A DNA stretch of 64,000 nt from the NCBI GenBank assembly GCA_001938485.1, contig MQRK01237686.1, positions 1 through 64,000 of the forward strand, given 5' to 3'. Under the pieces are notes generated by a model. That model worked only from the letters and a program-made list of their open reading frames with translations, was not told the origin of the DNA and did not search any database. Positions within the stretch are counted from its first letter, which is position 1, and every line of letters begins with the position of its first letter. The translations under genes were made by a program, and so were the position numbers. The stretch is from Girardia tigrina. Lineage: Eukaryota. Of this stretch, positions 1-64,000 are shown in pieces.

Positions 1-1135
1 TTGACTTTGAGTGTGGAAGATCTCGGAGCGGAGTGTGTCATAAATGCTGCCAAGACGTCGGTGTCGAGTGAACTAGTTGAGATGGACGGAGTTAATGAAT
101 CCGACAGCATATTGTGGTGTATCGGCTCAGGGTTGCTGAACCAGTTGGAGGTGAAAATTTTAAATGTATCCCCCCGACCAGATGATCACCCCCCGTCGCC
201 GGCCCGCGGCGGCCACCTCACTGCACCCACTCTTGCACCATCAGTAAGTGTGTGTTCTGTTTGTGACTGTACGTCTTTATTCGCTGGCTTCTTACAAAGA
301 TCAAACTGATTTTTTGATTGTAAAAAATTTTCTTCTGATTTTTTATATTTGATTGAAGAGAGTGGTTTTTTTGTATAAGATTCGCGGTCTGTGGATTTTG
401 ATAAAATACTATCTATGTGTAAATATTTATGATTATTATTGTAGTTTTTTATGTTTTCTAATATTTGATATGGTTTTGTAAAATTTCGGTTGTATTCTTT
501 TGTATTTGTTACAATTGTTTCTGTAAACATAGTTGTTTGCATTTTTCTTTAGTTTTGAATTGTAAAATGTTCGTATTCTAGGTTGGTTTCTCATCAATTC
601 TTTTCGTGATTTGAATGAGCACGGATTTACGCAATTGAATGCCTTTTCTTTGAACTTCTTTATGATACCAGCATAAATTAGTCTCTCTCTCAATTGGTTT
701 GTTTGGATTGTGATATTTGTGATTTTCAAGTGACTCGATGAAATACTTTGATTTAATTTCATAATTTTCTTTTCTTAGTTCTGTAATTTCTAATTTAAGT
801 ATTTTGTTTTCCCTCTCCATGTTATCTAATTTGGTAATTATTTGCTTAAGTAAATGCACATTTGAATTTTTTATTATGTTGCTGCCGTCTGGTTTGTTAT
901 GTTGTGTTTTTTTCTCGTGTTTGTACTGTGGTATGTGTGTATTGTTGAAATTGATAGTTAGATTATTTATATGGTTTGAATAATTGTTTGGTTGTGATTG
1001 GATTGTAAAATTAAGTTCTTTGTATGAATGAGAGTTTATTTTGTGTGGAGGCATTAAGGTATTTTTGTGAAAGTGAATATAATGCAAGGTCGTAAATGTT
1101 GCCTAGTGGGGCGCTGTTGTGAAGTGGCGTGGGCA
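1..1135 (-). mobile_element. Degenerate, internally deleted Ty3/gypsy LTR retrotransposon (gag C-terminus, integrase tail, PPT, start of 3' LTR)
   Basis: ORFs 578-1087 and 436-762 join across a frameshift to give LCWYHKKFKEKAFNCVNPCSF (gypsy gag CWYH...C..PC motif). ORF 186-542 ends RVGAVRWPPR, like the gypsy integrase tail, followed by G-runs (PPT-like) at about 170-195. Confidence 0.6.
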
Positions 1136-1386
1136 TAATTTCAGTTTTCTTCTCTTAATGGTCTAATTTAATTTTGTATAATAATTCATTTGCTTAGATA
1201 ATGACAAATGTTTTGATAGCTTGAATTATATTTGTTAATTTATGAAATGCTAACGTTTAGTAACAGTCTTTATTATATTTTAAAATTTATATTAAAATAT
1301 AAAAAAAATTTATCGATCAGTAATTTACACTTTGATGGTTGTAACGTCTACATCCGAATTAAAATATATATAATATAATTCCAATG

Positions 1387-1389
<3 letters not shown>

Positions 1390-1442
<53 letters not shown>
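1390..1442. repeat. (TA)n microsatellite
   Basis: Direct reading. Similar tracts at 13199-13236, 41270-41385, 41623-41662, 57226-57257. Confidence 0.95.
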
Positions 1443-1692
1443 GTAGATACAAAAAAAGAAATTAAATTAATGGGTAAATTTAAAAAAGAAAATTATGACT
1501 TAAAATTACTTTTGTATATATGTAAGAAAAGTTTTTATGAAAAATGTGAAGAAAAAAAGGTTTAAATGATGAACAGAAATGTGATTTGTTTTAATGTTTC
1601 AGTTAAAGAATTAAAAATTTTGATATCAAATAAAAGAAATAGAGATATTGATTTTTTAATCATAAATAATTATTATCAAAGAATTACATAAT

Positions 1693-2260
1693 ATGTTAAA
1701 CGATATATTGTCGGAATTAGAGGTTCTAGTGGAAATTTATACGAATCTGGTTGTCGACAGAGACGGACTGCCGAATGAACTCGTAGTTCATTTAGATGCT
1801 GAAATTAATCTCGATCAATTCAACACAGTCATAATCAGAAAAGATGAGAATCGCTCATTCCAAATTCATCATTTTCCTCCAATCACTACTCGGTTCACGT
1901 TCTCGTCACAAGAGGACCATATCACACCTCAAAGAATCGTGGAGGTTTCGTGCAACTGGTTACCGAGCAATCACCAACAGACTCTCGTTGATAAAATCCA
2001 ATCGATCTTATGGAATTGCTCAATCGATGAAGGAATGCTGTGGAATTGTTTTCAATTTATCGAGAATGAGTGTCTGTCGATTGTGTTGGGATCACGGGAG
2101 GCGACTGGTGCTGCGGGCGGCGATCTGACGATCGATATTGATGAATTAATTCAGAAGGATGAGGAGGAACGCAAAGAAAAAAAGAGACAATGATGATTTA
2201 TTTGAGATATTGAAGGATTACGACAAAAGAAAAGAAGATCCGATGAAGACGTCTTTCGAA
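1693..2260 (+). pseudogene. RNF14: RNF14-like E3 ligase N-terminal RWD domain fragment, frameshifted and truncated before the RING domains
   Basis: ELEVLVEIY...HHFPPI...SCNWL...LWNCFQFIENE resembles the RNF14 RWD domain. It continues after a frameshift in an A-run as DDLFEILKDYD. No Cys-rich RBR region follows. Confidence 0.6.
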
Positions 2261-2475
2261 TCCAACAACAAACCGTTGTCTCGTTTCACGACCCAATATT
2301 TTGATTTACATGATTCAAATAATTACGCCAGAAATACGGTCCTCTTACGGACCACAATTGATGATTGGTAGATTGAATTTTGGGGCGCGTTCCTATGGGC
2401 CCGAACGTTGCTCAACAAAAGTAATTTTAAAGTAAATAATTTTCCATAATAATTTTCGGACATAGTTACATGATA

Positions 2476-3789
2476 TATTCGTTCATACCAGAAAGAATGA
2501 GACTTTTGAAATGTCAATATCAATTTTAACGAGCAATGTAAAAAACAACCCTGTGTAATTCATAATTACCATTCTTCTTTATAACATTAGAGAGGCATTG
2601 TATCAGTTTTCCCATCTCACATGAATATCGATCAGCAGAAATATTTTTCAGTTCTGATGTAATGAATTGATGTAACTCATCTGCAGATTGAAAATTGGTT
2701 TTATGTCGCTGATCTTCCAAGAAAGGGTGAATAAAGCGATCCAAGATGCTATAATCAGGGGAATATGGGGATTGACGGAGCAAGGTAGCATTCTTGTTTG
2801 CGAGAAACATGGACGTCACTTTGGAAACATGAGGCCTCTCGTTGTCTCGCACGAAAATCATGTTTCTCCAGTTGAGTGGAAACACATGTCGACTAAACTT
2901 CTCCATATTAACAAGAAAAGTGATATAAGGCTCGCTATTCATGCTTTCTCTCTCCTGCAGCAGTTCGCAATGATATTTTCCAGTGAAGGACACTGCGATG
3001 ACATATATTATTTTTCTGTCAAACTGGCTACGCTTCACGACATGAATGGGTTCACTGTGATCACCATCAGGGGAGACCCAGCAACGGTTGCTTCTTTTCT
3101 TACAAACAGTTCTCATGTAAAACCACTTCTCTTCCACCACCAAAATATGTTCATGTTGGTGTTTGCTTTTCAAAATTTTCAACAATTCCTTTGCAGCAGT
3201 GACACGATTAACCTTTTGATCATTTGACAATGCATGAGGAACCCACTTACAGGCAACAGACCGAAAGCCCAAATGGTCACTCACAATACGCTGAATGATT
3301 CCATGACTGAGGGATGTGTTATTTTCAATTTCATCAATGGTCACTGCACCATTGACGTTAATAATTCAAGAGACCAACATAATGTTTTCAGGGGTTGTTT
3401 TTGTTGATTTTCTCCCGCAGTTTTCCCAGCAAAAGAAGTCTTGCCATTGTCAAATTCAGTTATACACCGATACACTGTAGATTCTCCAACACTGTCAGCA
3501 CCATGAACAGAGATAATTTCCTGATAAATTTCACTTCCCGATATGTCGAGTGAATAACGGGAGAAGTTATAGAAACGAAGATTTTTCCATTTTCCGCCAT
3601 TATACAGACAAATAAATCAACCAATATTCAAACAAGTATTCAATAAATATTTTCTGTCAATATTTTTTTAACTATTACATATTTTTACTCTTTATATGTT
3701 ACTATATACTGCGCAAGTAATTTCCGCCTTTACAGATCACAAACATAGAAATATAGCATCATTGTCACTCTTTCTGGTACAAGCCAATA
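2476..3789 (-). mobile_element. Mariner DNA transposon, full length but decayed
   Basis: ORF 2526-3344 has WVPHAL, VEEKW, DNERPH and SPYSPD. Imperfect ~29-bp TIRs (tattcgttcataccagaaagaatgag vs reverse complement tattggcttgtaccagaaagagtgac). About 1.3 kb; 5' part frameshifted. Confidence 0.9.
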
Positions 3790-4747
3790 TCTAGTTTCAT
3801 TTGAGGAAATTGGAGCAAAGTAAGTTTTTGTGGACAAATGTTTAATGAACAAGTTAATGAACAAGTTTTTATGGCGATCTAAAAGAACACGTTAAGAATT
3901 ACCTGAAAATACATCTGCTTAGAAATACACAATGTAACAATATATGTGCTGAGAGATCAATCAAAGTATTAAAGTATTTGTATCCATTGTGTAAAAGCAT
4001 CGAGAGATTGTATTTGCTTTTTCTTTTGAGTAACAAGTAACTGACATTTATCGTAAACCAGTGACATTGGTATTCAGTATCCTGTATGATTTCAACATTT
4101 GGTTGTCACAATATAGAAGAAATAAAATAATTGAAGTCTTTTTGTTTTGTAATAAAAATATCATATGTAGATCGAGATAAGTGATGGCTGAAACTTCATT
4201 CTTATATGGGAATTTAAAATTTTAGAAAAAAAATTCAAGTCTTAACCCTACTGTATATCCATAGAGATTCTCACAAGATTCTTGTAAAATTTTGACACTA
4301 ACGGAAAATAATCTGAATAGCTTTTTGGAATTTTTTCGGAGTTTTTAAACTGCATTTCAATTACATCGTTTTAATAGAAGTTTTACCCTTTTGAGGATGA
4401 TCAAAATTTTCTATAACTAGTAATGTATAGGTTCTGAAAGGATAGAACGAACTCAGAACACAATTATTTCATCTTAAATTAGTTTTAATAAAGATGTAAC
4501 TTTGATCTTCGTAGATTCCCTAATTTAATATTTGGAAAACGAATAATATTGTATTTGACTGCCTAACCAAATGTATCAATGAAGAATATTTCTAACTTTG
4601 AAGGATAAAACTAACTTATATCACTAATAATGTATCTTTTTAACCTTCCGTAATTGAGAGATTGCTTCCTTTTTATTAATCAAGTCTGTTTTAATTCATT
4701 ATTTTTTATATAATTTTATTCATACATATTATATATCAGGATCTTAC

Positions 4748-5329
4748 TGCATTCATTCCCACTGAAACCACACTGGGGAATATCCAAAGGAGGTTTATTT
4801 GCAGCATTTACCCAATCGATTTCAACGTGTTTAATCGGTGTAAATATTTTATCTTTTCCGTAAAAGTTGGCGACGACATGAAAAACGCCTGTGACGGGAT
4901 CCATGTCCAGCAAAGAATAATCAGCATTTCTGTCACCATTTGAATCTATTCGAACATTTCCCGAGATTCCTAAGTAACAAACCAAGTTTTAAAAAAGAAG
5001 TCCTGGAAAATCCTTTACCGTTTATTGATTTATTTTTCATGTGGTCAGTTATACTGACCCCGTCATAGACTGTAATATTTTTCTCCAAGCATTCGTCAAG
5101 CGCATGGGCGTATAGCAAAACAGCGTCATGGAAAGCTACCACAAATCGCGATATGTGTTGATCTTTAATGGACTTAGATTTGTTTTGCAATTCCTCAGAA
5201 AATGTTTTAAACTGATCTTTTTCAGGCAATGCAAGGGAAACAATGAGCAGTGATCTGTAGGCTTGTTTAACCTTTTCGTTTTCGGTGTCATTTTCTTTCG
5301 GAGAATACCAAGGCCTTTGACTCTGAGAA
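4748..5329 (-). pseudogene. Two exons (5329-5019, 4969-4748) of a natriuretic-peptide-receptor-type receptor guanylate cyclase ectodomain
   Basis: RPW..., AFHDAVLLYAHAL, NG|ISGNVRIDSNGDRNADYSLLDMDP, PPLDIPQCGF. 49-bp GT-AG phase-1 intron at 5018-4970 and a GTAAG donor at 4747. No transmembrane, kinase-like or cyclase exons recognised in the window. Confidence 0.8.
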
Positions 5330-5604
5330 CTAAATGTAAATACATTCCAATAATAATGTTTTAATATTAGGTACAATTGAAATTTAATACTTAGGATTAT
5401 GTATACATCATCCATCAAATCGGTATATGATACATTACACCAAGGATAATAGTTACAGTTTAAAATAGTTGCAGATTATAATCTCTTTCTAATAGCGATT
5501 ACGGTACTGAAGCAAAGGGTAACCGAAATAGAGAATCAATGAGAAACATACTCCAAAGCTCTTTGATTATTAAATTATTTTAAAAAATAATTACTATAAT
5601 AATA

Positions 5605-6843
5605 TTAGGTTGGTCGAAAAATAATGGCGATTTTGGGACACAAATTTCAAAGACGTGCAAATTCACAGAAACAAAAGTTTATTAATCAAAGTATGAACCG
5701 TTGGCATCAATACATTTTTGCCAACGAGAAGAAAAACATATTCCATCAGCTTAAAATGCATCGGTTCTCGAAGCGACGAATTCTTGGAAGGCATTTTGAG
5801 CATCATTTTGGTTTTTGAAAATTTTTTCACATAGGAAGTTGTACAAATGCCTGAAAATGTAGAAGTCCGTTGGCGAGAGGTCTGGTGAATATGGTGGATG
5901 AAGCCGGGTTTCATAGCCCAACTCATTGTCACTTTTGAAATATGAGGTCTAGCGTTATCATGAAGAAGGATGGGACTTTTTCGATTGACCAATCCCGGAC
6001 AAAGGGTTTTCAATTTTTTATGCATTTCATCAATTTCATGACAGTACCTCTTCGCTGTGATTGTTTCACTTGGATTCAAGAAACTATAGTGGATGATTCC
6101 AGCATCACACCACCAAACTGTCACCATAACCTTACGGGGTGTTAGTTTCGGTTTTGGAAAGTGTTTCAGTACTTTCTCTTTGTCCAACCACTGTGCAGAT
6201 CGACGTCGGTTAGCATACAGGATCCATTTCTCATCACAGGTAACAATACGATCAAGAAATGGATCGTTTTTATTGCGAAGATGATTGACAGAACAAATTT
6301 CATAGCGTCGGTTCTTTTGATTTTCATTCAAATCATGTGGAACCCATTTATCAAGTTTCTTGATTTTTCCAAGTTGTTTTAAATGATCCAGGACTGTTGA
6401 ATGACTAATGCAAAACCCATCTGCAAGTTCTCTGATTGTTGTACGGAGATCTGTTTCCACCATTGTCATCAAATTGTCGTTGTTCACAGCAACTGGACGA
6501 CCACGACCTTCTTCATCTTCAAGGTTTTCATCTCCATCAGAAAATTTTCGCAACCATCGTTGCACTGTGCGCTCAGAGGCTGTTCCTTTGCCAAACGTTT
6601 TACGACCCAGTTTAAATTCGTACAAGAAAATTGCTCGAATTTTAATTTTTTCCATTATTAATTTAGCACCGTAAATATTCTAAAAAATAACAGCAATGTG
6701 TTAATAATGGCTATAGGAATATACAGNTAGGCATAAGATTTCAAATAATATCTAACACTAATGCATTTAAACTTATATACATATCAAAGTAGATAAACAA
6801 AGTATAAAGCTCAAAAACCGCCATTATTTTTCGACCAACCTAA
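5605..6843 (-). mobile_element. Mariner transposon (Hsmar1/cecropia-like), young but defective
   Basis: Near-perfect TIRs ttaggttggtcgaaaaataatggcg with TA flanks. ORF 5663-6655 has WVPHDL, TCDEKW and HDNARPH, then a frameshift; HPPYSPDLSPTDF lies in another frame. Short deletion in the first HTH. Confidence 0.95.
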
Positions 6844-7266
6844 TATAAAAAACACAAAAATAATTTTAATGTTAATTATTTTTTACAAAATCGGATAAAA
6901 GTCATTTCTGACACTCATTATTTGAAGCATTTTCATGGTTCTTGTTGCATAGATTTTTAGGATCATCTTGAACAAATATCCCACTAAATTGTTTCCTTTT
7001 GCAGGATATCAGAAAAAATGTTTATTATTTGTTGTTTTTAAATTTATATTTTTTATTCCACTGAATGAGATAATTGAGTTGAATACTTGAATACATTTGC
7101 TTTTGGTTAAATAGAAGTAAAGAAGCTGTTAAAGGAAGTTATTACAAGACAGGATTGAACCAGCTGTCGATGGCGAGCGACCAGAGGATTTCGAGTTGTT
7201 TATTTAAAATTTTAAAATATGGAATTTTAAAATTTTAAATATGGAATAAACAAAAATAAATTTACC

Positions 7267-8112
7267 GTGAGTAAAAAGTTATGGTATACGCAACGGAAAC
7301 AAGTTTGTAGACGTTCGGACAGTATCACAAATGCAGAATTTGTAAGCCGAGTCCAATCTGTCATCGATGAGAACCCTGGGAAGTCGATGAGGTCACTGGG
7401 CAGGGAANNNNNNNNNNNNNNNNNNNNNNNNNNNNNNNNNNNNNNNNNNNNNNNNNNNNNNNNNNNNNNNNNNNNNNNNNNNNNNNNNNNNNNNNNNNNN
7501 NNNNNNNNNNNNNNNNNNNNNNNNNNNNNNNNNNNNNNNNNNNNNNNNNNNNNNNNNNNNNNNNNNNNNNNNNNNNNNNNNNNNNNNNNNNNNNNNNNNN
7601 NNNNNNNNNNNNNNNNNNNNNNNNNNNNNNNNNNNNNNNNNNNNNNNNNNNNNNNNNNNNNNNNNNNNNNNNNNNNNNNNNNNNNNNNNNNNNNNNNNNN
7701 NNNNNNNNNNNNNNNNNNNNNNNNNNNNNNNNNNNNNNNNNNNNNNNNNNNNNNNNNNNNNNNNNNNNNNNNNNNNNNNNNNNNNNNNNNNNNNNNNNNN
7801 NNNNNNNNNNNNNNNNNNNNNNNNNNNNNNNNNNNNNNNNNNNNNNNNNNNNNNNNNNNNNNNNNNNNNNNNNNNNNNNNNNNNNNNNNNNNNNNNNNNN
7901 NNNNNNNNNNNNNNNNNNNNNNNNNNNNNNNNNNNNNNNNNNNNNNNNNNNNNNNNNNNNNNNNNNNNNNNNNNNNNNNNNNNNNNNNNNNNNNNNNNNN
8001 TACGTGTTAATATATGTAAAATTTTAAATTGTAATAAATGTTATTTTTCTGTTGTATATTCATTTTTTGAACTTTATGTCATTTTGTTCTCAAATAGCTG
8101 CCGCACCCTGTA
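7267..8112 (+). mobile_element. Tc1/mariner (maT/DD37D-like) transposon, mostly hidden in an N gap
   Basis: RSDSITNAEFVSRVQSVIDENPGKSMRSL is typical of these N-termini. TIR-like end gccgcaccctgta at about 8100-8112. Confidence 0.6.
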
Positions 8113-8398
8113 AATGAAATGTAAATAAACGTTTACATATATAAAAGATGGTTATAAATACCCTATAATAGTGACTTAAAAAACAATTAAATGTTTTGAT
8201 AATTATCTAATTCTTTGCTTAAACACTTTATTTGTTTTTATTATTAAACATTTTTTTTATTTTTTTTAAAGTGCTGTGTTTTTTAAAATTATTTATTTTG
8301 TATTAATTTGTATCGACCTAGAATAAAGCATAATTGTGAAAGTGTTATCTATGATTTTTGATTGATGATTTTTTACTAATATTAACCCTAATATGAAT

Positions 8399-8782
8399 TG
8401 TTAGAATCTGTGGCAACACCACTCGGAGAAGAACAAATATCCATCACTAAATTATATTTATTAATCACACTTAATTATTGGATATTGAAAAATATTTGGA
8501 ATAATTGATTGATTGCGTTGATCTTCTAATAATTCCAATTTCCACTCTGATTTTCAATTCCCGGAAAAATTCTGCCAATTATTAAAACAAATTGTTTTTT
8601 ATTTAATTTACATTTAACGTTTATTCTATTTATTTAATTATTTCTTCGTAATGAGGAACTAAATTACGAAAGTTTTATTTTTTGTTAAACCGGTATTTTA
8701 TAAAATTATATTTAATTAACTAATTTAACTTAATTTCGATTGTCTATTTCAAAAATTTTCCGTTTACTATTAATTCCTAACA
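8399..8782 (-). mobile_element. Solo-LTR-like element (subfamily B)
   Basis: Ends tgttagaat...attcctaaca. Flanks tgaat/taaat (4/5 TSD). Minus-strand ATG at 8444 opens MDICSSPSGVATDSN to the terminus. Confidence 0.75.
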
Positions 8783-9123
8783 TAAATAATGTTCCTCGAA
8801 GCATGGATAAGACTACTCTTAAATGTTCTCTTAGATATATCATTTTTGAAGGAATTTTGGTTGAAACTTTATTTTTTATTTATTTTCACTATATATTTTT
8901 GTTTTAAAATTTGGTTAAAATTTAAAATAAAATTACTTGTTGAAAATATCAAAACTGATAAAGGCGAATTCTCCTTTATGAAAACCCAACTGGAACACTG
9001 TTTTCATAATCTCTCGAATTACATACGGCTTTGCGCAAAGAATAATAACTAAAAGATTAAAATTAAAAATGAAAAAAGCGACATTTTATTAATTTAAATT
9101 TTAAATTAATTAATGGAAAACTT

Positions 9124-9380
9124 AATAATAAAAGAGAATTATTCCGTTTTCAATTTTTATTTATTGATAAACCATTTCGTCTTTATGGCATCATCAGTTT
9201 TGAATTAAAATCAACTGCTAAGTGATTCATCCAATCATATTAAAGTATTTTAACGTCAGACATTCGACTCACAATGAAGACAATATCAGTGGATTAGAAT
9301 TCAGAACCGAAAACGTCTTAATGCGAATAATGTTTTTAACAAATAAAAAAATTAAATGGCGTTATTCTCTTTTTTTGTTA
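9124..9380. mobile_element. Inverted pair of Penelope-like pseudo-LTR fragments with decayed hammerhead cores
   Basis: ~45-bp imperfect inverted arms. Minus strand ctgatgatgcc..gacgaaa at about 9170-9198; plus strand atgaaga...cgaaaacgtc. Confidence 0.45.
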
Positions 9381-10250
9381 AATTAATTCTCAGATTTAGT
9401 AACTCATTCAATATGTAAGATAATTATAAAGAGACAATTAAAAATTGATTGAAACAATAAATTAATATCGAAACAAAAGGTCATAGAAAAAATAGGACTA
9501 TTTATTATTATAAAATTATAATTCATTCTCAAAATATATAATCTAAATATTATGGGTCTGCGGTTATTAACGGAAACCGGTTGTCAAAACTGCCTAGAGG
9601 TTTCCTATAAAAAAACATTAATAAAAGCAAATCGACCAAGAGAAACCAGAAAAACTTATTGGAATTATGCATTAAATTCCCATTATATTTATTATGATTG
9701 AATGAGTTTTTTTATTTTGTTTAAATCTGATAAGGAAACTTTATTGTACTTTTGTTCGAAATATAGGAGAAAAGTTAATGAAAATGGATAAAAGTTACAT
9801 TCAAATTAGCAATAAACAAACTAGAAAAAATATACAGACAAAACTAATTTTCAATCTTTTCTTGTTTAATTAATTAATTTATTTTATTTCTTTTATTCGT
9901 TATATAATTTAAAGAACATTATAAAAATCAGTTAGAAAAAAATAGAAAAAATGGCATGGTTTAAGGGAAATATTAAATCACACGCAATAAACTGTCTGTC
10001 AGAAAACGAACGAAAGTTGTTTCTGGAGAACGTTGCGTGACGAAAACGGAAATTAAAGTAATTTTTTTACTAATTTCTGATACGGTTTTATATAAATAAC
10101 GGAGAAGGTAAAAATAGTTTTCGCCAATCTTCTTTTAAAAATAATTTAATTTAAATTTTGAAAAATTTTTAAAAGTTAAAAACATTGATGAAAAGAACCG
10201 AATAAATATACAAGTAAAAGGATTTCAGTAAAATTAACTAATTTTAATAA

Positions 10251-11762
10251 TATTGTGTGGACGACTCAATTCTTACCGATTTTAGTTATAGATGTCTTTC
10301 AATCCTATTTTTATGATATCTGTAAATGTTAATGAAAAACACAATGCTTGCAGTCAAAACGTTAGGTGATGTGTATGGTAAAAAGCACTTAAAGAAAGGC
10401 AATGCCAAAATTGATTTAAAAAATTCCGTTTTGAAGATTTTCCTTTTAAAGATGACTAATATATAGGTCGACCAGATGAGCTTAGTGAAGATGAAATTAT
10501 AACCATTATCGGAGCGGATCGTCATGTTACTACACGGGAGATCGCAGAGAAGTTAATTGTTTCACAAACAACAATTGAGAGGCATTAAATACGTGTCGGT
10601 CTCATTAAGAAGCTGGATATTTGGATTCCGTATGATTTGAAATACGACAATCTGATAAATCGCATCAACAGATGCAATTCATTACTTAAACGCTATAAAT
10701 TCGATCATTATTTTAAACGAATCATCACTGGAGACGAAAAGTGGATTGCATATAGCAATATCAATCGAAAACGATTACGATGCATGCTGAATGAGTCATC
10801 GCAAACCAAAAAAGATTGTACTGCCGATTTGGTGGAATTGGAAATGTTTGCTGTATTTTGAGCAACTTCCAAGAAACTCAACCATTACTTTGGATGTCTT
10901 ATGTCGGCAACTGGAAAAATTGAATGTATTGATCAAAAGAAAACGAACAAAATTGGTCAAACGTAAAGATATCATTTACCATAAAGATAATTCTAGGCAT
11001 CACATATCTTTTATCACTCGAAAATTGATTGATGTAGGTTGGGTATTAATGTTGCACCCACCATATATGCCTTATCTCGTGCCATCAGATTATCACTAGT
11101 GAGCATCGATTCCGGCCACCTCATTTTATCCGATATTACAGATTTTCATAAATCAGTCATTAAATTAAAACTACAGTAGCATGAACTTTATTACTCAACA
11201 AAAACTGCTTTTTGAAAATTCTGAGTATTTAAAGAATTTTTTTCAGCAATCATTTGAATCTTTTTCATTTTTGACATAATGATTTTTAAAGATAAAAATA
11301 TATTATAAATACAGATATTTAATTATACGATTCATTAATGCTTCATTAATTATTTCCTATTTTTTAAATTAAAAGTGAACTTTTAACTTTTCCTTTTTAC
11401 CTTTTATTTTTACGTTTAACGTTACCTTTATTTATTCCATTAATATTGTTTTTTTTAACTTAAATTAGAGATTTTAAAATTATTAATATTGTACATATTT
11501 CAAACTACTTTTTTCAATCCCTAGACAACTCTATTTGCGGCAAAACCTTCAATGATGATGACACTATAAGATCTCACTTAACTCAGTTTTTGGTTGAAAA
11601 GGATCATACTTTCTACGAGCGTGAAATTTTCAAGTTGTCATAGAGATGGCAAAAGACCATCGTACAAAATGAAAAATACATCATAGATTAAAATTCATTC
11701 TAAATAAAAAAACTTTTTTATTTCATTGAACAATCGGCAAATACTTAGTTGCCACCCCAATA
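10251..11762 (+). mobile_element. Decayed mariner transposon interrupted by a 407-bp insertion
   Basis: RIITGDEKWI, HKDNSRHH, LHPPY..PSDYH, resuming after 11509 as FFQSLDNS. TIRs tattgtgtggacgactc vs reverse complement tattggggtggcaact. Confidence 0.9.
11098..11504 (-). mobile_element. Old solo-LTR-like insertion inside mariner
   Basis: Removing it plus one 5-bp copy (tcact/ctact) restores the mariner frame DYHFFQ. ATG at 11149 gives 17 codons +1 nt to the terminus, with one TAA. Confidence 0.6.
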
Positions 11763-11836
11763 ATATAAAAATTGTCATCAATAATTTACTTTGAAATGTT
11801 TGTAAACGTTGAAATCAAACTTTATTAGTTTATTAT

Positions 11837-12238
11837 TGTGAGGAATGTTTTGAATTGTTTGTTGATATTGTGCATGTTTTATGTTGATTCGGATTGTGCC
11901 TCTCCTACACAGATGGATGATTGATATTTTCTTTGATTCCTACTAGTTAAAAATAATTTAATTTAATTTTAAAGTAAAAATATTTAAAATAATTTTTGAA
12001 TGTTATATTTAATTTTTAATGTAATTTAAAATTTTAATATATTAATTTAATATTTACTTTTTTAAAAATTTTTAGATTTAATTTTACCAATTAGAATCTT
12101 TATAATTAATAATTTTTAATAGTTTTTCATTTAATGGAAAAATTAGTATGAATTCAGAAATATCAAGAAAAATGTCAAATAGTGAATGCGCTTGCGACAT
12201 TAATAAATGTTTAAAAACTCATATTGATGTTTTTAATA
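11837..12238 (+). mobile_element. Solo-LTR-like element (subfamily A)
   Basis: tgtgaggaat...gtttttaata, TSD ATTAT/ATTAT, conserved ctcctacacagatgg box. ATG at 12172 gives MSNSECACDINKCLKTHIDVFN to the terminus. Confidence 0.85.
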
Positions 12239-12540
12239 ATTATAAATACAAAGAGATAAAAAACAAACATAACAATTACATATATATTAAGAACACCAAT
12301 TTGACTTTTCATATTTTTATTAACTTAACAAGTTTGATTGTCCTTAAAACAATCTTTGTCAAAGCTTTCGTACGAGTACATTCTAACTATATTAATTACT
12401 TAAATAAATAGTTAAAATATTTATTCAAAATTTTATTGGTTAAAATTTAAATGATTAGTTAAAAAATATTACTTTAATTTATTTATTTAAAATTGTAAAT
12501 AAAATTAATTAACATGAAATTAATTTAATTAATTGTAAAT

Positions 12541-12673
12541 TTCAACTACGAGCTTTTTAACTGCAACAACTTTAATATACTCTATTGGAGCTAGAATTAC
12601 CACGGCTGCTGGCACCAGACTTGCCCTACAATTGATACTCGATAAAGTATTTAAAATGTTCTCATTGCAATAA
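12541..12673 (-). rRNA. 18S rRNA fragment (pseudogenic, V3-V4 boundary)
   Basis: Reverse complement reads gggcaagtctggtgccagcagccgTggtaattcTagctccaatagAgtatattaaagttgttgcagttaaaaagctcgtagttgaa. This is the universal SSU region with substitutions at normally invariant sites. Confidence 0.92.
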
Positions 12674-12839
12674 CCTTTGTTTTGTCATTGACCGCGATAT
12701 ATTCATTCATAAATGATATTCAAAATTTCAAATATCATTTATCAAATCATATCTTGTCGTAACAAATTACATGATTGAAAATTTAAAGTGTTATTAATTA
12801 ATATTATTAATATGCAATTTAAGAGGTGAAGCTCGGACT

Positions 12840-13185
12840 TAACAAAAAGCCAGATCTTCGCATGGCGCGGGCAATTTAGCCATCGCTGGGTGACTTCGAT
12901 CAGCATGAAGTTTTTTGAACCAAATGGTGAGTGAGAAAAAGTGCCAAAGTTTTAGTAGACTCTGTTGGGAATTTTTTGAGAAAGGGCGCCTCCGACTAAA
13001 TTGATATTGATAACGGAAAAGGTTTTCAATCAGAGACAATGTAAAGATTGCGTGAAGCATAGAAGGTGTCGGTGAGGTATCGTTGTGCATATAGGCCCTC
13101 AGGAAATGGCATCGTTGGGAGTAACCATCGCACAATAAAAAGGATGGCAGCAAGATCTGGACATGGTCTTCTATTACAATCTAAA
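12840..13185 (+). mobile_element. Ty3/gypsy integrase core remnant
   Basis: DNGKGF...YRCAYRPSGNGIV..NHRTIKRMAARSG, with stops and frameshifts. Confidence 0.75.
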
Positions 13186-13195
13186 CCCGAAATCT

Positions 13196-13239
<44 letters not shown>

Positions 13240-14339
13240 ATTTAAAATAGATAAATAGTTTTTGTCTACTTATTATTTGTGTATAAATTTCGGATTGTTT
13301 TTGATTTGATCGGAAGGCTAAAATTGAGTTGATTGCATTGATTGTGAGACGTTTTAATAAAATTCTAACGAAATTCTAATGAAATATTATCTATTTATCT
13401 ACTGCTTCATATGTTGCGAGTATGTCTCTTCCGATAAATGCTTTCACCATAAGTATCTGAATTGATTCATTTATTTGACATTCCTTTTAAAAAATATACA
13501 TTTTAAAAAATAAAGAATACACAATTTTAATTAGTTATAAAAATTATAAAAGAATGTTTTTAAGTAAATATGTTACGGGTTCATTGTCGTAAATATTAGA
13601 AAGACTTTCCTTCACTTTTTCAAAAAACTTCAAAGCCTGCTTATTGCTGATAAAAAAAATATTATCCATTTATTATTTATTATGTAATTATTTTTTCAGT
13701 ATTTATTCATGCAATCTAGGGTTTATTTTTCATTTTAATTATAAAATATTGATTTTTTTAAGAATAAGGTGAGTAATCAAATAATTAAAATGTTTTTTTT
13801 AATTATTAAATGTGAGATAGTTATATATTTTTCAATTAAATCGAGCAATATTTTATTTTATTTTATATCTCCACAATATACGTGATCGAAAGCATGAAGA
13901 ATGGTATAAAAATGGTGGATCTTCGGAAACCGTGCCTCCACATTATTTCAAAATCTCCAACTGTCGAGCACATGGAAAGGTACGCAAATAAAGACGAAGG
14001 CATAATTTCTATTACTATTAATGCCAAAATAAGTTTGGCAAAGCACGAGTTTAATCAAATAATTACAAATCGATTGAATTGTCTCAAGGCAATTTTTATC
14101 ATCCTGATTATAATTACAGTAGATGCGATTCAGGAAAATGCTATCTATAATCAGTAAATTCGAATTATCGCCTTTAAATTCACTAACGATATTTTAAAAA
14201 TTTATTGGATTTATCGAAATAACGAAATAAAATTGAAAATTTCGTAAATTTGAATCAAAACAATTTATTTTTAGATACATTTTTTACACATGTTTTTGAA
14301 ATCGCAATTGAAATTTTTTGCACACTTTTTTATTTCTTT

Positions 14340-14814
14340 TATTAAGAATTTGTGATTAAATTTCATCTCAAAAACTTTTATACACTTTTCTCACACAATT
14401 AACACACACACACACATCATCAATTGGACAAATCCTCTGGTTCACACACACGCCATCACATTCAATTTCATTTATGCACTCTATTGGATAATAAAAAAAA
14501 CTCACACCATTCCCAGTTTCTGATTACAATTCGTTGAATTCAAATTTTTCATTTATTTTAATTAAATTAATTACTTTTACTTATTTATTTAATTAATTAA
14601 TTTTTACTTATCTAATTTAATTAAGTTCCTTTTAATTATTTAATTAATTTATTTATTTAATTGTAAATTTTTAAATTATTTCGTTAATTAATACTGCTCT
14701 TAGTTATTCAATTTAGCTATTTTATTAATTATATATTTAATTCAATTTTTGTTATTTATTTTTCCCAAACTGACAAAATGTTCGGTCAAAATAACAATTT
14801 TTCCGCTCCTAATG
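14340..14814 (-). mobile_element. Decayed solo-LTR-like element related to 8399-8782
   Basis: Ends tattaagaat...ctcctaatg and shares internal words (attggata, attccc). No TSD recoverable. Confidence 0.4.
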
Positions 14815-14999
14815 ATAATTGTATAATAAAATTATTATTATTTTTTTTAATTTAATTTTTAATAATTTATGAAACACTTAGACATCCTGTATAGAAAAAG
14901 AGACAACCCAAAGCAGGACATTATTTTAACTCTCACAATAGTTCAATTAGTATTTTAAAAACATTTTTTGGTTTCTTATCATCAAATGCAACAAAATAA

Positions 15000-15160
15000 T
15001 AAACGATGCAGTGATGAGGAAGTTAAGAAGGTTGTTCCGGTACTTTTGACAGTGATGTAATGGTTGATCAAAGGGTTGATCTTTACTTTGATAATTACTA
15101 CACAAACAAAAATGTTTAGATTTTATTATTCTTAAAAGAATTATAATTTGTTATACAACC
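15000..15160 (+). mobile_element. piggyBac transposase scrap
   Basis: LYFDNYYT motif at about 15080-15105. Confidence 0.45.
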
Positions 15161-18100
15161 TTAATCATAATCGTAATGCTAAATTTATTGATAATATATC
15201 GCTTTAATGCTCAAAAATAGATTTTCTATGTTTATTTGTGATACACAAAAGAGGTCGAATTCCCTTGATAATAATGGAACGAAATGAAGAGACAGAAGGA
15301 TTTTAAATTATATTTGTTAGTAAATATTAATAATTAATTAATTATTATTTTAATTATAAATGAAATAATAAAATTAATTTACTTGCATTCAATTATATTT
15401 TATATTTGAATAACATCGTAAAATTTTGTATCAATTTTTTTAAATTTAATTTTTCCCAAATTTTCTTATTATTAATTACTAAAATTTGTATTTATATGTA
15501 GCTAGTTATTTTTTAAATTTAACTATTAAAAATTTTTTCAGTATCTTTTGAATATTTATTGTTTAAATAAAATTATTAATTAAATTTTATTATTAAAATA
15601 AAATCCAATAAAGTTATTTAAACAGTCGCTATTTTGATTATAATTATTCTTTTTACATTAAAAAAGAAAATTTTTTAATGAAAAAAGATGTTCGAATAAT
15701 AAATCATCGGACGAAATTCATTCAAGAGTTTGACGAAAAAACGCAAAGCTTAAGAAATAAGTCACAAATTGTCTTCTTTTAGCACTGGAAAAATAATTAT
15801 GTCCTCTTTTATTAATTAAAACAAAATATTTTAAAATTTATAACTTTATCTGATAACTAAAATTTTATCTTTTTACATAATATTAATAGTAAAAGCTTGT
15901 TAATAAATTTAAGAAGGATTTTAAAACATTTATTAACCATTTGAAGCATTAATTATATTAATAGTCCAGGGTAGTACGATAAGCATAACAGCAGTTAAGC
16001 GTAACAGAGTAATGTACATACGTAATGTAGTACGTTCAGAAGGTTTTTTAAGATTCTTGATTAGTGTTCTGAATTTAAATCAAGTTATATATATAATATT
16101 ATTGTTATTTATATTGAAATTTAAATTCGGAATCTTCACCTACCTCCCAGACAATTCAAATGAACAATATACTCTTTAAATGGTAATATGTGATAATTTG
16201 TCTACCTTTTATTCACTTTCAGACGAAATATAAATCACTATTTTAGTTCAAATCAAAACCGAAAAACTGAGAGGCATGTCGGGGCTTCGATCCTTTAGTT
16301 CATATGATGAAATTGGATATGGGGGTCACAAAAACACTCTTAAAAGAAGTTTCAGTAACATTTGGATGAGTCTTGCCTTGCCCCACTGTTATTTCAGCAG
16401 GCGTGAGCGCTGAATCGTTTTGAAAGTAATAAAATTAAAAGAAAAGAAAGCTCTAAAATTGGGAGCCTCAGATAATTGTGATATCGATTCGTGGCATTAT
16501 ATGATTGACCGAGAGATTTTTTCGATCGTACTTTTTCTGAACTGTTTGTTTAAACAAATAAAAAAGTTATTTTAAGCGCAATTCTTTGTCTTTTGAATTT
16601 GATTTAAGTCGCCATTAAAAAGAAAAATTACGGATTCAATAATGATAGAAAGAGTTATAATAACGACAATAGAAAAAAATCAAATGAATTCAGTGCTAAT
16701 CGGAACAATCGATTCGATCGTGATTACAGAAAAAGCGGGATGATTCCAATGAAAAATGACCGTCTTCGATCGTTTCCTACGATCGAAAGATAAACTGAGA
16801 CGATAAACGACGCGATCGGCGAGGCGATTCCGACCAGTTCAAAAATCGACGAAACAATCACGATGAATCGAAAAAAAATGTCGGAAATTTGTTTAAAACG
16901 ATCGTAGATACAATCACGATGCTTCCCAAGACCGACCAAGAGCGAAACGGCGGCAAGGGAATCCGATCGACCGAGCCCACCTGGGTGAACTTCACTCCAA
17001 GCATATTGAATTATGAATTCGATTTCGATGACGATGTATAAATTAAAGGTATTCATTTGTTCCTCCCAGCGACCCGAATTTCAGCCCCAACACCAGGATG
17101 TCGCAATCAGACGAATCCTGCGCCCACTCCGCTATCACATAATTCAAATAGGCATTCTCTTAATATTAATTTATTTTCAGTCGGTTCAATTGCATGTTTC
17201 GAATCATCTGCAGCAATTCGAAAAATTTTCTTATCTGTTTTAGATAACTATCTATCTGTATCAGATAACGATTTCCTTCTTTCTTATCTCTATGATTCGT
17301 ATGATTCCAAATTTTCAACAGACTTTATTTTTAAAAATATGGGACCAGCACAATGAGACCGGGCGTTCAGATGATCCACTGCACGCCTCTGCTACTACCA
17401 TCCAGTTTTCGGGGTAACTCGGGGATCGGGCTGAACAATTAGAATTGAAGTAAACAATTCCCCTTTGTCCTGCTTTTTTTGTGATCTCACGAGTTCGGAG
17501 TCTATTTCCAATTGTGAATTTTTTTTGTAATATCTAAACTGCTGTTACATCGTTTAAGGTATTGATAGGTCCCGTAAGTACCATTCATTTACCCATGTCA
17601 GACGGGTAGCTAACAAATAGATCGTCCACTGTTAAAAATTTATTTGGTAAAAATAAAACAGAAGCTCAGTTTTAATTGACAAAAAATGTTAAATGATATT
17701 CTAGTTAGCTCAAATTTTACTACTTTTTACTTACACAAACTCACAAGCCACTAACTAGTTCATTCCAACAGCCATTAATCAATCGATTTTCAAATATTCA
17801 AATATCTTGGAGATGGCCAATTTTGAGTCAAACCAAGATTGAAAAATTAGGCAGCCGATTTTCTCAGCGAAAATATAAAAATCAACAGGATTCAAAGGTC
17901 AAAGACAATTTAAAGTTTATCTTTTTATTAATCATATATTTTTATATTTTAGATACCAAGGAAGTATCTTATCATTCGATTGCCAGCATCATAAGTAGAC
18001 CTTCTCGACAGCAGGAGATCTAAGGATCTCAACAAATACATTAAAATTTTAAATAGAGTTATTCATACATATTCAGAATATTCAATCAGAAATCAATCAG

Positions 18101-18622
18101 CCATCTTGGAAGGAGCGGAACCACATTAAAACAACACAATATTTACGAAAAAAGTCTGATAATATTCTGATAATAGTCTGATAATATATACACATAAGAT
18201 TTCCTTTCTTCATTTGATTTATTTATAATGAAAAATAACTTAAAATTATTTAATTTTAAATGTTGAGCTATAAATATAAATTTATATTTCATTGAATTTC
18301 AACAATATTGTGATGGACATTTTCAATGTTTTATTTTCTTTTAGAGTGACGTTCATTGTGGTTCCAGAGGTTGATTGATATATTAAATAATTCCGTTATT
18401 CAAATATAATATGATATTGAGAAAATTAATATTGCAATTAGAATGGGAATTTTATATGATAACTCATCAAATATGAGTTTGTACGTTAAAGTAAAGCTTT
18501 TTGGACATTTGTGATGCAATTAACCAGAAGGTTACTAAACATAACAGAGTATAAAGTTAGTTGGCGAATTTTCTATGGTCATTGGCCTTACCTTTTATTG
18601 TTAGCAAGTAAACTATTATAAA

Positions 18623-20401
18623 TAGAGCAGGACGTACACTGATTTTTAAGAACCAGTGCATCGGATGAAATTTCGGTAGGTGCACCGGTGCATTGACCTT
18701 GAAATTATTTAAACAAAAAACAGTTATTTTATCAAAATATTAAATACTTTTTTTTATTTTTTATTAAATAATAAGTTACTTACTAATTATAGCATAATTA
18801 TACAAAGAAAATAACAATAATAATATTATTAATAATAATTCAATTAAACAGAAGGTGAAAAACACATTTTTATGAGAAATTACAGTTTAATAAGGTGAGC
18901 AGTTTGACAATCTTAGATGTAAAGCAATTCCGTTGCGTTGTTACAATATTTCCTGTTACTCAATATTAAGAACATTTAAACAAGTCTCGTTTGAATCTTT
19001 ATTGCAATTACATTTAGAGTCATAACAACTCTCAGAAGGTCTTTCATCGTTTGCCATCGTTCTAATTGGTTTTCTTATTTCTGTTTTTAATCATGATTAT
19101 TCGAACAATTTTTCTAAGTTATTTTTTAAAATATTTAAACTCTAAAAATATTAATTAAAAATATTAATTTTTACCATTTTTCAATAAATCCCAAAATAAT
19201 TAAAATGACATCAAATTATTAAAAATGCATTTAATTTAAATTCTATGAAAAATTATTAAACTTAATTTTAATTCTGAAATTAAAGATATGAACTTATAAA
19301 ATGATTATTTTAATTATGTTCGAATAGTCAATCACTTTAAATTTAATAAAAAATACCAATTTCCATCTGGGTGGGAGAATCACCATTCTAAATTCAACAT
19401 ACTTAAATCAACATACAGCATCCACACATTTACACATTGAAACAATTTAAAATATTCCTCACACTCAAAATACACATTCAGAAAGGACAAAAGTAGTATA
19501 GAAAAATATTTTCTGACATAAGGTGCAATAATCAAGAAACGCATTTTCGCACCACCATAAGTTTCTATCTTGCAAATTTTGATTCAGCGGCTCCATAAAT
19601 TATTACTTCAGTTCATTTATACATTCACAGGTAACACTTTCTGAATTATTTGTGGCATTTTGTCCAGTAGGTTTTGATATCAACTCGTTCATGGGTGTGA
19701 GTTTCGTAAACTTAGTTGAGAACTCATTTTCTTCAAAATTATCACTTACATTAATTTTATGTATTTATTCAAGATTCTGTTGTTGAAGTAGAATGTTTTG
19801 AAAATTATTAATGATCCGTCCCTTCTTAAGGAATGAAAGAATCTAAAAAAATCTAATATGAATCTAAAAGAGTTGCAATGTATATTGGGGTGTCCAGAGT
19901 TTGATTTATTGGATAACACATTTTTAAGTCAATAGTCATTGCTGGACAAACATTTTTACTATTCCTTCGAATGTTCTGCTTGTTGAGTTGTCTTATTTAA
20001 AAGCTGATAAACTCAAGGTAATATTAAAAATACAGTAACATATTTTACGCAACATATTGCTTCTGTTATTATAGTCTAAGGCTTTAGAATTGATATTATG
20101 TTCAAATTAGTTCCCAACCATTTTGAGAAAGTTCAACTGACAATCTGTTGTGGATAAGTTTTCAAATTCCAATCATCGGTAATATAATGTACAGTCAAAG
20201 AAATAGAACCCACATTGACTATTTGAAGTTCAGGTATCGATATTAAGTGATAAATGATGTACATCCCGTAAATTGTTCCTTATTATGTTCGTTTTTCATC
20301 AAGCAGTCGATTTAATACAATCTTTATTTGGAACGTTTAATTAAAAAATAATAAATAACGGTGCAGCAGAAATTTATTTCGGTGCACCGCGCCTGACCCT
20401 T
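18623..20401 (-). mobile_element. Decayed hAT transposon interrupted by a solo LTR
   Basis: Dimerisation domain LWW...VRKYF...SECVF|VTGNIVTTQRN split exactly by 18964-19463. ggtgcacc subterminal repeats. Flanks attataaa/attttaac (6/8). Confidence 0.7.
18964..19463 (-). mobile_element. Solo-LTR-like element (subfamily A), 500 bp
   Basis: Perfect TSD CTCAA (18959-18963/19464-19468). Ends TGTGAGGAAT...GTTCTTAATA. ATG at 19057 gives 31 codons +1 nt to the terminus. Confidence 0.9.
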
Positions 20402-20999
20402 ATTTTAACTCATCTAGAAGAAATCGGTTGGTGAAAAAAAGTGAATTTTTGAGTTTCATATGAACTGAATGGAAAACATTAACAACAATATGTTAATGCC
20501 TCAACGATTTTTCTAGGGAGAATATTAAATATTATTTAATAAACAGCTATTACTGAAAAAGTTGTATGTTTTATTCATTTCAGTTCCCTAAAAAATACCG
20601 CAACGTAATAAATAAAAATATGTATTATGTTGCCGTCAGTGAGAGGAACAATGTATGTCAATGGATTAAAAATATTGTGTGTGCAAGTTTTCATTGTGTG
20701 CATGTATGTACTTACTTATATGTAATTATTTGTATATATTTGCGTGTTTTTTGAGTTGATTAGTTGTCCAATCATAAATGAATGTTTTTAAACAAAAATT
20801 TTGACTTGTACGTGACTATACTCAAGAGTGTCCTTGGTATAATGTTATGCCAATAAAAATTTTAAGAAAAAGTTATCTTGTTTTTGATTGCAATGAATTT
20901 TTCTTGTTCTTGATATTTTAGCACTTTAAAGAGAAAAATTATACTGAAATGAATAATGAATAATTTATACTGAAATGAATATTAAAAAAATCGAAATTT

Positions 21000-21410
21000 T
21001 GTCTTTTGATTCGTTGTTGCTGGAAATTCTATCTAACTTAAAGAAATTCTCAAAGTAGTTTTATGATATCGAAGGCCACAGAATGGTTGATTTAAATTTA
21101 GTGTCCTTAGCCTTAAGGATGAATCTCGTTCTGGTGGACTTCAAAATTAGATGACGAAGACTTTCAAGCTACTTTATATACCAAAAAATCATCAAGTACT
21201 CAAGACTTGGTACCTGAATCTAAAGTCAGTAAATTGACAATTTATAAACATCTCAATGACAAGATTATGCAAACAAGAATCTATGCCAGATCCACACGAG
21301 TCAAATAAACCCAGAGCCGCAATGTGAGTTAAAATTTGTTGTGAACTACTCGAAAATTTGAACTGCGACCAATTTTGGAAACGCATTGTGACTTCTTACA
21401 GGAAAATGAA
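21000..21410 (+). mobile_element. Mariner transposase remnant
   Basis: PHE...ICCELL...FWKRIVT, heavily decayed. Confidence 0.55.
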
Positions 21411-21956
21411 CGACTGCATTTTTAGGAATAGTTGTTTGAGTTAGTAATTTATGAGAATAAAATAAAATTTAGTAACTGAAAGTGAACTTTATGGATAACT
21501 CAGTATTACAGACTTAGGAAACGAATAATTTAGTTTTTAATTATTTCTTTAATTTGTCATAAGACCCCTTTGATGACCTTTTGTTTCCCATAGAATGTTT
21601 TTCATAAACTTTTCAATCCCATAAAAATATGATTTAAATTATTCTGATTAATTTTATTTTGAAAAATGAGTATATGAACAACATCACTATGATTTTGGGA
21701 CCATTTATTATTATTTACAAAAATTCTTTATAAAAATTCTTTACAAGAATTCTTCAAATCACTTTTCTTATACATCTTTTTAGATTAACATTTTTCTGTA
21801 GATCATCCGAGTTCTTCAAAAACAAATGGAAAATATTTATAATATAAATTAATTATCAAAACTCTCATTGGTTAGTGCAGAATCTAAACATTTTTAAAAT
21901 AAAAAGAAGTATCAATTAAATTTATTAAAATTAAAAAGTTGCATTAAAAAATTAAA

Positions 21957-22080
21957 TATTACTGTTGGGTTCTTGATCAATATTAGAATTCATAACACCA
22001 AAAATTTATTAATAACACATTTAACAATTATTCAAACAATTTTTGTTGTAATAAAAATTGTTGTTTTTAATAAAATTTTT
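21957..22080 (-). mobile_element. 3' end of a subfamily-C-like solo LTR (other end not located)
   Basis: ATG at 21993 gives MNSNIDQEPNSN +1 nt, similar to the peptides at 57437 and 34532. Confidence 0.5.
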
Positions 22081-22641
22081 TGTAGAGGAACTTTCTATCG
22101 ATTTCTTAATGACAAGATTCTTATATAAAAATATGAAATTATAAATATAAATAACTGATAAGTTATATTAAAATAGAAAATTTTTAATCCTATTTATTTG
22201 AAAATTTACATTCTTATTTTTAAATTAAAAACCAACAAAATTTTGTAGTCATATTTTTTACTAAATTAATCATAATGATATTTTATTATTTTAGAATTAG
22301 TTTAATGTTATTTCTCTTTTTTTTGAAACATTTCTAATTAATAAAGATTTTAATGTTTTATTTTTTTCAATATTTACAAATTTTATTATTTTTATGATAC
22401 GTTAATAATAAAAGTCTTAATTAAAATTTTTTTACAACATTATTTAGAATAACTTTTACAATTATTACAACTTATTTTATCATTGTATTTATATATATAT
22501 TTTAATCAATTATTTAAAAATCCATTATTTCCCAATTAATTTCATTTTAAGTTTTTTTACACTACAAATAAAATTCGATTATTCTCGAAAANNNNNNNNN
22601 NNNNNNNNNNNNNNNNNNNNNNNNNNNNNNNNNNNNNNNNN

Positions 22642-22929
22642 AAATTAATTGCGATATTTTTTACATTATTAGAAAAACTTTTGATTTTAAATATTTACTT
22701 ATTTCAAATATTATTTATAAAAAATTATTTATTCAAAAATTTAAAGGATTATTTTTCACAATTACATTTGAAATTTAAATATTATATTTGTAATTTAAAA
22801 TATAATTATTTTCAAATAGTATGAATCAAAGAAAATATCAATCAGCCCTCTGGGTAGGAGAGGCACAATCCAAAGAAATACATAACAAGCAAATTATAAA
22901 ACAACAAACAATTCAGTACATTCCTCATG
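22642..22929 (-). mobile_element. 5' part of a subfamily-A solo LTR cut by an N gap
   Basis: atatcaatcagccctctgggtaggagaggcacaatcc box and end acattcctcatg, homologous to 11837-11940. Confidence 0.75.
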
Positions 22930-24370
22930 GAGTGTTCTTTTAAATTTTCGGATTCTCGAGCCGAAAAGGGTGCGCCATTCTCACAAAAAAATCAGTTTGC
23001 GAAACTCCCTCTTCTATTTCATCATCAAAGGATATATTGCATCGAAATTTTTCATAAATGAAATCGGCCCTACTTTAATTTTGACTTCCTCATCATCGGT
23101 CTGGTAGAGCGATTGAAATCAATCGTATATTTTGTGTTGCATTTGACAAAATCGATCATTTTGAAAATTCCCAATGAAACTACTCTTTTTTATTATCAAT
23201 AAAAAACTCAAAATGAAAGTCATTTTCGTACGTATCCCAATAATCTCATTAATTTGGTTTTAGGGATCAATAAACCCGATTAACTTAACCAAATTGAATT
23301 CCAATTGTTTACATTACATTTTATAGGGTTTAGTTGATCGCAATATTTAGTTGAAAACTCGCAATATTTTTGTTATTAAATTTTCAAAAACATAACAAAA
23401 ACAAATCTTTAGAAACGCTTTATTTTCACTCTCCCACCAATAGGAATTATCGACTATTTTTTTAACAACACCACAGTCAAAGTTACTTAGCAACGATTTA
23501 GATAAACAAAGACTTCAGAATTTTCTAGATCGCAACATAAAAGAAAAACCTATTTACAAATATTCGAACTATAAATATTAATATTAAATGTTTCTTTAAT
23601 AATAATACATTTTTCTTTTTGTTTTAAAAATTTCTTATTATTCAATGCAGAAAAATGATTATATTTTATTGTAGTTTGAATACAGCAGAAGTACTCGCTG
23701 GATGAAAAGATTTATAGAGTAATCACACGATAAAAAGAAGAATTACTGGAAGGAAAGAATGATATTTTTAATTAATATTACAATATTCGAATTGCAAAAA
23801 TAACTCTTTCTTTAAGACAAAATCTTAATGAAATAACATTTGTAATTAATTTTTTCAAGAAAAATAAAAGATTTATTTTTTCTCATTATTTTAAAACAAA
23901 AGTAGAAAAGTGTCTAGTCTAATTATTTACACATTAATTAAATTTAGTTAATTTAATAAATTAATTATAATTAAGTAATACAATTAAAATTATTTTAAAT
24001 TATTTGATTTCTCACAATTTTGGTAACGCATAATATAAATTTATATTTAATATTCCACGGCCAATTTTCGCGTCTGGAATTCCATTAGAAGAGACAATTT
24101 TATACAAGCATCAAATATCAAATTTATTTTTACCAGAATTAAATAATGTACAATTAGTAATAAAATTGAAAACGAATTATGTAAAAATTCGACAAAATAT
24201 TTTTTAAGAAATTTTTAACAAATATTATTGAAATAAAATTTGAAGCAAAATTTTATTATTTAAAAAAATAATTTATATATTATAGCAATTAAATTCAATT
24301 TAATTTATAAATTTAATAGAATTTGAAAATAATTATTTACCACTTACGCGTGTATTTCAACTTATATTTC

Positions 24371-24767
24371 TATGAGGAGTTAGTTAAAATGTTCAATTCG
24401 CCAAATAATTTATATTTTTTTAATTTGAAATTTTAACAAAAATTAAATAATTATTTTTAAAAATAAAAATTTTAAAATAAATAATAAACGGGATTTAATG
24501 TGAATTTATAATAAACTTCTTAAACGAAATTATTTTTATGGAAATTAAAATTAAGGTCAATATTTTTTACAAAATAATTTGAAAGAAATTTTAGTTAAAT
24601 GTAAATTAAACATAATAATTTAAATAAAATTAAATAAAGTTGGCGAAATGAAAAAATTAGTTGACGAAATTATGTTTGAAAATCTATGTTTGTTATATTA
24701 ATAAATTTGGAATTAATTAAGAATTTCGAAATTCTAAATAATGACAATAACATCAATGACAATAACA
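24371..24767 (+). mobile_element. Solo-LTR-like element (subfamily C)
   Basis: Perfect TSD ATTTC. Ends tatgaggagttagttaa...aataaca. ATG at 24686 gives 27 open codons +1 nt. Confidence 0.8.
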
Positions 24768-25420
24768 ATTTCAAATTAAACTGTGTTGTAAGTATTTGAC
24801 ACCCTCCTTAGCTGAACTTTGCCTATTCCTGTTCCAGGGAATCTTATATTTATTTCCAAAATCTTCTAAACAACCAAATAAACCGCTATGATCGTTGTTT
24901 ATTTGTTATAATGTCAAGAAAGTGTAATGAAAATGCTGTTATTTGAGTTACTTTGCATCAATATTGAAAAAAGGATTTATTACAAGAACCACAGACAAGA
25001 ACATTTGTGTGGTAAAAGGTAACATGGTTACCAGTATGACAGCAGATTTAATCATTAATTGAAGGTAACTTATGTCTCAATACAAAACCACATTCAAGGA
25101 TTTCTTTATTCAGCCATTGTTTGGTATTTCCAGCAACTTTGTCTCAGACTAAATATTATTCAGAAATTCAATATGTATTGACTCCAGTTCACTCTCAACT
25201 TCATGCTGATATCTGTCCACAACTTATTGCCACTTCTTAGAATGCCTGATTCTGAAAACGAATTGTCTGTTTATTAAAACCAAATTTATACATACATTTT
25301 TACATGAACAAAAGATAACTGATGTCCGGGTAACAAATAATCAAGATTTTTCGAAGACAACAAGTAGTAAAAAGCATAATCTTTAAGAGTCTGGTGCAAT
25401 TTTGATGATATAATGTACCT

Positions 25421-25970
25421 TATTAAGAACATCAACATGGCTTTTCAAACTTTTATTTTCAATACAGTCAGAATTGTCTTTTGGACAACTCTCAGAAAAA
25501 CTCTCGCCATTCGACATCGTTCTGAATTGATAATTTTTTGTTAATGTTTGTTAATAAACAATTATTCGAACAATTATTTCATTATTTTCTGATTTTATTT
25601 TTAAAGTTCATTTTTGTAGTTTTAGTATTAATTTTTATTTACATATTAATTTTATTTAAAAATTATTTTATGTAAAGAAAGAACATTTAATTANNNNNNN
25701 NNNNNNNNNNNNNNNNNNNNNNNNNNNNNNNNNNNNNNNNNNNNNNNNNNNNNNNNNNNNNNNNNNNNNNNNNNNNNNNNNNNNNNNNNNNNNNNNNNNN
25801 NNNNNNNNNNNNNNNNNNNNNNNNNNNNNNNNNNNNNNNNNNNNNNNNNNNNAACATCTAAAATATCAATTTTCCATCTGGGTGGAAGAAACACATTTCC
25901 AAATACTAAACTCAACATACAAAATTCAACAAACCAATTTCAACATACCAAATTTAAAATATTCCTCACA
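25421..25970 (-). mobile_element. Solo-LTR-like element (subfamily A), internal N gap
   Basis: Perfect TSD TACCT. ATG at 25517 gives MSNGESFSESCPKDNSDCIENKSLKSHVDVLN +1 nt. Confidence 0.9.
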
Positions 25971-26768
25971 TACCTTTCAACCTGTTTTCAGTGATTCATG
26001 AAATAAATGATAATATCTATTCTAGACAACTTCATCGGGTTCATCAAGTTTTGTGAAGATTTTACCCTGAATTGATGAGATGGAACGGTCAATTGACTTG
26101 TATAATAAGGCATTCACTTCCACTGTAAGGAAAATTCCGAAAAAGCTATGATATGATATCATAAAAAAGAGATATGATATCATCTAATGGTTACTTTTCC
26201 GGTCATTGACTTACTTTGTATGAGCGTGAAAGTTGAAACATGTTGATGAAGTTTGGACATGGATATCTCAAGAAGTGAAGTAAACATAGAATCGAAATTT
26301 TGGCAAGATGATTAGTCTAAACATTAGATGGGTCTTACTTCGCAAGTAAATAAATATTTATTTTTCTTTTTTAGGGTATATAAATTAGACATTCAAGTGT
26401 TTAGAAACTTTTGCATCATTCTGACTGCACGAGAATTATGATTCTTAGATCATCCTACTCTTTTTTCAGTAATTTTTTGTTCACATTTTTCATATATTTC
26501 TAGAGATCAGTCATCTCTGTTCTTATTGAAAAAATATGTGAGCCTACTTTCGAAATCAATTTTATAGTTTTCTCCAGTTGGTAAAATAAATATTTGAATG
26601 ACCTTGGAATTTGTTTGGTCGAATCAATGAATGACTTTGAAAATTATTATTAATCAAAATTGTATACGTGACAAAAAATATTTTGAATTTTATTTAGCAG
26701 AGATAATTAAATTTGTGGTGGAAAATTTGCTTTGAAAAATGGTAAAATTCGAAAATATTCAATTTAAA

Positions 26769-26932
26769 ATGAAGAAAAATTTGGATGAAAACTTTGACCT
26801 TATTATTACAATCATTCTGATCAGAGATGTCGGGGTCAGAAAAACGAGAGTCGTTCAGAGATCTTTATTTAGAAAATTTCTTGAAAGAAATGAGAGTGTG
26901 ATTGTTGTTGATGTTACAATGAAAACAATTAA
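26769..26932 (+). pseudogene. Rab19/Rab30/Rab43-like small GTPase N-terminal fragment
   Basis: ENFDLIITIILIRDVGVRKTRVVQR...FLERNESVIVVDVTMKTI aligns by eye with [24 protein letters not shown]...STIGVDFTMKT. P-loop glycines are mutated. Confidence 0.8.
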
Positions 26933-29021
26933 CTTTCTTACAATTATATTTACGAGCACGGTTTTTGTCTTTTGAAGAAACGAAAAATGCTTTCGATCAG
27001 TGTTTCGAGATCGATTGACAAGAAAACACTGTAAAGGAAACCATTAAAAAATTTTAAAAATAATGAAAAATTTGGTTCAAATATGTCTCAATTGAGTGAT
27101 TTAAATTTCATCCAAAATTTGAAAGATTATCAGGCTTCTCTCAATGCTTTTATATAGGTTCTGAGGTTCGAAAAATCATGAAAAAAGGTTTCATTTTTTC
27201 GTTGACTGTGTACAATGACGATTGTGACTTTGAATTATCACCTAACATTTGAATAGGCATTTTAAATATCTAAAAAATCAGTCGATGAAGTTTTTTTATG
27301 TTGAAATTCTTTTATCTGCTTAAAATTTTCAATAAAACTTTTGAAACTAACAAATGTATAATTTCTGTCGTTTGTAAATTTGTTCAAGAGTTCGAAGCCT
27401 TCAGTACTTCTTCATGTGATGAAATGGAATCTTTGATTATTCTCATGAAGTCAGAAAGGAATATGATGAAAGCCCTTTCACATTTATGATATATTTGTCT
27501 AAAATATGTGTTTGTTTGTCGGTTACGCTATGACCAAAATGTGAAATTACAGAGGAACCCAAGCAAATCCACGTAAGGATGTGGTTAATCTAGATAGCCT
27601 GCATCGAGACGATTCTGTCTTAGTAGTACCGTCGCCGAAAGGCTCTGGGAGCCAAACTTAATTGACAGAATGTTAAATAAACACAGAATTCGAAATAATA
27701 AATTATAATAATTACGATATAAAAATTAAATCAGAAACTTTCAAAGACGAAAATTTATCTCACCCATAATATATGACGGGTATTTTTTTAGTAACTATAT
27801 ATTTCCCATAGATGTTCCACAACCAGGAAGCTCCACCATCGATTCAGCCACGCAACTACGCCAGTTATAATATCAGATATAATTCAGATTATCAACGCAC
27901 ACTTTAGAAGTAAAACCGAAAATATTGCTGTAAGAGGTATTTAAATAATTTTTGAGTCACTATAAAAAGGTATAGAATCATGAGGGAAATACTTAAAATG
28001 AAATAAAAGAGATTGAAAAAATTTTCTCATTTCATTTTCGTTACCTACTTCTGGAATGGTATTGCCGGTCTGCTTATATTAGGTTGGCGATTTATTGAGT
28101 ACGTCACGCACATCATACTTATAATTTATTATTTTGTATATATTTATTTTAATCGATGTCCCTAAGTAACTTTAGTAAATAATTTCTGTAGACAAACGCT
28201 GTATCAAAAGCAAAACTAAAACTCATTAACAATCGGTTGTCCGTATTATATTTCCTCTGAAAGAAGCGTCGTAAGGATCGTCCATAATTATTGAGTTTAA
28301 CAGTTTTATTTAATTTCACATTAACTTATTTCAATATTTCCACTAATATAAAACGTTCAAGTAAATCTAATTATTCGATGCCTCTGGTCGGCTGCTTAAA
28401 TTTTCGGTAGCTTTCTCTAATGTTTTACTGTTTTGTTGAATTTCGTTTTAATGTTGCATTGCCCGTCTTCTTGATCGCATCAGAGACAGAAGGAACATCA
28501 TTAGCAAAATAATGATCTGATCATTATAAAGGTTAAAATTTACCGAATCGATCAATTTGTGCACTTAGTTTTGATTCGTAACTTTCAGAAAAATTTATTT
28601 AGATTTATTTATTTATACTTTTTAAAGTTATTCATAAGTTAATAAAAAAAGATTTTAGTTTTTCATCAAAATTATTTTGAGTTTTCCTTTTAATTTTTAA
28701 GTAACATAATATAACATAACACATTTGTGGAGCTCCTGATGATTTTAATGAAATACTATTTAAAATGGTGATAGAAATATGTTCCGCCCGACACTCAGGT
28801 TGCCCCGAGAATCGGACGGAGGTAACAGGGTTGCGCAGGGAACCTTTCTCGATGTGCTGGACCCATTTTAATTTGATCCGACTAATGGGATTATTCATAT
28901 TGGGATTCTCCAATCTCATACAAATGGCAATTAATGATCCTTTGGAATTGACCAATCGATTGATCATTTCGTGAGGAAGCGCAAATGAAATATCGAAATC
29001 TTGAAACAAAAATGTCTCGTA

Positions 29022-29110
29022 TTGCAAGAGTGCCAGACACAGTTGTTCGAGGGCCGACAATTGCATTTCTTCAGCACCACCTCGAAGCCAATTTAATAGC
29101 AAATAAGACA
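29022..29110 (-). pseudogene. HECTD1: HECTD1-like extreme N-terminus fragment at the start of ORF 28632-29132
   Basis: LLNWLRGGAEEMQLSALEQLCLALL matches HECTD1 LLEWL...DMQLIALEQLCMLLL. Similarity is not seen further on. Confidence 0.55.
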
Positions 29111-30199
29111 AAGGAATCGATTTTATTTTCAAATTTTCATCTTTAATCTCATTTAATCTAATAAAACAAATTCATCTTTTTCACATAATCCAATATATTT
29201 CTTAATAAAAAATAATTTTAATAAGAATAGTTTTATCAAATAATAGTTTTTTCCAATCTTTTCACATAAACCCACAAATTCATTTTTATTAAAAACACAA
29301 TCAGAATGACAAAAAAGGTTTTTTTTCTCAGTTTTTTAAAGGCAAATGAGGAAAGCGCAGGATCCATTCAATATATATATATATATAGATAATTACTTAA
29401 TTTGTAATATCAATAAATAAAAATAATTGAATCCCGAACAAAATATTTTATTTGAAAGTGACTAAAAAATTACTGCTAAAATATCAATTAAAATTACAAA
29501 ATGAAGTACTTTGTTTATAAATAAAAAGTGCAAGATTTTGTTTGAATTTATTTATTTGTGATTAACTGTAGAAGAACGAGGGCAAATGTTTAAAAACTAT
29601 TGATAAAAATACATAATTGCTTCAAAAAAGATTTTTTATTTTAAAAATGAAACAAGTGATTTGGAACCAACGTGAATATAACGAACTGTTTTTCGGGGCT
29701 CACACAAACCATCGTGAACGCATTTATGAACTCAAGGTGAGGCTGAATGGAATGGTTAACTCGGGATATCCGTTTGAGACATCCTCTACCAATCAAAATA
29801 AAAGGCTTTGTTAGTCAAGGCGGAATTCAGTAATCAATACAAGAATCAGGAAGCGCCGCTGTCAAATAGGAGCTCCATTTGTGTGGGAGTCATCAAAGCT
29901 CCGGGCTGGTCCCTTGAGAGCAGAACGACTGTGAAAATGATTAGATTTCCGGCTGATAGAACCCTCCACATTTGAGTAGCCCGAAACGGAGCTGCCTCGA
30001 GTTACAGGCCGGACCACAACATAAATAATTTTTTCGTTATATAATTTTTTAAATAGTTATATTTTATGTTTAACATATACTAAACATTGGTTGGTATAAA
30101 AGACATTGTCAATATTAAAAACACTAATTTGATTTTCGAAATTTTTATTATTATTACAAGTTGATTTTTCCTCAGGACAATTAGTAACAAAACGTTCCA

Positions 30200-30830
30200 A
30201 GGTTTCAGTGAAGGTAGTAAAGACTGCTTATATGATGTACAGAACGTGTGAAGTCTTTTGTGTTAAGCGATCACTGATTATATTTGCAACAGATTGCTGA
30301 TTAAATATTTTTTGAAAATCCTCTTTGCATATTACTTTTACAAAACATGTAAGCTTTGGAAATTTCTGGGTAAAACTTGTCGCAAAGTTTCAATTACTTG
30401 ACCAAATGAAAAAATGATCAAATACTGCATCCACTAGAAAAACTTCTTCCTAAGTTCTGGTTTTCTTGAAAGGATTTTGCTCACGCTTCTACGAGAACAA
30501 CATTGATCTGAAATCACAAAGCACGAAATGAAAGTTCTTATTTGCAAAGTAAGAAAATTATCGTAAAGCCAATCAAAAATAAATATCTTTATGTAGTCTT
30601 TTTCTCCTTCAAGGACAACTATTCAATGCTGTCTTCTACCTGGAGGTTCTCAAACTGTTGAGTAAACGTGTACATCGTCTGCAATCAAATTTGTGTGATG
30701 GTGACGTAGGACTTATGAATAATAACTATCCGTATATTCATTATGTGGTCATTGTCTAAAATATTTGGTCCGTACGTCCACGACAAGGCTAGATCTACCT
30801 CCATATTCACCAGAATTTCAGCGATTTAGT
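30200..30830 (+). mobile_element. Mariner transposase remnant
   Basis: NAVFYLEVLKLLSKRVHR and LPPYSPE motifs, many stops. Confidence 0.65.
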
Positions 30831-33800
30831 AATTCCAAAGGATCATGGGCAGCCAGATTAGAAAACGATACCGTGTTTCTCGAAATATAAGACATTGTCT
30901 TATATTAATTTTAATGGTAAAATTACAAGTAGGTCTTACACCAGCATATTCTCTTATCGTCTTATATAAATATTCTCAAAAAAAGTCTTTAAATTTTGGA
31001 CTAGATCTTATACGGAGGTATTTTTTATATTTGGAGAAACACGGTAAAAAATAAGATAGGTAAAGAACGTCTGATGACTTCCATGGGGGTTTTGAACAAT
31101 AGAATTTGAATGGGACAAGTGTGAAGGTCAAAAATAAATAACAATAATAATTTAAACATAATAAACAATAGTAAAATAATAAAAATAACAAATATATTTT
31201 GTGATAACTCATAATTAAATTTAATTAAATAAAATTTAATATGATAAAAAGGTTTTAATTATTAACAAAATATTAATAATTTATTAAAAAATAAATTTTC
31301 GATACTTTTATCCTTTAAATATTTTGACTTATTTTATATTTAATATTTTTTTATAAAACCAAAGATGAAAAAGGACGATTAATGATTTTAATTAATTTTT
31401 TCTTTTTATTTTTTTTAAATATTTAAATATTTTTTTTAATTTTATCAAAAATATTGCGACAAATAAATTGTGAAAAAGTAATAGAAAAATTCTTCAACCA
31501 TGACTAAAATTAAAATTTAATTAAATTTATTCTTTAATTATTTTTTTTTCCATTATAAAAAAACAAACTCCAAACAATTTCTCTTACTGATATTTTTAAA
31601 ATTTTTCACTGACAATTAAATGATTAATTATTAAATTGTTTGAGTCAGATTAAAAATTATTAATAATTTTACTTTATGCAAAATAAAAAAAAAGTTTTTA
31701 AAAATAAAAATTGAATTAAAAAAAATTTTCTTTTATTGAAAAATAAGTGTTAGTATTTCTTGAATAATTATTAATTTAATTATTTTTAAAAAATTTTAAA
31801 AATATATAATGAATTATTATTTTAAATGTATTAGTCATTAGTTAAGTACCGGGGATACGATATTAAATAATTAATGGAAATCCCTTTTAGGAATGGAAGG
31901 AGTCCTTAGGGTCTAAATCTCTCATTCCCGAGCCGTTATCCTTGTGATCCACATAAAATCACGAGATCCAAAATAATTTATAGACTTACAAAATATTTAT
32001 TTATTATTCAGATTTATCGAAAATATATCAAAAAATAAAGAGTAGTGCAATTATAATTTTTTGGAACCCCTTCGCAACAAAATTTAACACAAAAAGGTCT
32101 TTGAGATTATTTGTATCTTTAGGCATTGAATTCTTTAGTAATTTGCACCCTTCAGAGTACGAAGCTTTATGTATATTCCGATTTGAAAATTTTACAATTT
32201 TAAGACTTTTCTGAATTTCATCCTCCACGTTTTCATTCACAGGTAAATAAATTGTCTCATTAAGACTGAGCATACTTAATTTTTCAGTAACAAAACTTAT
32301 TTTTCTCAATAAAAAGATTTGGAATATCGAAGTTTCTGTATTCAATATGTTTTCTTTACATAGATATTTTTTCATTCTTTAAATAATTTTAAATCATTGT
32401 ATATAAATCGATTCACTCGTTACAACCTCCTCCAACCGATATACGTTTCTGGTAAAATACACTAGATCTTCCAAAATGATTTCTCTCTAATATTCATATT
32501 CTCAGTCGTCAAAGTAGTTTCTGATTGTTTCTCAGGTAAATTGTATGTCTCATCAACTAAGGACAATTTACCCACGAAACAATCTCGATGAATTTAGTTT
32601 TCTTCTCTTGTTTTCTCGACAGAAACTTTAGAATCCTCCATTTTCATAAATTTGTGTTGTAAATTTTCTAAATCTGTTTCGACAGAACACAGAGTCTAAA
32701 TAAGTCTTAAACTGAATTAGGTTACGATATCGGTACCCTTCCAATGCTAGTCCATAGGTAATTCCTGTGACTGAATTATTTTCCTTTTATTATTACTTTA
32801 TTTATTTAATAAAATTGAAGATAGTTCTCTCTGATCAGTACTTCAACTTCTGATCTATTCTCGATTATCAGGAAATTAATATCTATCAAATGTTCTCAAT
32901 TCTTTGAAGCGTTTATTTAGTCACATATTATATTTCAAATCAAGATTCCCTCTATGACATTTGCGTGGAATTTATTACGGAAACGAAGTAAGTAGTCAAA
33001 GATCGTCACTAACTCGTCTACGCAATCTCGTAATTTTTAAAATAAAAGAGACGTATCAACTATAAAAATTATAATTATATATGTAACTATTAACGGATGA
33101 TAACAAGGAAGCGAAAGGAGTTATTTGATCACAAAAGAATGGAAATATCGAGAGTATTAACAAGAGTCAAATAGATCTGTCACTAAAAAAATAAACCGTT
33201 CACTTCAAATTGAGATTCCGACAAATTAGTTTTTATTTGATAGGCTAGCCAATGTTTTGATGATGAATCAAAACGAAATTCTGGTGAAATGTCAAATATT
33301 GTAATTACAATTGCGAACAATAATCTTTTGATTGAATTATTTAAACTATTATTAATATCTAATATTGCTAATAGCAATATTTATTTATTTATCATTATTA
33401 TAGTCAGTTTCCTGACTATAACGGAAATAAAATAAAATTCATTTCCAACATAAAAGAAAAAAGGTTCCCCCCTTTATTTTCTTGACAAACTCGATTTCAC
33501 TTTCACCTCTCCATTGCTTTTTTTTCCAAATTAAAAATTCAAAAATTCTTTACGAGTTAAAATCGAGATTACGATAATCACTCCAAATCGGAGTTCGTTA
33601 CACATGATTTTCCATCTAATTCGCTTCAATAAAAAAATAAAATAAAACTAAACAAATATTAAAATATTGGAGATCACATATCCAAAAATGAGAATCAAGC
33701 AGGTAAAAAAATAATAATGAGCAAAATGCGACGCACACAAACATCATTAAACACAATTCTCCTGAATCACAAATCATACAACGCACGCGACATTAAACTG

Positions 33801-34531
33801 GTAAACAACAGGCATTCTCATTAGGTGGTCAGAATTCTGTGTGACTGTACATCTTCTAAACAAGGACACACTCCTGATTCAAGGTCCACAATAGTGCAGA
33901 GAAAAAACCAAAGTCCGCAACAGAATTCTTTGCAAATCTCTCTTGAAATGCTTTGTAATTTAATCTTTATTGGTTTTATTTTAATTTGTCTTTAAACTCC
34001 ACAAATTGTATCCAGTGGTATAGTTCTTTCTTTTACTTTGATTCCTAATTCAGAAAAGAACGCATTACTGATATAACGTGCTGTACTTGCATCATCAAGT
34101 GACACCTTCACTAAAATATTTGAATTTTTGGAATTGATATACATCCCCCCAATGTTTTACTTTACAACCATCATTTCGATAAAAACTCTGCTTCAGACAT
34201 TATTTTAAGGTATTACCTTTTCTGAGAGAGTTAAAGCATAATCATTTTCTTACAGTACTCTTTTTGTTCACATTCATATTTAAAACATCTTTGTATCTTT
34301 CTAAATTAAGATTTTGTTTGCAAAGAAAAGATTTAATCTTTTATGAGCTATTTTGATATCTTTGATTTCAAAATTGGAATTACCTAATTGATCTTTTGCG
34401 ATTGGCGTTTTTTATACTTATCTATTCCGACTAAACGTTTTTTGGATCGTCTTCTCAGATCTGTTTCTACTTTCCGAAAATCTAAGGATGGCAGAATTAC
34501 GGGATATCTACCTTCAATAATCCATTGTACT

Positions 34532-35666
34532 TGTGAGAGGTTTTTGTACCATCAATTTCAGAAATCATTTTTTACTCAATTTATACATTTTAATTTATAC
34601 AATTTATAAACAATTTTCAAACAAATATTTCAACTATTTTCTTAATTTAATAATCAATCCGCCGATCTCTATTTTCAAATAATTTTTCATTTTTTAAAAT
34701 TTTATTCAAATCAAAATAATATTTCGATTTTTATTTTTAAAATTTTAATAAAAATATTTATGATAATTATTATTTCAACGTATACTTAATATTTTGTTAA
34801 TTTTAATCCTTTTATACTGTTTTTTTATCATTTTGATTTTCAATTGAAATATTTTATGATGTTTTTAATTTTGGATTTTAAACAAACATTTTATAATATT
34901 TTTAAAATTTTTAAAATTACCTTATATTTAATAGTCAATTTTTTATATGTTAAATATTGAATTTTTGAAAAATAAATTTTTACAAATATTAATAAATTTT
35001 TGACTAGAATTAATATTAATCGTTTGCCATCGCTCTAATTGGTTTTCTTATTTCTGTTTTTAATCATGATTATTCGAACAATTTTTCTAAATTATTTTTT
35101 AAAATATTTAACCTCTAAAAAATATTAATTAAAAATATTAATTTTTACCATTTTTTAATAAATCCCAAAATAATTAAAATGACATCAAATTATTAAAAAT
35201 GCATTTAATTTAAATTTTACTAAAAATTATTAAACTTAATTTTAATTCTGAAATTAAAAATATGAACTTATAAAATGATTATCCTAATTATGTTCTAATA
35301 GTCAATCACTTTAAATTTAATAAAAAAATACCAATTTCCATCTGGGTGGGAGAATCACCATTCTAAATTCAACATACTTAAATCAACATACAGCATTAAT
35401 ACATTTACACATTCAAACAATTTAAAATATTCCTCACACAATTTTGACTAAAATTTTTAATTTTAAAACTATTTAATCAGATATGTTTTCATGAACTCAT
35501 ATTTATACTAAAATAATATTTTAATTCAAATTAATTTGTAAAGAATATTTTCAAATTCAATTTTAAAATATTTAAGTATCATTTTAAGTATTAATTTTTA
35601 TAATTTAAATTTATTTAACTTATTTAAATTCCAATCAGCAAATTGAAAATTAACTAACTCCTCATA
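34532..35666 (-). mobile_element. Solo-LTR-like element (subfamily C) containing a nested subfamily-A copy
   Basis: Ends tgtgagagg...actaactcctcata (as at 24371 and 58047). Flanks gtact/gtatc. ATG at 34568 gives MISEIDGTKTSH +1 nt. Confidence 0.7.
35019..35438 (-). mobile_element. 3'-truncated subfamily-A LTR, near-identical to 19046-19463
   Basis: About 420 bp of nearly base-for-base identity; lacks the terminal 82 nt. Confidence 0.9.
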
Positions 35667-36699
35667 GTATCAAAATCCATTTTCTTACTCGAAGCATCGA
35701 ATTTGTCTTTTTAATTTTAAAATTACTTCTTCGATGAGCTTGATAAAACTTTTCATTTCTTTGATATCGTCTCTTTTGATTTGTCTTAATTATCTAATTT
35801 ATTCTATTAGTACATTCTGTACTTTCCACGTATCTCTCTTGCAATCTTCTAAGGAGAGTTTATAAGCGTCATGACAAAACTCAAAAGTCTCAATCAACTG
35901 TAAACATTTTCTCACAAAAGATTGTCTCAAACAGAAAAGTTTCTCCTTATTTTAAGCATCTGTACCTTACTTTGAATGTCGTTCTTAAATTTTCGAAATC
36001 TTTTACAGATCATTCAAAGATCGGTACATTTAGTGGGCTGAACATGTTTAACTCTCTCTTATGATTAATTTCCAAAAAAGGTTTGAGATAAGAAGTTTAG
36101 ACACTTCCGTCTACAGCAAATCTCAATATTCTTCATAATTCTCTTTGATAGTTTGCAAATCTTTGTCTCATTCTAAGACATCCTCGTTTAAAATATTCTT
36201 TTGTCCATACTATTTTGCTTTTTCAATATAATTACCATTTTCGACCAAAATATTTAACAATTAATCGTTATTTTATTTTATATTTAAACTATATTACACA
36301 TACATAATACATTTATTAAGAGGTAAGTTTCCAATTTATTAATTTCGTAGATTTTACAATGTTTATTTATTATAATCAAAAGTGGTTTGGTCAATAAAAA
36401 GAAGAAGAAGGAATTGATAATCGTGGGTCACAGTTCGACAACCTCTAATTTATATAATATATAAAACATTATATTTATTTTAATTGTCCATTTCACAACA
36501 TGTCTGCGAACATAATTTAGTTGTATCAGCAGAGAATTAATAATAATTAGAAAGTTTATATGTCTGTCTTTGTGTCCTTTACAGAAATATAAATATTTTG
36601 CTCCTTTAAACCTATTTCTTACTGAATTATTATTTATATTGCTATAAATGACATTTATTTTCACTATTGATTGTATTATTATTAATCTCTTATCATCAA

Positions 36700-37140
36700 T
36701 CTCTTCCTCTAATATTAAACACTATTTAAAATGCGAAATACCTTTGTATCACATAGGAGAGACATCAAGTCATCTCTATAGGATAATCCAGGAACACAGT
36801 CGTAATGAAAGGGAAGTAACATTGCAGGACATATAAGATTTTGTTAAGGAGACTTAATTTCACAACACTTTTGAATTCTGTACATTCATTTTATAAATTG
36901 TTTGGAAAGAATGACATGTGTAGCGTTATATATAAGATCTTTGGATCTTAAAATTTACGTTCCAACCGCATTCTCTACATCTTTGGTTGGAGATTTTAAA
37001 TGATGTACTGATGACACACTGATTATATTATTACCAACTGCACTGTAAAAGTAACTTTCCTTTGAAAAAGATTTTTGTTCTGACGAGGACGGTAAACCGT
37101 CGAAATTAATAAACTTTAGTTTTCTTCAAAGTTATTTTCA
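36700..37140 (+). mobile_element. Penelope-like element 3' end (GIY-YIG remnant and pseudo-LTR)
   Basis: YLKC...HIGETSSHLYRIIQEH followed by a hammerhead motif. Confidence 0.7.
37077..37114 (+). ncRNA. Minimal type I hammerhead ribozyme
   Basis: GUU CUGACGA G GACGG-UAAA-CCGUC GAAA UUAA UA/AAC: intact core, 5-bp stem II, palindromic UUAA, 3-bp stem I. Confidence 0.75.
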
Positions 37141-37255
37141 TTAAATTATATAATTTTTTAATTAATTATTTCATATTTGTAAATGCTATCATTATATACA
37201 AATAAACGTTGTCTTGTACTTGATCAGATATATTTGGACAAACGATTTGACCGTC

Positions 37256-37732
37256 CGTTCACATGTGAAGATTAGGAATTTGATATTTTTAACATTTTTA
37301 CGTAATACAAAAAATAACATATTTTTAAACAAGTAATAAGGAAAAAATTTCCGAGGAACACTTTTCATTTTTTTCCGGAAACAAATTAGTTATAGACAAA
37401 AATTATGAATTTTAAATATAGAAAAATTATTTAATATTTCATTTAGTTTTAATTTTACGAATAAATTACTTCAAAATTTATTTTTATTCGATATTTTAAA
37501 TTATTTATTTCAATTTAAAAAACTATTTTTTAGTTCAAACATTATCAAAGTTACATTTTAAAATTTTAATTATCATTTTTTATTTATATTATTTTTTAAT
37601 AATTTTCCATATTTTTAATTTAAACATGTATATTAACTTATTTTTTTAATAGTAAAATTCTAATATTTTAATTTATAATGTTTTTGAAATTTAAATCAAA
37701 AATTTATGCGAGTGTATCCCCAGATCCTCATG
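37256..37732 (-). mobile_element. Solo-LTR-like element
   Basis: Perfect GC-rich TSD CCGTC (37251-37255/37733-37737). Minus-strand start catgagg. ATG at 37295 gives 13 codons +1 nt with one TAA. Confidence 0.75.
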
Positions 37733-38299
37733 CCGTCATTAATAGAGATAAAAAATAATCGCGAGTTTAATGGAGAAAGACTTTAACAAAATATAATTTT
37801 AGCAGATGTAAATGCAGAAAACAACACAAATTTTGAAATAAAGATAACACCCTAACAAATTCCTAAATTCTTTCATATTAAGAAGGATTTAAAAGAATAC
37901 CACAAACATTTAAACGATGAGAAATATTATTGAATTAATATTTATTGAGTGACACCTCTCCAAATTCTGATGGGAAACTTATAATTTATTTATTATGATA
38001 ATAAATAATTATAATTTTTATAATTTATATTAACCTTCAATTGATTTTTCTATTCAAATTTTGTTATTTTGAGCAAACCTTCTGAATGAAGAAAGATAAA
38101 TATGTCGTGTGAACTTTTGTCAGTTTGGTCAGTTTGGAGAGCTTGAGCTAAGGAATATTTACGTTACGAAGAAATTATTTTGTTGCCTCTGTTGTATGGG
38201 TGATGGCATATTTGTGAACAAAAATTCCTTGTGGTTCTAAATAAGTTTTTCAACCTTCTGGCTTCTTACGGCAGTTTTCCCAAGATCTTTTTCTCTGTG

Positions 38300-38906
38300 C
38301 GTTATTGTACATTATCCCCTTTTCATTCCCTGTTATCAGTTACTTGAAAAAAAGGCTTGATTTTATTTCTTTTTATCAAAGAATTACATGCGAAGACACC
38401 TCTGAGAGCACTTTTCTGGAAATTGGTGCGGTATTCATATATCAAGTCTTGAAACAAAACCAATATTGAAAAGGTGTTCATGAGCGGTGTTATTAGATAT
38501 ACCAAGCATTTTCATTCTTTGGTTATAAGTTATTATATGACTGATTTCAGCGTCGTTGACGGTCAGATCTTTCTTCATGTTCCACGTTAAATTTTAATTT
38601 GGAAAAGTTTGCAAACCATTTCCGAAATGTACTCTCTCCAAATGTATCATAACCATAAACTACTATTTTTCTTCCTTGTTTCAGAGTATTTTTTATTGTT
38701 AATATAAAAACTCATAACATGTCTTAATTGATGTTTATTTTCTTCCATTATAAATTAATAATCCATATAAAAACGATTTATTTTCAAATATAATGTATAT
38801 ATATATATATATAACAGATAAACAGGTCTAATCTTTAAGGAAATTAATAAAAATCATCTTTAAATTTTATATTACAAAACGTTACAAACTTTCCGAACAA
38901 CCAAAT
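38300..38906 (-). mobile_element. Mariner 5' half remnant
   Basis: MEENKHQLRHVM start and later W.PH-like motif. TIR-like tatttggttgttcggaaagtttg at about 38885-38906. Confidence 0.6.
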
Positions 38907-39423
38907 ATTTGTAAGGACTCACCAGAAAGAAGCGTTTTAATGCCAAAGTAAATGAAAAAAAATAAGAATTGGAGAGAATCATTAAGTGTTGTTTTACAGA
39001 TCATGATGATTAAGGCTTTTTAAAATATTTACAAATAATAACGAGAAGAAAAATTATATTAATTAAAGAAAAATTAAGAAAAAAATTTTTGATAGATAGG
39101 ATTTTGATAGGCAGATTTTGATACAATAACAAAAAAGATTTTAACAATATGTTTTTAATTTTTAATTTCTAAATTTATTTCACACAATATATATATATAT
39201 ATATATATTGAATAATGAAGAAGCAGAATCGATTTTAAAATTGAAAATAAGTTAAATTTGACAGTATAAATAAATAATGAATTATTAATTCAATAAGCAA
39301 TTGATTGATGAAACCTTGAGATTTATTACCCTTCCATGTAATAAATAAGAAATATTTTTGAAAATTTGATTAATTACCTTTATATATTTTCAAAGGTCTA
39401 GTTAATATCCTTAAATTTTATAA

Positions 39424-39461
<38 letters not shown>

Positions 39462-39472
39462 GTTATTATTAT

Positions 39473-39837
39473 TGTAGGAATGTTTAAAATGTATGATGTT
39501 GTGTGTTGATATAGGTTTGTGTCTCTCCTACCCAGATGACCAATTAATATTTTAATTCCAATAATCTAAAACTAATTTGATTTAAATTTGTATAACATTT
39601 TGTATAACATTTAAATTTACTTTAACTTATCATAATTGTGAAACTTTAAATAATTTTTAATAATAATATATTTTTTTAAAGATTTTTCAATTCTCATATA
39701 GGCTTAGATAATTGTATATAAATTATTAATTTTATATAATAATGTCTAAGAATGAAAGTTTCTCAATGTATTGTCTCAAGGATGATCCAAATTGTTTGTT
39801 TCTAATAACTCTTTGAATCAATGTGATTTCTCTTAAA
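39473..39837 (+). mobile_element. Solo-LTR-like element (subfamily A) inserted in a (TTA)n tract
   Basis: tgtaggaatg start, ctctcctacccagatg box, MSKNESFSMYCLKDD peptide then a frameshift. (tta)n on both sides. Confidence 0.8.
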
Positions 39838-40739
39838 ATTATTATTATTATTATCAGATCATTTCTATCATAAAATTAAATTAATTAAAAGAAATTTCTC
39901 TGAAGAAAATAATTATACTTATTAATTAAATGGTTTTTTAATGACTAAAGTTTTATTTTATTATAATAAATGAATCAAAAAACACCCGACAGAAAATAAA
40001 TAAGAAAGAGAATAATTAAAAATATAATTAAAACACATATAATTATGTGTTTATTTTTTAAAATAAATTTCGTTCCATTTATAAAATTTTCATTTGTTTT
40101 ACTTGAAATAATAAATTCATTATTTCTATTATATAAATGTTTTATTATTTTAATTTTATATATGGTCCAAATTTTCTTATTGTATGTATAATGGCCAATT
40201 CAACACAAAAATTGTATTAACTAAAATAAAATCAAGTTGTCGGATTCTATGACATAAATGTTTTATTATTATTTGTTATTTTGGCTGTAAATTTCATGTT
40301 TTTGTCTTGATATATATTTTGTATGTAACGTAACGTATAGTTTCTCTTTTTATCATGTAGTTAAATTTAAGTATGTTATTTTTTATGTATGTTGAATCCT
40401 TATTATTTTTTGTGGAACACTTATTTCTATTATGCATTTTTTTGTCGAAAAGAGATAAGAAAGAGAATAAAAACAATAAATGAATTAAATATAATTAATT
40501 AGCCTTTATCTCCATTTGCTAAATAATTATATTATTAAAATTTAAAATTATTGATTGCTTAATAAAACTTATTATTATTACTTGGATTTCTATATACATT
40601 CGCTTTTATTGTTCATGCAAAAATGACATAAACCGTGTGAGTAAGAATACGTATTGTTTGTTACTAAAAGAAATAACTAAGGTTAATTATGTAATAATTA
40701 TTGTGTGATTGCTGATTAAATTGATTTTGTAAAGTCAGT

Positions 40740-40866
40740 TGTGATGATACAATAAAATGCGTTACTTCTCTGATGTTGATTGTATGCTGAATGTATGTTG
40801 ATAGTATGTGTGTGTTTGAGAGTGTAAACCAATGAAAAGGCTTTGAAAATGTGAGTCATTATAACA
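40740..40866 (+). mobile_element. Short solo-LTR-like element
   Basis: tgtgatgat...cattataaca with flanks tcagt/tcact. Confidence 0.5.
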
Positions 40867-41265
40867 TCACTATTTTCCCCATTAAATAGTTGAGGTTATG
40901 GGTATTGTGTTATAATTAATAAATCTTAGAATCGGAATTAGTCCTTTTATTTTAAATGGATAACAAACCAGATACGTGAATTCAATATATTATAAACCCT
41001 AATTTTAATAAACCAGGTTGGTGGATATTTTCGCTCCGGTGCCCTTATTCTCATTATTCGTACGGAGGAAGATTAAGTAACGTTATTATTTTTATCATGT
41101 TCTGCTTTTTTATTAATTTAGACGAAATTGTATTGTTTATTCTTGTTATTAGTTTTTCATAGCTTAATCATAAAATTAAGATGGGGTTATTTTTATTAGG
41201 TTTGATTTTTAAAAAAAATCTATCATTGAAGTCTTAAACTTTGATACTAATAACATCAAACAAAG

Positions 41266-41305
<40 letters not shown>

Positions 41306-41355
41306 NNNNNNNNNNNNNNNNNNNNNNNNNNNNNNNNNNNNNNNNNNNNNNNNNN

Positions 41356-41388
<33 letters not shown>

Positions 41389-41620
41389 CTTTAGTGTAAA
41401 ATAAGCCAAAGGATCATTTTTTTTATTATATCGGTCATTTGGCGTATTTTACAGTATGTATTTTAGGTTATTTTATTGATAAGTATTTACTTCTTTATTA
41501 TTTTCAAAATTTATTTTATAATAGAATGTGAAAATGTGAGTGATTTATTTGAATCAAATATCTGAGTTGTCTTTGAGTAGTAAGGAAAGGGTAAGGTAAG
41601 GTGCTCATCACTTAGATCTG

Positions 41621-41669
<49 letters not shown>

Positions 41670-42299
41670 TATAATGCATTACTGAGTCTTACAAAAGCTA
41701 ATTTCATATTTTCAAAAATTTTTTGAAGGTTTTTTTAAGAAATTGATTATTGTATTTTTTTGGGAATTTCATTTTCTGTGATCATCAATCATCAACTAAT
41801 TAATTATTTTAAATATCAGTAATCTTTTCTTTGGAAGCTAAAATCATCAATTAATATATCATTGAACATCAAGCAGCAAAATACCACAAAATTAATAGTA
41901 ATAGCAGTAAAAATGTTTAGCTTTTGAAATAATTTCTCACAAACAGTTATCCTTTATCTTCTCATATCTTGGACACATCAGGAATCAGAATGTTCAGAAC
42001 ATAGTCCAATCCAACTATAATAAGTTGTGTATTTTTCGCAATTTGTAGTCAGTCCATAAATTTATGTGTATTTTATATATTGGTTTATTTATACATAGCT
42101 ATTTTTGTCGCAATATCAGTAAAATTTGTATCCTCTTTTATAGTAAAATATCTTGTCTTCTTTTCTTTAAAAAATTTCAAATTATTAAAAGATAAAGGGT
42201 AGTTAAAATAGATTAACATATCTTCTTTCCTACGAGTTCATGAGTTTCTGCATCTTTTTCGAATTGATATTAATATTCTTAGCTGATAAAGTACGAAAC

Positions 42300-42580
42300 A
42301 ATGTTATTTTAATGAAAACCTCCTTTATGTGTGAAAGCCAATCTAGTATATCAATTTAAATGTCACAAGTGCGAAGCGTTGTACATTGAAAGACTAATCG
42401 TCGTATCCGTACTAGAATTGCTGAGCATACTCAATCGAGTAGAAATAGTTCGATATTAAAAAATTATAATAATCATGATAAAGATTTTAAAGTTATTTTA
42501 AATAATTTTGACACAAATTATGAAAATATTTTTTGCCGAATGGTAAAGTAACATAAACCATGCTTAAATCTACAAGGTAA
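42300..42580 (+). mobile_element. Penelope-like GIY-YIG endonuclease remnant
   Basis: NLVYQFKCHKCEALYI..TNRRIRTRIAEH...HKPCLN. Confidence 0.75.
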
Positions 42581-43566
42581 TTTATATAATCACATTAAAA
42601 TTTTTTTTAAATAACATTAAAATATTTTTGAAATAATACTAAAATATTTTGAAGCATATTTGAGACGTATTATATAATAGTTTTTCAACTTTATAAATAG
42701 TAATAAGCACTTTTTTTGAAACACAGAAGATCCTGTGATGGTAAAACACATCTGTTTTTGGAATAAATTTAATAATAAATGGCCAATTATTTTTATTATT
42801 TTTGTTGCAGAAGAAAAATAAATCAATTAATTAAAAATTTTGAATATTATGGGTGAAATTTAGTTTCTGTTATTTTGTAAAATAATTTGAATATTTTTTT
42901 ATAAAATGTAAAATTTTCATTTCTAACTAATTTTTGATTATTTTAATATTTGGAGAGAAACTTAATTAACATTTTAGAATAAATCTTGATTTATTATAAA
43001 AAAAATTAAATATAAATTTTAAAAATAAGTAACGTATTTTTAATTTCTTACACAAATAATATGCTTTTTTAATTTTGAGTTGTATATATATATAAATATT
43101 TATATATATAAATAAAATAATTAATTAATTTCATAAATCAGAAACAGTCGTTTTTAATAAAAAATTATTTAAGTCAAGTAATAATTCAATGTTGTAAATT
43201 TATTTTATGGGATTATTTTTCTGTTATTTATTGAAAAATATAATTATTCATAAATAATATTAATGCCAAAATCAAATGAATCATAAAAAATGTTGGCATT
43301 TAAAATTCTAAAAATAGAAGAAAAATAAATAAAATTTTATTTAATATATTTTTAACATTTAAAGAAATATTTTTAAAGAAGAAGAAGCTTTAAAGAAGCT
43401 TTTATCATGGATTTATGTTCTATTCAAAAATAAAACTTTCTTCACAAAAAATTAAATAAATATTTTTTCCATGATTTTTGTTTAAATGTTCGATTGTCAA
43501 AAAAACCGAATCATTGATTTCACTACTTCAGCTCGCCTCTTATACTCTACTTTTCATCCGCCAACT

Positions 43567-44100
43567 CTAGTAACTCATCTTCTTGTTTTTTTTCAGATTC
43601 AAACTTACTTCTTGATAATCGATCAACTTTCGTATCTTCTCCTTCAAGTTTAATGGAAATGAAATAATGCAAGAAACACTTTGAACATAAATTATTTTAC
43701 AACACTCAATAAACGTTGGACACTTTCCTTCTCGCGATCTTGTTTTTGATTCCAATCATCAAACATTTCTGTGTCACATTTTTAAAACATTTTTTTTCAA
43801 TTTTGTTGATTTCATTCTTTCTCGTTTTGTCTAGTTTTAACAAAACATCCCATACTTTAGTTGGGTCCTTATAAGTCAATTCGGCGATGACTTTGGGTAG
43901 ACCGAACCAATTCACGTCACCCTCATCTCGTGGTACGAGTTGACAATTTTGACTAACGTTTTCATTTACTGAGTTGCTTTTAGTTTCGAACAAATTTTCT
44001 AACTCAAGGGAAAGAAAAAATCAAACGCTTTTCATCAAACAATATATTAACATTCAAAACAACGTCCTCTCTTACATACAGATCCGAAAATTCAAATCAC
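43567..44100 (-). pseudogene. Unidentified frameshifted coding fragment
   Basis: Overlapping ORFs 43706-43993 and 43567-43755 with protein-like composition. Family not recognised. Confidence 0.3.
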
Positions 44101-44298
44101 GATTTTCAGTTTTGATAAACAAATTAATTCTTTTAAATCAACTTTATATTTCAAGAAAATAAATAATCAGAGTAAAGTAAGACTTAATATTAATTTCTGT
44201 TACAGCATTCAGATATTGAAGTTTCATCAACCATTTGAATAATTTTTGTTCTACAAAGATTTTGTTACGAGTTGTTCAGATTCCATAATGATCTTTAA

Positions 44299-45007
44299 TA
44301 TAGGGTTGCCTCATAAGTTTTGTATTTCCTCTAATAATTCCTCTATATTTGCAATCCATAATAAAATGTGAATTAGATAAAATAACATTGGCGATCTACT
44401 TATGTCCAATAATTTTTTTTAATAAAATAATAGCATTTTCATAAATTTCGAACATTTTCATCATCCTAATGGATTTTAATCGCTCTGATATTCGTAAATT
44501 AATTTACTATTGCTGGAAAAGGGATTTAACACCTTCACAGATGACTGATGAAATTAACATGGCCCTTGGAGTTGGAACAGTCTCAAAGAGAACATGTGAA
44601 AGGTGTATTTCCAATTTTCGTGAAAACAACTTTAACACAGACGATCAAGTCCGTGAAGGGCGGCCCTCTCTTGTCATAGACGAGAAGATAGTTAGACAAG
44701 CGTGTAACTACGAGGAACATTGCAGAGGGAATTGATCAGGATAAAACCACGGTGTGCCGGCACTTGAATTCAATGGGATACCGATACCTGGAAAATTACT
44801 GTGTGCCACACGCTCTGGAGCAACGGAACAAGGATAATCGCAAAAGATTTTGTCAACAGCTATTAGATAGTTCTCCCAGGAATGATTTCCTGTCCCAAAT
44901 CATCCCCAGCTATGAGGTCTGGGTGTACTGGCACAACGAAGGCGCTTCCAACAATAAATCATGGATAAAATGTTTTTTTGCGATAAAACTTATGAGGTAA
45001 CCTTTAT
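44299..45007 (+). mobile_element. Internally deleted mariner
   Basis: TIRs tagggttgcctcataagtttt vs reverse complement aaggttacctcataagtttt. HTH ORFs 44469-45000 with REGRP and VPHAL; catalytic half missing. Confidence 0.85.
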
Positions 45008-45514
45008 ATGAGTTTTAAATAAATAAATGTAATTGGTTCTGTATAGAAGTTCATAAATATTTAAGGTTTTCAAGATTACTTTTGAAATAAATGACCCATC
45101 AAGATCAGATTTCAGGTTGCTTTATATAGCTATAAATCTCGTTTTAATAAGATTCTTCAATTTTTTATTAATATAAACTTTTTTGGTTTAATTATTAAGG
45201 AAAGAAATGTAACTTGAAAATTGCAATAATTTAATTATCAAATTTTTAAATAAATAATTTTAATAATTATATTAATTGCCCATGAATTTCGGAAAACTTT
45301 TCCCATGAATCCCATCACACATTTATAATTTTATATTTTGAGAAAGCAAGATAATTATTCCTACGAGAATTTATTTTTCTATCCCTAGTTCTAATATTGT
45401 CATTGTAATTTTGTTTATTTTAAAATAAACCTCAAATTATATTTCAACATCCTCACTTAATTTTCATTTTAATAAGAAATCTATTGACATAAATTTTTAA
45501 AATTTATTTCAGAT

Positions 45515-45800
45515 TATTCAGGGGCTAGCAAAAGTAGGTATACAGTGAAAAAAAGAGAAAGTATTTACTGCATTTATTATACAAACAAACTAATGTTGCA
45601 CAAAAGAATAATGTCCCAACAACACCTTTCCAAGAAAGCCTAGCCAAAAGTGCTGCGCAAGGCCGATTGAGTTGTTATTCAATAGCAATATGCGGGTTTT
45701 TGGTAGATTCACGAAACCCGATAATTTGAAGTTTGCTTTGTCAAAATATACAAGATTACTCCCAGGGTGGCTCATAAGTCACACAATCTTAAGATATTTA
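45515..45800 (-). mobile_element. Tc1/mariner (rosa/Tc3-like) remnant
   Basis: VYFDKANFKLSGFVN..TRI resembles FSDEA.F.L.G.VN..N.R. Confidence 0.5.
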
Positions 45801-46274
45801 TGCATTAATAAGTGAATACGTGTATGTTTTTATTATTCAGTCTCACCTCGTTACTCACCTCGTACATTGAAAGAAGAATAGATTTTTGTGTTTTTGTCGT
45901 TAAAATGTTGTGATACACAACAAGGATTACCGTAAAGCACAATAATGTGATCAAAATTAACTACTTATAGATCGATGTCTTTTTTATAAAGTAATAAAGA
46001 AAAAAACAATAATGAAACAATAAACACAAAATATAAATTCAAAAATCAATCATAAAATGTACAAGAAGACAATGAAAAGCTTTTATTGTCATAACTAACA
46101 CCAGAAGTGATAAAATTGTATTTTATTTAAATTGCAAAATATTTCGATGCACTTCCCGCCATCTTTAGACTTAATAAACGACAATTGTGCTGCAATTTAT
46201 TAAAACAACGGTTATTTCATCAAATTACAAAGTGGAAAAGAATTTTTTTTGGGCATAAATTGATGGACTTATTA

Positions 46275-46895
46275 ATGTTTAATAAATTGGAGGACGAGAC
46301 AATTCGACACATATTTTTTATTCGACAAATTTCTTAATTCAACATATTATTTTCATTCGACATATTTTTTAATACGAAACATAAGTGAAATGAGATATTT
46401 TTCATTGTAACTAGATATTTTTTAATTACTATATTTTTATTTTGACTTTAGATCAAGCAAGGTCCAAACACTGGAGTGGCTGCAGTAAAATATGACATTA
46501 AGAGCATTGTGAAAACATTCACAACAATTTGTAGTTTTTGGTGTTTGCTCATTAGCAGAATCAAAGCTGAGGAGGTTTGCCAAGAACACCGTCAATGTAA
46601 CGTGATAATAAATATGTAAGAATTTCATCGCACGTATCCTCATCAGGAAATATTGCAGCAAGAATATGAAAAACATTCCTGACATCAGTAGCAGGCACAA
46701 AAGGATTTTAGCCTAAGTTTGATACCAATGTTGCTTTAATATTTATTCTTCAATCCAACCGTGTTAACTTTTCTGCATGAAAAATATTTCAATTTTAAAT
46801 CAAAAAAAATATAAAGTCAAAATAAAAATCTTATTATTGAAAATGCCGAGTTTCATTTGTGTCGAATTTAAAAATATGTATCGAAATGTCATGGA
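46275..46895 (-). mobile_element. MULE/Mutator remnant with TIRs
   Basis: TTNCCECFHNAL...HSSVWTLL motif. Inverted, repeated attcgacaca termini. Confidence 0.7.
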
Positions 46896-47387
46896 ACTAA
46901 TAAATTGCTTCACAAGTAATTTTTAAAAGTAGTGCAGAGTATTTTAAAATCGGTTATTTTCACATCCAACTTACAAAATTTATTCATATATACAGTAATT
47001 TTGCTACAATTTCTCAATCGTCTGTGTCCAGGAATCCAGAAGACGAAAGGTCTCTCCAATATATGTGACATTACATCAGTTACATTTATCCATCAATCTA
47101 GAGGATTAGAGCACAATCTCAAAAGAATTTAATATTTCCTACTGAAAATACTTTGAATTCTATGATTATCTCTTCCACCTTGTTTTATTACATATTTTTA
47201 GTTTGTTAAGTATGAAATTTGTAGGCTCGATTACAATAAATTCAAATAGTTCTAATTTGACAATGACTTAACGTTTTGTTGCTCAGTTTTTTTGTTTGAG
47301 TGCTACATATCTTGGCTATTGAACACATCAATAAAAATTAATTAAAATTATTGATAACTTGTTTTAATAATCAGTTATTATAAAAAA

Positions 47388-48447
47388 TGGAAAAGGCAGA
47401 AATTCGAAATATTATGATGTATGATTTTTTACGTAGCGCCTCAACATCAAAAACAGTAGTATGTTTAATTACAATACTAATAAGCAACAGTCCGTCTCAA
47501 ATTGGTTCAGGAAGTTCATAAAAAGTAATTTAACCTCATTAATTAGTCTCGGGTTGCCCAGCAACGCAGATATCAGTCATTATTTGATGATAATCTTGGA
47601 GTCAAAACCATTACAAAGTACTCATGCTTTATTGCTAATGTTTGCTGTTACAAAGCAAATAATATTAAAACTTTTGCTCTAATTAGTAAATAAAAAACGT
47701 TGTATAAGTGTATTTCTCATGAGTCGAATGAAAAGCAGAAACAAAAGCTTGTGGATACTTGCTTTATAAGGCTTTCTCGTTATAAATGTGATCAATTTTT
47801 GAATTAAATCGAATTTGTGATAAAAAGTTAATTCAATATAATAATCAGAAACGTTTAGCAAGCTTGGTAGACACGTATGAAAAACCCAAATACAGTCCAA
47901 AGCACAACATTTATTAAACATAGCTAATGATGAGTTTTTGTTGGTCTGTCACATATGTAATCCATTATGACTTCATGAAACCCTGTTTGTCGATAACAGC
48001 AGATAATTACTAAAACCAATTGGAAGATATGATGTGGTAGCTCAAAGAAAAAGAGCCACGTATGGTAAACATTTCGACTCCTATCTTTGCTCTACGACAA
48101 TACAAAACCCTAGACTGCAGTTAAGCCAATGACAAAACTACAGGAACTTCAGTTGTAACTTCATCCATACTCGCTAGACCTAGCCAAAACTGATTACCAT
48201 TTCTTCCACAATTTGAAGAAATTTTCGATAGGAAAAAATTCAATTCCGAAGATGCCGTAAAAAGGCTTCTCAGAAATTTATAGATTCGTGCCCATAGAAT
48301 TCAAATGTTCTCAACAAGCTGCGGCTCAAATAACAAAACGTCGATAATATGTTAGTATACTTTGATGAATCTTATAAATATTTTTAGTGGTAAATTATCA
48401 ATAAACTTTGACTTTAGTTCTACAAATGTCATAATTGACAACCTAAC
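47388..48447 (+). mobile_element. Decayed mariner
   Basis: MEKAEIRNIMMYDF start, HPYSLDLAKTDYHFF motif, end acaacctaac. Confidence 0.8.
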
Positions 48448-49477
48448 ACGTTATTAGATTATACTGTCATCATTTTAAGACATCATTCGTAACATTAATT
48501 TTACATGCAGATGGTAGAAAATCCAACAAAATATATTTCAATTATAATAAATTTAATTTCATCAATGGCATTATTAATTATTTTATATTTTTCAACATAA
48601 ATAATTAATTTCATATAATAAGATTTTACTCAAAATACATTTTATGTTTAATTTATTTCAATATTTAAATTCTTTCTTTGAACCATTCTCAAGGGGTATT
48701 GGACATCGCTGTGTGACTGGCAATGGATAAGGAGATTAGATCGTCGGATAGATGAATCAATATAAAAATAACTGCGTGTCTTCTCACCTTTTTGAAGCCA
48801 TTTATTATTTACTAAGACTGGTTTTGAGCACTGCTTTTTTGGAGGTAAATGAATATTATTTATTTCGTCTTATGTTGACCGATCTAATTAATTGATGACA
48901 ATGAATTTCATATTCCTCATTAATTTAAACCAACATTTTTAGTGTCACCCAGAAGCATTTATTTAGTTTCGCAAAAATATAAATAAATAATAAACATGCT
49001 ATTAAAGTAGTCAAACCCGGTATTAAAATAATAATATAAAAAGAAGTTCGGAATCAAATAGTCAACAGAGGCGCCAATATCTCCGTTGATATTTTTTATT
49101 TTTTTTGGTTATTTTTAAATTTTTTTCTCGGTGTTTTGACTTTAAAATGTTAGGAATAGTTAAAATAAGAGATACAAAATATTTTCACTTATCAGTAGTT
49201 TATTTCTATTTTACTAGTTTCAAAAAGACCAAATAAATGATACATTGGATCTTGTGAAGAAGAAGAACCGGACTTTCGAGTCTAAGAAGTGGAAGTTCTC
49301 AAACCAAATGAGCATAAAGAAGCTACGAGCAACCGGGAATCTCTCATGCTAACGGTTTTTATGGAATTTCCATGTCGTGATTTTAATAAAATTAACCCCT
49401 GTAACTATTTCGATTAAGTCCAAAAAGCCAAGTAGTCCAGACGAATATTCCACAAATGCATTTTCTATTTTCTAGAG

Positions 49478-50143
49478 CAGTGGTGGGTAAACGGTTGATC
49501 GCGAGCTGTTTGATAGTAGATCGAGACGTTTTTTTCAGATAAATTAAAAATCTTTAACAATAGATTTACCTGAGTAAAAAAGAATCGTAAAAACAAAATG
49601 GAAATACACATATTTCCATTGAAATTGTAAATTAAGACTCAAAATTTAACGTTAAATTAAAATATATTTAAAGTTTAAATTAATGGTAATTAAAATGACA
49701 GGATATGATTTTGTTTGAATATTCAAAAATTTGGTGTCGCTTCATGTACTAAAATTAACCGCACAGCATCTTATACTTCGAATGTCTTCGCAACAATCTA
49801 AGTTAGGCACTGAAGCATTCTTTGTGATCTCTTATGTTTTGGGAAAAAATAAAGTCTTATAGTCATGGAAGCTTTTCTTGAGAGCAGTTAAAAATTATTT
49901 AACAACTTTAAAAATAAAAACAAAATCCTTAATGCAATTAAAGATTTGCAATTTTCTCGCCGATGAAATAGAATTCCATGCGTCAAGATCCAAAAATTAA
50001 TTACACTTATCTTGTACAATAATTGTGTAATTTTATAATAAAATTAATACTAAGACATGTTTTCTCATTTCGGAAAGAGTCGATCGCAGTTAAATATCAA
50101 AAAATTTAGACGATCATACATCGTTTAAATGTGCCCATCCCTA
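49478..50143 (+). mobile_element. Non-autonomous hAT (Charlie-like)
   Basis: Perfect 8-bp TSD TTCTAGAG. Ends cagtggtgggtaaac...gtgcccatcccta. Internal transposase scrap (ILNAIKDLQFSR). Confidence 0.85.
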
Positions 50144-51049
50144 TTCTAGAGGATATTGCTCAACTCTCACTAGTGCATTCTCAAATGCGAAAAATAGAAA
50201 TTGTATTTTTACAGCCTCCTACACCATCCATGTTCACTGGACCTATGTCCGAGTGCTTTTTATTGGTTCATGTAAATTACGAAGTTCTAGGAAAAAATAA
50301 TTGTGTTTTACAGATGGAAAAATTGCTAGGTGGTTTGCCTTGTTTCTGTAATAGCCTTGTTTGTGTATATTCTTAATGTATTGAATTCTAATGTTTTGTG
50401 GTATTAATGGTTTGTTGATTCCACTGATAGTTTGATCAAACCAGATCTCTTTGATTTCTTTTAGTTTTGAAGTTGTGTTTACACTTTCTTTTAAACTTCA
50501 TCTTGTAGTCCCTTCAACAATTTGATATCGAAATTTTTCATATATCTTATTTCGTTAATAAATGATCTTGAAAGGAAATTTGACTTTCCATAGATATAAA
50601 TTATGTTACAATTAAATTATGACAAAAACAGATGAGATTTAATTATCTTGGACTAGGTTTTGGTATATCGAAGAGTCTAGTTGATGGCTTATGATCTGGA
50701 AGTTGCATGGTCAGTCCAGGAGAAAGTCATAGTAATATACCGATTAAAAAATCGCAAATAATTCGCAATCAAAAGTCGAGTATCCCGTTTCGAGTGATTT
50801 TAATTTTTGCAAAAAGAACGATTTAGGTGTCTCTATGTCGAAAGTCTTTGGACTAAATGTGGTGTCAAAAGCTTTAGTTGAAGAGTCAGTCGTTAGTGTT
50901 TGTAAAGTGTTATTTTGTAGCATAGATCATTCAGTAATGTTTTTGAGTTCAGATCTTAATTTTTCAAATATTTTATTGATTTCTTCATTTATTTTGTTTA
51001 ATCGACCATCGGTACTAATATTTCTGAGCAATGTGTTATGAATTGGTGG

Positions 51050-51135
51050 TAAAAATTCACCATCCCACAGAATCTTCTGACGTCACATACGTTTCGTGGA
51101 GGTTTAACGGACATTATGACATCGACCCACTTCAT
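51050..51135 (-). mobile_element. Ty3/gypsy RT C-terminal scrap
   Basis: VKPPRNVCDVRRFCGMVNFYH. Confidence 0.7.
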
Positions 51136-52054
51136 TTATTTTCTTATGCCAGATAATCCAAAAAAATAAATATAAAATAAACTTTTCCATGTCAAAAAAT
51201 ATAAATATTTTACATATAATTACGGATATTAAATACTACTATTAATACATTATCATAGTAAACATTTCTTACAATAATTAAACGAAACAAACAAAAGAAG
51301 AATGAAGATTGATGTAAGAAATCGTTCTTTATGGGAAAAGATTTATAAATTTTGGTCGAAAAGAATTCTTCCTCAAAATTTGTGGATGAAAACTAAAATG
51401 GTCATATTATTCCCCAATTAAATTAATTATGTTGACGTAAATAGTTTGTTTTCGTTTCTTTTTTTAGACATTGAAACAATTATTTTGTTGAAAAGAATGG
51501 AGATTTTAATTAAATTTCTCCCACTTCCTCAAACCCCATTCTTTTAGAAAAAGTCTTTGATAAATTTCGGTATTGTGCTTTTGTATTTGTACAAAAATCG
51601 ATCAACCTTTTTAGCAATAGAAAGTTTTAATTCTCAAAAAGAAGGAAATGGAAATAGTGAATTATTATTTGTGAAAGTCAATGGAAAGAAGTTTTCTTGG
51701 TGAGCAAAACATCACCCCGAGAGAGACAAATAAAATAATTCCATCTCGATTACCTTTTGTTCTCAAGAAAACCATTAATTAATTTGTTTGATTTCGTAAT
51801 TTTAAAGGGGTAAATCAAATTTGTGTTCGGTCAGTCCAACCATAAAATACATTAAAAATTGATTATTTAGTTGTAATTAGTGAAAAAAATTCTGTCTGTT
51901 CGTTCATTTGGAGATGGAAAAAGATATTTTGTTGTGAAGAATTAGTTTGAAAATTATTATTTATTTTATAAAGAAGTGTCTTTTTAATTTTTATTTTCAA
52001 TCGTTGATTAAACAACTTTAACATAGTTTATTATATTTTTCAGAAGAAAATGAT

Positions 52055-52582
52055 TGTTAGATGCTCTTGGAACATCCTCAGAATTATTATTAAAATTTGA
52101 TTCCTTTGATACAATGTTTTCAGAAAATGTGACTAACACTAATATTTAAACAAACTTATTTTTTGAGAAACAATTTGATTTATAAATCTTAAATCAGTAT
52201 AAATAAAAATAATTGTAATATTAATATTTGATTTTATTTTATAAATTTTACCTTTCATAAATTTTATTTTAATAAAAAATTACTCTAATATTATCAAATA
52301 CTTAATCATTTCGTAAAATTTTTTTAATTAAAAAAATCTCTTAAAAAATCTCTATTCTCTAAGTAGTATATTTAATCAAATTTATAATTTTAAATTACAC
52401 GAATATTAACAATTATTTAATAGTTTCGTTCAATTTTATTAATTTTAAAACTTATTCTACAATCATCAAATAATTATATATTTTAAAAATTTTCTACATT
52501 TTAATCGGTATATTTATTTTTTTTCTTTTAACTTAATTGTATTTCTTGAAGAAATTTTAATAATCTTTCTGAAATCCAAACA
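52055..52582 (-). mobile_element. Solo-LTR-like element (subfamily B-like)
   Basis: Perfect TSD ATGAT and TG...CA ends. GTG at 52139 opens 28 codons +1 nt (VLVTFSENIVSKESNFNNNSEDVPRASN). Confidence 0.8.
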
Positions 52583-53247
52583 ATGATATTTAATTACCTA
52601 AAGAAATTCGATACCTTTGGTTTTGTTCTTTTACGGATTTTGAAACATTTTATGTCTTCGAAAGGAAGTTCCGGTAGAAGTTTTAGAGTAGATCTTTCAA
52701 TAATATTTTGAAATTATCTTTCTTAGCAGAATTTACTCAAATCTAATCATAACCTCCTCTGTATTTGTCTCTTCAATATCCTGTACTCATAGAATACAAT
52801 ATGTCACTTGGTTTGAATTTTATTGGACGAGTACAATAAGAGGAAGGGGGGAACAAAGTCAAAAGAGTATAAAGAAACATAAAGTTTTTTTGAAAGTAAA
52901 AGTCATAGTGTACAATATATTGCCGTAAGATATAATTGCATTAAATAAATTTCTCGTCATACTCTTAACTTAATTATGAAAGTTTAATATCGATAATTTG
53001 AAATAATATTTCATGAGAAAAGTATTTAAAATTAGATTTAAAATAAGTTCCGTATTTACAACGTGGAAAATCTACACTCTCGATAAATCCAGTCGAAATA
53101 AAATCAAAGTGAATCATCCAATCACATTAAAGTATTTTAATTAATTAAAAATAGAATATATACTTAAACGTTTTTACAAAATTTAATCTCGTGAACGCTC
53201 GTTTGACTTTGTTTACAAATAATTTGATTAAATCACTTTTTTATTAT

Positions 53248-53288
53248 TCCGAAAATGTTTCGATGTATTTTCACATCATCTTCAGTGA
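53248..53288 (-). ncRNA. Decayed Penelope-type hammerhead motif
   Basis: CUGAAGA U GAUGUG-AAAA-UACAUC GAAAC. Stems I and III are broken. Confidence 0.45.
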
Positions 53289-54647
53289 TTTTTAATTGTA
53301 ATTCATTTTTTTTAATTGGTAATATAATTTAATTTTACTCATAATTTAATTTAAATGATATCATAATTTAAATTGACTATAATTTATTTTAAAATTTCCA
53401 ATAAATGGTAACATAATTTAAATTAATTATATTTGTAAAATATATTGTTGATCAAAATTTTTAATATTAAATTAATTAAAAATATTTAAAATTGAGGTCG
53501 CTTTACTTTTTTTCCATTTCGAATATTAATTAATGGATTATAGTGCCTGATCAACAATGATTTACAAAACTGCCGTTTGTAGGGTGATTCAAACTTTTTT
53601 TTGTTAAATAGAGAACTCATCTATAGAAATCGGTGAGCTTTTATCCTTACAACATCTGAAGTGATCAAACATCTTGCTCGATAGACTTACAATAATATAT
53701 TTATTTAATTATTTTTATCTGACAATAAAAACATTAAAAAATAAATATTTCAGTACATTTTTTAACAAATAACATTTTATAGAAATAAATAAATAAATAT
53801 GAATATTTAATTTAAATGTCTCGCTAGAATAATAAAAAATCGATTTTTTCTCAATTGAATTGATTTCTTTTTTTAAATCATTCTTTCTGAAAATTCAGAG
53901 ATTGTCAATAGAATCAAATTCAAGTCTTGATCTGATCATCATTGATTCAGATCCAGAAATAATAAATGTCAGTTAATATTACTTTTCAAAATATATAAAA
54001 AAAAGACATTTTGCTGTAGCAGTATAATTTATATTAAAATTTGATTAAATATTTATATTTTTTAGACTTCATAGATTTAGAAATACTTTGAACTGTCTTT
54101 ATATGTGGCTAAAGTCATCCGAAAAGAGAGCAATGTCAAGAGGATTGGACGACGGATGTCGGTTAAATTCCTTTTAAAGATATTTTCTATAATGCCATTT
54201 ATTTATAATGTTTTTCTCGTTTAATTTACAAATTAGCGACTAAAACTGCAAAGAAACATTTTTAAGAAATGGGAACAATTTCTAATATCATCCGGTAATC
54301 TTTTTAATGGAAGTCGTAGACAAATGTTTCGAAATAACCGACAAAAGTAGTTAAAATCTCAACATAATCTGTATCGATTTTTTTTAGAATAAAGAAACAA
54401 TGAAAAAATTTTTTTCAGTAAAATAAATTTCAAAACATTTTCTTATTATCTTTAAACACATTGCAAATGGTTATTTTCTTATATTAAAATAATTAAATAA
54501 TAGGAAATAGAACCGTTTGCTGATTTTTTAAACACATTTATAAGAATAAAATACTCGTCTAGTAAGCATAAAATTGTATACGGTCACTATTCATGACGCA
54601 TTTGGTTCTGCTCTCTGATTGGTTACAAAATTAATTATTTTTAGATA

Positions 54648-55260
54648 TGGATAAGTGGTTGAAACAAGGAGAAACACGTTATGGGAATGGTACCCAATCA
54701 ACAGATACTTTGCAGAAAATACAAACGCAGAAAAAAATGTAATGTAATGAATACATCAAATATGGATTTTCATTTGTGGAAGACAAAAACGGTCCTAAAC
54801 AGCAATGTTTTGTGTGAGGAGATATATTATCCAACGGCTGTATGAAACCTTCCTTGCTTTTACGACATTTGCAAAAATAACATGCAAATTAAAAAAACAA
54901 AGATCGTAATTTTTTAAACGCATATCGAAATCTAAGAAAAAATCAAATTTTTCATCTTATATCCTATCAGCTAACAAGGAGCTTGAAAATGATGTGGAAG
55001 CCAGTTACCATATTAGTTACCATATTGATTACGTATTCTTGATGTATAATGTATGCTTGGTGAAGAAGTAGTATCAGAATCAACAGAATTCCTCTGTCAA
55101 ATAACTCAGTATCACGAAGAGTTCAGGATATGTCTGAAGACGCAGAAATAACAATAATTAATTGAATTAAAAACAACAATTTTTTACCATTCAAGTTGAT
55201 GAAAGTACAGATGTCGCTAATTTTGCTGTTTTGCTTGTTTATATTTTTCTTTTGTATATT
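54648..55260 (+). mobile_element. hAT Buster/ZBED-like transposase 5' remnant
   Basis: MDKWLK...YIKYGF...QCFV...LSNGCMKPSLLLRHL...PLSNNSVSRRVQDMS...VDESTDV. Confidence 0.9.
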
Positions 55261-57222
55261 CATTTTTGCCACGGACATCATTTTGTTCTCAAAAAGCTGC
55301 CGCATCCTGTATTTGAGAGGATTTCTTAGATTCATTGATAGAAAGTTCGTACAGTAAATATTATTAGGGTATGATGTAATGGCGGACATAATTTTTAAAA
55401 CACTTGTAATAAATTTAATATATTATAACACAAATAAATAAAGTTGTTGTAAAATCTAAATTCAGTAACATTCTTCGACACAATTAATTTAAGTACGTGT
55501 AACTAAAAATAAAACGATTCCATGTATTTTTTTTATTAATTCATTTGATAAATTAATAATACCGTAATTTTTATTATTAAAAATTTTATCCTTAGTTGCT
55601 ATTGAAAATATTTTCAAAATAAGTATTTTTCCTAAATTAAGGAACTCGATATTGCCCTCTATCTTACAGAACTTTATCTGTAAATACCTATTAAAGTTCC
55701 TGTAACTCCTTACACTTGTAACGTCACTATCCTAAACGATGTGATTGAATCTGTTAAATACCGATTGACCTTCCGTTCTGTTTCTGTATTTTTCTTATTA
55801 TTTTTTCTGAAAGAATTATCATTTTTACCATTTTTATGGCATGATGCTCGTCCACTCATGTCATAATTTACTGTCCAAAACTTTTTTATATTACTTACTT
55901 TTTAACTTTTAATACTCAAATTTCTTTTAATTATTTTTAATTATTTATTTTCAAAAATATATTTTCAAAAAAAAAGAATCTGCAAGACTTTTCAAATTAA
56001 TTTTGATTTGGGAAAAATGACAATTTGTTTTTTTTATTCATTTTTAAGAAAAAAATAATTAAATTTCAAAGTTTTCGTTTAAAAATAAAAACAAGATGAA
56101 GGAAAAACGAAAGAAAATACGAAGTACAAATATTTTTAGATTTGTTTTTTTCTTATTAATAATTAATATTTAAAAGAAAAAAAATAGGAAAATTATATTT
56201 GTAATTATTTCCAATAAATATTTCCCATTTTTGCATAAATATTATTATTGGATTAACCCACAAAAATTGTTTGTTTAATGGTCGCGTGTTAATAATGTGG
56301 CAGGGATTACGCCGTCCCAGACGTGTTTTTCATGGGATTTAAACCTATAGAAACATTAATCCAAAAATCTTTTTTCTTTCTTTATTTTTTTTCAAAAAAA
56401 ATTAAATATTTATTTTGAAACTACTTATTTTTATTACAAATAATCAATTGAATTTGTCTGGGAAAGAATAAATTTATTTTCAAGTGTACTTTGGAATACT
56501 TCTTTTTCTGTTCCCCAAAAAACATTTTTCTTAATCTGATATTTTGAAGAAATATTTTAATTTATATAATTTACTGCTTTTAAGATAGAATTTTTAAATA
56601 TTTTTAATCATTTTGAATAAGGTGCAGTTAGAACATACAGAATTTCTAAACTGATTTTATTAGAGTTACCTATAGACTTAGTGATGGTAGCAGAGTCACT
56701 GTGCTGATGCCCGTTTTTGACATACTTGAGAGTTTGTTTTGGATTGAATCGTTTTATCAAAGTAAAACAAAAACGAATCATCAAAGTTTTATCTTTCTTC
56801 ACAAATGATCAGCCCAAAAGATCTTCAAATTCGAAAACAAAATAATCATATAATCGCCAAAATAGTAATTTGTCCCTCCAAAAAAATTTTAAACAAAAAT
56901 TCGTGTCAACAAAAATTTTTTACATGCTACTCAATGATGAAACTTTCTATTTACAAATAAATGTAAAGTAAAAAATCTTTTTCAACCTCCAAAAATGAGG
57001 CCTAAATGTTGTTACAATAATTTCAATCATGATGATGGAAATAGAGTTAAGTCATTTGAGTTTGAAGTGTCATTCTTACAAAATCTTGGACTATAATGTT
57101 ATAAAGTGGTAAAAGAACAGTCAAATAATTCTTTTAACATGATTGAAAAAATAGAAAAAAAACATTAATAAATTTTATATAGAATTTACTTAGAGTTAGT
57201 TTTAAACTTTACAATTGATACA

Positions 57223-57261
<39 letters not shown>

Positions 57262-57362
57262 AAATAAGATTTTTTTAGAAATTATACTACAAATNNNNNN
57301 NNNNNNNNNNNNNNNNNNNNNNNNNNNNNNNNNNNNNNNNNNNNAACTTTACAATTGATACA

Positions 57363-57403
<41 letters not shown>

Positions 57404-57436
57404 AAATAAGATTTTTTTAGAAATTATACTACAAAT

Positions 57437-58047
57437 TGTGAGAAGTGGTTGCAACCTCAATATCAGAATTCATTTTTTTAACACCGAAATTTATTAATAT
57501 AACAACAATTCACATATTTAAACAAATTTTTCTGTTAATTTAATTATCTCGCCACAAATTAATCTATTAAATTCTTTTCGATTCAATTTTTAAAATCTTG
57601 CAAATTTATTAAATACATTTCACATTAAAACTAAAAATTTATTTTTAAATTTATTTAAAATTGTTTCATAACTTCTATTAAAATATATAAATTGTTATGA
57701 CTGTAAAAATATTTTTATTTAAAAATAAATATTTAATATTTAATGGTTTTCTTATTATTGTTAATTTTAAGATATTTAATGGATACATTAAAAAGATATT
57801 TTTTTTATTTATAAATAGAAATTTAATTTTTTATGATTTTCTTTTATTATATCATTTTTAATTTTTAAAATATCTACAAAACACATCAAAAATATATTTT
57901 ATTTTTAAATACGTATTTGATTTTTTTAATAATTGTTTTATTATATCCTTTTTAATAAGCATATTAACATTTAAATATTTTACCTTTTAAATTAAAAAAA
58001 AATATTAATTATTCTGGCGAGATACAAATTTAAATTAACCCCTCATA
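57437..58047 (-). mobile_element. Solo-LTR-like element (subfamily C)
   Basis: Perfect TSD CAAAT. Ends (minus strand) TATGAGGGG...TTCTCACA. ATG at 57473 gives MNSDIEVATTSH +1 nt. Confidence 0.85.
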
Positions 58048-58964
58048 CAAATCATTAAAATTGTCTTACCATATAGGTTCATGGAAGGTTGTTCCAGGGC
58101 TTTCTCAACATTAGGAACTCAATAATGAATTTCTAACTATTTAGCTGCGTGAATGAAAAAATATAATATTTCATTATACAATTTGGTAAATATATAATGG
58201 AAGAAAGAAATGGACAGGTGAAAGACATACATGTAAAACTGAATTCTTACGACTGTAGTCCATTTGGATTGAATGGAGTCATATATGTTAACCAAAGAGA
58301 AAATTAAAACGCTTCCCCTACAACCTTCTATGAAGTTTGAAACAGTGGTTCCAGGAATCTTCAGATTCCCAAGATTATGATCTATGAAAGTTTTCTTTTA
58401 ATATAAATCTTAATTATACGCTTTAAATAATAATTTCGGTCGTGAAACTTAATTAGATAATATTTTTCAGTTCCTCTGTTTTATTTTTAACACTTAACCA
58501 TTCCACGGTAAAACTAATTATATTCTTCGAATAATAGCTTTTGGAAGCAAATTAACAGATCGGGAAATATAATTATTCAATCAAAGATAGTTCAAGAAAT
58601 GGTTCATACTTACATTAACTTCTCTCTACCGAATCAACGTTTTAGGGATCTTGATGTGCTTCATCTGCTCAAGTTTAAAGTTTTCAATGGGTTTGCAAGC
58701 ATATATATACAGATTTCTAGGCCTCCTTGAGGCTTCGCGAAAGTCGTTTTTATCAATGCAGTCAAGCTGAAGATTTAAAGGTCTTTATTACATGAAAGGC
58801 CTACGAATGCAAATATTTCTACGACAAGTCGTCTTTAAGGTAGGTTTAACATCCTTCAAGATTAAGCAGATGTACATCATATAATTCACAATTAAAAAAA
58901 TAAATTTAAATAATTTATTTCATATAAGTTTTGTAGAATGTTAATGTCGTAACATCTCAAATAC

Positions 58965-59737
58965 GTACGTAACCCTGACGACGACCTGTTGGTAAACGAT
59001 TTGATCATAAATATCAACTACCTACGGTAAAACATGGAGGTTGTAAAGTGTTGATTTTGGGAACTTTTAGCCGTTGCATAGAAGGAATAACGGATCAATC
59101 TATGTACAAGGATATCATCAGTACTAAAATGTTACCTTTTGCAAAAGATAAAATGCCTCGAGGTTGGATATTTCAACAGGATAATGAACCAAAGCACACG
59201 GTCAAAACAGAACAAGATTTTTTCAAAGCAAATAAAATTTGTGTTTTGAAGTGGCTATCGCAAAGTCCGGACTTAATTCATATTGAGTATATTTGGGAAT
59301 ACATTGATCGTCATTTGAAAGGCAATAAGCCAAAACGTAAGAACAATCTCTACGAAAAATTCAAAATTAATGGAGTAGCATTCCTTTGGATGTGATTAAC
59401 AAATTAGTGGACTCAATGCCTGATCTTTGTAAAGCAGTTTTAGCTTCGAAAGGTTATGCTTTTTACAATTTACAATTTCTATCAATTGTTATCAAAAATA
59501 TTTGTTTTTATAATAAAATTTTGAATTGTCCACAGACTTTTGCCCGAGTTAAAATTTGAAAATTGAATGTTCGTCATAAAAAATATTAACAAAATTAAAA
59601 AAAGATTTATTTAGCGTAAAAGATTAGAAGAAATTACATTTCTGGTCAAAATTCAGGCTGCCCACCTTATTAACTCATCGCTTAATTGGGAAAATTTTGA
59701 TTTTTTACTGTCCACAGACTTTTGCACGCTACTGTAT
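58965..59737 (+). mobile_element. Tc1 transposon 3' half with IR-DR terminus
   Basis: TVKHGG, FQQDNEPKHT, WLSQSPDLIHIEYIW. Two copies of tgtccacagacttttgc (59528, 59709) and end ctactgta. Confidence 0.9.
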
Positions 59738-60217
59738 GTACCAAAATTAATCGTTTATATTAGTTCTTAGACGAAAGTCTAAAGGGTAGTAGTTTCAAAA
59801 TGTTATGTGGATTATTTCGCGACATTGCACAATTGTATATATTATATATGATAAACAAAACTATGAATATTAATATAACAATATTCCTATAACAAGTGAC
59901 ATATAATGATAGTAATTGTAGCAGTCGATACTTGTTAATATTAAGGCATCCGGTTATTATAATTTTGGGGTTGGGTAAATCAATAACCATCCTAAATTTT
60001 GGCCTCGATTTGAATGGGAAATAAAATATTTTATTATGAAGTAATATACTATCGATTTTAAATAAATCTATTTTGTATAATAGATGAAGTGCTTCTATTA
60101 TTACTATTATTATAACTGTATAACAATTGTATTTTTACCATGATAAGTATAGTTCTATTTATAATACACTCATCCATAATTAATATGGACGTAAAAGTCA
60201 AATTATAAGAAATCACA

Positions 60218-60476
60218 TCGTCGCCGTTGAGTCAATACCTCGTAAGTGACAATTTTTCACATTTTCATTTTAATGCTTGAAACGGTAGAGGAAAGCAATG
60301 TTGTCATGGTGTATTGACTCGGCGGCGACGATTTGTAAATGCTGTTATAATTTAAAAGTATAAAATTTAATTAAATGTAATTATTAAATATTTCGTCGCC
60401 GTCGAGTCAATTTTTTTATTGATTTCAGACAAATCTTTATATTTGTACTTACGAGATATTGACTCGACGGCGACGA
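60218..60476. mobile_element. Palindromic MITE with four copies of tcgtcgccgtYgagtcaat
   Basis: ~34-bp outer inverted repeats plus an inner inverted pair. Confidence 0.8.
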
Positions 60477-60779
60477 TATCGATTTATAATACAAACACTG
60501 TTTATTGTGTACAATTAATAGAAAATTGTGTGAAATATAATAATAATTTATACATTTTTTTAAAGTATTTCATTTTTAATTGACTTTTGCGAGCATGAAA
60601 AACAAAAATTCAAAACCAAAGAGAAAGGATTTAAATATCGAAGAGAAACAGGAATTGTTAAAATTATTTGATGACGATATATGTTGTTCTTAACGCTTTC
60701 TTTCAGTAAAATACAATTTGTCGTTAGGTTGAATAAATAATCTTTTACAATCCTTTTTTTTATTTTGAATTTAAACTTG

Positions 60780-61115
60780 AATACCAAATAAAAATGAAAA
60801 ACATATTTACGTAGAGGTTTTCAAATTGATGTCATCTTGTATGAATGGTTTCAGATCCAGAGGACAAGAAATATCAGTGTTAGTGGTGATACATAACCAC
60901 AAAAAGCATTAGAAATGGAAAATCACTTAGAAAATCATGATTTGAAAGCATCAAAAGGTAGGCTAAATTCTTTTCTTTCCAGGCATAAAATATTATCAAA
61001 AACATTAGTAGATGAAAGGTACCTGCTTGATTTTAAGGATATGTTTAAGGAGAACTTAAAAGAATATGAAGATAGAAAAGTTATAAATGTGGCGAAAATA
61101 GACTGTTCTGTACGT
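60780..61115 (+). mobile_element. Tigger/pogo transposase (CENP-B HTH) remnant
   Basis: LYEWFQIQRTRNISVSG...LKASKGRLNSFLSRHKI. Confidence 0.8.
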
Positions 61116-61146
61116 GTGCCTTAAACAGAAAATATAACATAATACA

Positions 61147-62584
61147 GTGACCATTCTCCATGCAATATGCAACAAAATTTTAAAAAGTGGAGTTTGGCCG
61201 TCACAATTGTCTGAATCTATCCTCATACCAATACCGAAGAAAGCAAATAGTAAAAAGTGCAGCAACTTTAGAACGATTAGTTTGATCAGTCACGCATTAA
61301 AGGTTATGTTGAAAGTGTTACAAAGAAGAATCACACCGAAAGTGGAACAAGTTCTTAGCCAGATTCAGGCAGGCTTCAGAAGAGACCGCAGCACTACCGA
61401 GCAGATAACCAACTTAAGACTAATTTGTGAGAAAACAAGAGACCACAAACGAATAATTTGTCATAACTTTATAGATTTCAAAAAAACTTTTGACAGGGTG
61501 TGGCACAAAGCATTATGACACACAATGAATAAACACAACATAAGAAAACATATCACGAATACTATTAAGAGGCTTTACGAAGATACAAAGACAAAAGTGT
61601 TGACAAGTGAGCAATTAAGCGACTGGTTTAAATCATCAGAAGGAGTAAGACAAGGTTGCATTCTTTCACCAACACTGTTCAACCTTTTTCTTGAGAGAAT
61701 TGTTATGGAAGCAATAGAAGATCTAGACGATGTTGGAATAAGCTGCAGAGGAACAAAAATAACCAACCTACGATTTGCTGATGACATAGACCTAATCGGC
61801 AAAGATGAGGCAGAGATTCAGGAACTCACGAACAGATTACACAAAGCGTCAAACAATTTCGGAATGGAAATCAACAGACAAAAAAGCAAAGTAATGGTGT
61901 CAGGAAACCATAACAACGAGGTTAAACTGGATATTTTCATTGAAGGAGAGAAGCTGGAACAAGTAAGGAGTTTCAAATATTTAGGCTCTACTATCACAGA
62001 GAATGGCGGAAGCGAAAAAGAAATCAGAAGCCGGATTGGTATATCAACAAGCGCAATGATTAAGCTTAGCACAGTTTTTAACCTCAAAGAAATCCATCTC
62101 AAGAGCAGATTGAAGATCACTAAGGCTGTTGTCTGGGTAACACTCCTCTATGGATGCGAGAGTTGGACAATAAATCAGAAGAGTATGGATAGGCTTAAAG
62201 CGTTTGAAATGAAGTGCTACAGGAGAATGCTGAAGATCACGTGGAAAGAAAAGAAGACAAATGACTTATTTTGGAGGAGAGTGACAGAAATACTAGGTAA
62301 AAGACCGGAAACAATAGAAGAGATCATCAAGAGAAGGAAGCTGAAATTCTACGGTCATCAAATAAGAAAACAAGCATTAGCAAAGGTTATGATTGAGGGA
62401 AGAGGGGAAGGAGAAAGACCAAGAGCAAGACCAAAGATGCAATGGATGGACCGTTTAAAAGAATGGACGGGAATGAGTATGTAATGTCTGAGAAAAGAAG
62501 CTACAAATAGAAAGATGTGGCGAAGGCTTGTTTATAATTGGGTGCATCCTCGGCCCAACAACTAGGGTTAAAAGAAGAAGAAGA
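61147..62584 (+). mobile_element. 5'-truncated RTE-clade non-LTR retrotransposon (reverse transcriptase)
   Basis: ORFs 61147-61518 and 61525-62484 are in the same frame, split by one TGA. Motifs QAGFR, GVRQGCILSP, RFADD, FKYLGS, LLYGCESW. (GAA)n tail. Confidence 0.95.
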
Positions 62585-63232
62585 TAACATATAGAAAGTA
62601 ATATGAGTATCAATATGTTTGGTTTCCGTCATAATTAAGATACTCTCAGATTTTTTCAGTGTAAAGCGAATAAGGTATTTCATTTGGAGGAAAACAGTTT
62701 TGTTGGAATTGAAAAGGATGAATACGGGTGAAAATGCATAATTTTCCATTGTTTTCTTTAAATAAAATAGTGATAAGTAAGTGCAAAGGTTATAAAGATT
62801 TTTTAATGTGTGTTTATGACTTTTTGTACCACAATGAATGGTTGCATGTAAAATATGATGGTTATTTTTCCATTTCCCTATAATATAAGGATATAACTAT
62901 TTGCATAACTTATTAATAAATGATAAATCATTCACTATTATAATATTGCAAAGAAGTATTTCTTTTAAATTTTAAATCCATCTGAGGTTATTTCGCTTCG
63001 ATTAAATTATAAAATAATGTATACCCAAATCACTTATATATTTATGGACAGTTTCAGATTATTAATTATGAATTATATGTAGTTGGTTATAAATAAATGC
63101 AAAAATATTTTAATCAAAAAAGAACAGATGTAAATAAAATTATATTTGGGAGTCATTGATAGAAGATAGGAAATAAATTAGATTGATTGTCTTGTCAGGG
63201 TTCTTAAGGATTATGTTAGGTTTTAGTAAAAA

Positions 63233-63430
63233 CAGGGTTGCAGAGTCGGAGTTTAAGGATTTTTGGGGAAGTCGAAGTTGGATTCGAAGGCTGAATCTAA
63301 GTCGGAGTCATGAAACTCGATACCGACTATGACTTCGACCAAAATAAGAACAAACATTACACATTCACCTAAAAAAGGAGTTGGAGTCAGAGTCAGAGGC
63401 CAACAATTTTAATCCGACTCCGCAGCTCTG
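63233..63430. mobile_element. hAT-derived MITE
   Basis: TIRs cagggttgcagagtcgga / tccgactccgcagctctg with ggagtc subterminal repeats. Confidence 0.75.
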
Positions 63431-64000
63431 GTTTTTATCTTTCTATTTTTTTTTAATATTATGGGATAAATATTTGAAGATGATCTTTCTATTTTAAAAT
63501 CTATTATTTTATTTAAATTTAAGTTTTCTAAAGAAATTTAACTCAATCTTCGCAGTTCATGTAAAATAATAAAAGATTTATTTCTTCGATATTTTATATA
63601 AATAAACGTTCATCGTTTCACTGCTTCACGTCGTGGAATTTTATGTTCGACAACGTAAGATAGGAATATTAAGAAAAAAAGATAATTTAAATTTTGTTTT
63701 TGTAAAAAACTAAAAAATTATTTTCGTATAAATTTAAAATTTTTTGTTTAATTTTGAGAAATATTATTTATTCCCAGAAAAATTAAGACTCATTTGGCAA
63801 AGAAATTTAATGAGATTTTTATTAATGAATTTAACAATTTCTATTCAAATGATTTTAACTTAAAATAAATAAATACGGAAATAATGAAATAAGAGAAACT
63901 GTTTTGACAAATTATAATTGAAAATATCATTTTAATAAAAGATTAAGAAAAGGAAGATTGACAGAATGTCAGTTCTGCTGTTCGTGTTCTCACTTCGTGT

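Follow-up and report, generated by a model that had tools for sequence, protein, structure and literature searches.

Solo LTRs of an abundant Ty3/Gypsy lineage in Girardia tigrina, in which gag translation likely starts inside the LTR

In the Ty1 element of Saccharomyces cerevisiae, GAG starts within the 5′ LTR. The Ty1 primer site has been placed inside the GAG ORF, as set out in the relevant section of PMC4974528. For the Gypsy elements of animals, the tabulated Mag entries of PMC3286476 include one Mag-like element with a tRNA-Arg primer site, and those rows make no mention of an LTR-internal gag start. A literature search returned no account of an animal Gypsy element whose gag starts within the LTR or at an ATG made by the junction; Repbase and GyDB entries, supplements and most subscription papers lay outside the search and may hold such notes.

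Here we analysed a 64,000-nt stretch of Girardia tigrina DNA (contig MQRK01237686.1, hereafter the window). Its repeats are solo LTRs of an abundant Ty3/Gypsy (Metaviridae) lineage and, judged from the sequence, translation of the element likely starts in the LTR, as in yeast Ty1. A sequence-only reading of the window had described LTR-like elements with a start codon at a fixed distance phase (3n+1 nt) from the 3′ terminus and had interpreted each as a portable promoter, start codon and N-terminal peptide; the observation was partly confirmed and the interpretation partly supported.

Window elements and their lineage

The window elements were solo LTRs of 384–611 bp with 5-bp TSDs (Table 1), and exact 5-bp TSDs were found in 63 distinct solos. 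Elements are called by their left edge, which is the coordinate used in the sequence-only reading, where 10 of the 12 elements lie on the minus strand. That reading had delimited ten paired elements by 5-bp TSDs; six of these TSDs were exact, 8399 had one mismatch, 11098 and 34532 had two, and 37256 had none.

Table 1. LTRs and LTR parts of the lineage located in the window.
Position	Strand	Feature	Leader or frame	TSD or ends
8399..8782	-	Solo LTR, 384 bp	15-codon leader, 8399-8444	TSD, one mismatch
11098..11504	-	Decayed solo LTR, low-copy family	Family leader 13 codons; own frame broken	TSD, two mismatches
11837..12238	+	Solo LTR, 402 bp	22-codon leader, 12172-12238	Exact TSD
12285..12560	-	3′ part of another lineage LTR	32-codon leader, one stop	Terminus at left edge; right edge uncertain
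18964..19463	-	Solo LTR, 500 bp	31-codon leader, 18964-19057	Exact TSD
21963..21993	-	LTR 3′ end	10-codon leader	Terminus 21963, not 21957; aligns with junction in L247
22642..22927	-	LTR 5′ part, related to 11837 family (73-83% identity)		
24371..24767	+	Older solo LTR, 397 bp	Family leader 16 codons; copy without family ATG	Exact TSD
25421..25970	-	Solo LTR with assembly gap	32-codon leader, 25421-25517	Exact TSD
30113..30209	-	Decayed 3′ end of lineage LTR	Frame open 32 codons, no ATG left	
34532..35666	-	Older solo LTR, nested LTR inside	12-codon leader, 34532-34568	TSD, two mismatches
35014..35438	-	Nested LTR, 18964 family	Most of leader and frame lost; counter-example to fixed frame	
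37256..37732	-	3′-truncated LTR	Family leader 15 codons	Ends 15 nt short of family terminus; no TSD
52055..52582	-	Older solo LTR, 528 bp	Family leader 18 codons from ATG, missing in copy	Exact TSD
57437..58047	-	Solo LTR, 611 bp	12-codon leader, 57437-57473	Exact TSD

A genome search for the LTR/primer-site junction pattern gave 9428 matches, and its reversed control gave 920; the 1.43-Gb genome holds about 8,500 such junctions of the lineage. In two elements with both LTRs, L031 (5205 bp, with a TSD and LTRs 96% alike) and L386, direct LTRs flanked a primer site, gag, pol and a polypurine tract, and a continuous frame ran from the LTR into gag. Pfam hits along L031 followed the order PR-RT-RH-IN, as in Ty3/Gypsy, and the integrase-before-RT order of Ty1/copia was not found. 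The best match of the RT among 18 solved-structure hits was the Ty3 RT (E 4.5e-50, compared to 7.5e-27 for the next kind), which is a similarity and not a tree placement. CCHC knuckles were present in the lineage. The solo LTRs probably arose when the paired LTRs of such elements recombined, and the gag start would have been carried along as a passenger.

The 8399 family (895 candidates, 40 scored at 93–100%) ran on through the primer site into gag at 2 of 30 loci. The 11837 family (3368 candidates) ran on into gag at 3 of 30 loci, the 18964 family (1236 candidates) at 4 of 30, and the 57437 family (3046 candidates) at 2 of 30; L386 is a two-LTR relative of the 11837 family and L031 a two-LTR element of the 18964 family, in which 3 of the 30 loci also had a polypurine tract just before the LTR. 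A primer site followed 2 distinct insertions among 30 loci of the 34532 family. Junction cluster 5 carried the same kind of leader as 25421, running into gag, and protein P0131 had a 16-residue leader ahead of Gag similar to that of the 24371 family. The nearest gag-linked family to 52055 was L307 (76%), the 12285 element matched junction loci L313 and L271 at 87%, and the 30113 end matched L260, L280 and L313 at 73–75%. No primer-site-linked copy was found among 19 relatives of 11098, nor any gag-linked copy of the 11098 and 37256 families. When metagenome contigs were searched, the Gag N-terminus gave no match and the RT matched one locus, L386; since this is a copy of the 11837 family, it is probably from the same or a close host.

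The 8399 element sits in an intron of a receptor guanylyl cyclase gene, on the same strand as the mapped host exons, and no further exons of that gene were found beyond 9061. The 5′ end of the 21963 LTR is uncertain, and an assembly gap lies at 22592–22641. The nested LTR at 35014–35438 was absent from the sequence-only list, and the 11837 copy has an extra in-frame ATG 24 nt upstream of its leader ATG. Position 31120, previously listed as an element end with the phase, was not confirmed as an LTR end, as the genome gave low-complexity matches only and no family.

Primer site, junction ATG and reading phase

An 18-nt tail behind the LTRs of two families gave, when reverse-complemented, a tRNA 3′ end that occurs at 19 places (0 for the control), and ARAGORN called tRNA-Arg (3 ACG, 2 GCG) in 2 of 5 loci scanned; by this sequence match, the primer of the lineage is tRNA-Arg. 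LTR, primer site and gag abut without a spacer. The frame that exits the LTR passed the primer site into gag in full-length relatives, which bears out the earlier proposal that this is a diverse lineage of retrotransposons with a first ORF beginning in the 3′ part of the LTR. In two families gag and pol overlapped in the -1 frame across a G_GGA_AAC heptamer, and the integrase frame crossed the polypurine tract and stopped inside the 3′ LTR. Pol thus also ends inside the LTR, so the internal region is wholly coding.

In every gag-linked family, the last A of the LTR and the TG of the primer site formed an ATG in the gag frame. Gag homology began at this junction ATG, as did P0129, an unbroken Gag of 336 residues in the protein database, and most families had A at -3 and G at +4. 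At least three families had no upstream ATG, leaving the junction ATG as their sole start; these leaderless clusters (6, 8 and 11, with 4, 3 and 2 copies) lay at two places on a Gag tree with strong support on only 2 of 20 branches. Most families added an in-frame upstream ATG, found across families at 8, 10, 11, 12, 13, 15, 16, 18, 22, 26, 31 and 32 codons.

The phase was scored as an ATG-led open run of at least six codons at 74 junctions chosen blind to the upstream frame. The gag phase was open in 41 of 74, the 3n phase in 19 and the 3n+2 phase in none; the terminal TAA closes most runs in this last phase, as the sequence-only reading had foreseen. One thousand composition-keeping shuffles gave a gag-phase mean of 9.5 and a maximum of 18, which upholds the claimed bias; the 3n frame was also above its shuffle mean (19 vs 9.6). 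Copies of one family are not independent, and counted by cluster the result was 14 of 24 vs 6 of 24. Two groups were left out: 5 of 100 junctions, for having less than 120 nt upstream, and 21 singletons that had under four Gag hits; 10 of these 21 also had an in-phase ATG, so the filter lost some real ends. When 10 close family pairs were aligned, the ATG fell in one shared column in 9 of them. ATGs were not depleted in the other frames over the last 99 nt (66, 80 and 61), and several representatives had out-of-frame ATGs 16–26 nt upstream of the leader ATG, so that a very short 5′ UTR or leaky scanning would be needed.

All 12 peptides described from the window were present where they had been placed. 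The start codon chosen for them was that of the family for 8399 (15 codons), 11837 (22), 18964 (31), 25421 (32), 34532 (12) and 57437 (12). Five starts or ends had been mis-picked, and 31120 had no family: the family start was at 16 codons and not 27 in 24371, at 13 and not 17 in 11098, and at 15 and not 13 in 37256; in 52055 a family ATG at 18 codons replaced the GTG at 28; and the terminus at 21957 with 12 codons moved to 21963 with 10. The 3n+1 phase held in all five mis-picked families. It requires no special peptide, since the same phase belongs to the A|TG junction codon, including in families without an upstream ATG.

Leader constraint and competing explanations

In the same five family pairs, pN/pS was 0.89 for the leader (95% interval 0.58–1.48, 70 codons), which leaves room for weak constraint, and 0.34 for Gag (0.27–0.43, 380 codons); over all 155 leader codons it was 0.88 (0.63–1.28). 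The peptides are homologous, as claimed, and show no amino-acid constraint. In six families (155 copies), inherited leader variants were 46 nonsynonymous and 13 synonymous, with a neutral expectation of 3.46 to 1. The codon-sized differences described earlier held for net leader length and did not show in single gaps: in close family pairs, whose representatives were picked for an open leader, there were 5 gaps in leaders and 34 upstream, with no bias to multiples of three (1/5 vs 9/34, p = 1.0). Inherited frameshifts numbered 0 in leaders vs 16 upstream, which is only suggestive of frame keeping because private ones were also rarer in leaders (6 vs 34). Leader G+C was 0.25–0.41, compared to 0.14–0.21 in the rest of the LTR.

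The explanation that we consider probable is that the repeats are solo LTRs of a compact, tRNA-Arg-primed Ty3/Gypsy element whose gag frame opens in the LTR, with translation likely from an ATG 8–32 codons before the LTR end and an N-terminal extension likely kept in frame only. The transcript would begin at a short distance before the leader ATG, with the ribosome taking the first AUG met; an upstream AUG would therefore survive only if in frame and unbroken, while the added residues drift. The leader of 8–32 codons is thus best read as a tolerated extension that ribosome scanning would hold in frame, and not as a functional peptide. Of 17 RNA runs, 15 contained part of the stretch (a share of at most 0.29), and in the four runs examined, all assembled contigs, LTR depth was far above internal depth, as in DNA, with no start sites.

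It is unlikely, though worth weighing, that every family initiates translation at the junction A|TG and that the leader is untranslated U5 retained for the sake of the RNA or DNA (primer initiation, integrase end), its open frame being a by-product of shared descent and higher G+C. The leaderless families, the onset of Gag homology at the junction Met, the A at -3 and G at +4, the unconstrained residues and the G+C-richer leaders all agree with this. However, a gag-phase ATG is kept at many distances (8 to 32 codons), shuffles that keep composition reach 9.5 of 74 and not 41, and in the scanning model the ribosome normally meets the upstream AUG of an mRNA first. We regard it as quite improbable that the leader, under weak or diversifying selection, is a functional N-terminal domain of Gag, for example one for metal binding or targeting in the Cys-rich group of 22–32 codons, or that it belongs to one of two Gag products of leaky scanning. 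In favour of this, the long leaders of several families have recurrent Cys, Asn and acidic residues, leader-bearing families keep both ATGs, and the pN/pS intervals extend down to 0.58–0.63. Against this, the point estimates are near 1, inherited nonsynonymous variants do not spare Cys (one site in the 18964 family has C, F, L or H), long and short leaders do not align, and whole families lack the leader.

That the host makes fused or new proteins from solo LTRs acting as portable promoter-plus-start modules appears very unlikely. The anatomy permits it, there are thousands of copies, and 12 of 14 oriented window LTRs lie on the minus strand, that of the one mapped host gene (p = 0.013). However, in 58 TSD-flanked solos with distinct flanks, read-through had a median of 11 codons vs 12 in the next frame, only 3 of the 58 reached 50 codons, one of them by landing in the gag of another element, several window copies lack the ATG or the frame, and chimeric transcripts were not observed. 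A pooled test of read-through (p = 0.0016) was set aside, since it reflects the third frame, whose median is 1.5 codons and which stops within the RTNAY-type TSD likely close; the fair comparison is 11 vs 12. The portable module proposed earlier therefore stands as anatomy, with flank read-through no longer than in another frame, and the leader shows no sign of serving the host. Least credible of all is that we are dealing with non-autonomous DNA transposons (Ginger-like or MITEs) and that the frames were picked by chance in an AT-rich sequence. The TG...CA-like ends, the 5-bp TSDs and the 6 of 12 picks wrong in detail or unsupported would fit, but copies flank gag-pol as direct repeats, following a polypurine tract and preceding a tRNA primer site, which refutes it for families with gag-linked copies.

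Returning to a gag frame that opens in the LTR, a more far-reaching version seems doubtful to us: an animal Gypsy lineage without any non-coding internal DNA, in which the last base of the LTR and the first two of the tRNA primer would make the start codon and pol would stop in the terminal TGTGA of the 3′ LTR, while sub-lineages would independently have recruited U5 as coding, giving a series of N-termini being born (0 to 32 codons), some of which thousands of solo LTRs would have carried into host genes.

Comparison with other Gypsy clades and Ty1

The same few bases serve as primer site, integrase end and start codon, so overlapping constraints can be tested across dozens of families in one genome. 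The suggested rule is that once gag begins at the LTR/primer-site joint, an in-frame U5 ATG can be added at little cost. Repeat annotation that cuts between the LTR and the interior gets these Gag N-termini wrong, and false short ORFs can grow out of the lineage's solo LTRs.

The lineage is Mag-like in TSD and size and is unplaced as to clade within Ty3/Gypsy. The CsRn1 and Saci2 clades of parasitic flatworms, as described in the passages available from PMC2582038 and PMC12471100, have 4-bp TSDs, and CsRn1 a tRNA-Trp primer; neither was encountered here. The insect Mdg1/412 clade, in its entries in PMC3286476, shares the tRNA-Arg primer site and two ORFs, but has a 4-bp TSD, not shared by the 63 solos with exact 5-bp TSDs, and a length of 6.6–8.5 kb, whereas the present elements are about 5 kb with a 5-bp TSD and no non-coding internal DNA. 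Most Mag rows in Table 1 of that source have a 5-bp TSD, as here, and about 5 kb is also Mag-like; in contrast, LTRs are 145–197 bp in those rows and 384–611 bp here, and most Mag elements there use a Leu or Ser primer in place of Arg.

Unlike Ty1 (Ty1/copia, Pseudoviridae), the lineage has the order PR-RT-RH-IN, a tRNA-Arg and not an initiator Met primer, a -1 gag-pol overlap, a second in-frame ATG at the LTR/primer-site joint, a leader of 0 to 32 codons, depending on the family, and an animal host. As in Ty1, the gag frame opens in the LTR and spans the primer site, a likeness of layout and not of descent, and the Ty1-type layout is now shown in a large animal Ty3/Gypsy lineage.

Identity of the solo-LTR-like elements

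The window elements are solo LTRs of a Ty3/Gypsy lineage. The genome (assembly size 1.43 Gb; G+C of the window 27%) was searched with each element, named here by its left edge, which gave 80 to 3368 candidates per family, 40 of them scored each; elements 21957 and 25421 were judged on loci gathered in other searches. Among 30 loci per family, TGGCG(A/G)C, or a sequence differing from it by one or two bases, came after the LTR at four loci of the 18964 family, three of the 11837 family and two each of the 57437 and 8399 families, and the 34532 family showed two distinct insertions of this kind in its 30 loci. At other loci of these families a polypurine tract lay before the LTR. A two-LTR copy of the 18964 family (L031), whose ends were two of the matches for that family, measured 5205 bp and had a TSD, and its LTRs were 96% identical. 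Its coding region, disrupted by stops and frameshifts, began with gag, which had two CCHC knuckles, and continued with protease, RT, RNase H and integrase. The RT of a sister copy was nearest to Ty3 RT among solved structures, and the Gag N-terminus was similar to Retrotrans_gag clusters. The 11837 family had a two-LTR copy with the same layout on a metagenome contig (L386). In both copies the frame ran from the LTR through the primer site into gag, as the sequence-only reading had proposed. The junction pattern gave 9428 matches, against 920 for the reversed control, and we therefore estimate about 8,500 junctions in the genome.

All twelve peptides listed in that reading were present in the window. 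The 5-bp TSDs it gave for ten paired elements were exact in six, had one mismatch in one and two mismatches in two, while 37256 was truncated. Its start codons for 8399, 11837, 18964, 25421, 34532 and 57437 matched those of their own families, but for 24371, 52055, 11098 and 37256 the family start was at 16, 18, 13 and 15 codons, respectively, and the terminus of 21957 was at 21963; the 3n+1 phase was kept in all five corrected cases. The unpaired end at 31120 was not confirmed; the genome search with it gave low-complexity matches only.

In many families the LTR ended in TA rather than CA, or began with TA rather than TG, with the last A retained; TA-starting LTRs are known in tomato TARE1, according to the available text of PMC3701649. 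The TSDs of 63 solo LTRs from four families leaned to palindromic RTNAY (A or G at position 1 in 50, T at position 2 in 39, A at position 4 in 37, T or C at position 5 in 47). LTRs of the lineage often lay inside other elements of the lineage (loci L100, L104, L044 and L009; 35014 in the window), and in L100 one was inserted directly in a primer site. The 11098 LTR interrupted one of the decayed transposase/RT pieces in the table.

Other features of the window
Feature	Position	Strand	Remark
ORF resembling RWD-domain exon	1666-2193	plus	by eye
Decayed mariner/Tc1-like transposase pieces and non-LTR RT fragment	2526-3365, 5602-6846, 10400-11660, 44692-45000, 58979-59395, 61138-62484		by eye from ORF list
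Receptor guanylyl cyclase exons	4749-5361, 8945-9061	minus	best database matches molluscan, 34-38%
Presumably a short 18S rRNA fragment, from resemblance	about 12545-12720	minus	
More decayed LTR-like pieces	39470-39830, 17960-18250		5' motif common to 11837/18964 families

The junction codon and the gag frame

The opening of the gag frame inside the LTR is a real feature of these solo LTRs. In every gag-linked copy, the last A of the LTR adjoined the TG(G) of the primer site and the resulting codon was in the gag frame; Gag homology started at this junction codon in ten families. The 3n+1 spacing of start codons from the LTR end, described from the sequence alone, is real, and its meaning is the phase of the A|TG junction codon in the gag frame. 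Phase was scored in the first 100 junctions among the matches listed, taken blind to the upstream frame, and exclusion of five whose upstream sequence was short and of 21 singletons that lacked support left 74. An ATG-led open run of six or more codons was found in the gag phase in 41 of the 74, in the 3n phase in 19 and in the 3n+2 phase in none. The 41 compared with a mean of 9.5 and a maximum of 18 in 1000 composition-preserving shuffles, and so exceeded chance. Counted by cluster, the gag phase gave 14/24 versus 6/24.

The leader, meaning the codons from the start ATG in the 3' part of the LTR to the LTR end, was constant in length inside a family and varied from 8 to 32 codons across families. 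Three multi-copy clusters (four, three and two copies) and one locus without an ATG (L244) were leaderless, with a stop 6-11 codons upstream in most copies. The leaderless families fell in two places on the Gag tree (23 rows, weakly supported), which points to repeated gain or loss of the leader. Among database proteins, all three of them gene predictions, P0129 started at the junction Met and P0131 and P0132 had leaders.

Selection on the leader and reading into flanking DNA

In five between-family pairs, pN/pS was 0.89 (0.58-1.48) for the leader versus 0.34 (0.27-0.43) for Gag just downstream, and the leader value was 0.88 (0.63-1.28) over 155 codons when six equal-length pairs were added; an earlier run with eight pairs gave 0.82 versus 0.31. 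Across 155 copies in six families, leader variants found in two or more insertions comprised 46 nonsynonymous and 13 synonymous changes and no stops, and the 46:13 split is what neutral change would give. Inherited frameshifts in these copies numbered 0 in leaders versus 16 upstream, and private ones 6 versus 34. The ATG was in an aligned position in nine of ten close family pairs, with five gaps in leaders versus 34 upstream; the gap lengths in these pairs showed no multiple-of-three bias. Together, the pN/pS, variant, frameshift and alignment results indicate that the ATG and the phase persist while the residues drift. The leader peptide appears to be a passenger.

The sequence-only reading also saw each solo LTR as a portable start for flanking DNA. 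In 58 TSD-flanked solo LTRs, the gag-phase frame continued into the flank for a median of 11 codons versus 12 for the next frame, and several window copies had lost their start, so use of a portable start by the host found no support. The 8399 copy lies in sense orientation in an intron of the guanylyl cyclase gene, and of the window's 14 oriented LTRs, 12 are on the strand of this gene, whose extent was mapped to 9061.

Primer, proposed expression and comparison with known elements

The primer is tRNA-Arg. An identical 18-nt tail behind the LTRs of two families was the complement of a tRNA end; this end occurred at 19 places, and the tRNA type was called Arg in two of five loci scanned. Because the elements' own primer sites are also coding sequence, they matched the tRNA over only ~7-10 nt. 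LTRs of different families carried one identical 18-nt stretch of the tRNA-Arg 3' end with unrelated DNA behind it (exact in L291 and L313; partial in L306, L223 and L315), and these are likely inserted plus-strand strong-stop products.

The layout, phases, primer and selection pattern are observed, and the following mechanism is proposed. First-AUG scanning is the established model, and under it a U5 AUG would be harmless only when unbroken and in frame with gag. With transcription probably starting not far upstream of the leader ATG, such an AUG would become the start, and the frame would then be obligatory and the encoded residues free. The junction ATG would be the default start and, in leaderless families, the sole one. 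Several representatives have out-of-frame ATGs 16-26 nt upstream, which counts against this mechanism. Pol is probably made by a -1 frameshift at the heptamer G_GGA_AAC. In two families (L217, L218, L219, L386, L215) this heptamer lies in the gag-pol overlap, where pol is in the -1 frame, and it is among the shiftiest heptamers in the available text of PMC5009743. The integrase frame crosses the polypurine tract, in L386 as well, and in six of the nine junctions listed it stops inside the 3' LTR, at a TGA within the first five bases. With gag running from the junction and the integrase stop in the 3' LTR, there is no non-coding DNA between the LTRs.

Our literature search turned up no animal Gypsy element described as having this layout, and the available portions of PMC3601003, PMC12440569, PMC9503155 and bioRxiv 10.64898/2025.12.11.693146 contain nothing on it. 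The lineage resembles Mag-like elements in its 5-bp TSD and its size, and Mdg1 in its Arg primer (both in the accessible part of PMC3286476), whereas flatworm clades have a 4-bp TSD in the excerpts of PMC2582038 and PMC12471100. The domain order of the present element is not that of Ty1/copia, but its layout with the primer site in the gag frame is like that of Ty1, in which the primer site is inside GAG (PMC4974528, available text). The Ty1-like type of start in a Gypsy lineage of an animal, an ATG made at the junction and a leader series from none to 32 codons are of specialist interest.
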